Shown here: positions 1 through 64,000 of the stretch, piece after piece | How positions within the stretch are numbered: the stretch's first letter is position 1 | Layout: every line of letters starts with the position of its first letter | Origin: Octopus sinensis | Taxonomy: Eukaryota | Direction: 5' to 3' | Length of the DNA: 64,000 nt | Assembly (NCBI RefSeq): GCF_006345805.1 | Contig: NW_021831752.1 | Span: forward strand, 310,001-374,000 | Made by a program: the position numbers and the translations under genes | The notes under the pieces: model-generated | Seen by the model: the letters and a program-made list of their open reading frames with translations, nothing else | Told to the model about the DNA's origin: nothing | Databases searched by the model: none

Positions 1-1091
1 AAAAGAATTTCCGACGCAAATGTACAAATTCTAAATTCAATTCAGGTTTGGAAGGATGCTGCATCTCAAATATTTTATTCACTTTCAATCGCTATTGGAG
101 GAATAATCTGTTTGTCGAGTCACAATCAATTTAAAAATAATGCCATTTTCGACTCAATCATCGTGCCAGTTATGAATTGTGCGACATCATTTTATGTGGG
201 GTTCGCGGTTTTTGGCATAACCGGATACCTTGCTCATTCATCAGGAAAAACAGTCCCAGAAGTAGTACAAAACGGTAATAGCGTTTGACTATTTTTAAGG
301 GTTTGGTTTGGTTTTTGTAGCTTATCCAACTGGTCTTGCTAAACTTCCAGTAGCCCAATTATGGTCAACTCTTTTCTTTTTAATGATGATTCTTCTTGGA
401 GTTGGGTCAATGGTAAAAACTTTTTGATAACATAATCAGGGGACCATAACAGAAGGACTGTTGTATCCTCTAGAAAACATGTTGCCGTATTCCAGTCGAA
501 AAGCTAGCCTTTTATTCAGGATGTTTGTTTGCTCGATAAGTTTTTTATTTGGACTTCCTATGTGTTTTCAAGTTTCCGTTTTGTTTTATTACTCAAAGGG
601 GGGTACTTATCTATTGGATATTCTGGATTCTGGACTTTCAATGTCTTTTTTCTGGGTTGGAATTTTTGAATTGATAGCGGTTATTTATTTTTATGGTTTT
701 CCAGCTGTTTCATTTTATAGGATTTGAAAAATTCAAATACGACATTCAGTTTATGACCAATAAAAAACTAAATATTTATTGGTTTGCCACTCTAAATATA
801 ATCTCGCCAATTGCTCTTTGCGTTTCTAGTTTTTTAAATTGCCTTTAGGTAATTGTGTTTTCTGGATTCAAACATTTTGAATATTCTTCCGCAGCAACAA
901 CAACTAGTCCAAAAGTTTTGAATATTGTTGTTTTTTCATTTCCACTTGTTATGATTGCTTGTTATGCGATTGGCTATGTAATTATCAACCGCTACGTATT
1001 TTTATATATTTTTATTTAGAAAACAATTCAAAAACATCATTGGCTTCCAAAAGAGGGTTACCGTGAAGATTATAAAAATAGTCTGGTTTAA
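1..1091 (+). CDS. SLC6 sodium:neurotransmitter/amino-acid symporter, 3' part (5' end outside window), multi-exon
   Basis: Spliced translation gives [49 protein letters not shown] and G|[10 protein letters not shown], typical SLC6 TM motifs; 25-27 nt GT-AG introns. Confidence 0.85.
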
Positions 1092-1201
1092 TTTTAACAA
1101 AAATAATATTAAAAAATAAAAATTTGTGTTACTATTTTTCAAATGTAATTCTTAACTCGGTTAAAGACCCGACCGCTGAATTCTAAACACTTTGTGTTCT
1201 T

Positions 1202-2227
1202 TTTTTTTTTTAAATTGATATTTTATTAAATTAAAGACCAAATAAAGTTTTAATTAATTAGTATGACCCTAGGATAGCGTGTGAATTTCCGCGGACAATT
1301 GCACACGAAATCCTCTGGAAGAGCCACGACGTCTCCCGGGGATCACCTGTTTTTTTGGAGATTAGACCACCAAATCTTCGAATGAACGAGAAACTCTCTG
1401 TTCCAAAGACTCCAGAAGTCTCCACAGCGATCGGCTGGAAAAGATATCTGTCTGCCAGGAAAGAGTATTTCTTTTTCTTCAACTCTTCAGAACGTTTTGC
1501 AGCAGAGCCAGGAAAGGATGCCGAACTTCCGAATGAAGAAGGTCCAAACGTGTCAGGGCAGGTAAAATCCCAAACAAGTGATTTCCCTCTCGTGTACGGG
1601 TAGATGGTTACGCCGTCTGGGCGTTTGCCATCCCCTCTATCGAGACCAGCTGGTTCGAGTTGAGAGTGGAATCCGGCAGCGTCCATGGCCCTTTTGATGA
1701 TGTCATTGGCGGCGGAATGTCGGGGAAAACGGCCGGCACTACGAGTGCAAGAAAGTGGGTGCCTTCCCAATGGACCAATCCTCTTTCCACATTTGCAGGG
1801 GTGTAGGGTGCACATCGGTAAGCCGAGACGTAGACATAGGCCGATCCTAATGGTATCGTCGTCCAGTTTACAGCCGGTAGACGCAATAGGACAAGCGCTT
1901 ATCCAGGAGCCAGAATTGGGTTGTGCACCCGATCTGAGACATATGATCCGTTCTTGGTCCATGCACAGTTCGATAACTCTGTAAGTCTCCCCGCACCAGA
2001 TTTCGTCCCAATGTCTCTGTGAAGATTCCACTTCGGGGAGTCTCAGACCATGACTGCTCCATGACTCGAGGCCGTTTTGCATCCACCGACACGGGGTACA
2101 TTCATTTAAAGACTTGAGAATGACGCCGATGAGGGACCACAAAATGATCGTGAGGCCAAATAGGCTGGAAGAGCCAAGTCGGAAGGTGAACGGAGACCGA
2201 TACCTCCCATACGAATAGGTAGGGAAG
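1202..2227 (-). mobile_element. CRE-clade non-LTR retrotransposon, 5'-truncated (RLE domain and poly-A tail)
   Basis: LPIRMGGIGLR, CxC..H..SC zinc knuckle, KRPDG RLE motif; poly-T at 1202-1211; exact 12-bp TSD ctttgtgttctt at 1190-1201 and 2228-2239. Confidence 0.9.
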
Positions 2228-2244
2228 CTTTGTGTTCTTAAAGT

Positions 2245-2400
2245 ATGACTATGCAACTATCACAATACGATGATGACAGCGCTCTTTACTCATTGAACTA
2301 TAGCCACACAAAAATTCGTAATATTTCTTTCCAAATGTGTTCCACAAACAGTACCCTAAACAGCTTTTTAGAATTGAAATAAAGTGCTTTTTCCTGTCTG
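2245..2400 (-). pseudogene. Degenerate fragment of ornithine aminotransferase
   Basis: Translates [31 protein letters not shown] versus [30 protein letters not shown] in the gene near 6230-6310; retains the homologous intron. Confidence 0.7.
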
Positions 2401-2556
2401 AAAAAATACACAAGTATCAAAAGTAGGTCATTTAACATAAATTAATAACAATCGATCGACTATCAACTAAATATTGACGATTAAAAATAAATGAAACAAT
2501 AAAAACGAAAATTCGAATAAAAAGAACAACCCAAAAAGTAAAAGGAAGTTAACAAA

Positions 2557-3039
2557 CTAAAGATTTCCGCAATCAGAAACGATTACGTCAGCCAGAGGTT
2601 TATCGGACCTATCAGTTTGAGTCCCTTCGATTTTTCTGACAACGTCCATTCCGCTAGTAACTTCTCCAAAAACAACGTGTTTTCCGTTCAAATGGGGAGT
2701 ATTCACTGTTGTAATGAAAAATTGTGATCCATTGGTGTTGCGGCCGGCATTGGCCATGGACAAGAGAAATGGTTTGTCGTGTTTTAAATCGAAATTCTCA
2801 TCATTGAACTTCTCACCGTAGATCGAACGACCACCTGTTCCGTTGTGATTTGTGTAGTCGCCGCCTTGAATCATAAAGCTCTTGATGACCCGGTGAAATT
2901 TGGAATTCTTGTACATCTTGGTTTCGCAAAGCTGTTGGAAATTTTTGGCAGTCCTCGGTACAACTTTGTCGTAGAGAAGAAACTCAATTCTACCGAGACT
3001 ACTGCCAGATTGAGTAATATCAAAAAACACGCGACTCAT
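2557..3039 (-). CDS. Cyclophilin-type peptidyl-prolyl isomerase, single domain, intronless (160 aa from MSRVFF)
   Basis: [42 protein letters not shown]; ATG at 3039. Confidence 0.95.
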
Positions 3040-4367
3040 TAAGAACAAATAGAACAATGTCACGTTATTGGAAAATTGATTAATTTTTTGGTAAACCATT
3101 CTAAAACAAATTATTCTTTAACAAAAAATAATATAGAATATTATTTTACAATAGTCTAGTATGCTAGGGGCTAACAATGGAATCTTGTTTAAATACCGTT
3201 TAATAACGGAAATTGAGTTACCGTCTAAAATTTTGCTAATGTTTTCACTGTAGTCATAAAACAGATCATTGTTCTCTTTTAGGATGAGACAATCGGAACG
3301 GCCTTTGGATATTCTGAAACTAAAAACTTTCGTTTTGAGGTAACTTTTATCAGCACAGCAAATGCTCTTCCAGAAAGTATTTACACCTGAAGTTTTTTAT
3401 CAACTGTGCGGACTCCGATCACCTTGTTTGTCATTGAGAATGGCTCTCAGCCAAAGCTGCAACAGACTCGAACGACAAGCATTTGGACCACAATGGCGAT
3501 TATTAAACCCACTGTTTGGTAAAATCAAAGACAAACGTGAGTTCAGTTTTAAAAATCGTCGCGGAGATGGTACCAAAAAAACTTTAAAATGATGAATAGA
3601 GGCCATCGACGAATCGAAGCTGAGGGAACGTTAATCTTATAATATTTGGATTCTCAGTAAACTTGCAATTTCAGACGGCATAATTTATAAATCTAAAAAC
3701 AAATAAAAAATAGCATTCAAAATCAACTTGGCTGACTCTATTCTTTACTGGGTGGATCAGAAGATCTACACTGAGTGCAAATGATCTTGAAATCAATTCA
3801 GTCTTTCTTAAAACGAACTCAAATGACGGAAATATTCGTTCAACTTATGCAGAACTTGTTCGATTCTTTCAGTTCCTTGGAATTCAACGGCCAATAACAG
3901 CTGTTTCTTAAATATATCATCCGCCTAACGTTATTAATCTTTTTCTATTTCCTTCTATTATAAAACATGCCTGCCTTTGTGAAAATAAGCTTAGTTTGAT
4001 GTAAAAAAACATCTGCATATTTAAAAAGTAAATCATTCAATTTTATTTTTACGAGTTTGAATTTCTAATATGTCGAGAGCCGAGAATGAAACCGATCCCA
4101 GACCAAAACCATGGCAGCTGTCATCAATGTTAATTCTTTTCAAAAATAAGATAATCAAATATTTTTCAAAGAAAGCATTAACTAATTATTTTTGAATCTC
4201 TTTTTAAGAAGTTTAGAATCCATCTTCCTCACTATCTTTAACATTGACAAAATTGTTGGAAAATTTTGCAACAATAGTGACAGCATCTTCGTAAGGAAAC
4301 TCAAACCTTTGCAGACGTAGTGAAAGATTAGTTACATAGTTCTTTTGAATACGAACCTTTTAAGTAA

Positions 4368-4970
4368 TTATAAATTGGATACTTTTTCTCCAATGTTTAA
4401 TTCATAAAAAAATTCTTCTAATTTGTAGGCCATTTCTCTTCCAGTTTTGTTCAGTATTTTTTTGGTGAATGCATATTTTGAATTTATGTCTAGTACAGAC
4501 ATTAAACAAGAAAAATGATCATTTTGATTCTTAAATCTACAATAATAACTAATAAAATTTAAAACTTTTAAGATCAATCAAATCGACTTGAAACCTTTCT
4601 ATAGGTAAATCAGCGACAATATGGCTTGAATCATCATACTGTGGCACAGCAAACTTGCATATATTGCAATCACTGTGACTTAACGAATGATGTTTTGCTT
4701 GATTAGAAAATATCTTCTTCTGCAAAGTGCATCCAGAGCATTGTGTCCCAATGGTTTGTTTCCTAGATTTCTTGAGCAATGATTTTCATTTAAAACGAGC
4801 TTGTGAAGTCGATTAGTATTTTGCAGATATAGCTTTCCGTCAATAAGAATGAAATTTTCTGTTTTCTTTTTTAGTCGAAATTTTTCATCTTTCGAAATAT
4901 CCACGTCTTGCCTTTCAAGGACAAATTTCAGTAGATTGTACTCGGCATCATCTTTAACAAACATCTCCAT
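4368..4970 (-). mobile_element. Degenerate rve-type integrase/transposase (Ginger/Gypsy-like) remnant
   Basis: Frameshifted pieces: PLGHNAL..CNIC (HHCC-like), ERFQVDLIDL, VLDINSKYAF; termini not identified. Confidence 0.6.
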
Positions 4971-5049
4971 TTGGGATAATAGGCTAACATAATTATTCTA
5001 ACGTGGATTATTGAAAAGAAATTTTTGATTAGAGAATAATTAGTGTTAA

Positions 5050-6522
5050 TTAAAGAGATTCGACTGTTTCTCGAATGATCATTGTAGCATCCAATAATTC
5101 ATCCTCAGTGATAGTTAAAGCTGGAGCAAATCGTATTCTGTCATGGTGAGTTGATTTAGTTAATAGGCCATTACAACTCGTCAGCACTGTATTCTATACG
5201 TTAGGGTCGATAAATCTACCTTTTTTAATCACAATTCCGTTAAAAAGACCTTTCCCTCTAACATCCTGAACGTATTTTGAGTCAATTTTATTCATTTCTC
5301 GTCTGAAAATCTGTCCAAGATATTCAGATTTCTCAGCCAATTTTTCTTCCTCAATAACCTAATTAAATGCTATTTCTAAACTGACCTTCAACGCCTCCAT
5401 TGCGACCCGAGATGCGAGTGGGTTGCCTCCATAAGTCGATCCGTGAGTTCCCGGATTCATTGTCAGCATCACTTCATCGTCGGCCAACACACAGGAAACC
5501 TACAAATCACATTTTATAAAAACAGGCAAAAGTCCACCAGAGAGTGCCTTCCCTAGAATAACCATATCTGGTCGCACATTCTCATGGTCAATACAAAGAC
5601 GCCTAATTCGGTTTAAAACGTCAAAAGAACTTTCCAGTTCTTGCTAAGCCAGTTTGGACCTCGTCTGCTATAAACAGAACATTGTTTCGTTTGGTTATTT
5701 CCCTGACTCCTTTGAGATACCCCTCCTGAGGAACCACAATTCCGGCCTCCCCCTGAATTGGCTCCACCATAAAGGCGCAGACGTTTTTGTCTTGGCATGC
5801 TTTCTGCCATTTTAAGAATAAAAGACCTCGAGACTCTCCAAATCATCGTAAGGGATCATCAAAACTCCCGGAAGGTAAGGACCGTAGTCTTCATAGCACG
5901 AAGGGTCACTCGATGAGGAAACAGCCGACATGGTCCGTCCCCAAAAATTGTTTTGAGCGTATATAATTTTCGCTTCATTTTGAGGAATTTTTTTGACTTT
6001 GTAACCCCATTTTTTGGCCAATTTGCAAGCAGTCTCACCGCCTTCTACGCCTGCACAGTTTTGTCACTTTTAGAGTTAATACCCGAGTTCATCGGCAGAA
6101 CTTTGTCATATCCGAATAGATTTGTAATATATTTAGCATATTGTATAAACACGTCATTATGGAACGCACGTGAGGACAATGTGAGTTTGCTGGCTTGGTC
6201 TACCAATGCTGCCACAATCCGAGGATGGCAGTGCCCTTGATTCATCGAGCTATAGCCACACAGAAAATCGTAATATTTCTTCCCAAAAGTGTCCCATACA
6301 TAGCATCCTAAATAGCATTTTTGACTAAAATAAAATGCCTTCTCCTCGCTGAATAACAACCGGTTGTGGAACATAATTGTGGGCACTGTATTTAAAGGCA
6401 GTTTCTATCGCCGTGGTGTCTTCCTTATACGGAAGGCCCTTCATGATAGAAGCTGCTGTAATAAACGTCACAATTATTATACAGGAACTTAATCTTCGAA
6501 ATAGGGGAATATTTTTCAACAT
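5050..6522 (-). CDS. OAT: Ornithine aminotransferase, mitochondrial, multi-exon
   Basis: [73 protein letters not shown]; introns 6456-6482 (27 nt) and 6308-6338 (31 nt, GC-AG). Confidence 0.93.
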
Positions 6523-7165
6523 TTTACTGACTTGATATCGTAATCCAGGTTAATAAGCGTAATGGGTTGCCGATAATCGGAAATTCGATAAATATTTAAT
6601 CATTAAGCATAATTTAAGAAATATTTTTATTTTTAGGTCATAAAAAATAATTTAATCTAAAAAATAAACTTTGTCGAAATGAAATCTGAACTGTAAAAAT
6701 ACAAAAATTATATTTTAATGAGATTTCTGGTTATTAAAATGATTAATTATTGTGGTAATGTCGGTTGGGTGTGGCTGATGACGAGTCATAATTTTTATCA
6801 AGTTAAAATTTTTTAAATGTCTAACAACCCCTAAACTTTAATAAAATTTTGATAATTGTCTTAAGAGACGTCATTTGGGATGAAAGTGGATAAAATAAAT
6901 TGGACATTACATAGGCCAGCTTTAACACGTTTCATAAATTGCCAAAAATTATTAATTTTTGGCTTTCTGGGTGTGCCATATTTTATAAAAAGATGTCTGC
7001 TCGATTATCTAAAAGCTGATATGATTGCACAGGACACTCTCCAGGTAAAGACTTACTATGTAAAATAAACTCACATTAAATATGGTCATTTCTACATTAA
7101 ATATACCAGAATAAAGATGGAATGTAACAGAAGGAATAAAATCAAGTAAAAGAATAGAGGAAATG

Positions 7166-9330
7166 TCAATCGGCACTCCCAAGGAGGGAATACTGATAAG
7201 ACAGTGCCTCACTTAGTCCAGAACACATGGCATCGACATCAGTGATCTCAGATAACAAAAACGTGGTGATGGAGAATAAAATAAACTCGTCTTGAGGATT
7301 ATAGCAAATCCCGTATCCATTCTGACAGGCAGGACCAAACACGAGAACACCCTCTCCTGAAATGGGGACTTGACTGGTAGATATTCTGAAACGAAAATAG
7401 TCCCCAAATGCCTCATTCTCAAAAAATGAAGGCAAAGTGACCCCGTTTTCCATCCCAATCCATTTGAGAGCGCTTAAATGTCTGTCTGTCCCCTTTCCGG
7501 AAACAGCCTACCTCAATAAGAAAGACCAACCATAAGTGTGGCCTTGGAATGTGCGTTTATTGCAGTCTTTAGTTTTTCTCGATTCAAAGACCTCAATGTC
7601 CCTGCATTATCGACATCCTGAACAAAGGAACAGACTGCGTCAGTGCATCCTCGAATATTGTCAGTCCTCCCTTTCCTGAATTTCCGAGTGGCCCCCGATT
7701 CATAGGTTGCCGTGAAATGCCGGTGGAGCCTGTTTGATCACGGAAACCAGAAACCGGTAATATGCCAACTGGAATGCCACCTGAATGAACGCATCGGGAG
7801 AGATCTTTAAAGATTTGATCAAATTTTTCCCGAATTTGTCAAATTTGAGATATCGACAACCCACGTTGTTTATTTTTCTAAAAATCGTTTTTGAAGTACT
7901 TTTGAATGTGCAAAAACGCGGAATCAATATCGTTCTCCATTTCTTCGTCGACGGACCAATTCAACTTTTTTGGATTTGATCCAAATTGGCGGGAATATTC
8001 CATCACCCCATCGAGTGGGGATCTAAAAAATGATTAAAAAAACCACGTTTTCGGGTCGTGGATGAATTGAGCCAGTTTAGCCAAGGCCACCCCTTCGGCA
8101 GGGGTATGTTCGTAGGTCATTCCGTAGTACCCGTCCTCGAGTTTGTAAACGAGCTGCAGAGTCTTGTCAAACCATCTATTTGCGGTGTGTGTCCCATGTC
8201 CGTGCAACATGTGGGCAAGAACTGAGCTTTTAGTACTTTTTGTGTCATTTTCTTTATTATTATTTATATCTATCACATTTATTTTATTAGTAATTTAAAT
8301 ATATTAAATTATTTAAATTATCTACCTGGTGTGTCTATGCACAGAATACATATGCAGTCCAATATAGTACAAATATTCGCTACATTTAAAGAATCTAGAA
8401 AAAAATAATCAAATTTCCTAATAAAATACGCTGGTAAAGTTTGGTAAAACATCTGGCCCATTTATCCCGAGTCCAACTAGTGAGAATACCCATTTTAGGC
8501 TCAGCAACAGACACATCACAATTATCCAACAAATGCTGTATCTGTGTCTGCAAGACATCCACACTCAACGGCAGACCATCCCCATCATACAAATCAAACC
8601 GATAGAACTAGGATAAGTCAATTTAGACAGACCCCGTTTTTATAGGCAATCACAATGTGCTGAGAATTCTTTATGTGGATTTGGTCTTGGTGTGGCAGAG
8701 GTACTCGGTAGACTCCAAGGATGTTATAATACTGATGCATACATAGTTTATTCGATCCAACATATTCGGTAGGAAATTTACCCCTATTTATTAATTACCA
8801 CAAATTAATTATTTATATAATTAAAAGAATATAATAAATAAAATAAATAATAATGATGTGGTGTGGGACACAAAAAATTGACAGTCAGCGTGAATAATTA
8901 CCAACCTTTCAAGCATTTCCTTGTAGTGAATCACTGCATTGAGAATATGTGCAATAGTCCTAGCGATTTAGTGACATTATAAACTCTGAGTGTGATTTGT
9001 CCTCTTTTTTCTGTCCAAGAAAGATCCCAGGACTGGTGGTGATAACAACTGAATCCCTCGTTTTCAAATAACCATATTTTAGCCAAAAATCAGAAATCTT
9101 TAATAATTTGGACAAAAAACCCAATTTTCTTTATCTTCACCAAGTTTGATGAGCATATTTTGCATTTCATAAATGTTTTGTCCCTTCATCATGTCTTCAG
9201 CGTCTTTATTAGCCTGATTGAAGTGTGCTGTACTGCTGATTCTCTTGACTTCTTCGAGATATGTACTGACAGTGTCATTTAGGTTAGGAATTGGGAGTTT
9301 AGGGAGGGTTTGTTTAGTTGAGTATTTCAT
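7166..9330 (-). CDS. CRAT: Carnitine O-acetyltransferase (choline/carnitine acyltransferase family), multi-exon
   Basis: LPKLPIPNL, NRWFDKTLQ, YEHTPAEG (catalytic His), SPDAFIQVAFQLAYYR, GKGTDRHL, ISTSQV, FGPACQNGYGICYNP. Confidence 0.88.
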
Positions 9331-9789
9331 GGATATGCCTTTCTGTTATGATTAATAGATAATTTACCAAAACATCGGAAAATTTGGCTATAAAATGTGG
9401 TCTGCAGCGAATTGAAAACATTATGCGTAAACCCACCCCACCTAACTGGTTATCCTATATTTATTTTACTTGTCTTTTTATTATTCGAATATGTCTCTTT
9501 ATTCGAATTTAGACAAGTAATAGAAACTCGTCCAAAGAGTTTTTAATAACATTCATTTATTAAGGTCAGATTGCCTTCTCTTTGTAGTTTAACTTTTTAT
9601 CTTTATAGTCACCCAGTGCTATCTCTTTTTAGTCTAGTTGAGTAATCCACATCATTAGAGTGGCAGTCTATTCGGAAATTCATTTACTAGTTCAATCTGC
9701 AACAAGTTTACAAAAAAGACGAATATTATATTTTATTGACAACTGCATTATAATTGCATTACAACAATGAATTAATAGACCGATATTAA

Positions 9790-10260
9790 TTCGAAGGCGT
9801 AGTTTACTCTTCTGGAAGATTAACTTGGGGATAAAACATCGAAGGACCACAAACTAGTTAATCTGTATGTTCTTATGGATGGTTCAAAGTATTGACGATA
9901 AATGTTCGCCAATCCGGATAAACTTTTCAGCACGTTTGTAGTCTGTTCACATTTCCGAGAAAGAGAAAGAAAGTGTGTAGAAAGTGTGGAGAGAAAGAGA
10001 GATGCATGTCCAGAGTCACTCCTAGGACTGGCTACTTGTGTTAAAAGGCATGCCCACATTGTTCACTGTCGTTCTTTCCAATCTTTTATTAGATGTAAAA
10101 AAGACGTAGCGTTCACAACGAGCTGGTTATCAGTTAAACAAACGCTAAGCCGATCCAGATTAGCTTGGAGCTTTTCAGAGCCTTCTGGATGTCTCGGTCC
10201 CGTGAAGTCAATACGAGTCATCGGGATAAAATAAAGAGGGATACTCCATTAGGCAAAAGA
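9790..10260 (-). mobile_element. Highly degenerate non-LTR reverse transcriptase remnant (jockey/I-like)
   Basis: Across frameshifts: YPDD..LVLTS, LQANLDRLSVCLTDNQLVVN, VLGVTLDMHLSFSPH; resembles the element at 56494-58148. Confidence 0.5.
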
Positions 10261-10416
10261 CGGAGACTTTACCCCCTTTCGTCCACTTAGGAATCTTAGA
10301 ACACAATCCTTGGATTTTTATCACAAAAAAGAAATTCTTTTAATTATATAATAATTAGTGAATAATTAAGAGAATATAATTAGAGCGCTTTCAAGTCAGT
10401 CTTGTGGAATATCAAA

Positions 10417-13176
<2,760 letters not shown>

Positions 13177-13272
13177 CTTTTCTACTTAATTATATGGTTG
13201 ATTTTTTGATTTATTAATTTTTGTTTTTTAATAAATTTTTGAATTTATATTTCTTGTGGTTGTTTACATTGG

Positions 13273-14830
13273 ATGAGAAGGGCGTCTAAACAACTAGAAG
13301 AAGGCCAGTTGTCTGACTGTGAGAATGCTGTATTTCACTTACTAGTCGACTATCCCGATGGATTGGACGCAGATCTAATGGGAAACGAGCAAGACAGGAC
13401 ATGGCTGGCAAACCTAACTGAAATCGAGCGCGAACAGGAGCTGTTTAAAAGGGCAGAAAGACGTGAAATGGACCAAATGAGGTCTGAACTGCAAAAATCC
13501 CTCCGCGAAGGAAAAACCGAAAAAACCCATCGTTATTTCCCGCCAAATCCAGAAATTGCCGCAGCCATGAAAAAGTTACAAAATGAGCGCCAAAACAAAA
13601 CAAAATGTAACCCATTCCTCCCATTTCAGCCCATTCCACCACCCTCAAGATCGAGGAGGTGTATTCCTCAGACGAAAGCGAGTTCTTCTCCAAAGACAAC
13701 TTCGAGGACATGAGCGAGGGAGGCAGTCCAGACGACACAGCCTTCTCCACTGCCTCACTGAAGCAGCTCAATGCAGCCAGAGTGTCTCGTTCATGTTTTG
13801 AAAAGTTATATTTGGTCTAAACTGTCAGATGGATACACTATGTCCACTTCCGGAAGTTGGTTGTGGGTTGTTTTGTCCGTATAAATGGCGGGAATGAAGA
13901 TGGGTTGCCAGTCTATAAAGTGGGGACCCTCTCTAATGTAGATTGCCCGGATTAAAGACTTTGTGGAGACACCCTCGGTCTACAAATTGGGAAAAACTCG
14001 TACAAACGTGGCTATTCGTGCAATGTAGACACGTGACTATATTTGAAGTGTTGGCGGGAAAAGTCGAGTGATTAGACTCGAGTTTGTCTCCAACGGGGAA
14101 TTTACTCAAGTGGAATATTCCGGGTGGAGAGGAGAGGGTGGAGACCTCCCATCATCAGAACAAGTCGAGTCAAAGGCAGAAGACCTTCGATCAGTGGAGA
14201 CGTACAATTTGGCGGGAAAAGATTTTGAATTGATGATAATTGAGAAAGACAAATTCGAAGATTTGCAGACATGTCCAGCAAAACGTAAATGTCTGCTTTT
14301 GAAGACATTGGTAACCCACTGATGGGGACTGGCAGGAGGAGGCTAAGGACGAAGGGGACCTCGGTCGGTTGGAGAGGATCCAGAAGGAGTTGAAGGACAT
14401 TGACAGTGGGAGGAGGAAAGACAAGGATGCCATTTTGCAAATAAACGAACGGAATCGAGCTTTGGACATGTCTGAGATAATTTTGGAGACTCGGGAGTCA
14501 ATATTGTCTGATCCATTCACTCGGAGACAATGTCGTCCTTCATTTATGGCACAAGTATATGTTTGTCCTCACTTAAGGCCTCTCCTTTGCACGAGGGAGG
14601 AGATGGACTGGTGGAGGAGGTGGTTTTAAAGGAAGAGGACAAGCCTGCGGATAGTCTATTTGATGCTCATAATTTTGATATTCAGTTGGATTTGGTCAAT
14701 ATTGAGGATAAGAGTGGTTGTGGTTGTTTATGCTATGACAGATGATCAAGTACAGGTCCTCTCCTCAACGCTCTCGGAGGGTCGGTCTATTAACTTGGAG
14801 GACTATAAGAAACGGAAGAGACTTATTTGA
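13273..14830 (+). CDS. RTF1: RNA polymerase-associated protein RTF1 (Plus3 domain), multi-exon
   Basis: DLMGNEQDRTWLANLTEIEREQELFKR, VGCFVRING, RLEFVSNGEFT, DPFTRRQCRP, C-terminal SINLEDYKKRKRLI. Confidence 0.92.
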
Positions 14831-15194
14831 TATCTTTTTCTTTTTATGCTACCATTTTACTGTCTTTGGCTTAGGAATTGTATTTTATAGGCACTAAAAA
14901 AGTTGGAATTATATTTTAGGAATTGTATTTAGGAATTAATTAAGTTGATATTTGTTGAATTCACCAACCTCACATTAAGCTGGATAATAGATGATATTTC
15001 CCGCCTATTCGACACTACTGTTCTCTGGTAATCCAGGGTAAAATGTTTTATAGCAATTTTAATTGACAAAATATAAAAGAAAGCTGTTTAGTTCATTAAT
15101 TAAAGAAGAAATATATTTGTGATAACCAATTAAAATAATGATTTTTTAATTACATAACAATAAATATTGAGTGTGGTGTTCTTGTTGTCTAGCC

Positions 15195-16229
15195 ATGATT
15201 ATTCGATTTATGAACTTAAAAAAGGAGGAATTTCAAGTCGAAATCCCCGGAGAGGACACAAATGTAAACTTATAGCAAACTAAAGCAGATCTATGAACTG
15301 AAAAAACTCATCACTCAAAGCTTTGATGAAGAAAAGTTCCCGACAGACAAAATAAAGTTGATTTATTCTGGTAGTCTCCACCATTATGGATAGGAAACAT
15401 TCTCAACAACGACGATAATTTGAGCAAATACAACTATAATCCTTCCAATCTAATAATCTGCATTGTCTGCTATTCCTCCTCTCATTTTAGGTCCCTGCCT
15501 TAAAGAAGACATCTGTCCAACCCACAGCCCCCGAACCAGTTTCTCAACCACCCCAGACATTGACAACAATGCAGGCTGAATCTCTCGAACAGGCAGTTGG
15601 TGTAGTCGCAGATATGGGATTCGACCGAAATGAGGCAGAAAAGGCTTTGCGGACCACTTATTTAAACGTGGACAGAGCAGTTGAGTTGTTACTGTCCAAT
15701 GTAACCTATTTCTAATCACTACAGCAAACTCAACCCGCCCCTACAACCTCTTCCATTCAACAAGAAGGTTTGTTATTACATAATGTTATTTGTAATAGAT
15801 TCTTTGAGCAGATTGCTGGAGAATAATCCGAGTTTTGAGCAAATTCGTGACACTTTGTTGGCTGATCCTTCACTTTTGGGTTCCTTTTCGAATATGATCA
15901 ATGATGAGAACCCAGAGATTGCCAGGGTTGTGGTGTAGATTACATTTTTTCAGCTTATTAGAGAAAATCCTCAACAAATGTTGGAATTGCTCAATTCTGC
16001 TAGAGAAGGGTTTACACTGGAGAATCAGTTTGTTCAGCCTGAGGGGGCTACGTTAGCACAGGAGGATATTGCACCTCAGAGATTGCAAGTTACAGAGGAC
16101 GAGATGACTAAGGCTCAGTCACTTGCTTCTTCTTTTGGATTTCCTTTGTCGCAGTGTGTAGAGGCTCTACGTATTTGTAACGGAGATGTCAATTTAGCTG
16201 CGAGTTACCTCTTCGATAACGCTGAGTGA
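15195..16229 (+). CDS. RAD23: UV excision repair protein RAD23 (UBL, UBA, STI1/XPC-binding, UBA), multi-exon
   Basis: UBL with KLIYSG; UBA1 MGFDRNEAEKALRTTYLNVDRAVELLLS; ENPQQMLELLN; UBA2 SFGFPLSQCVEALRICNGDVNLAASYLF. Confidence 0.92.
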
Positions 16230-16479
16230 TTTCGTTGACATTCGTTTTTTGAATTTTGTTATTTTCTTTATAATTCTTATATTGTTTGTGGTGGTTAATG
16301 TTTTATCATGGTTAACCATATTCTCGCATTTGGTTGTTAACGGGAATCGATTTTGTTTTACATAGATTTGATTGTTTGAAAATGTATGAGTAAATTGAAA
16401 CAGAAAATCAAATTATTTCATCAAGAAAATCGATTTATTTGATTTAATTCGGGGCAAATGAAAAAGAAAAATCAATGGT

Positions 16480-17285
16480 CTGTGAAATTATTATTGTTTA
16501 TGCACTTTCTCAATGTCTTGGATCTTGACAAATCTTGTGCAGCACATGAAACAATAAGAGTTATTAGTTTTGTTCATTTTCCTCTATCTTGGGCGATGTC
16601 TCGTATACGTCAAGCCACTACGACTGCTCTAACGGAACGACTTTAAACTTTGAAATAATTCGTCTTTTGTGATTTTAGTACGGGCGTATTTAGGCTGACA
16701 AATAGATCGTGATGGAACATGACGTGATGAGTATTTATCGCGGAGCAAATTGAGGGCATTTTCCTTTACTTTAACAAGAATCGGAATCCTCAATGCGGCA
16801 AAGAAATCGCCGATTATTAATTTAGTCCGGACTCTTTTCCTGAGGTTGGCTTTTGAGGTTTGAAAAGTGTCGGCAGGTAATATTTAGGCCAAAAACAAAA
16901 AAATTCGCCCAGTCTTCGTTGGAGTCAATTTGTATTGCTGTTTTGATTAAAGTGGACAATCTATCGGAAGCTAGAAATCTAACATGCTTTGGAATTCCAA
17001 TTGGGACATGTCCCAGGCGGCGGTATTTAGAAAGATATGCCAAAATGGGAAAAATATGTCATTATTGTCTCGATTGAATTTCTTTGGAGTAAGTATTGGT
17101 AAATAAGGAATAGATGGAGTATTAGTTCTAAAAACTCTTTTTCAAACGTTCATGCAATGAGCGCTAAGCCGGTTGGAAAGGGCCTGACTTTTTTTAATGC
17201 AGCCTAGATGGAAGTAGTTAAAGCAAGAATCACACAGGATACCAACTTTCTGACTGTTCAAGGACTTGCAGGTGACACATTCCAT
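16480..17285 (-). mobile_element. Degenerate 5' portion of a CRE-like retrotransposon ORF (PHD-like finger plus pre-RT region)
   Basis: MECVTCKS..ILCDSCFNYFHLGC; IPKHVRFLASDRLSTLI..EDWANFFVF; GDFFAALRI; ITKDELFQSLKSF; many stops and frameshifts. Confidence 0.5.
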
Positions 17286-17294
17286 GACTAAACG

Positions 17295-17632
17295 TTATTA
17301 TTATAACACATTCCGTAGGAACATAAACAAAGTTATAATCCCACACGTGTCAAAAGCGAAACAATTTTCTGAACCATCCTCGTCCATGTCCCTCTGTTGC
17401 GGGCGAGATCCCGCAAAGATTCTAGGTCGTCCCAGTTTTTGAAACTTTTGCCATGAAGTTTGAGATCCCTTTCCATAACTGCCGGAAGAGTAGATCTAGG
17501 TCTTCCACAATATTTGTCTCTATGTTCGGAGAAATAATCGTCCATTGCCCGATTGGCCGGAGCTCTGGGGCCCATTCGCAAAATATGGCCAAATAATTTC
17601 CACCGGCCTCCAACGATTTCTTGAGACAATGG
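17295..17632 (-). mobile_element. RTE-like LINE, 3' fragment with (TAA)n tail
   Basis: RWKLFGHILRM..YCGRPRSTL..LRDLARNRGTW; same family as 21620-23730 and 37156-39591. Confidence 0.75.
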
Positions 17633-17644
17633 CGTAGCATCGTA

Positions 17645-19165
17645 CAGTACCGCTCAAATGTTTCGGACCACCCTATTTTTCTCAATTTCCAAGTCAATCC
17701 TAAATTATTTTTATACGGTTCTTTAGAGAAACTTATTAGATAAGCTTAAACACATTTATTCTATTTTAAAAACTTGGACAGATATTCATGTTTGGCGCAA
17801 TTTTAAAATTATCGATTTTATACTCGATCATATGTTCCGGACCAGTTTAAAAAAAACCGAAAATTTATTAAACTTATAAAAAGTTAATAATTAATATTTC
17901 CTCCGTTGTTCGTTATAACAGCATTTATTCGCTCTGGAAGTGAATTGTATAATTTTTCAATGTACGAATTATCAATCTCGTACCAAATTTTTTTGGTCAA
18001 ATTCCAGAGCTCTGGAAGATCTTTTGGTTCCAGATCATAAAGTTTTTGTTTTAGTACCGACCACATATTTTCAATAATATTCAGTTCGGGTGACTGGCTC
18101 GGCCAAGTTTCTAAGATTTTAATTTGTTTCCTTTGAAAAAAATTCATTGTCGACATGGACCGATGGGAAGGAGCGCCGTCTTGCTGGAGATACATGGTCT
18201 CATCATAAAAATTTTCGAGTCCAACATTTATAATTCTCTGATACTCTGCGGAATCAACATTTTTAATGCATAAGACAATGTTTCTCCATCCATTTGCAGC
18301 AATAGCTCCCCAGACCATAATGCTAGGAGAAAATTTTCGTGTTTTTAAACAATATTTTGAGTCAAATCTAGAGTTTGGTGGCCTTCTAACATAATTTTTT
18401 GTGTTTGAATGCAAATTTATTTTGCATTCATCACTAAAAATAATTTTACCCCAATCATTTTGGCTCCAAGTTAATTTCTCAATGCACCAATTTTTTCTAG
18501 CCTTTTTATGGCATATGGAAAGACTTGGTTTTGGGCATTGCTTTCGCCCATTCAAATTATTTCTTTGTAGGCATCTTTTAATTGTATTTGTGCTTACAAT
18601 AGAATTTAATTTCATATCAAATTTAATTTGATTTGCCGTTTTTGTGGGGTCTGCTTTCGAAATTCTCACTAATTTGCGTTCAGATCTTGGGGATAACAAT
18701 CTCGGTCGACCAGATTTGGGTCTGTCGGAATATAGTCCAACGGATGAATATCTGGAAATTGTTCTTTGAACAGCAGTTTTGGATATTTTTAATTTTTCGG
18801 CAATTTCTCTTTGTGAAGCTCCATCTTTAAAAAAAGTGATGATAGCGACCCGATCAACCAGTGAAACACGCGGCATTTGTTATTTATTAGTCTTTTGTTT
18901 TTAATTGAATCAAAAATTATTTAAATTTAAAGAGATTTAACTGGTTCGAAACATATGATTGCAACTGGTCCGGAACATATGATCGAGTCAAAAATCAATT
19001 ATATTCAATTGGCGCCAAACAAAAATATTTAAAGAAAATTTTAGAATAGAATAAATGTATTTAAGCTTATCTAATAAGTTTCTCTAAAGAACCGTATAAA
19101 AATAATTTAGGATTGACTTGGAAATTGAGAAAAATAGGGTGGTCCGAAACATTTGAGCGGTACTG
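17645..19165 (-). mobile_element. Full-length Tc1-family DNA transposon with long IR/DR-type TIRs and TA TSD
   Basis: Termini cagtaccgctcaaatgtttcggacc / ggtccgaaacatttgagcggtactg; near-identical TIRs over more than 100 bp with inner catatgttccggaccagtt repeats; TA at 17643-17644 and 19166-19167. Confidence 0.96.
17884..18876 (-). CDS. Intact Tc1 transposase, 330 aa, DD35E spacing
   Basis: Paired-like HTH, GRPR, FSDE, QQDGA..WPSQSPELNIIENMW; 35 residues between second D and E. Confidence 0.93.
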   Translation of the reverse strand: MPRVSLVDRVAIITFFKDGASQREIAEKLKISKTAVQRTISRYSSVGLYSDRPKSGRPRLLSPRSERKLVRISKADPTKTANQIKFDMKLNSIVSTNTIKRCLQRNNLNGRKQCPKPSLSICHKKARKNWCIEKLTWSQNDWGKIIFSDECKINLHSNTKNYVRRPPNSRFDSKYCLKTRKFSPSIMVWGAIAANGWRNIVLCIKNVDSAEYQRIINVGLENFYDETMYLQQDGAPSHRSMSTMNFFQRKQIKILETWPSQSPELNIIENMWSVLKQKLYDLEPKDLPELWNLTKKIWYEIDNSYIEKLYNSLPERINAVITNNGGNINY

Positions 19166-19762
19166 TAATGTCTATACAGTGATAGATTGTTAATTTTTGT
19201 TGGCCAGTGTATTCCGTGTAAGAGACGTAGTTGTTTTAGGTGAAAAGAGTCTATAGTCTATAGACTAAACGTTAGGAAACAATTTTGTCAATTCTTGATT
19301 TGTTTTTTTTCATATTATCATTTTCAGCGTTATTAATTGCAAAACCCAGTGTAAATTAAAAATTCTTTTGTGGGTTGTAACTAACAGTTTCGTATATTAA
19401 ACTGATTATAATCCGCTCTATCGACAGAAATGGTGTGGCATTAAATCTGCCTGACATTCGAGACTTACAATAAGATTTTATTAGCTTTACGGGTTTTCAG
19501 TGATCTCAATTCTTTGGATTCGGTTCCCTTGTAAGTCTTCGGAGCTCCAGTCGTCTCAAACGCAATGGAAAAACAATTTATTTTCGTCCGCTTTTCTCAG
19601 TAAAGGAGATTAAGCAATAGTGGCGAATCTAGGCCAAAAGTATTTATCTTTCTCAATGTTTCTGTTTAATGCTTAAACTATGAAAAATCAGATCAGGCAG
19701 GTTTACCATTCATGCACGTCCTTCTAAAATAAAAAGATATTTCAATAGAATACACTTATTAC

Positions 19763-21608
19763 TAGGGCAACCAAAAAATTGCACTTTTTAATAAAAAAAA
19801 TTGCAAAAATGAATTTTAAAAATTGTAAAAAATTGCAAAAATAATTTTTTTTAATTGTAAACATTACATTATGCAAAAAATTAACGAAATTATTTATTGT
19901 AATAGGAAATCAAATATTCCTGAACATTTTCAGGTTTAAAGTTCCTCTCTTTACTAAGAATTTTCGTCAAAAGAGATATTGCCCTTTCGATAGATGCTGA
20001 ACTTGCGCTACATTTTCTGAGATGTGAATAAACTTCTGGCGATAGATTCTTATTTGAGAATTCAAGAATACTTAGTATTCCTGATTTCTCAAGCTTTTTT
20101 GATATATAGGATTTTATGTCGCATGGACCTGATGTAAAGTCTAGGGTGTTTAGATCACCATAAGCTGTTGCAATGGAGTAATCAAGCAATTCAGTATTTG
20201 AAATCATTTCAATTAATCCCAAATAATTTGAACTGATTTGGGTTAAGCTTGGAAACAACGTAGGATTATTCACTGATTTTTTTGCCTAAAATAATTAAAA
20301 ACTAAAACATTTTGTATTAAAACTCCATCTCCTTCAAATTCAGATACGATTTTAATAATTTCTGGAAGATTCTGGGAGTAATATTTTGCTGCTTTTAGCC
20401 AGCTTCCCCATCTTGTAACCACAACTTCGGGTGGATTTCCGATTCGTGAAAACATCTCCAAACGTCTCTTGTTTTTGACTGTGGCAGCCTTTATAGACGA
20501 AATCAATTCATCAACATCTGCGAAGTATGCCTTAATCTTTAGAGCACAGTTGTGCAATAAATGTGACACGCAAGTCACGTGGAAAAGATTTTGGTATATC
20601 AATTTCATTGATGCCCCAGCTAAAATTAAATTTATTTATATATACCACTGGTCATATATCTCGCCCCATCTGTAACGAATAATATAAAATTTTCACGTTC
20701 AATAGAAAATTTCTTTATTACTTTGTCCACCTCAACACAAATTGTTGAAGTAGTAGGCGGATAATATAGATTGGTACACGATACTAAATGAAGATTTTTT
20801 GGAGTGGAGATTTTCCCAATCAAAGTAATTAAAAAACGAGTTCCATTGATTTGGGCTTCATCACAAACAAAAAAAACACATTCCCCACTATTGAATAACT
20901 TAAAAAAAACAACAGTAAATGAGTCTGAATGGTATTAATTTTATATTTTGATATTTCTTTAACATTTAACCTGCAAGATGATTCAGATGGCAAAGGATAT
21001 GTTTCCTGCTCAAAAAGCCGTATGAGGGAAGAATGTCTGATTTTATAAATTGGTATGTTTGCCTCCAAAAACGCTTGTGTTACTTTGATCCCCCAATCCT
21101 TTCGAGTATCCGTTATCGCCGAAAGAAATGTTTGTGAACTCTGAGATGAATTTGTCCATTCTATAAATTTAAATTCAAAGAAATACTGTGTGCTTTTAAA
21201 TGTTTTTTTGAAGAACGGTGCGCATCAACAAAAAATTTTGTGTCACACCGTACAACAGTTGAGCAATTGGAGCAAAATAAATTCCCTTCACTGTCAATAA
21301 CAAACTCGGGGAATTTCTTTGCATAAAATGAAATTTTCTGTGACACTGTCCTTTTACCCATTACAACAAACAACTAAAACACGTTTTAATAATCTTTTAC
21401 TTATAATTATATTATTTTTAATAAAAAAATTTTTTTTTAATTTAAAAAATTGCAAAAAATTGTAAAATGACTACAAAAAATTGCAAAAAATTGCAAATTT
21501 AAATCGAATAAAAATATAATTAAAATTAATGTCTATTCATTACTTTATTATTTATCGAATTTTAATTAAATTATATTTAATTGCAAAAAATTGCAATTGG
21601 TTGCCCTA
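19763..21608 (-). mobile_element. hAT-superfamily transposon (BED/CGGBP1-like N-terminus), transposase frameshifted
   Basis: 12-bp TIR tagggcaaccaa; exact 8-bp TSD cttattac at 19755-19762 and 21609-21616; subterminal aaaaattgc repeats; LFCSNC..H...KKH, VTDGARYM, CVSHLLHN, TRWGSWL, SASIER. Confidence 0.92.
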
Positions 21609-21619
21609 CTTATTACCTT

Positions 21620-23730
21620 CCCTGTCGTTACTACAATCTGGGATTCGTAATCAACCGAAAATTAGAAAAGCCTGTATTCCGGATGTGGTCCGTCTCGGAC
21701 AGGATTCCGGTGTTTTAAATCAAATTAGGAACCAGGCTCAACTTTTTGGCCACATTCATTAATGTGTAGGCGCCGACTGGACCCGAAGCTTATGCTAACT
21801 CGAAAGAACTTTATGAATTCTAATCCACCCTCAAACATTGATACAACACTTTCAAGAATGCCAAAGCTGGGGAAGTCAGACCTGGGGAAACATGTATTGG
21901 ATTCCATAAAAAAAACCCGGAAAACCCCTTTGATTCAATTCTGTATCTGTTTAGACCTATTTTTATGTAACACGGCATTTCGTCATCTAGCCAAACACAA
22001 AACGACATGGACTGGAATTAGAAAGTAGAAATATTCAATCCAATAGACTATATTCTATGCAAAGCTGCCCATAAACATTTGCTTGTAGATTTGCGGTTAT
22101 ATGGGGAATTGAAGACAAATAGTGACCACAACCTAGTAATCACTCACGTGGACTGTATAAGGCATACAACCAACTGAAAAAAACTTACTATGGGAGCTGC
22201 TGTCATTTACAAAAAAAGAGACTTTATCTGAGTTTTGTTACAAAATGTTTAACTGAGCGGATGAATCAGGACACAAAATTTATCCACATTCGGTAGGAGA
22301 ATTAAGTTTGGCAATAGACACTTGTGAAGTATTGGAGGCCGGCAGGTTTGAGGAACCAGATAATATCCAACCTGAACTAGTAAAGTACGCGCAAATGAAA
22401 CTTGCTAAAACAATTGCAGACATCCTGAACAAAGCATTTCAACAGAACAGTCCATTATATTTTGATAAAGGATGGTTAATTCCATTGCAGTTACTGGGAA
22501 AACAGAAAAGACCCCACCCAACTTAAAACCTATTATTCTACTATTACGCTCCGGAAAACATCATCGCTGGTCGCATTAGAGACTAGAAGAATTAAGGTGG
22601 AAAATTGTTTGTCGCCAGGGAAAAGAGGGTTTAGAACTGGACATCCACGCTGATGTTATCTGTACACATAGAAGGACCGCTGGCTTATGTCAGAAATACA
22701 AACAGAACACTGAGATACTCGGAATGGATATGTCCAAAGCATTCGACTCAGTTCACAAAATTAAACTTGTGGAAATATTTGTGACCTTTTAAATCAAGAC
22801 AATATCAGAATCATCCTAAAACATTTTAAAACTCTCATCTATCAAACTACCAATTAGTTTGGCAAAACTGTGTCAAAATATTTCTACACATCACAAAGCA
22901 AACCACAGGGTGGCTCACTGTTCCAGTTCTATTTATCGTCTTCCTAATTTCAGGTCCACGGAAACTGCCATTTAATACGCAGTGTGGCGTCATAGAGCTG
23001 CCCCTCAGGTTCTCGACTATTCTTTGACTTAGTTACTTTTTCCTGTTCTCAATTTTTACAAAATATTAGAGAACATGACCAAATATATTTTCGAAATGAT
23101 TTCTAACAGTCAATTATAATAAAACGGAATACACGAAAATTGTTGGAGCTATACTCACCTATGATGAACACTGGAGAAAGCGTTAAAAAGTCGGATCACT
23201 GCTAGATGACTCTGAAGATGTCACCCATAGAAAGATAATATCAATCGCATAATAAATTCTTAAACATTTGGCGTGTAAGAAAGCTAAATGCAAAGACAAA
23301 ACTAAATATTTATAACACGTTTATTGTTCCAGTTTTGACGTATAACTGACCGAAATGGGGAATCATTAAAGCTGAATTAAACAATTTGAACCAATTTCAT
23401 TGAAACAAACTGAGAAGAATTATACAATTTCCAAGAAAAATATAAACTTGACATTATACAAAAGATTTAGTTCGAGACCGATCTCCGTGGACATTTTGAA
23501 TTCAATATGGCGACTTTTTGGCCACATCTAAGACTGGGCAGATCATCTGCTAAATACGCAATGGAAGGCTTCTTTGTTCGATCATTCTGTGAAAGTTCCA
23601 GAGTCACTCTAACTACCGCATTAAGAGAAGACTTTACATGAATAAACAAACAATTTACAAAGTGAAGAACACTAGCAAACAACAAGAGGACATGGAAACG
23701 CATGTGCGGAAAGATACTAGCACAAGGAAA
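21620..23730 (+). mobile_element. Degenerate near-full-length RTE-like LINE (APE endonuclease plus RT)
   Basis: GFVINRK..SVSDRI, INV*APT, DLFLCNTAFRH..HKTTWTG, IDYILC, SDHNLV, GMDMSKAFDSV, PQGG, WRLFGHILRL; many stops. Confidence 0.8.
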
Positions 23731-24045
23731 ACTTAATTAGAAAATTTTCAGGCTATTCTTCTCGAAGACTCAACGATTTTTGTAGTAGTAAATCATTGCA
23801 TGTACAGAGAGCACTGATGTAGAATTTTCTTGGTTTAAAAACTCACCATTTAGCTATTTTCTTGCCTATATTGAAGTTTCACTTAAATGAATCATAACGT
23901 AATGGCGTAAGTAATACCCTGGATAACTAAATTGATATCTGACATGAATACTACCAATTTAATAACAATTGTGAAAATGATAATTTTGCCTAAGACAGTT
24001 GTTTATTGGGTCAATAATTATGTAAATAGAACATTAGATAACACA

Positions 24046-24676
24046 TCATTTCATTAGTTTTTTAATTTTTGTCTCCTGTGTGCTGAGTTGATGATTCACC
24101 ATCGCAGAACGATTATTAATTTTATCGAGTTGTTTATTTTGCTGTTCAATTTCTTCATTCAGTCCGAGAGCCAATCCCCTCAGTCTGCTAACACCCGATG
24201 AAATCAGTCCAACATTCGAATCCAAATCACCAGTCTCCTCCACGACAGAATGGGTTACACCAGTCTGAGTCAAAGGTTTCTCAGACTCCTTCCTCACAGG
24301 AGAAACGGAAGGTGCTGATTTTTTGAAGGAGAATAAACTGCGGAAAAAACTACCCATTCCATCAATATTTTTTTGTGAGTCTTTGAGGTTTTCCTCCATC
24401 GATTCCAGCTTGGAGTCAATATTTCTGAGTTGTTCTCCCTGACGACTCAATTGCTGGGAGATTAAAAGAAAGAGGTACTTCTGCAGTGGACAGTCCAGTG
24501 ACCTCACTCTCGTTTATAAGGGATATTACGCGTTGAGTTGACTCGAGTTTTCTTTGGCTTATGGTTTTGGCTTCGTTGAGAAGGTTGGACCTCTTCGATT
24601 CGGCTTTGGCTTGATTTTGATTTCCGAAAGAGTACTCGTCGTCGCTGTCTTCAAGGAAGGGATTAACCGGAGACAT
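24046..24676 (-). CDS. SNAP29: SNAP-29-like Qbc-SNARE, 2 exons
   Basis: N-terminal NPF plus acidic stretch; two SNARE motifs (ELSRQGEQL, EEIEQQNKQLD); 25-nt intron. Confidence 0.85.
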
Positions 24677-25095
24677 GTTTAAGGTCAACTAAATATTTTA
24701 ATTTATTTTGTTATACATTTTAGAAATAATTTGAATATTAATTTATTATAGATAAAAGTCATAAATAAGGATTATATTCAACATTTGCCATCGACTGTTG
24801 TCTCTTAGAGCTCGTCATATTGGCAGTAAAATTAACTAAATTATTCTGTGTTTTGTGTATATTTATCAAAAATTAATCAAATTTATTTAAAATGGCGTCT
24901 CTTCTGTGGTCACTGGACCATCTATCCTGTCGACCACGGGTTCCTTACGTCTCTTCCAATTGTCCCCACATTGATTTATACAATCTATTCAAATTTAAAC
25001 CATTTCAAAAATATTAAAAAATCTAGCCTACTCACATATATATAAAATACCCAAATATATAATTATTAATTAAAACTATAATAAATATTAATTAA

Positions 25096-25737
25096 TCATT
25101 GATGTGACTTATCCATTCTGAGGAGAAGCGAGGCCACAGTGTAGCGGAGAGAGTCGAACTGAGGGACAGACATCTGCATTTATTACCCTAATAGTACTTG
25201 TACATGCTTAGACGACCCATCCCCCCACACAAATGTAACACACACAGTCGGTTTTAGCACTTTGCTGGCCAAACTGGACGACACTGTCACAACCACACGC
25301 CACTCCAGTCGCACGTGACTAATCCCACGACCTTTCCTAAGAGATTTGACCTCAACGACACTGCCAATTCGCTACCACACCAAATTACTGTCGGGGATTC
25401 CCAAGAATTGTGCAGATCGAGTTAGCGACGAGTCCATAACATCCACTGTTGCTCAACTCCTCGGATATATTCTAAATAGACAAAGAAAGTCCACCAATTT
25501 GGGTGAATTAAGCATTCGGAGAGACCACAACATGAATTCGTGGATATATGCCATGCATTTTTGGATGAGATGTTCGTCCATTTCCTCCTTCAGTACTCTG
25601 ATTTTAGAGGGAGTGTGGGGGGAATTGAGGACACACATGTACGAGGCTGTATTAGGTATGTCTATACTTTCACACAGTCGGTGAATCGTGTCTTCGGGGA
25701 GATTTTGGAGGACCCCCTCCACATCACCACGTCGCAT
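25096..25737 (-). CDS. COMMD5: COMM-domain protein, most like COMMD5, multi-exon
   Basis: LEWRVVVTVSSSLASKVLKPTV and MSVPQFDSLRYTVASLLLRM match the COMM domain; paralogue assignment less certain. Confidence 0.7.
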
Positions 25738-26843
25738 TGAATTAATAAATATATTTGAAATAATTAAATATTGGTATTTAAATAAGGAATTAAAATTGAA
25801 ACCAAACAGTAAAGTGTTATTCTAATATTTTTAGTCTTTTTTAGTTTTCGAAATTATCCATGTAGTTAGTCTGAAAATTATATTCATAAAATAAACCATA
25901 TCGAAAAGTATAATTTTACACTCCTCGTATTCTATTCCTGGATTCTAAAAATTACAGTCAAAAAATAAACCGAGGACTGATCATCATCAGGCATTTTTGA
26001 AGAGAATTAAATCAAAATTTGTTTTATACTGACAGTTGATTGCGTATTTGTATAAACTCGGAAATACGACATTTTTAAATTCACTTAAAGAATGTTTTTT
26101 CATTTTTGAAATGATTATATTTTTCGATTTTTGATTACAATCTACTTAATACGACATTGTTAAGAATTGATTTCCAAAAATTATTTAATAAGATTTTTCG
26201 AACTTATTTTAACAGGCACCATGTCTACTTTGTTAAATCATAAATTTTCATCTTTTTTAAATTGGCGAATTTTTAATATTTTTGAAGAGAATGCAAGACA
26301 GAATTTGAATTTTTGACACTTGATGTGTCACATATTCCTGTAAAAGAGAAACTGATTAAGATTCTTTGAGGCTGAGAAAGCCTGTCGTTTAAAAATGTGA
26401 TACATTCTTTTTGAAATAATCAAAATTAAAAAAATTCTAAAATTAATCTTAATTGGTTTGATATCATTCACATCGTATTTAATTTTTAATGCCATTTAAA
26501 ATTTCTAGAAATAAATACCAATTTATAAGTTTTTTGGCAGTTGAATGATTTTCTGACAACGAATTTAACTAAAAAGTGTCTAGAATCTGTCTATAAACAA
26601 TTTTTTCTATTTAATTGAAAACCCTAATAGAGAAATATGGCAGAAGTGAACTGTGGTGGTTAGACCGAGCCTCAAGTCGACCATTGTCACAAATTTTTTA
26701 GTTCCGTGAACGAGGAATGCTTAAAGTAATTTTTCTGAGTTTATTATCTGATTTTTCTGAATTAATTTATCACTCTTAACTTTTAATACTTAAATTAACG
26801 CTGACTGTTGTTGTGGTATTTAATGTATGTGAATGCTGTAAAA

Positions 26844-28103
<1,260 letters not shown>

Positions 28104-28364
28104 CCGTATATTATTGTTTCGTAGATTTAAGTCACCCGTCATTAACTCTCCCTTTCCTCATTAACAAATAATTGTTCTTAAACAGAAAATATAAAAATCA
28201 TTATAAAAAAATCACAGTTCATTCATTACTAATAAATTAGCGAGCAGTTCATACAGTGGGTCAAATTAGTCTTAGGACACTTGTTTATTTTTAATAAAAT
28301 TTTATTTTCGTTAACATAGCTGTTTTTATTTAATTTTTTCCAATAGTATGTCACAGTCCGAATA

Positions 28365-28961
28365 TGTCGCGAGCGCTGCAAGCGATCGAGCGCTGAGAGC
28401 GACTTTAACGCCTAACAAGCCTGTCATCAACAAATATATTTATTAAATTATTTAAATTTAACATGATTTAAAATTGAAATAACTTAAGTTTTCCATTGAA
28501 TCCCATAAAATAATTTATAAGTAGACCTTAATATAAAAAGTAAAATCAATGAATACTGAACGCTAATTTGGTTTAGGTTGTGAGGGGGTAATAATTTGAC
28601 AGATCTCATTGCTATTTCTCGTTTCAATCTCTAAAATTAGGTCTTCTAATCACAAATGAACTGTGCAGACAGGCTTGCTCCTTCAGAAGATTCCTGTTTT
28701 GACATTTTAATAAATTATGAAGCATTAGATTTTTTCTCATTATTCTAAAATATCAATTACAAATTTTAAAATATTATTTTTATTTATGAAATCGGTTTTA
28801 AAGCACATTCTGCTTTAGCATCGATTTTAATTTTTGTAATCGAATATATTTAAACCCAAATACCAGCACGGGTATTTGTCAATTTATGAATTTGTTGATT
28901 GATCGCATCTAGAAATTGAGTGATCGCTCGCTGCGCTCGGTCGCTCGCAGCGCTCGCGACA
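28365..28961. mobile_element. MITE with about 37-bp GC-rich TIR and 5-bp TSD
   Basis: tgtcgcgagcgctgc.. / ..gcagcgctcgcgaca; TSD gaata at 28360-28364 and 28962-28966. Confidence 0.88.
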
Positions 28962-29120
28962 GAATAAAATACACGCCGAATAATTACATTCTTTAATTTT
29001 ACTGAAATTAAAAATTTACACAACAAAATGTTTAATTATTATTAAAAATATGATTTTTAATGTAAAATTCATTAACCTTTTTTACTAATTTATATAAACA
29101 AAACCAACCACACTCAATTT

Positions 29121-29813
29121 GGTACTTTTGTCGAAGTGGTCGCAGTTTTTTTAGGCCTTTTAAAAAATCTAATAATTTTTGAGGTGGAATATATTATATT
29201 TTATTTAAGTCGCTCTATCAATAATTAAAATATTATTAACAGAAAATGCACTGCATCCTCCTTACTTATTGGGAGCTGTCGGAATTTGATGTTGCATAAG
29301 TCCACAACAGAATTTTCCATGTGACCTATAGTGCCAGTTTATATCAATATTAGGTACATGCTCGCCATAATATAAACAAAATTAGAAAATAAATTAGTAA
29401 AAAATTTAATAATATTTTAAATTATTGATAGAGCGACTTAAATAAAATATAATATATTCCACCTCAAAAATTATTAGATTTTTTAAAAGGCCTAAAAAAA
29501 CTGCGACCACTTCGACAAAAGTACCGGTTTTTTTAGTTAGTTATTTTTTCAGAATTTATGTGGCGAAAACAAATACAGAACTATAAGGAATCTTTTGCAC
29601 AGATTGTAAAAGACATAAATCCTTCTACAGTCCTGGAATTTGGATGCCGCGTACTAAAAATGACTAAATGGTTAAATAAATTTTTAAATAATTTTAATAA
29701 CCATTTAAATTATTGATAGAGGTTATAAATTAAATAATCTATTTTTCACTAAAAAAATTAATTAATTTTAATTATCTTCAAAAAAAAACTGCGACCACTT
29801 CGACAAAAGTACC
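29121..29813. mobile_element. Merlin-like non-autonomous element (GGTAC termini, 8-bp TSD) with an extra internal end
   Basis: ggtacttttgtcgaagtggtcgcag TIR; TSD ctcaattt at 29113-29120 and 29814-29821; a third TIR copy ends at 29525. Confidence 0.8.
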
Positions 29814-31440
29814 CTCAATTTACGCAGTTAACTTATACGTTTGAATATTGTTATTCCATTTTAGGTTATCCTAATAAAATTTTCATATAAAATTTATCGT
29901 TAATTTAAATAAAAAATTATTTTTATTATGGATTTATGAAAATTAATCATTTTAGCTAATCGAGAAATATGAATTCCGTGTAACCGCTCACCGTTCCCTT
30001 TTCGATAACATAGAGATCATTTCTTCGCTCGACAACAATATACTTATTAACATCAAGTCCATCGTACAGCGGATACTGCCGAACATTGGCATCGTTGTCC
30101 TGTCTAAAAATTAATTTGACGCTTGAGACCTTAAAAGCACAGTCGTTCCGACATTGATATTTTCTTCGTCGTATCTCCATTTTCTTTTTTCAATCATTTT
30201 TTCGCCAGCAATAATTAAGTTTTCTAATGCACTTTCTCGTGCTCTGATAATCCAGTTGAATCATAGGCTAAAAGTTGCTCCATTCCCCCTTCATCAATCC
30301 TTCCAGGATTTTCAACACCCATGAATATATAAAAAGGGATTTTTTTGTCGAAGAATGAATGCTGTTATTGTAATCATACACGATGTCCTTTATGCATTCG
30401 CGATATCGTCCAAAACAATTTTGAGAAGAACTTGCCGACGATATCCAGCGTTTTATGCTTTGATTAAATCTACAAATCGATTTTAAATCATTAACCTTTC
30501 GACTTGCCCTTGTACCCAAGGAGCACGAGGCCTCCCACGTACATGTTTTATACCATATTTCGTACCATAGAGCATCCATTTGCGAATTGCAAAATTCCTT
30601 CCATTATCAGTGTGTAGAATAAGCGGAGGCCCGACATAATAAAAAATTCTTTGGAATAAATCTGCGATTTCTTCAGAAGATTTGGTCACCGACAGTTCAA
30701 GCATTACATATTTGGAAAAAGAATCCACAATTACCAAAATCTATTTATTAACATTAAATTCATACCCAGCTAAAGCCATCATTCAACGCCGAATATCTTC
30801 TGAGGTCAATTAAACCGCAATGATTTGTCCCTACATCTCCTTGCAATGATTGGCGTAATCGGAGGCTTCGTAGACAATATTTTTTCGACTAAGAATATTT
30901 ACTAAAAGGAGTTATTACCTGACAGAAAGCACAATTCGAAATCACCTTAGAGATTTCTTCTCTATTCAATCCATAATAGAGATTTCTTAATTTCGAAAAA
31001 AGCCGGTCTCTCCCAAAGGGGTTATAGTTATGTTCCGCCTAAATTTTATTTATTAAGTTGGACCTCAACGCACTTAAGCTTTAATTCGATTTCATCTTCA
31101 CAGAAAAAACGCAATTTAAGCCCATTTTTTCGAAAATATGTTTTTCCATTTTCAAAATGGAAATTCTTTCCCAATTTTGTGAGCCTGTATCGCTCATGCC
31201 GCTCGATTGACGATGTATCAAAGTTAGAGTCTTTCATTTCTTTGATTTTGTCCAGTGTTTCCTTAAATAATCTCACTACACGCATGTTCACGCTTTTTTA
31301 AATAAAAATAATAATGTGATTCTACTAAAATAAATAATCAATTATTGATTTTTTTCATACTAATTTTTAGATTTCTAATTTTTTCAGCCATTTGTGACAA
31401 GTGTAGATTATTCGGCGTGTATTTTATTCGGACTGTCACA

Positions 31441-31668
31441 TACTTAATTGTACAATTAGTTTTAAATTTAATATATTGTTATTTTTCGAAAATTCCTGGG
31501 GACCACTAAAAATTTTCTGGGGTCCACGATTGAGAACCGCTTGATTAATTTCAATGTTTTTGATTTATACTTAATTGTACAATTAGTTTTAACTTTAATA
31601 TATTTTTATTTTTCGAAAATTCCTGGGGACCACTAAAAATTTTCTGGGGACCACGGTTGAGAACCGCT
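31441..31668. repeat. 127-bp tandem duplication ending in a hAT/Charlie-like terminus (ggttgagaaccgctg)
   Basis: Units start at 31441 and 31568; reverse complement of the end is cagcggttctcaacc; followed by tcctagat. Confidence 0.7.
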
Positions 31669-33089
31669 GTCCTAGATCATAAAAAATTACAAAATTCGTT
31701 TTATTTATAGAAAAATTTCACATTTATTTCCAACAGATAGAATATCATGTTCCAATTAGTCTTGGGACAGTTAGTTATTTATTTACTTTTTGATAAAATA
31801 ATTGAATTCATCAAAAAAATTATACTAATTCCAGATTAATTCGTATATTTAAATGATTATTAGCATTATTTGCGATTAATATTTTGTACATGCTTAAGCG
31901 AAAGGAACATTCAGAAGAAATAAAAAAAACTTATACTTCTTGAATATAATGCAGGAAACTCAATCCGAAAAATTTCCGAAAGTGTTCATATTCCGAAGAG
32001 TACAGTATGGAACATTATCAATAAATCGAAATTATTTAAAACTACCAAAAATAAGCCAAGATCAGGACAACCAAAAAAAATCATCTCGATCAATTTCCAT
32101 AATTAGACGAAAAGTGCTTGATAATCCGAGATTATCTCGTAAACAACTCTCTACTTACTTGGGTGAGATAGGAACACCAGTATGTTCACAGACTGTTACA
32201 AATGCCCTAAGAAAAGAAGGGTTCCATAAATGTCGTCTACGTAAAGTTCCGCTGCTTACTAAGAAACACGTCCATGCACGGCTAAAATATGCCAAAAAAA
32301 TTTTACTTAAAGACGACGACTTTCTAAATAATATTATTTGGTCGGATGAAACAAAGATAGAAATTTTTGGACACAATTATACAAGCTACGTGTGGCGTAA
32401 ATCGGAGGATGAATATCGTCCAAAAATACCATACCAACAGTTAAACATGGAGGTGGCAGTTTATGCTATGGGGGTGTTTTTCTTCTTGGGCGTTGGAGAA
32501 CTTCATGTGATTGACGGAATATTGAATGCTTCTAAATACTGTGATATTTTGGAAAAAAATCTATTTTCGTCAATTGAGAAATGTGGTATTGCAGGAAATT
32601 GGACATTTCAAAAGACAATGATCCAAAGCACACCGCAAAAAAAACTCAAAAATGGCTAGAAGAACATTTGATTGATACCCTTGAATGGCCAAGTCAGTCC
32701 CCAGATCTTAATCCGATTGAAAACCTTTGGAAGGAATTAAAAGCCAAAGTATGGGCGCATAATCCAAAAAATATCGCGGAATTAAAATCATTTTGTTTTG
32801 AAGAATGAAATAAAATTCCTGTTGAAACTTGTAAAAAGCTTGTTAACAATTATAAAATCGCTTAAATGCAGTTTTGGAGAATAACGGATACTTTACAAAG
32901 TATTAAGTAATTTGTCCCAAGACTAATTAGCATTTTATTTGTGACTGTTTGTTTAAAATGTCAAATTTTTTTAAAATAAAATTTTCTTTGGATTATTTTT
33001 AAATGTTTTATATGTAAAAAACTTTGTTTAATTTTTTAGCCTTAGGAAAAAATGAGATAAAAACAGGTATGTTTAAAAAAAAAAAAATT

Positions 33090-36000
33090 TTAATAACAAG
33101 GAGGACGCAACACTGTAAAATCCTCAGGCTCACTCAATTCGTCCACACTACTATCCAGATGGGTACTGTGGGCTACAAATAAGGGGACAAAGCAAACGTT
33201 TGCTGAAGAAATAGTTATCTTCCAAGTCAGAATCGTCTTCTTCTGATTCCGAATCCACAAACCTCTTGGGATCCACAGCCAACCAGTTCAACTGGACATT
33301 ACAAGAGCACATACTCGACTACGAGTGGACACACACTTCCAGCGCCCTGCCACTTTCTTCCTCAACACAATCTGCACTTCCTTCAAACAGATTCTGTATC
33401 GAGAAGAGGACACCACCGAACCCTTCAATGGGAGAAAGAACGCATACAACTCCCCCTCAGACTTTCCTCTACAAATTACGACTTGTATCAGTACCGAAAC
33501 AGTAATTGGCTGTCCTCAACTACCACCACTCCCTCGTCCTTAACATTGCTTAAACGGACTGCGAAAAACAATTTTAAGTCTGTCTCCGCCCACGTGACCA
33601 TGGGTTGTAGCCTAGGATTAATAAATATCCTACCATTTTCCATTTCCCTCCATATTAACCCTCCTCCAAAACTCTTTCATTGAGGTAGCAAACTCAACGG
33701 GGAAACTTAAAAGTAAAAATATGACTACACATTTCTAGGAAAAACTCTGGCCAATGCTCGTTAGCCGCCTCTACTGGATGTATGACTGACTCATCCTCTT
33801 GTTTGCGGAATAATCCCAGCAGTGATTCACTCGTCGTAGACAGTGGGGCAGGGAATGATGATAGCCTACAATTAGAAGAAAAAACAACCTTTTCAAATTT
33901 TCCACAATTTTATAATTGATGAGGCAGGATGGATTAGACATATTAGGAATAAGGACTTGCAGAAGATTGAGTATCTCTTCCAAAACCTGTAATGTAAATA
34001 AAGAGAGGACTACCTGAATGTCTTCACTCTCCCTCAACAAATAACAAATACCACACATGGCCATCACTTCGCATTCAAAACGAAATGCAGCTCTGAAATG
34101 TAAAAACAATCCAACGGTTTATATCTGAGGGTGACAGTGAAGCATTTAAGAATGGGGAGAACAACTTGAGGATCAGTAACTGCATCTCTCGTCAGAAGAC
34201 TTGTGAGTGACGAGGACACAATGTTCTGGTCATTTGCCTGCAGAGGAGTCGAAACATATTTGAGGAGTCCAGTCAATATCTCCAAAACATGGTTAGTCCA
34301 CTACAATCGTCAACTAAGTCGTACGCAAAACAGACTTTCTTCATTGGCCACATACATCAAGTGCTGAATAAATACACAGTGGGCCTCCAAATAGATGGCC
34401 TGCACACAAAAACTAACAATCACCCCACAACACCAAACCTCTCATAGTCTACCAAATAACCCCAGACATCCAGTAGTCCATCCGGGTAGTAGGATATGTT
34501 GTCGTAGCCCTACAATAATCAAACAACAAAACCTGCAATTCCAATTCGAGAATGTAAACTAGACGGGACTCAATAAGAAAAGAATCGTCAATGACTTGAC
34601 TTCTCAAACAATCCAGCAAGAGATTCCACAGTTCGTCGTCAGTCCCCCAGTACTCAACCATGAAGCGAAGTGACTCCGCAATCCATATCGCCAATCCTTC
34701 AGGACTGACTAGTCTTAACGCATCCTTCATCTCAATACATATCTCCTCAGTCCTCTAAACAGAATATACCCCAACACTACATCCACATCTACTCCATCTG
34801 GAGAATATCCCATCAACTTCATCTCCTCCAATATGTCGATAGGAAATGGACAGTGGTAGAAGAGTCTCACCACTCCTTCATCACCACACTCCACGGAATA
34901 GTCCCCAGGTCTCGCCACCAACCGTTGGAATGCCTCCTTCGCCCGAGCAGACCACTGTCCCCCTTGGAGGAGACAGCAACAGTGAGCAAAGGCATTGAAT
35001 CGGCAGTATTCCGAAGGCATCATATACATGTCCGACACTAGGACTGTGGGAGTCTCCCCCGTATCTACCCACGTGACCTCACATCGTGATTCCCCCAACA
35101 CCTCCTTCACTATTCCACGTCGGAAACTACCATTAGACCACAGACTTACCAATAATCTGCTCTTGCGTCGTTTTCCGGGCATATTGTGATCACGTAATCC
35201 CCCTCCTTCGGGTGGACACAGTGCTTAAACTTGGAGTACTGACTGTACAAATCTCCATTCATCTGTCTGAACAACCCCAACGAGTCGCATTTATGCACAT
35301 AAAACATTGACGGACTCTCAACATGACCAATCTTCACTGGAATAGTCCCTTCGAACGACTCCCTCCCAATTTCCGATCTAGTCAATGGGAACGGGGGATA
35401 ACCTGAACATGGAGTGTCCGTACAGTCTTTCAGTGAGTGTGTGTATGTGCTATAATTAATAACCAAGCATACATCTTTATTCGATTGTCCCATCTTCTCT
35501 ACAATCAAGTGATTAACCAAGTCAAAATGCATGACAGGGACATCCAAAATGGGTAGTTTACAACACTTGATGAGAGTATTCACCCAAAATGTATTCCCCG
35601 CTCTACTGTCTACAACAAGTGGTCACCTCAACTCAATGTGGGCCACGACTTGTTCTCCTTGAACTAATTGTTCCACGTGATTGTTCACTTGAGTATTCCA
35701 CTCGGAATTCATATCGCACGGAACAATCCCACTCAAATACACATCCACGGCCTGACTCTGCTTACTCAGACACTACCTGTGGACGAATTGAAGACAGGAC
35801 GGGCGGTAAGATAAAAATGTTCTCCTTCTGAGTTATGCAAGAAGACCCTTCGTCCAGCAATGTCACGACCAAGTCATAGTCTCGACACTCGTCTATCACA
35901 GCACTAGGAAATATTGACAAGATTGTACCGTTTGAAAGTCTCTTTCATCAAAACAGCCACTCGATCACCCACTTGAAAGTGTTCTGGCCTGATCTGCTGT

Positions 36001-36410
36001 TTCGGATTAGAAAAATGTTTAATCAAGTCAAAGTTAAGTTGCTTTGACTGTTTCTCATAATTTGTCGTATACGATCCAGAATCGGAAATGATCCGACAAC
36101 GGAAATGTGATGCGTCCACCACAAAGAGCACCAACATTCGAATATCCCCCGTCGACGGAAGACCATCACAATCAGGGTCATCGAAATAGTCATAAAAGTG
36201 AGAACCCCCATGACTATCCGGACATTGATATCCCAAACTAGGAAATAAATAAGTCAATTCAACTGGCAAAATCCGAACTGCATAAATATCCTACAAGGAC
36301 TGGGAGGTAGGTCGTAGTGGAATCGATTAATGACAGGAACCAGGTAGTTTATTGGTGCCTGGAAGCATTCACCACCATCAACAGGAAACATTGATTGCAT
36401 CACTTTTATT
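33090..36410 (-). CDS. Tudor-domain protein with two extended Tudor domains and a C-terminal CS/p23 domain (TDRD12-like), multi-exon; 5' end uncertain
   Basis: VLFVVDASHFRCRI; KIGHVESPSMFYVH..RRGIVKEV..VTWVDTGET; C-terminal PMVTWAETDLKLFFAVRLSNVK..IVLRKKVAGRW followed by an acidic tail. Confidence 0.7.
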
Positions 36411-36493
36411 TATTAAATATTAAATAAAATATTATTCTCAATTAAACAAAAAAGAAAATAATTAATTTCCAAAATATAGTTCCTAAATAATCT

Positions 36494-37009
36494 CTAAAGC
36501 AAGTCATCGCAAAGTTCATGAAGAGCACAATTGTAAGTCTACAAGTGACAAATTAGCCCATACTTTCGACAGATTGGCATCCTTGGTGAACGTATGGAAA
36601 CTGGAGGCATAGATCATGTTGGACTCGGCAGTGCAGGCTGCAAATAAGTGGCAAATATGAATACAGTCAGCCCTCACATAAATGGCCACAAGCGGGTAGG
36701 AAACTCGCAGTTCGTCGTGTCGTTTTTTGTAGGAATAAATGACATATCGTGGCTCACAACTGGGAATGGAGTCCCCAATATCCTCTAAATCAACTCCCTA
36801 GCAGTCAATTAATAATGCTTCCTCTTAATTATATAATTAGTACATTAAGCTGCTTTTCTAATTCAATCGTCATCTTTTCCTGATTTATTGCAACTAGGAC
36901 TTAATGTTATGTCAGAACAGATTAATGCTTCTGAGTTGACGAATTTCTTTTTTCTTAATTCTTCGATTGACTTTAATGTTTCTTTTGTGGGTACAGCCAT
37001 CCCATCCAT
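36494..37009 (-). CDS. GMF: Glia maturation factor (ADF-H family), multi-exon; largely missed by the ORF track
   Basis: Spliced: ALIFAINQEKMTIELEKQLNGVDLEDIGDSIPSCEPRYVIYSYKKRHDELRVSYPL..NMIYASS; introns of about 25 and 46 nt. Confidence 0.88.
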
Positions 37010-37155
37010 TTTCAAATCCACACTACACCTACTTAACTGTGACCTCAATAGCCTTTTGTATCTATTTAAAAAATAGTTTACCTTAATAAAAATATTAAAA
37101 TATATAACAATAAAATAATATTAAAAAATATTTTAATCTTCATACAATTTATAAC

Positions 37156-39591
37156 CCCTGTGGAAAGTGTCAAGTTGCTCCATGCTTTTCTTTGATGCTC
37201 CCCAAGTACCTGCGTTGTACATGAGGACAGGTCGAACAAATGCATCATATAATCGTAGACGCATCTTAGTCGAAATTTGTTTTTTTCTCATCCATATAGA
37301 TTGGAGTTTTTTAAGTGCAATTGTTGATAGTATTTTTCGTCTGGTAAATAATATCTTCAGAATCGCCAAGAAGAGATCCGAGTTTTCGGACGTTTCGCCA
37401 CTTCTCATCTATGCGAGTTGGCATACGTTCGACGGTGGTTATTTCGGTTTTCTCTTCGTTGACTTTGAGTGACCATTTATCGAGAATTGTTTTTGCTTTC
37501 TCCATAATAATTTTTATTAATTTCGAATTCTCCGTAATAAAGTCAAGATCATCCTCGTATATGAGTTTCACAACTTGGTTGTCCATATATCCAATTTCTG
37601 CTCTTAAGTTTCTCAGAGCTGCCTCCAGATAGACGATAAATAATATAGGCGATAGTGTGTCCCCTTGTGGGGTTCCAAAATTTGTAGGAAATAGTCTAGA
37701 TTCTTTAGGGCCAATTCTGACAAAAAGTTGAGTTTCCGATAATAGCATATGTATCATGCGTAGACTGTCTTCATCTATAATGTTCTTTAACACGATAAGT
37801 AGTTTGCTCCTGTTGATGCTATCAAAAGCTTTGCTCATGTCGATTCCCAGGACATGAAAGGATCGTTTATACTTCTGACATATTGCATTGATCCAGCGAT
37901 GGGTCCAAACAATATTGGCCGTGGATCTTCCAGGTCTGAAGCCACTCTGACTGCAAGAGAGATAACGATCGACTGATCTTGATATTTGGCTTCGAACAAT
38001 AGTCGATAGAGTTTTCCTTAGAGAGGTGACTAATACAACCGGTCTCAGGCTTCCACAGGGTCCCCGTCGTTTGCCTGGTTTCTGGACGGGTATTATTATT
38101 CCTGTCCCAATTGGAAGTGGGCAGTGTTGGGCAAACGCTTGTTCAGTATATGTGCGAAAAAGCTCGCTAGACTGTTGGGAGCGTATTTGAGTAGTTCCCT
38201 GGACTCTCCATCATATCCTGCAGCTCTGTTATTGTTCATACGGTGAAATGCTTCCAGGACCTCCGAGGGTGTTATTTCGTTCAGTAAGCCTCGCGGATGA
38301 CCAATGAATGTGGGTGTATAAGTGTCATCTGTTTGGAATTGTCTCTTGAAGTGGTCTGCGATTCGTGATGCTTTATCTTCATCGTCCAATATCATGTGTT
38401 CTGACTCATCCCATACCGATATTTTGGTATTTCGTGAGCCTCGATTAAGTAATCGGGTGGCCATGAATATCTGGTTCCCAGGTAGGAGTCTTTCAATTTC
38501 AGTAACTTTATCATCTAAGTATTTCATCCATAGTAGGCGTCCCCTGTCTCTAATTTCATGAAGGAGCCTGTTCCGTTTATTCTTTAGCTCTTTTTTTGGT
38601 TTCCATACCACAGTTTTCGATTCTCAGACGGATGTCTCTTTGTTGTTCTGACATCTCTCTCAGTTTTGAGTCATGGTATGTGTAATTGTTTGAGCGGTTA
38701 CTCCTGTATCCGACACTATCCTCCGCGGCTTGTTTAATTTTCTCAAATACTTCTTTTAGGAGAACGTCTGGTCTCTTTTCTGTATTTAGTTGTGTTATGA
38801 ATTGTTCGATATTATCTTGATATTTCCTCCGTTTCGTGGTATTGTTAATCAATTCCTCCGTAGCGAGCCTTCTTTGTTTTGTATTGGCTGTATAGTTCAT
38901 GGCTATGTTGCCAAGTATTTTTTGCATACGTATCCGAGCTACTGTTATTCTGTGGTCGCTATTTGTAGCGGTGCCTCCGTAAGAGCGTGAGTCTATGAGA
39001 GAGTCCTTGTGTGTATTCTGACATAGTATATAATCTATTTGATTATATATTGTGATCTCCTCCCCGCTTCGGTCTTTCCTATAGCCGGTCCACGTCGTCT
39101 TATGCCTGGCAGGATGTTGAAAGGTCGTATTGCAGAGATAGAGATCAAGGGGTCACTTTCCACAGGGGTCAACTGAGAAAACTCCTCGGCTATTCGTGGC
39201 CGAAGAAAATATCAATGATAAATTATACAGGTTAGCTAACTGTGGGCCTATAAGTCTAAATGTACTTGAAACCCGCTGGCGCTTGTTTGGACATATTTTA
39301 CGAATGAAAAAAGAACACCTTGCAATATGGTCATGGAAGAATTTTTCGACCATACTGAATACTCTAAATATAGAGGACGCCCAAGAGACTGTCTCCCGGG
39401 AATACTCACGAAGGAATATGCTATGATCGGAGGCCGATTGATGGATGCAAACAATCTGGACGAAATCAGAAAGAGGGCAAGACGAAGGAAGGGATGGAAG
39501 GAACTAACGACAAGAATAGTTAAAAACATTGCACAAGCGAAACCATAAACTTTGTTTACTGGCAACGCGAACGTGCATTAACTAACTAACT
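37156..39591. mobile_element. RTE-like LINE, 5'-truncated with 5' inversion (37156-39153 on minus, 39154-39591 on plus)
   Basis: End of APE plus RT on minus (GIDMSKAFD, PQGDTLSP, YEDD) up to FHRG; continues FHRGQLRKLL..RWRLFGHILRM on plus; (taac)3 tail; 10-bp TSD aatttataac at 37146-37155 and 39592-39601. Confidence 0.92.
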
Positions 39592-39655
39592 AATTTATAA
39601 CAAGGATATCGAGTAAATGAAAAATGGATATCGACTAATGATAATTTCATGATAT

Positions 39656-40669
39656 TTAAAAGGCAACTCCTGTGGCCAATTCGGCAGCCTCAATAACCCG
39701 TTTCTCCATTTCCAGGTCCCCCGCAAATCTCGATTTCCTCCCCAAACACAATTGTCGAAATATTGACCAGAAATTCCCTCCAAATGAGGGTCAGAAGTCA
39801 CATACAACACAGTCTGCGCTCCCTCTTGAGTCGTCTACACAATCAAAAAACTCAAAAACCTTCCCAAACAACCAAAAAAAACTCTTGAAAAAAATTTTGA
39901 ACGGAAAAGTCGAATAAAACCCACTGAAAATCGTCCCAGGGTGAAGAGCATTAAATGTGACAGTCCCCTCCGAGTATTTCCTGGCCAAATATTGACACAA
40001 ATAGATTTGACAGAGTTTACTATTCCCATAAGACTTGAATACGTCCAATTCCTTCCCTCCCAACAACCTTTCATTGATCTTGCCGGATATTTCATGTGCC
40101 CACGAACTGACAAACACAACCCGGGCACCCTCAGTCAGTCTGTCCATCAGCAGGTTAGTGAGAAGAAAGGGGGAGAAATAATTGACTTGCATGACTGTCT
40201 CCAGGCAGTCCACTGTCTCCTTGTATGATAACACTGTTTAATGAGCATATTTGAGAACAGGACAGTCCTGCGTTGTGGACGAGGGCGGATATGCTTGATT
40301 CGGACTCGTGGAGCTGCTCTGAGAACTGTCTTACTGAGTCAAATGAGGCCAGATCGAGTTCCATCACGTGAATGTTTGGGTTGCCAGTTATGTCTGTGAG
40401 TTCTTTGGCTGCGACTTGTGCTTTGGTGATATTTCGACAGGCTAAGATTACATGTGCTCTTCGTTCGGCCAGTCCTTTTGAGACTTCATAGCCAATTCCT
40501 GAGATTAGAGTGAAATTGGAATACCCGAGGCTCCCCCAGTCACCACAATTGTTTTCCCGCTCAAATCCTCCTTCGTTGGGCACTTCCGAGTAATCACTTT
40601 CTGAATTATGCAGTAAGATGAGTAGAGAGTGACAATGAGAACAAGTAGGACAACCACAACGTTAAACAT
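39656..40669 (-). CDS. Retinol dehydrogenase-like short-chain dehydrogenase (RDH11-14 group), multi-exon; one apparent 1-nt frameshift near 39743
   Basis: N-terminal hydrophobic segment, GKTIVVTGGASGIG, VILACRN, ELDLAS, HNAG, YGNSK, ALHPG, SGQYFDNC. Confidence 0.88.
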
Positions 40670-40673
40670 CTAA

Positions 40674-41905
40674 TTTTTTATTTATTTATTAAATCACCAA
40701 GACCACGCTAAAAACCGAACATAGGTCACGTGATCCCGATGCACTCAACCAGGGACCTCATCCTCGCTCGGTGATCTTTCCACGACCCCACACAAGATCG
40801 CACAGGGCGGCAGGCCGTTTATGGAGTAGCATTCGCTGACGGGCCCAGGTTCAGCTTGATGAAGTCCTTCAGAGAAGTTAGACCGGGGGGTTGTGACCAA
40901 CGATCGGTCAATCTGAGGGCCCTTTGTTGGGCCTCCTCGATTCGCCTCCTGTTGGACCACGATAGCCGCGGACCCCATGATCCGCAAACGTAAGCAATAC
41001 AAGGTTCGAAGTACTGGCGGTAAATATTCGCCAGTACCGGGTGCGACCCGTTTTTCCATATTCCGGATAGTGCTCGTACTGACTCCTGAAGTAGGGTACG
41101 GATATATTATTTAGCTTTAAGTCGACTGACGTCCTTCCCAATCTTTTGTCCGAGGTGAAGAGGGACGTGGCGGACATTCTGAGGCTGCCCTTAGTTGACA
41201 TTCCGTGTCAGCTTTCTCCTCACTAGGTATCGATATACCATGCCTCTCTTCAGCCTGCATGCTCTCCAATGTCTTCCTCAGAACCACTGTCTGAATATAT
41301 GATTTTACTCTTTCTTCCAGCTTGAGGACATCAAGATGACCCTTGAAAAATCTTGAGACAATTCCATCCCAGGTCATTACAACAGGGATTACTTTCACTT
41401 TTGCATGATGAATTGCTTCAAGTTCATTTGCCAATAAATCATATTTGTGGAACTTCTCAACTTCGACCTGCTTGAGGCAATTTTGCGAAGTAATCCCAGC
41501 TTCGATAAGAGTAATTGTATTCCTCATTTTGTCATGAACAAATATATCAGGTTTGTTATTCGCTACAGCTGTATCCGTACTAATCGTAGTATCCACACGA
41601 ATCTCCACAAATTCATTGCTAACAACAGATTGAACTGAGTGTGTCTTTAGTTTCTTAGTTTTCCTTATTCCACATTGACGACAGAGATGTAAGTGAATAC
41701 ATCTGACTACTTCGTTATGCCGTCTAAGATATGAGCTATTCAGCATTCTCCCGCACCTAGTTGCAAGGTGATCAACTGTTTTTCTTGCCGAGTTACAATG
41801 CGTGCACTTATTTTCTTCATTATCAAAAAACATGTTGCGGTCCTGAAGTAGACAGTCTCCCTTCAGTCATGGGGGAATGATTTCCATTAACCAACCATTC
41901 AGAAG
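40674..41905 (-). mobile_element. R4/Dong-like RLE non-LTR retrotransposon, 5'-truncated, (TAAA)n tail
   Basis: CTHC..TVDHLATRC (CCHC), RRHNEV, NKPDIFV, LIEAGIT, EKFHKYDLLANEL; about 430-nt 3' UTR; no clear TSD. Confidence 0.82.
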
Positions 41906-42755
41906 ATTATTTTTAATTATTATTTTAATATGATATTGTACAATCTATATCCAGAATAAAAAACCCGACGTTTTTATTTATGACAAATCGACAAATACAA
42001 TCACAGATGGGTCTGCCCATCACTGTAGTAAACGTGGGCTCTAAAAGAGGAGTTTGATGTAACAATGTAAATTAAATTACAAAACAGAAATTCAAAATAA
42101 CTTTAAAATATGTAAATCTGACAACTCAATAATTTTCTAATTAAATGCTGTCCAATGTTTTCTTAGCGGCGGACACAAGAGAAACCTTAGGCACTTAAGT
42201 CCTTATTGAAACGCAGAGTGCTATAAAATAATTTTCTATGAAAGCCTATTTATGACAATTTTTCTTTTATCTCCAGTTTTTTCAAAATTTAAATAAGGTG
42301 TATTTTGGATACGATACTGTCAAAGACCAATGGAAATCTTTGTATCTATTTGAAAGCATCACTCTCAAAAAAATTTTTTACCAACACCCCAATGTGTAGT
42401 GATCTAGTTAATGTTTTGGAGTGATTCCTAAAATATAAGTTTTGAAAGTCCCTGCTCACTATGTGCACGTGGACCAAGAAAGCATGTAGTGGGATTGTTA
42501 TTAAATCGCAATCATTTTTGATTTTAGTTGACATATAAAGTTCTGTACAAGTCAATTTGGTTAAAAAATGTCTTCACTTTTGGAAAGAATTTTTAGTAGA
42601 ACCTCAGACTACAGCATTGCGAATAAAGACAGGCAGACAGGTAAATCCTTCGATATATTGTAGTAGTTAGGTTTGATCGGTTGCATAGCAAAAAATGTCA
42701 GTATCCATGCGACGTTAAATAAAATGCTAAAATTTAAATAAATTTGAATTGTGTG

Positions 42756-45250
42756 ATGGCAACTGTGACTGAAAACAAATCCAAATCCGGGACATCTCGT
42801 CCGAGTACTTCTGGAAATAAGGGTAAATCCAAACCAGCCCCTCCAACGGGTCCAGGAAGCAAAATAAAGTAATCATTCTGTGATTGTAGCGTAGAGCACT
42901 GCCCCCCGCATTGGCAGTTCACATTAAACATGCCACTGAGGGTAAAAGACGTGTTTTCATTAAATACGCCTCTCAAAAAATAAAAGCAATCCCCCCAGAA
43001 ATACTAAAAAACGAAGAGGCTGGGAATCTTTTTTAACCCCCAGGTTTGCGACTACGCCACAGAACTGGACATTTCAAACAACAAATTCAAAAAAATACCA
43101 AAAGACATAAACTCGTTGTATACAATGCAAAAAATAGACGCCAAATACAATCAGTTGGGGGCGATCCCTGGGACCCTATTTCGTCTCAAGGAGTTGCGAC
43201 AAGTCGACTTGTCCTCCAATTTGATTAAAAAAATCCCGCCAACACTCCCCAAAGCCACTGGATTGCTCGATTTTGATTTAAGGGAAAATAAAATCAGAGC
43301 TCTTCCTGCAGCCATCAACAAAGCCAAATCCATCCTTCGCTTTGACGTCTCGAATAACATTATCAAGACATTCCGTAAACAAGCATATGAACTAACGGGG
43401 TCACTTGACATTTCACGGAATCGTCTCAACGGACTTCCTCCAATCGGAGCAAAGCAAAAGGCGACGTTGAAAAAACTGGATGCTTCATACAACACCATTT
43501 CTAAACTTCCTCAGACGATTGACCGAGTCTCCTTTCTACGTCGACTGGACCTCTCAAACAACAACATCACCCATGTCCCCGAATCCTTCGGAAATCTGCG
43601 TTATTTGAACTATTTAGACATGTCAAATAACGACATTGAAGAGATTCCGAATTCAATTTGTCAGCTGAAATATAACCTTGTTGAATTATACTTGTCTAAC
43701 AACAAAATTTCAAAATTCCCCAAAGATATCGACGAATACAAAAAATTACGAGTCCTTGATTTGTCAGCAAACCAACTGGTCAAAATACCTCGGAAATTTG
43801 CCATGAACCAGTCAATAAAACACGTGAATCTCTCAAAAAACCAACTGGAGGACATTTCCCCAGTCACTGATTCTCTCTTAATCCACTTTCTGGACATTTC
43901 AGAGAACTGCATCCCGGAAATACCCGAAACAATCAAAAACCTGGTTTACTTGGAAACACTGCTGGCCTCGCACAACCAAATAAGGTGAGAAAAGTAAGTT
44001 GTACTGCAGAGAACTCCCAGATGAGCTACAACAACTCAGTCGGCTTAACAAACTGAATATCGCCCACAACCAGATTGAGGCACTACCCGAAAACCTGGGA
44101 CATCTTCAACTGATAAATTATCTGGACATTAGCAATAATCCAATCACCAGACTCTCCGAAAATATTTTTAACGTTGGAGGACTGTTTCTAGTTTAGATCA
44201 AGTCCCTCGAATACTTTTATCTCAACAACCTTGAATTACAAGTCATTCCAAAGTCGATTCAGTCATTTTCCAATTTGAGGGATTTTCATTTGTGCAATAA
44301 CAAAGTGGAAACGTGCCACATTCCACAAAATGTCAAAAGTCTAAAAATATCACACAACCCATTAAAGTGAACTTGGACAGTCAAATTTCCAGGTCTGTCT
44401 CCGATGATCCCCGGAACTCATTTTTCACTTTATTGAACAAACGTGAGTTGTTTGTGTCCCTAACCGTCCTGGAACTGGTCAGCCTAAACATGGACGAACT
44501 CCCAAAGGCCATTCCCAACCTCCGACTGTTGGAAGAACTGTACTTTGACGACAACAACGTGACACAATTCCCGGAGGTTGACAGTTAAAATAATTCCCAG
44601 AACTTTGATAAATTACAAATGATGCGGATTCTCTGCGCTTCGAAGAACAAACTCTGTTTTTTGCCATCAAATATGCACAAACTGAGGAATTTGGAGAAAC
44701 TCGATTTGTCACAAAATTCTTTAACCAAATTTGACGAGAGTCTGACCACTTTTGAATATTTGGAATATCTCGACCTATCGGAAAATGAAATCCAGAGTTT
44801 ACCACAGACGTTTGGTTCTCTCAAATTGTTGACATATTTAAATCTATCAAAAAATAACATCGAATCCTTCCCAAGTGAGGATATCCAAATTCTCGGCTCA
44901 GTCAAAAAATTGGACATTTCTGAAAACAGAATTGGAGAGTTGCCAGCAAATCTTCCTTACCTTTACCGAATGGTCGAGTTGAGGGCTTCTTTCAACTATT
45001 TGGAAGGCCTGCCTCCAGCAATTAATTTGATGAAGGGACTTGAAATTTTGCTGGTCGACGAGAATTATATTGTCACCCTCTCAGAAAACATCTGCAAGAC
45101 TCCGAATTTAAAAATCCTCGACGTTTCGAACAACAAAATAAAGCAGTGGCCCAAAGCCTTTGAAAATTTGAAAAAGAAATGCAATTGTATCACCGGCCAT
45201 CAGACTTCCAATAAACGTAAAAGCACTAGTCCCAAGGAACCTTCGAATAA
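42756..45250 (+). CDS. Large leucine-rich-repeat protein (more than 20 LxxLxLxxNxL repeats), multi-exon
   Basis: Continuous typical LRRs such as LRRLDLSNNNITHVPESFGNL; 24-26 nt introns; no other domain recognised. Confidence 0.88.
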
Positions 45251-45297
45251 TTAATTAATCATTAATTGCTAACATTAATAAATATAATTAATAAATT

Positions 45298-47710
45298 ATG
45301 GGTTGGGAGTCTAGTGGTGCACATGGACTTGACATAAACTCACATTTGTTTAATTCCGAGGAATATTTATCCACCATTTTGGCAGTAAAACTTCCAAATC
45401 ACCATTTAGACAAGTTCTCTTTCAGAAATTAGCCAAATTCAATACAAGACAAACAAGCATCTCAGAGAATTGGAGATAAAAATGCAGAATTTGGTCTACG
45501 ACAACTACAACAAGTTCGTTTCTGCCACAAACGCAGTCAAAAACGTATTCCTCCACTAAAACCCACCAGATGAAGGCAGGCTTCAACGAAATGATTCCCG
45601 AGATATCCCAAATGAGTGTCTGTCTCGACTCCATCACCCACCAGACTGGCCACATCCACGAATCAATCTCTTCTGGACGGGAAAAACTCCTGGCTTGTTA
45701 CAACAATCAAACTTCCCTAAGAAGACTTCAATTGCTTCTCAATTTGCCCACTAAACTGAGACACTGGGCTAGTCAGGGGGACTACCATACTGCTGTGGAG
45801 TACGTCCTTTCTTCAATTTGTAGATTTTATATTCAGACAAGGCGATTCTACCAGGCACATTCAGCCAATGATACTCTCGCAGTGGCCAGCAAACAGACTG
45901 ATTTGGTTATAACAGAAATTGCCATTGCTCTCCGTGAATTTGTCACTGGGGGATACAAGGATGACTGCAGTGCACGTGATTTGCATAGTACAGTCCTCTT
46001 ACTTATCAAACTGGGATATTCAGCATTAGAATTGGGAAGGGAATTCATATCTGGGTAGTGTTCTCTCTCATTTATAGTACTAAACTAACATTTGATCAAC
46101 AGTTGACGGAGTTGGCAGACGTTTTTCGATTTCCTGAGGTAATGTGGTTATTTCTACTGGAAGTGTATTGAGACATTTTTTAGTACTGACTGTGTCACGT
46201 TTATTCACAACCTTTCAGTGGCTTCTTCCACATTTGAGAACGTTTTTGAACAATTTTTTGAGTTTAGTGTATTTCGGAGTATTTAGAAGTGAGAATTTCG
46301 GTCAAATGAGGAAGGAAATGTGTGAAATGAATAATCATGTTGTCGGTGACTTGGTTTCACTTATTGGGCAATCCATTCGACGGTGGGGAGGTTAAATAAC
46401 GTGGATAGTGAGGACATTGATGACAAACAGGCGATGGATTTGTTAGTGCCTGTTTTGCGACGTCTGTTCTCTCTCAATCTTGTCATGTCTGGGCATTTCC
46501 AACTGTACAAATGTGATGATTATGTTAGTGACACTGATTCGATATTTGTACATATTCTGCGTGCTCGAATATCTCTTCATGTTAAAGAATTGACTGAAAA
46601 TATAGAAAGTAATCATTCTGCTTACCCAAGTCGTGTATCCTTCCACATTGGAAGTGTCTCCCAAGACTATAATCCGGTTTGTGCGTGATGTGTCCACCAA
46701 AATCTCTTTTCTATTAATTAAGGCTCGTTCTTCTTTGAACGTATTTGTTTTTTGACATTTAGAGGTGTATTTTAAGTCTGATCTTGTCCCTGTGACATTG
46801 ACTATTGAAGAAGAGGAGTTGGACGTTGGATTTGTGCTGTCGTTTATCAGATCAATATCTCAAAGAGAATTTAAGAAGGAAATGAGTGGTGACTTGCAGA
46901 CTGATCTCACAAATACGTCGGCCTTGATCGTGCATGCTAAACTCTGCACTGTTTTGGCTGATGAAACAATAAACGAGATTGTACTGTCCCCATTACTACT
47001 TAGATTCCCTCCACCAGGCCAGGCCTTGTCCAATCCACCATATCTCACTTGAGGAAGACTAGTTCTATTACACTCGGCTTGTATGCTCAATTCCTGGGCT
47101 GTCGGTTTTCGAAGGTTTGTCTGATTTGGTCATTTAAGCTACTAATGGGGACTTTAGACTGCCCAAGTGAGGACAAAGTCAGTTCGGAGATGATGGAGAT
47201 ATGTGGGTGTTTTCGAAGTATATCTGAATTATTGGGAGTCTGTTTCCCCCCTTCAGATCGGACAAACAGCGAGTCAAGTCTCGTGTCCGCCAGTCGAAGG
47301 TGGCGTCCTGATGTGGTCAGGAATGACTCGAAAAGTCTGTTAAAAAATATTCAACTCCTTTTTGCTGAACGGGCCGAGTTTTACTGTCCATTGGAAGGTG
47401 ATGCAACTCTTATTTTGAATGGAATTACCAAAATATTTCTCAAAGTTGGTTCTTTTTAGTATTTCTAGAACTTTGTGGAAAGTATTCGACTTTGCAGGCT
47501 TTCTGGAAAGATTGTGAGACAAATTCAGTTGGACGTTCATTACTGTAGTCAGTTGTCGATTGTTTTTCCACTGAGTTTGTTTTTGTGTGTATTTTTAGGG
47601 TTTTGATGTTATTTGACGAGGTTATGAACAGTGCATTGTCACAGTGTTGGGGGAGTTGTGAATTAAGAGATTTGCCGGTTGGGGATTTGAGGTTATTCTT
47701 AGAGTATTGA
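45298..47710 (+). CDS. VPS51: Vacuolar protein sorting 51 (GARP/EARP subunit), multi-exon
   Basis: LDINSHLFNSEEYL, MQNLVYDNYNKFVSAT, LLNLPTKL, LILNGITKIFLK, VQLDVHY. Confidence 0.88.
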
Positions 47711-48578
47711 CACGATTCTTCATCATTTGCACTAATATATAATTATTTTTTTAAGCACACATGGCTTGCCAAGTGGGTCTTGTTGTTGGTCTTAGATTGG
47801 ATATTTTCTATGTTAGTCATATAAAACGATGATCGAGGAGGTTGTTTGGTCGCTCGGTTGAGTACGTGATTTATTATTTGAAAGTTTCTGATAAGTGAGA
47901 ACAGGAAGGCAGTCTTGAATGAATCCATCGTTTACAAACTTAATATGTCTAGTCAGCTTCTCTAGATTAGGTTCTTTCGTTTTCCTCCACCATCTTTTGT
48001 GTTTCATCTCTCACTAATGAGGATATTTTGGCTGTACTTTTGATGTTAAGTTTATTTTGAAAGGATTAGTGCTATCTGTTCCTACTTAATTTATACTATC
48101 TTCCATAGAGTGGGGCTAAAAAGTCATGGAAGGCTTGCATATTTTGACTAAATTCATTAATTCAACTCGAAAATAAGATTAAATACTGTAGTTAAAAAAG
48201 AAATTAGAATATATAAGACGCTTTAAATTAATTGTTCAAAAGACTTGAGTTATTTATACTGCAATAATTAGCGATTTTTCGTAAAAGTCATTTTATAGAA
48301 GGAAAAAAGTCATTGAACAAAATCAAATGAATATTGCATTGCTCTTGCTAGTATTGCTGCTTTCAATCTTTTTTGTACGGATAAATAAGCTTCTGACATT
48401 CAAATAGAGTAATATTTTTTCATTTTCATAGCAAATTTTTTTTCAATTCGTGAATGTTTTTCGATTTCCTTAAACCAAATTTAATATTTAAAATTTTTAT
48501 AATGTTTTTGATTGGATTGAGATCTGGTGATTGACTTGGCCATTCCAAAACATTTATTTTGTTCCTTAGTAACTATTC

Positions 48579-49048
48579 GCCGGAATCCCCTCCCTGCTTG
48601 AACCCACTGGGATCGATCGGGGGGACGGAAAAAGGCCTGACGGATAACTGTGTTTCCTTTCAACAGGGGAAGCCTCTCACCTGGGATGCCACGTGTGTGG
48701 ACTCTTTCTCGCCTCAGAACCTGCTGATGTCGGGCTCCGCTCCTGGATCTATTGTCACAACCGCGGAATGCAAAAAGATGCGAAGTACTCCTCACTTACG
48801 GAGAAGTTCCAATTCCTTCCATTCGCGGTTGAGACTCCGGTTCCTTGGGCAGTAAGGCAATCAGCTTCGTTCAGGAGATCGGGTCCCGCATGTCTGCCAT
48901 CACAGGCGACGCCCGCGAATCGAGATGGTTTTTCGAGCGGATATCCCTTGCGATAGTACGCTCTAACTCTTTCTCGATCGCGTCGGCTTCCCGCCCTTGA
49001 AGCTTTTAATTAATTAACTTGTAGTTATTGGTTGGTTTGTCAAAAAAA
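48579..49048 (+). mobile_element. CRE-clade retrotransposon, short 3' fragment with poly-A
   Basis: GKPLTWDATCVDSFS, FLPFAVET; 8-bp TSD aactattc at 48571-48578 and 49049-49056. Confidence 0.82.
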
Positions 49049-49243
49049 AACTATTCAACAGTTATTTTTTCTTATGTTTTGGGTCGCTGTCATGTGAAAT
49101 GTCCATTGTTGTGTCAAATTTAATTTAGCGACCAAGATTTCGCAATATTTAAGCGAATTCATTATTCCATCTATTACAAATACAGTAGATTTTATTTCTA
49201 ACGAAAATTCGAATTTATTTATTTTTACACATAAAATCAGTTA

Positions 49244-49964
49244 TTAAAAGTTTTTTTCCTTTTTTATATTTTGCATTACAGTTCGTAATTTATCCATAAT
49301 TGGTATATTTGAAGGTGAATTTTGTAGAATAAACTTTTCCATGGTCTCAATTGCACACATTGCATCACAAAAACCAACTTTCTCTATATCCTCATCATTT
49401 TTATTCTCTTGATTCTTATCTTCAAAGGAATCAATTGTTCGCAAAAATTCTTCATCATTATTGTTGCAAATTTTATAGGTACAATTTTTATTATCATCAG
49501 AAACCGGAGAGTCCTTCTTAATAGTACACCTTTTTGATATCTTGCTTTTACGTTGCTTTACCAATATAAAATAAAAATACTTTCTTAACTGTAATAATTT
49601 TCCATGTAAATATTTAGCTGCTGTCGAATAATGGATAGAAATTCCAGTTTCATTAAATAGTCTCGCACAAATTTCACTTAGAGTGATGACAGGATTTTCC
49701 TCAACATAGTTTATCATTCTCGATATTTCAGTGTCTGTGATTTTTGACCATCTGAATCCTCCACGTTTTATTAGGTTGTGAAGCATTTCGTATCCATTTA
49801 TAAGCTGTATTTCGCTTAACTCCATTCGAATCCGCCACAATATGCCAATCTGCATCCTCATTTTGATAAGCAGATATAATTCTCATTTTGGCTTCCAAAT
49901 TTGTTTTATTATATGTTTTACTAACACGAGAAGAAGTATTCATAGTTTTATCAAAAGTATTCAT
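49244..49964 (-). mobile_element. Chimeric DNA-transposon remnants: IS630/Tc1-like HTH region joined to a Tigger/pogo-like C-terminus
   Basis: GVKRNTAYKW..RGGFRWSKIT..EENPVITL; then acidic DAMCAIETMEKFI; a Tigger-like KCFEKAF lies across the array at about 51350. Confidence 0.5.
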
Positions 49965-50030
49965 TCCGAACGGACAAAATCCATTTATATTTTTTTAGAT
50001 ACGTAATTTTGACATTAACATATTTGAAAT

Positions 50031-51300
50031 TCACAACAATGACTTTTGACATCTCAGTTCGGATATAAAAAACCACAGTAATGACCTTTGACATCTCAGT
50101 TCGGATATTAGAAACACAGTAATGACCTTTGACATCTCAGTTCGGATATTAAAAACCACAGTAATGACCTTGAATCTCAGTTCGGATATTAGAAACCACA
50201 GTAATGACTTTTGACATCTCAGTTCGGATATTAAAAACCACAGTAATGACTTTTGACATCTCAGTTCGGATATTAGAAACCACAGTAATGACCTTTGACA
50301 TCTCAGTTCGGATATTAAAAACACAGTAATGACCTTTGACATCTCAGTTCGGATATTAGAAACCACAGTAATGACCTTTGACATCTCAGTTCGGATATTA
50401 AAAACCACAGTAATGACCTTTGACATCTCAGTTCGGATATCGTAAAGAAAGAAAAAAGTAAGCAATTGGGTGGCTAAGGGAATTGTCGAGGGCCTGAGGG
50501 TCAGCTCAACGATGCCGCGCTGCGTATTGAGTGGCAGTTTCCGCGGAGCACAGCAACCGAGATTCGCTGGAACAGCCAGCTCGTCTCCCTCCGGTCGTTT
50601 GTTTTTGTGGAGATTTTTCTACCAATGGCGGTGAGGAGTTGAGTCGCAGCCTTTCCGACGATTCCAGAGTTTCGAAGGCGAGGGGGGCAAACTCAAAAGC
50701 GTCCGAAATACACCGGTATTTCGTCATCTTTGTCTCTTCAGCCAGCGCACTGGCGGAACCCGGGTTTGCGACAGTCCTGGGAAGCATTGTCGCCGAAAAA
50801 GAGTCGACACACGTGGCATCCCAAACCAGGGACTTGCCTTCCCTAAAAGGAAAGGTCGTCATCCCGTCGGGACGCTTGCCGTCGCTCCGGGAAAGGCCGA
50901 CTGGCTCTAGGGTGGAAGGGAAACCAGCCGACTCTAGAGCCCTCCTCACAACGTCATTCAGATGAGTGTGACGGGGAATTCTCCCGGCACTCTTCCCAGT
51001 TCGGATATTAGAAACCACAATAATGACGTTTGACATCTCAGTTCTGATATTAGAAACCACAGTAATGACCTTGACATCTCAGTTCGGATATTAGAAACAA
51101 CAATAATGATACAAAATCCGAAAAATACCAGGGCTTGTTAGACGGCTGACGTTTGACATCTCAGTTCGGATATTAGAAACAACAATAATGATGTTTGACA
51201 TCTCAGTTCGAATATTGGAAACCACAATAATGACGTTTGACGTCTCAGTCCGGATATTAGAAACCACAACAATGACTTTTGACGTCTCAGTCCGGATATT
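50031..51300. repeat. 42-bp minisatellite (about 17 copies) interrupted by a CRE insertion
   Basis: Unit gacatctcagttcggatattagaaaccacagtaatgaccttt; 10 copies left of the insertion and about 7 right of it. Confidence 0.95.
50441..50996 (-). mobile_element. CRE-clade 3' fragment inserted in the minisatellite
   Basis: SAGRIPRH, DGKRPDG, WDATCVDS, FAPLAFET; 12-bp duplication cagttcggatat at 50429-50440 and 50997-51008. Confidence 0.85.
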
Positions 51301-51989
51301 TGACAGCAAAAAGGTGTAAAGTCATCCGGAGTGTCCTGCTTTGCCACTTGCTAAATGCTTTTTCAAAGCATTTCGTTACTGTTGTTCTTTTTAATTTCAT
51401 CCCAGCTTCAATTATCAATTGTATTGCATCAACTTGAAATTCCTGAGTTTTTTTTATCTTTTAGATCATAGGATGACATTTAAATAAAAAGTCAGCATGG
51501 CTTTAATATAAAAATACAGGATTGACCAATTTCTCATTACCTGATATAATACGGTATTTTATTCCAAATTAATTCTTAAAAGAATTGCCATTTTTACAAT
51601 TTTTATGCCATTTGTTGTAGCATTCCATTTGTAATAGTATTCCGAATGACCTTTTATGCTGAATACATTCATAAGAGGCATATAAATTAAAAAAACTTTA
51701 CGGAAATTTTGTTAGATTCTTATTTTCGGAATAGGATTCATTGATTATGATTTTGTTTATTGTTTCTATTGGCATGTTTTATACTTTACTCCATTGAAAT
51801 TTTGTAATGCTTAAAATTTTTTTATAGTTAAAAACTTCGAGCTTTCTTTAAAAACATTATGTTTTTCGATTGTTTTTGCGTTATTCTTACGTGAACAAAT
51901 GAGTCAAAGGTCGAAAACTCGTTTTCGTTAAAAATTGATTTTCTTCCGATTTGATTAAAATAATTTTCGTTGAATTAAAAAACGTACTG

Positions 51990-53131
51990 TAATTCACCGA
52001 CGCCTGTTGATGAAAAACAGCCCCACAGCATGATACTTCCTCCCCAGTGCTTTATGGTAGGTATGGTGCATTTTTGGTTATACGTCTGATTGGATTTAGA
52101 TGCTCCCTGAGGGTTTCGAATACGCCTGAATTGCGAGATTCAAGAGAGTTAGTGAACCACATAACGCCACGTTGATATAAGTTCAGTCCGAAAAGTTTTA
52201 TTTTTAATTCATCCGACCATAAAATATTGTTTATGAATTCATTTTCTTTATTTAAAAGATATTTGGCATATTTAAGTCGTGCAGAAATGTTTATTTTCTT
52301 TGATAATGGAACACGACGGGTCCTTCGTTTATTGATACCTTCAGTGCGTAGTGTATAAGTAATTGTATGAATGGATACTAATGCCAATTCTTTTCAAGTA
52401 CAGTGCACGACAAAAGTAACCGGACAAGCCAAAATTTTCCATTATTTTAAGTCATTTTAAAACTTTTTTTCACATAAATCACCCTTTGTACATTAATTTA
52501 CACGAAAAACAATTTTTTACATTTTTAATTTAATCTTTATTCAATTGTACATTAAATTTAAAGCATAAATAATTACGAGGTGCGACAAAAGAAACCGGAC
52601 AGTTAAAAATAATCAAAAATTAGTATCTAGAATTGCCTCTTTTGGCATTATACACTGCGTAGCTTCTATCCTTCATTGATAAAATTAGTTTTTGTATGAA
52701 CTCTATCGGGATTGATCTCCAAATTTGGATAATTTCCTCTTTTAGGTCATTGTGACATGTTGGGGTTTTTTCACCTATTTTTTCTTTTCATATATGCCCA
52801 GACGTGCTCAATGGGATGAGATCAGGTGACTGGGCGGGCCATGAAATAACTTTGATTCGGCTTGTCCGGTTACTTTTGTCGTGCACTGTAATTCTTAGTT
52901 TTGTACGGACTATTCTTTTCATTAATGAGCAAGAACGTTGAGTTATTTTCTTTGCACCACCTGATCCAGATCGATTAATGGTAGTTTCGTCTTGTTTCCA
53001 TTAGGTAATATTCCAACAGTACTCTTTGGTAATATCTGCAATTTAGAAATCTTTTCATAACTTTTACCTCTTTGGTATGCAGTTACAACTTGTTGTTTTA
53101 GGTCCAAATAATGCTCTTTTCTTGTCGCCAT
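51990..53131 (-). mobile_element. Degenerate Tc1 element carrying a nested mini-Tc1
   Basis: MATRKEH..KSTVGIL, LKYAKYLL..ILWSDELKI; the reading continues across the insert at a TA. Confidence 0.75.
52401..52888 (-). mobile_element. Internally deleted Tc1 derivative (488 bp)
   Basis: About 29-bp terminal IR cagtgcacgacaaaagtaaccggacaagc; TA at 52399-52400 and 52889-52890; contains the transposase 3' end (WPAQSPDL). Confidence 0.85.
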
Positions 53132-53179
53132 GAGTATTTTAATAACGAGCGAAAATGAAAGTGTATTTATACTAATCAG

Positions 53180-53745
53180 AATCTATGAAACAAAGCCTCC
53201 CTCCGGTCATTCGTCTTCAAGGTAATTTTATCATCGAGCATACGCAACAACCTCTCGGCCTCCTTATCGACCACGACAGTGGTCTCAAAAGCAAAAGAGA
53301 CAAATTGGTAAGTGTCAGTAAGGAGTACGTATTTCGATCTCTTTCTCTACTCCGCAAGTGCGCAAGCGTATCCTGGAGAACATGCTATCTAGAGCAACAG
53401 CGTCACGGAAAAAGATTTACCGTCCAAAACGATTGACCTACCTCCCCTGAAAGGAACGTAGTCATCCCGTCAGGACGTTTCCGTCGTTTCGAAGGAATCC
53501 AACCGGTTCCAAAGGGACGGGAATCTGGCGGAATCCAAAACCCTCTTCATGACATCATTGAGAAATGCATGGCGCGGTAAACGGCCAGCACTCCTCTTAC
53601 ATAACAGTGTGTGTAACCCGCTTTGTGAGATCATCGAACCACACCGACAACGGTGCGGATGGCACATGTCCAATCCCAGTCGCAAACAAAAGCTGATACG
53701 GACGGTTTTGTCCCCCAACGGCAGACAATCAGACATCAGTAAGAG
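53180..53745 (-). mobile_element. Degenerate CRE-clade 3' fragment
   Basis: CLRLGLDMCHPHRCRCG, SAGRLPRH, YQFVSFAFETT; frameshifted; no TSD found. Confidence 0.75.
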
Positions 53746-54370
53746 AGCAAATCAGAATCGATTAATCAATTTTATTGAAATTACGACTAATCAATCATTT
53801 CGAAAGAAAAAGAAGCGAAATAAAGATAATCATTTATATCTTATTGCGGAAAAAATTCATATTTCTTTGATAGTCCCATCACTTTTTCCCATATATAATT
53901 TGACATTCAATTAAAGTGGAGTTTCAATGATAATTATTTGAAATTCGTGAAAATAATTAATACATTAATTCTAAAATTTGAATGACAAATAATTCCATTG
54001 ATAAAAAGAGATTAAAAATAATACACGATTTCATTATAAAAGCTATCAAAAATGGTAATCATTCTAAAACATGTCATTAAAAAAAGATAGGCGTCCACAA
54101 CTTATTTTCCCCATTGTATATTCACGTTTAAGTTCTCGGATTTTAATTTTCATTTAGACGTATTACTCTTTTAAAACATACTAAATTAGATGGAATGAAT
54201 CTAGTTTTAAAGTAATGCGACGTCTGTTTTTCCTTGTATTTCTAAACTCACTCCTCCTTCGAGGTTCACCATATACAAAATTTAAATCTTAGAAATACAA
54301 GAAAAACGATTAAACGGTTCAAAATACAATAAAAATTTACTTAGAACTATGAAAACTAACAAAGTATAAG

Positions 54371-55289
54371 TTATTCAATTTTTAGTCTTTTGCTCTGACT
54401 GATATGCTCGTCTGATGGACTATCCTGTTCAATCAACGAATATTGATAAGATTTAGTTCTCTTCCACACATCAAGTTGATCAGAATGAACACCAATCACA
54501 ACACCAAGAACAGTTTTCCTTGAAAATGCGTGTTTAAGAACTTGTTTGGGATTTTCGGAAATGCATATTTTACTTTTAGACTTTGAAATCCGGAAGATTT
54601 GAGCCATATTCCGCACATCCAAAGGAGATCTGACATCAAAGCATTTCTCTGCACACGAACCAAAGACAATTCCCTTTCCAGACACAGCCAAAACAAGACT
54701 CAGAGAACTGGCCAGAATATTGACACGTTGTGAGGGATCTCGAATTGCCCCAGAATAGCATATTTCAACACAAACTCCCCTTTGAACAGACATTTTAAGC
54801 TATTTTATACACGATAAGACAACCTGCTTGCTTGCTGCTTGAAATGAAAGTCTCTGCTGGAAATCGAAGCAAATCAAATCAAAATTGTCATGTGCCCCGA
54901 CCTGATGTGAATATTAATACCAACCTTCTCGAGGACTTGGTCATTGAGGGGAAGGATGGAGACAATATCGTACTTGTTGTAGTTGGATAATTTAGAAATG
55001 GTGGCTAATTGGTTTGGATTTTGGACTTTGATGGTAATTCGTGAAAGTATTTTGATTTTTCCTTCAAATGACTGAATGACTGGGTGATTCATTGTCTCCT
55101 CGGGGCACTAATATAATATATATAATAGGATACTGGAATTATGTCCTTTTCTCCCTTTCCGAGTTTCTGGTTAGTTTTGCTCAAGTCAACACATCTGTTC
55201 ACAGCAATTGTGTGATAGTCTAAAAATATCAATGTTTCGATTGTCTTTTTTAGATCTGTAAAGTTTGTTAAAACTATGTTGAAATCCAT
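54371..55289 (-). CDS. RPP30: Ribonuclease P/MRP subunit p30, multi-exon
   Basis: YHTIAVN, ILSRITI, YDIVSILP, GVCVEICYS, GKGIVFGSCA..DVRSPLDVRN. Confidence 0.85.
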
Positions 55290-55516
55290 CAACAAGATAA
55301 CGTTTTATTTATAGACAAAATTGATATGATTATTTATTCAATAAATGCGTGTTTTTTTAAATAACTATAATAGAAAAAATAAATAATATTAAAAAAATAT
55401 TTTGAAAAAAATTAACTCAATCAACGGACATTAAATCCTAATTCTGGCCATACCCAATAAAATATTCACAAACAAAAAACTAATAAAAAAACAAAGTCCA
55501 ATCCTAAAAAGTTTTT

Positions 55517-56405
55517 TTAAACATCCGAAAACGTAGACAAACAAAGTCTCCTCTCCCATAAAAGTCCTTCACTCAAACCCATCTCGGAGGCTACCAATCA
55601 CCAACACAAAATACAGGCCCTGATCGCCTCCTTGCATTTAATAACCAAATTCCGTGGACATTCCCCAATCGCATCCCCACATCGAATGGCTGCTGGCAGA
55701 ACGTCAGCACTCTTATAAACCTCGCAAACAAGTCCTGTCGAGTAATCTCCCACATTTACCACACTCCTTTGCCTTTTTAGCTGAGATGGGTTCCCCAGTG
55801 AGGACCATTTCCATTGCCTGATATTTCCCTACTGCTCTTGGAAGATTTTGGGTTCCTCCACCGCCAGGACATGTCCCCAATTTGATTTCTGGTTGGCCGA
55901 ACTGTGCGTTCTCAGAAGCATAAATAATATCGCAGGACATGGCCACCTCACAGCCACCACCCAACTATTAAACTGACATATTTCTTAAGACCACAAATCC
56001 ATGGACTGCTGCTATTATTGGCAAACGAAATTTATCAAGACAAGTCCAATTGCCGAATGTATTATTTGAATAACTGGCTGGATATGTCCGATCCAACATT
56101 TCAGGAATGTCGGCTCCGGCTAATTGTGAGTGAATAATACACACCCGCGAATGCCCTGTGAGACCCAGTTAGGATTACGGACTTGATTTGCTCATTTCTC
56201 TCAAAGGACTGCAGGCAGGCCTCGATTTCCAACATTATTTGGTCACAGAGGGAGTTAAAAGCTCGTGGTCTATTCATTTTTATGAGTCCTATATTTTTGT
56301 TTATTCCTACTATATCTGTGATTATCAATTTGTCTATTCAATTATTATATTTATGTTACTTTGATTGCATAAATGTCTGCAAATTATATTACAAACACCA
56401 CTCAT
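55517..56405 (-). CDS. ECHS1: Enoyl-CoA hydratase (crotonase family), multi-exon; both ends uncertain
   Basis: [12 protein letters not shown]|[47 protein letters not shown]. Confidence 0.88.
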
Positions 56406-56493
56406 AACAACAAATCACTATAATCAAATATAATATTTAAAATTTAAAATCAATTAATTAAAAAATTTGATTCAGGAATTATTGGTTGATGTG

Positions 56494-58148
56494 GTGAGCA
56501 CGTGGACAGACCCAAGAGATAACCGGAATCGGATCAGACTACTGAATAAAGTCATAAAACAGTCTGCAAAGGACAAACGGTACTGGAGGGCTGAAAAGTT
56601 CGCCAGAAGATTAAATGCGGAGGTCCCACTAACAAAAGTATGGGCATTTTAAAAAGATTCACAAACCCGGAGAGATTTAAATCGGGTGAGGATAATGCGG
56701 CTCTCTTCATCAACAAATTGATAAAGTTGTACGCTGGGATCAGTAACATCCCGCACAGGAAATATGATGGACTACGTTTGAAGTTGTTGAAACCTTGAAG
56801 ATGTCGGGACTTGATAATCCTCACCCATGACGAGGTGTCTCAGGCTATCAGAAATTTAAGAAGCACTGGCTCTTGTGGACCTGATGGAATTCCTACTATT
56901 CTGGTAAAAAACCTAGGACAGGTGGCAATATCAGCTCTTTGTCAAATTTACAACTTTTCTATAAACAACATTGTGGAAAATGGCACACATTCGTCCTATT
57001 CTGAAACCAGGGAGACCAAAAGACAACCCATATCTCTCCTCTGTGTCCTATCCAAAGTTCTGGAAAAATTTATTCTCAACCACATCAAACAATATCTCCC
57101 GGATTTGGATTTTCAACATGGATTTAAATGTGATAAATCAACCACTTTGACGAACTTCATCTCATGTGGACTATCTGCCAAATCGTATAACTTAAAAACA
57201 GTTATGTGCCCAGTGGATATCCATAAGGATTTTTACTCCGTTTCCAGGAAAATACTGACCAGGAAAATATACAGTGAATTTCACCCAAAGCTGAAAAAGT
57301 GGCTAGCTAACTTCCTCAGCGGCCGAAGAGGTAGGATTCAACAAAACAATACAAGATCGATGTCACGATATTTTCCAAACTGAGTCCCTCAAGGCTCAGC
57401 CCTTTCGTCAGCTCTTTTTAACTTATTCTTATTGGACCTTCCGCTGCCAAACGACAAACACTCAATCTGAGTCGTGAGGTTAACACGGCAAGTTCAAAAC
57501 TGTACTATTTCCACAATCTCGAAAGTTGGCTTTCGATAGATCGACGAGTCCTGAAAAATCAGTCACTACGCTTCTGACTTCAGCAAGGAAATTTGGGGAA
57601 ATGGTGGTGAACTTATATCTAAACAACATGGAAATCCCTTTTAAAAAATCCCAGAAAATCCTCGGCGTGACATGAGATAGTCATATGTGTTTCTCCCAAC
57701 AATTTGAAAATGTTACTACTAGCTGCATGAAGAAACTGAACATTTTAAAAGTGTTCCTCCGAAAATGCAAATATTGGATCACAGCATCCCCACACGCCAA
57801 TCAATCTACCGGCAATACATCGAACCCTTCATTAGTTATGCTTGTGGGGCGTTGGGAGGGTTAGTCAGTGAAACGAACCGTGAAAAAATCGAAAAAACTC
57901 AAGAAAGATTTCGGGAAGCACTACAAAGACAGAATTAACATCTATCCATCCCCTCATTCAAAGAAATCCTGGGATTCAAAGAAAGCATGGGCCTACAGGT
58001 CCCAAAACTCCACCAACGCGCCCTCATAGAAATTGTGTCGGGACTAGGGTGCAGCACCGGGCAAAGATGAGAACCCTCCTCAGAGAAGCCGGGATCACCT
58101 GATTAACTAGTTCTATGTTTTGGACGGTGATCTTGGTTCTAATAATAA
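56494..58148 (+). mobile_element. Degenerate jockey/I-like LINE with (TAA)n tail, flanked by a 34-35 bp direct repeat
   Basis: GSCGPDGI, PISLLCVLSKVLEK, QHGFK, VPQGSALS; repeat at 56459-56493 and 58149-58183 (1 mismatch). Confidence 0.8.
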
Positions 58149-58268
58149 TAAAAAATTTGATTCAGGAATAATTGGTTGATGTGATACCTCCCACCTCCCA
58201 ATTCTAATAGACGGAAAAACCTACAAAAAAACAAATGCAGGCCAAAAGAACTCAAAGAATAATAAAAA

Positions 58269-59246
58269 TCACTCAGCAACAGTAATTTGGTCAAGTTTTT
58301 TAGTAACAGCGTGGGCAATCATCTCCGAAATATAATCACTGATAATCTCACTAATCTAAAACAACTCAAATAAAACAGAAAACAGCAAATTCCGCAGAAA
58401 TATCGTAAGCCATGTCAACCGCAGTGTCAAAAACAGGCATTTTATGTCTAGTAAGTGCAATAATGCAATTCCGAACTCGGGCAATGTCACTAAATTGTTC
58501 AGAAACAATCTAAAAATAAGCAAAAGCACAAACAGCAGAGTTTTCCTGAGCAGGAAACAGCCAAATATTGCCGTTATTACCAAAAACGACACTCACAGCA
58601 CATGTGAGAGTACAAAAGTGTGATTTACAGCGTCTAACCAAAGAAGGGGATATTTTGACCAACACTCCCAGATGGAGCTTCCATTAGTGGAGAAAGCCAA
58701 CCTTGCCATATCTGTTACTCCGTGAGTGTAGTTGGATACAGCCGTCGGTGGGGACTGTCCGCACTTCCGCACTGATTAGGTCACCTTCGTTGAGGTACGT
58801 CTTCATCAGTTTTTCGTCCTCAAAAGACTTAATTCTCTACTCACTAAGCAAGCAGGCAATCACCGAGTCCCCACTGGGCAGAATCACTGCCGACAGTGGC
58901 AGGATTGCGTCTTGACGGGAATTTATGTTGACTCTCCACTTCCTGAGGCCCACCCCGACGATTCGACCGACAACCACGTCCCCCACTTCCCCCATGTATC
59001 TGGTCTTTAGTGGGATGACTCGGGCTAGTTGATTCACGTAGTTCACTACTCCAGCAATTGTGGCCTTTATTTCGCCCTTGTTGTCTCGGACTGTGCCGTG
59101 GCCACTTTTGGTTAGTTTGGTTGTTTATACTGCATGTACATTGGGTTGGTCACGATTGTGTCTCCGGGCACTACTATTCCACTCACACTGCTTTCTGTTT
59201 TTTCTTTTTTGGTTCTATTTTTTAATGAATAGATAATCGTGGACAT
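58269..59246 (-). CDS. EXOSC2: Exosome complex component RRP4, multi-exon
   Basis: VVPGDTI, GHGT, PLKTRYMGEVGDVVVGRI, WRVNINS, YLNEGDLISAEV, VFGNNGNIW. Confidence 0.92.
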
Positions 59247-59398
59247 GCCACACAAACTACTCGATATATTAAATTTATTTAATAATAAATAAATCATCAC
59301 TTAATCTCAATAAATAATATTCCTCAACTTTAAATTAGTCATAAATAGAGGGTCGGCTTCCCTATTGAAAAAAACAAATTGATATAAATGTTTAAATT

Positions 59399-61344
59399 TT
59401 TTTTTTGGAAGATTAAAAAATATATTAAGAGTATGAGAAATCGTCAAAAAAAACTAGCTATTATGTACTGGCTCGCAGGATTGAAAGACAATTCCCGCGT
59501 AAAACAGCCTGCGAGATCCTCTGAATAAGGAATATAAATTCCCTCGGATCTCTGGAGCGGTAGGTGCACAGGCGGCCAAGTTTCTTGAGATGAGCAAGCG
59601 TCTTGGCCCCAAAAACACAGGAAGTTTCGACGGCAATTGCCCAAAAGCAAAATCGATCGCGTAAATCGTCGTATTTCGTTAGTTTTGTGAATTCGGCCAT
59701 CTCAGCCGACGAACCGGGTCGACAAGCCGTAGCATTTAAGGCACCCTTGGCGAAAGAGTCAGAACAGGTGACGTCCCACACGAGCTGCTTCCCGGATTCA
59801 AAAGCGAAAAGCGTACAGCCGTCTGGACGTTTTGCATCTTCAAGAACAAGGCCCGTCGGTTCCAGAATAGAGGGGAAACCAGCTCTTTCCAGAGCTTTGT
59901 GAATTAGATTGTTGATTTCGGTGTGCCGAGGGAATCGGCCGGGGCTCATTCGACAAGACAGAGGATGTAACCCAAAGGCGTCAACTTTATCTCCACAACG
60001 ACATGGGTGAGGTCTGCAGACAGGGAGTTCAAGGCGATTACAGATACCCAAGCGGAGTGAATCCCTATCGAGGACAGTACATTCAGCCAGGAGCCTGAGT
60101 ATGGCTGACAGGCGGAACGGAAACAAGCCAGTCTGTGTTGGTCGAGGAGTGGTTCCAAGTCAGTTGAAGATCGACGGCAAAGAATTTTGTCCCAGTCTCG
60201 CTGAGAAAAGACATCGGAAGGGACTTCAGAGAAATTGCGTTTCCAAAGAGCAAGGGCCGAATCAATATCCGAGTCCAACGATGATTCAGTAGTTTTTTCC
60301 AGAATTTTTTGGACAAGAAGATATAATCCAGACGCCGAAGAAAGAAAGGCAGGAAGGGCCAAATCAATACTGGAACGGAGGCCCCGTGACTCACAGGAAG
60401 TTTAGCCTGACACCAGGCAATATCGTCGAAATGCACATTGATAATTTTCTCCGCAGACCTCCGAACCAATGAATCATAAGATTCCAGCACTTGTGTGGCA
60501 TAAAAACAAGGTGAGCTCCTCAGTATATAAACGATTTTTGGGATCAAAAGATAGTTCTTGAAAATGTAGAATGAAGGATGAGGATCAATGGCAGAAAGTT
60601 TTTCACAAAGAGATGCTATAAGATTTTTTTTGGCAAGGAGGATTCGTGTAGCTGAGTCGGCGAGAATCGGTGACCCCAGAATTTCCAGATCAGACAGAGG
60701 TGTCTGTCTCAACTCAGGAAGGAGTCCGCAAAAAAGAGAGAAGGAGTTCTTAAACAGGGATGGCTCAACAGAGAGATTGACAATCTCGGACTTGCTGGAA
60801 TTAATAACCAGACCAATGTCGGATAAAGCCGGAATTAGACTGGCTAAGTCCTTTAGCAAAACATCAGGCGGACCGCCAAGGGTGCAATCGTCGAGATACC
60901 AAAGATTAAGGGGTGATTCGTTAACGCGGGCAATGGCATCCACGGCAAGAGCGAACAGTAATGGGCCCAAAGGATCCCCCTGTTGGACGCCACAGGACGA
61001 AGAAATGAAAGAACCACCGGCGATTAAAAGTGATGGAAGCGAGTACGAAAGCGATATAAAGGGAAGCAAGTGTGGAACACGGTCTTGGCAGACCTCCAAC
61101 ATATGACCACGGTCCAGAGAATTGAAAGCATTAGTTACATCCAGTTTCAATAAGGCAAGGGAAATATTGGAACGAGTAGAACCGTGAATAAAACAACGAC
61201 AGGCATGGACAGAAGACTCGCAACCGCCAGGAACACCCACACCCAACTGAATGGGCTGCAGTTGCTCGCCAATAGAAGGAATAACTGACTTACAACAGAC
61301 TTTCGCTTTGCCGCTTAGGAATAAATTGCACAAGTTAGTGCAAG
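59399..61344 (-). mobile_element. CRE-clade retrotransposon, largest copy (RT plus RLE), 5'-truncated, frameshifted
   Basis: QLGVGVPGGCE, LDVTNAFNS, GVQQGDPLGPLLF, WYLDD, KRPDG; poly-A; exact 12-bp TSD aatgtttaaatt at 59387-59398 and 61345-61356. Confidence 0.93.
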
Positions 61345-61418
61345 AATGTTTAAATTAGACAAAACTCAATCCGATAGAATAATTAACAAAGAACGGGAAA
61401 ATTGCGAAGAAATGTGAA

Positions 61419-62240
61419 CTAGTCATTGAGCAAAGGAAATGAATAATGAGAAATGCCCCCATCTCTACTCAGCATGGAAACGACGACAGAATCCCCAACT
61501 TCTATAAGTCGATGTGAAGCAGCTCTAAATATATTCTGACAACAGGCATTAATCTCATCAACACTCATATCCACATCTTCACTTCTGGTCACCTTTTCAG
61601 TACCAGAAATGTTGTGTTTGCCCACCTGAAATCCTCACTGACGGAATACCAGATTAGCCAAAAGAGGAGTCATAATAGCAGCCCCCATTCCACTGGCCGA
61701 GTAAATAACCTTTTCAATGCAGCCGACTGGGTCGTAGTCGTAGACACACGCACTTCCTGCCATCCAACCACCACCAACAACCTTCGTTGTCAAATCCGGC
61801 CACCACAGGGAAGGCGTAGTAAGGAAAGAACCTCTTGCTGTACAACTTCATGGCCAAACGATGGGAGAATGAATCACATGTTAAGGGCAGACTGGAGTCC
61901 TCGTCATATCTCTACCCAATTACTCACCACACAACCTCCACGATCAATTTCATCTCCTTGACCAAGGTGGTGGCATCCCCCTGATATCCACATGTGGTCA
62001 TTAGTATATTTTTATTACTATTTAGTCATTAAGGGCTATACATTTGGTGGTTTCTGTTCATTTCCCGAGAGAGAATTTGGTATCCGGACGTAAGACGAGT
62101 GTCAGATGCGAGTACAACGTAATTTTTGGTAGCAATACCAATGACTGAACTAACATGTTATTCACATGAGGAAAATACCCCCCGTTAAATTCGTAGGGGT
62201 TCCATTGCTCCTCTTTTGATGTCAAAATTGAACTTATCAT
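61419..62240 (-). CDS. PSMB1: Proteasome subunit beta type-1 (beta6), multi-exon
   Basis: WNPYEFNGG, VIGIATKNYVVLASDTRL, AASHRLIEVGD, C-terminal PLLND. Confidence 0.9.
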
Positions 62241-62417
62241 CACTAGAGCTATAACGTTCTATAATTATTATTTAAATTGCAAAAATGAATTTTATTGATA
62301 TATTAGATATAATTTGAATGCTTTTTAATATTTTACAGAAAATAAGTTTTTTAAACAATTTATTATAGGATCATACGTGGATTAAAAATGTCAAAAACAA
62401 TGTTATAAATAAATTGA

Positions 62418-63459
62418 TTATTGGAAATAGGAGATCAATGCGGTTATCACTGTGCCCAATATTAATCCGAATAATTCTATAGAAAAAAGAATTATTCCAA
62501 TTTTTGTAGAACTATTATCTTTAAGCAAACTGAGTCTGTTTTTTTTGACTTGTTGTGTCTGGGCAGTCAAATAATATGAGAACCATTCCATTAATCGAAA
62601 CGTTGAGAAATACTCCAGCAACAAAAGCCAGGCCCCAATTAAGTATTCCTGTAATATTCCCAAAAATAATCCCAACAAAGAACCCAAAATAAAAAAATGC
62701 TACTGAAATAAAATTGAGAATTAAAATCTTCTTTTTAGAAAACTCCATGCTCAGGAAAATAGAAATATCACCTAAATTGTAACGAAAAACACGTGCCAAT
62801 TTCGTGAGTAAATTCTTCAAAGAATATTATAATGCTTAAACTAAGACCAAATACAATGCTGGTCGAATAAGCAATGCTCAAAGAGAATCCGTCCATAAAT
62901 TTATGAATGCTGTCCCCAACAATCATAGAAACGACCAACGAGTTGTCAATTGGTTCTTGTTCCTTTTATACTTTAATAAGAATTACAAATTGAATCGGTT
63001 CTTGACATTTATAATTCGAATAAAAGTCGGAAATAGAACTGAATATATATATTAACAAGTTTCCGATCTGCATCACTATGCCTTTCCAAAGAATTGTTTT
63101 TTTAGGTTCGTCGATTGCGAAAATCTGCGACTTTAAGTGACAATCGGACAACCTCAGGTATCAAAAATAGGAGAGTGGCACTACTAGTCGCCCCAATAGA
63201 CAGTGTTATGAAAAACAGGAGCATATATTTGTATAATGAATATTTGCTTATAAACACAAATGAAATCCCGAAAGCAGATAATAACGAGAATACTAATAAA
63301 GTCAGCAGCCCACACATCCACACTGAATTTAAAATCATCAAAAATACCTAATCGTTTGCTTGGCAATTTATGGTTTGATGGATTTTCGTTGTTGGCGGGT
63401 GATTTGTTCAAAACCATGTGGCTGTTTATCCCAATGAACAGAAGGGGCAAGTAATACAT
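62418..63459 (-). CDS. ZIP (SLC39) LIV-1 subfamily metal transporter, ZIP8/ZIP14-like, multi-exon; 5' end uncertain
   Basis: LLFLIPE, MIVGDSIHKFMDG, FEEFTHEIG|D, AFVAGVFL; multiple TM segments. Confidence 0.82.
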
Positions 63460-64000
63460 TTATCAAATTCACGAATGCTTTATTATTATTTGAGTTTGAT
63501 TGATTTTATCAAAATTCCGAGAACTTTTGATATTTAGGTTAATGGGAAAATGGGAAATTATAAGTCAATTTTTGATGATCCTTCGATTCGATGGAGGATT
63601 TTATCACGTTCAACTTGAATTTTAACGAGCATTATTTTTAGAAGTTGGTTTTTCATTCGGGAATATATATTATTACTTTAAAATTCTGTTATCTCAGTTG
63701 TTTCAAATAACTTTCACGTAGGTTTCTAGAATTATTTAAAAAGGATTTTTAAAGGATATTCTATTTGTTTAATTGTACTATTTTCACCCTTTTATTACTC
63801 GAATTGACATTTACCATTAAAGATAACTTTAATTATCAATAATTGAATTGTATAAAATAATTTTTCTGACTAAAAAGATGAGGATAAATCAAAGCATCGA
63901 AAAAGATTGTCAAGAAATGGTGAAATTTCAAATTTTTTTTTTAATTGTAGAAACTTTTTAAAAATCAAATATAAAAACTGTTTAAGCTTGACCTCTTTCT

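Follow-up and report, generated by a model that had tools for sequence, protein, structure and literature searches.

GC-AG splice sites at raised frequency among the ultra-short introns of a putative dicyemid contig filed as Octopus sinensis

Introduction

How animal introns of 25 nt are recognised is an open question, and the 64,000-nucleotide stretch of DNA analysed here (the window) offers a quantitative point on which to consider it. Five very short introns in four of its conserved genes appear to begin with GC instead of GT. Are these introns real, how frequent are they, and what do they say about the 5' splice site of the genome to which they belong?

Source of the contig

Base for base, the window is VCDQ01001869.1:310001-374000 from the assembly of Octopus sinensis. 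None of its proteins exceeds 68% identity to that of any animal, and since the best database match to its PDHB reaches only this same 68%, the contig is not octopus. Transcripts of the same species were sought in protein collections and none was found, the matches being RefSeq models of the same contig only. Introns of about 25 nt are known in animals from dicyemids and myxobolids only (PMC13644364), while the GC content of the window (~38%) and its LINE load fit Dicyema japonicum (PMC6736024). From the host of the assembly, the size of the introns and the metazoan gene content we infer that the contig derives from a dicyemid, one of the parasites of cephalopod kidneys, and contaminated the octopus assembly. 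A 390-kb parasite contig with XP_ models would accordingly be filed under Octopus sinensis, which matters to users of that proteome.

Five GC-AG introns

The five GC-AG introns put forward by the original prediction are all present in the sequence as described (slashes mark exon boundaries):

6308-6338, minus strand: GC-AG intron of the ornithine aminotransferase gene (OAT), 31 nt, phase 1; aag/GCATTT...TTTAG/gat; junction ...VVIQRGE-G/CYVWD...
27067-27092, plus strand: first GC-AG intron of PDHB, 26 nt, phase 0; aag/GCATTC...AATAG/atc; junction ...NGAYK/ITKGL...
27156-27180, plus strand: second GC-AG intron of PDHB, 25 nt, phase 0; gag/GCATAA...AATAG/atg; junction ...DTPITE/MGFTG...
43019-43043, plus strand: GC-AG intron of the LRR gene, 25 nt, phase 0; gag/GCTGGG...CCCAG/gtt; junction ...IPPEILKNEE/VCDYATELDISNN...
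62772-62796, minus strand: GC-AG intron of the ZIP metal transporter, 25 nt, phase 1; ttg/GCACGT...TTTAG/gtg; junction ...EEFTHEI-G/DISIFL...

Excision of each restores a continuous conserved frame, with junctions that are gapless against homologues from the PDB and the databases. Moving the boundaries by one base turns the terminal dinucleotides of the five introns into GG..TA, GG..CA, CA..GG or CT..GG, so that GC-AG is the sole reading with both a G at +1 and an AG acceptor. The prediction was right that all five carry a G at -1 and that four carry an exonic AG; that the donors lie far from AG/GCAAGT is true in general, the exception being the ZIP donor GCACGT, which differs from GCAAGT at +4 only. 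Retention would introduce in-frame stops in OAT (+11 nt after the donor), at both PDHB sites (+18 and +3) and in the LRR gene (+15), as anticipated. For ZIP a frame shift alone had been expected, but the consequence is a stop as well (+26), because the first codon past the intron is a stop codon. The second PDHB intron contains ACTAAC, 8 nt before its 3' end.

Frequency of GC donors

A homology-guided census of 11 genes in the 64-kb window yielded 52 GT-AG introns, five GC-AG introns and none of any other type (n=57). The earlier estimate of five GC introns among roughly 50 thus becomes, on recount, 5/57 or 8.8% (95% CI 2.9-19%), which upholds the claimed excess over an animal norm of about 1%: the GC-AG share is 0.37-0.86% in worm, fly, mouse and human (PMC1557818) and below 1% in animals generally (PMC7072748), so that the rate in the window lies roughly tenfold above that usual in animals. 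Were the true rate 1%, the binomial probability of observing five or more GC introns would be 2.7e-4. Eight further gene regions, interpreted by ORF logic alone, contributed 39 GT and no GC introns and lower the pooled rate to ~5%. As all of this comes from one 64-kb window and five events, the genome-wide GC-AG rate is uncertain (CI 3-19%).

Introns were placed by spliced protein-to-genome alignment in which any donor dinucleotide was permitted, and homology alone selected exactly these GC donors. With well-aligned flanks, a bonus for GT and all other dinucleotides free, the aligner chose 27 GT donors, four GC donors and none of the remaining 14 dinucleotides; the LRR GC site was entered later and stands outside this tally. 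Where the protein alignment was poor the free-donor aligner produced spurious introns (AA, TG, AT and others), all of which disappeared once flank quality was required.

Predictors that work without homology fared worse. A dynamic programming (DP) approach that maximises the ORF under a length prior served for drafts and misplaced two of eight PDHB introns. It also called two GC introns in GMF that are really one 46-nt GT intron (compared with GMF-beta 1v6f), as well as spurious GC introns ahead of the start of PSMB1 and in the SLC6 tail, which is not conserved; because of these false calls, GC introns supported by the ORF only were excluded from the count. A brute-force hunt through the whole window for short introns that join ORFs drowned in random ORF pairs, and codon bias is too low for a DP gene finder based on codon usage to discriminate well.

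Donor profile and compensation by the flanks

Outside the GT itself, the 52 GT donors hold ~1.25 bits in total, with no position exceeding 0.43 bit and an A at +3 in 45% of them. The local preferences are weak (aAG before the donor site, A at +3, T at +5/+6), and beyond its AG the 3' splice site shows a T/C preference at -3 only. The published donor logo of Dicyema japonicum is likewise 'GTa' (PMC13644364, 2026). Intron length, in turn, is tightly distributed: 51 of the 57 introns measure 22-29 nt, the median is 25 nt and the longest has 56 nt. The original prediction had proposed relaxed or altered recognition of the 5' splice site, through variant U1/U6 or length-based intron definition. Length-based definition fits the tight lengths, and relaxed recognition holds in so far as the GT donors are nearly information-free beyond GT; the GC donors, however, are not uncompensated.

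On a profile built from the GT donors of the window (positions -3..-1 and +3..+7), the GC donors score higher than most GT donors, lying at their 69th-96th percentile (Mann-Whitney p=0.0024; n=5 GC). Exonic AG precedes four of the five GC introns and 13 of the 52 GT introns (Fisher p=0.024), and 4/5 GC introns have an A at +3. Measured against the vertebrate consensus CAG/GTAAGT they match at 4-5 of nine positions, no better than the local GT donors. The classical compensation rule of GC-AG introns persists here on a reduced scale (n=5 GC).

The best explanation, which on the strength of the sequence we hold to be probable, is that these are genuine U2-type GC-AG introns of a dicyemid nuclear genome in which a weak 5' splice site tolerates C at +2. 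Almost all introns would fall within 22-29 nt, with a 5' splice site that holds little information beyond G at +1 and T at +2. With U1-type base pairing contributing so little of the signal, replacement of T by C at +2 may be tolerated far more often than elsewhere, that is in 5-9% of introns compared with <1% in other animals, and mainly at sites whose flanks lie above the average of this genome. The major spliceosome would presumably remove them by intron definition under a tight length constraint. A +2 position relaxed about tenfold, with compensation by the flanks retained, suggests a recognition step that is weakened but ordinary, not a new one.

A broader reading goes further than this and is, in our opinion, possible but doubtful. 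The 5' splice site might be found chiefly by a ruler mechanism, at a set spacing from the branch point or the 3' splice site in an intron of ~25 nt, together with G at +1 and the exonic G at -1; position +2 would then be semi-neutral across the genome, GT and GC changing freely into one another, and changes in the U1 5' end, in U1-C/Luc7 or in U6/Prp8 contacts may accompany it. If true, dicyemids would be the first animals with a GT rule substantially relaxed toward GC, and a natural system for probing the minimal 5' splice site.

Altered machinery that accepts C at +2, whether a U1 isoform whose 5' end differs or altered U6, U5, U1-C or Luc7, is less likely still, and we consider it an improbable source of these introns. 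It would account for a rate about tenfold above the animal norm (PMC1557818, PMC7072748), and variant U1 alongside non-canonical donors has a precedent (PMC7072748), namely the one proposed for the GA donors of Oikopleura and Eurytemora. The GC donors nevertheless remain a minority, and their flanks are rich in just what is favoured around GT as well (-1G in 5/5, exonic AG in 4/5, +3A in 4/5, high GT-profile scores), which is what compensation by ordinary machinery predicts. With the usual compensation at work, ordinary recognition of the flanks is favoured over a changed specificity for +2, and a variant U1 is not called for by the data. An Rfam scan of the 64-kb window returned no snRNA genes, and the window has no tRNA genes.

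Alternative exon structures, gene by gene

Could the GC introns be modelling artefacts, with true transcripts that use nearby GT donors or different exon structures? The four gene models are as follows:

5101-6549, minus strand: OAT, one GC-AG intron and six GT-AG introns (6051-6082, 5804-5826, 5603-5630, 5500-5523, 5359-5385, 5187-5219)
26959-28103, plus strand: PDHB, two GC-AG introns and four GT-AG introns (27217-27242, 27306-27331, 27761-27786, 27929-27954)
42759-45251, plus strand: LRR gene, one GC-AG intron and five GT-AG introns (42869-42894, 43985-44009, 44173-44196, 44367-44392, 44577-44600)
62421-63564, minus strand: ZIP transporter, one GC-AG intron, one homology-supported GT-AG intron (62963-62986) and three GT-AG introns placed by ORF logic only (63323-63347, 63125-63149, 62559-62583)

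In OAT the free-donor alignment to the human protein (1gbn_A) picked the GC intron with a gapless junction, and restricting the model to GT costs 36 BLOSUM units and 12 Pfam bits. The RefSeq model XP_036354712.1, built independently at NCBI, contains QRGEGCYVWD, the very product of the GC-AG junction. Both PDHB introns were picked on homology alone with three PDHB references; a stop-free GT-AG joining of the frames was sought at both sites and none exists, and a GT-only model forfeits 86 BLOSUM units and 35 Pfam bits for the two sites together. At the LRR site a search for a stop-free GT-AG intron that joins the frames also found none, and the junction is gapless in two unrelated homologues (P0265, ...IPDEVFLNEQ/VQQ...; P0166, ...LPEELYKNEE/LQN...); the GT-only alignment loses the entire N-terminal exon, at a cost of 33 to 34 BLOSUM units. 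The ZIP junction runs without gaps through the HE.GD motif when compared with tardigrade ZIP14 (P0121). Its best GT alternative, a 19-nt intron (62772-62790), is shorter than all 57 placed introns, inserts TC into this motif and loses 21 BLOSUM units and 8.8 Pfam bits (47.8 versus 56.6). The homologues behind the LRR and ZIP sites are more distant than those behind OAT and PDHB.

The artefact explanation can thus point to a 19-nt GT-AG intron that is formally possible in ZIP, to the false GC introns that an ORF-only predictor gave in GMF, and to the RefSeq LRR model XP_029654604.1, which instead places a ~100-nt GT-AG intron from ~42942, with a classical donor (agg/GTAAAA) and the same acceptor as the GC intron. 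Against it, this LRR intron loses a conserved segment and is far longer than the 56-nt maximum among the 57 placed introns; all GT alternatives delete or disrupt conserved residues (21-86 BLOSUM units and 9-35 Pfam bits overall), both PDHB sites lack a GT alternative, and the other 14 non-GT dinucleotides were never selected where the alignment was good. We therefore regard an artefact as very unlikely.

Errors of assembly or polishing that turned GT into GC have even less in their favour. The assembly is a long-read one with the parasite as a minor component, but the conserved genes show no frameshifts or stops in the adjoining coding sequence, and five T-to-C errors that hit precisely +2, among 57 such positions, would be implausible at realistic consensus error rates; the odds of this seem to us slight indeed. 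That the introns are of the U12 type and removed by the minor spliceosome was dropped as next to impossible on donor and branch motifs: three donors start with GCAT like the U12-type GCATCCT motif (PMC1557818) and TTTTTTAAC lies near the 3' end of the LRR intron, but GCATCC is absent from all five donors (GCATTT, GCATTC, GCATAA, GCTGGG, GCACGT), no TCCTTAAC-type branch site occurs 10-15 nt from the 3' end in any of the five introns beyond that partial LRR match, and the donor least like the U12 type is that of the LRR intron, the one with the branch-like motif.

Comparison with known systems and implications

Read as U2-type GC-AG introns at a weak 5' splice site, the five resemble those of animals and plants in having GC at +1/+2, a 3' AG, a place in ordinary protein-coding genes, and flanks above the genome average that offset the mismatch at +2 (PMC1557818). 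They differ in size (25-31 nt) and in their share of ~5-9%, an order above the worm, fly, mouse and human values from the same source, and in that compensation operates on a weak local consensus, aAG/GYa.tt, in place of AG/GCAAGT.

Close relatives of the whole intron set are the ultra-short introns of Dicyema japonicum, Dicyema sp. and the myxobolid myxozoans (PMC13644364, PMC6543705, PMC6736024), with 26-27 nt published against a median of 25 nt here, a 5' splice site cut to about 'GTa', a 3' splice site cut to 'AG', and a LINE-rich genome of roughly 37-38% GC. The logos published in these three papers are drawn on GT and, as far as the papers are searchable, a GC-AG donor share was not found reported in them. 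The introns of the window are a variant, with GC donors, of a known class, and the novelty is modest.

A different departure is known from Oikopleura dioica and Eurytemora affinis, where ~10% of introns defy the GT rule, with GA-AG and GG-AG donors (PMC7072748). The Oikopleura genome is compact and its introns, like those of the window, are short (PMC7072748). In these animals +2 is A or G and a variant U1 isoform has been proposed, whereas here it is C only and the flanks point to recognition of the ordinary kind.

Micro-introns also occur in ciliates, ~25 nt in Paramecium and 15-16 nt in Stentor, with a very narrow length distribution. Such narrow lengths imply recognition across the intron, and the window shares this distribution, although the ciliates are protists. 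The Stentor micro-introns are cited in PMC13644364.

If a GC-AG share of 5-9% holds genome-wide, gene predictors for dicyemids, and probably for myxobolids, need both GC donors and introns of <30 nt; predictors without both changes would truncate a sizeable share of genes. On this contig, the RefSeq model of OAT ends at a 23-nt intron, and that of the LRR gene skips a conserved exon.

Homology support for the GC-AG introns

The original prediction placed GC-AG introns at five sites, and at each of them the GC donor was chosen by a purpose-written spliced protein-to-genome aligner (BLOSUM62, AG acceptor) that permitted every donor dinucleotide. The junctions, with the aligned reference residues, are:

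6308-6338 (-): OAT, reference human OAT (1gbn_A); QRGEg/CYVWD against human ERGKGIYLWD, gapless
27067-27092 (+): PDHB, three references; GAYK/ITKGL against GAYK/VSRGL
27156-27180 (+): PDHB, three references; TPITE/MGF against TPITE/MGF
43019-43043 (+): LRR protein, references P0265 and P0166; IPPEILKNEE/VCDY against IPDEVFLNEQ/VQQA (P0265) and LPEELYKNEE/LQNT (P0166)
62772-62796 (-): ZIP transporter, reference tardigrade ZIP14 (P0121); EEFTHEIgDISIFL against EELPHELGDLAILL

With the donor unconstrained, OAT contains five GT-AG introns in addition to the GC-AG intron, and PDHB four more introns of 26 nt that are GT-AG once a GT/TG slide at 27217-27242 is resolved. The two LRR homologues, P0265 and P0166, were found in a search of 1.8-billion representatives. 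To judge from these alignments, the OAT and PDHB sites are almost certainly real; with more distant homologues, the ZIP site is very likely to be so and the LRR site, a shade less firmly, probably so. The alignments show five predicted introns whose removal the conserved proteins would require. The two in PDHB adjoin, with a 63-nt exon between them (27067-27180, +), and four of the five lie close to the 5' end of their gene, in numbers too small to judge.

Restricting the donors to GT is costly in all four genes, and Pfam profile scores agree with the alignment losses.

Cost of GT-only donors (gene; loss in BLOSUM units; consequence; Pfam bits, GC model vs best GT model)
OAT; 36; conserved junction residues replaced; 88.0 vs 75.8
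PDHB, two sites; 86; conserved N-terminal region disrupted; 85.9 vs 50.6
ZIP; 21; 19-nt GT intron, TC inserted in the HE.GD motif; 56.6 vs 47.8
LRR; 33-34; N-terminal exon given up

Explicit enumeration found no stop-free, frame-joining GT-AG intron for the two PDHB sites or for the LRR one, and only motif-destroying ones in OAT and ZIP. The RefSeq LRR model (MPLR/VCDY...) takes an intron of ~100 nt with the classical donor agg/GTAAAA (42942-43043, +, GT-AG); the conserved LRR segment is lost from this model, and the intron is nearly twice as long as the longest of the 57 placed by homology. RefSeq represents the gene as two models of 382 and 211 aa, skipping a conserved exon.

Frequency of GC-AG introns and intron length

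Homology references covered 11 genes (MCM4, CrAT, ECHS1, PSMB1, SLC6, RRP4, ZIP, OAT, PDHB, LRR and GMF), in which 52 GT-AG and 5 GC-AG introns were placed. An open-donor run, in which all non-GT dinucleotides were equal and GT received a tie-breaking bonus only, returned, where the flanks were well aligned and gap-free, 27 GT and 4 GC introns and not one of the 14 remaining types; three odd donors (AG, GA, AT) each fell in a poorly aligned stretch. The GC-AG rate is 8.8% (5/57; Clopper-Pearson 2.9-19.3%, for one window and five GC introns), and five or more would arise with a probability of 2.7e-4 at a true rate of 1% and 5.7e-3 at 2%. GC-AG introns are here about ten times as frequent as in model animals, where their share is 0.82% in human, 0.86% in mouse, 0.45% in fly and 0.37% in worm (PMC1557818); GT-AG introns make up 98.3% across animals (PMC7072748).

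In eight more gene regions, read by ORF logic alone, there were 39 GT and no GC donors, and with these added the rate is at face value ~5%. The count leaves out ORF-only GC calls in GMF, upstream of the PSMB1 start, in the SLC6 tail and in an uncertain stretch at 3.1-5.1 kb, because they are artefactual or unverifiable. In GMF, a naive ORF-maximising model gave two GC-AG micro-introns in place of what is actually one GT-AG intron of 46 nt (36798-36843, -), among the few longer than 30 nt, a warning for automated GC-AG counting in such genomes.

Intron length has a median of 25 nt and lies between 22 and 29 nt in 51 of the 57. Depletion of introns divisible by three has been reported in Paramecium; unlike there, no obvious depletion is seen here, since 20/57 are of such length. 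An SLC6 intron (572-598, +; 27 nt, GT-AG) is in frame and stop-free, and its retention would add 9 residues in a transmembrane region.

Donor sequence and compensation

Outside the GT itself, the 52 GT donors carry at most 0.43 bit at any position and ~1.25 bits in sum, with -3A at 47%, -2A and -1G each at 53%, +3A at 45%, and +5T and +6T each at 47%. The published 'GTa' donor logo of D. japonicum shows the same pattern (PMC13644364). The GC donors are aag/GCATTT, aag/GCATTC, gag/GCATAA, gag/GCTGGG and ttg/GCACGT, none of which matches the U12-type motif GCATCCT. As predicted, they lack a strong AG/GCAAGT signature, matching the classical CAG/GTAAGT at only 4-5 of its 9 positions, much as ordinary GT donors of the window do. 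Scored on the local GT-donor profile, with +1/+2 excluded and the GT donors themselves scored by leave-one-out, they rank at percentiles 69, 83, 92, 92 and 96 (p=0.0024 by Mann-Whitney, n=5), and exonic AG precedes 4/5 GC introns vs 13/52 GT introns (p=0.024). By these high percentiles and this enrichment, the GC-AG introns here still follow the published rule of compensation (PMC1557818), reduced to the local weak consensus.

Donors in the window are generally almost information-free, intron lengths are tightly constrained, and GC donors have above-average flanks; this flank pattern argues that a special component recognising +2 C is unnecessary. The GC-AG introns would be substrates of the major spliceosome acting by intron definition, with much of the specificity coming from intron length and the 3' region; because these may carry so much of it, a U1:5' splice-site mismatch at +2 would be cheap, and tolerated where exonic AG and +3A assist. 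Both GC-AG introns and the weak splice signals of dicyemid micro-introns are already known; the literature searched holds no report of a raised GC-AG share in the latter with compensation confined to a reduced local consensus.

Source of the contig and its RefSeq models

The window is identical (0 mismatches) to positions 310001-374000 of VCDQ01001869.1, a 390-kb contig of GCA_006345805.1, from which RefSeq proteins labelled [Octopus sinensis] derive, including XP_036354712.1 (OAT-like) and XP_029654604.1 (LRRD1-like). Papers on octopus genomes cite this assembly accession. The contig is not octopus. Its PDHB reaches at best <=68% identity among 5.8 billion proteins, where >90% would be expected with other Octopus species, and the renal sacs of cephalopods are the habitat of dicyemids. 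The only animals known to have 25-nt introns are dicyemids and myxobolid myxozoans (PMC13644364); the intron median is 27 bp in Dicyema sp. (PMC6543705), and in D. japonicum the G+C content is 36.7%, repeats rich in LINE ORF2 make up 49% of the genome, and introns average 38 bp (PMC6736024). From this combination we infer that the contig is, in all probability, a contaminant from a dicyemid renal parasite, and that parasite proteins therefore most likely sit within the octopus proteome.

The RefSeq OAT model carries QRGEGCYVWD, the GC-AG junction, and runs into a 23-nt intron (5804-5826, -), ending ...ESLEVFYS. Across the contig, RefSeq models place introns of 30-32 nt, the GC-AG one included, and miss shorter ones, which suggests that the pipeline can place introns of at least 30 nt but not shorter. 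The OAT presequence (6440-6480, -) holds a further GT intron with tandem acceptors (...ACAG/CAG/; 27 or 30 nt), of which RefSeq takes the 30-nt version (RRLSSSSIMKG).

Gene and repeat content

The window has ~38% G+C and contains ordinary metazoan housekeeping genes split by ~25-nt introns: SLC6 transporter, cyclophilin, OAT, carnitine acyltransferase, MCM4, RAD23-like, PDHB, GMF, short-chain dehydrogenase, LRR protein, enoyl-CoA hydratase, RRP4, proteasome beta-1 and ZIP transporter. No tRNA genes or Rfam families were found in the 64 kb. Scattered among the genes are LINE, Tc1/mariner and hAT-like ORFs:

17887-18879 (-): transposon ORF
19893-21224 (-): transposon ORF
37136-39152 (-): transposon ORF
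56458-58100 (+): transposon ORF
59464-61354 (-): transposon ORF

They comprise a Tc1/mariner transposase (331 aa, apparently intact), hAT-like ORFs and several LINE reverse transcriptases, a set in keeping with the genome of D. japonicum, which is rich in repeats and in LINEs. One LINE separates the 5' part of RRP4 from the expected place of its 3' part. Arrays of a 42-bp tandem repeat (50038-50440, 9.7 copies; 50997-51300, 7.3 copies) lie on either side of an RT-like ORF region and translate on both strands into repeated '...NIRTEMSKVITVV...' ORFs.
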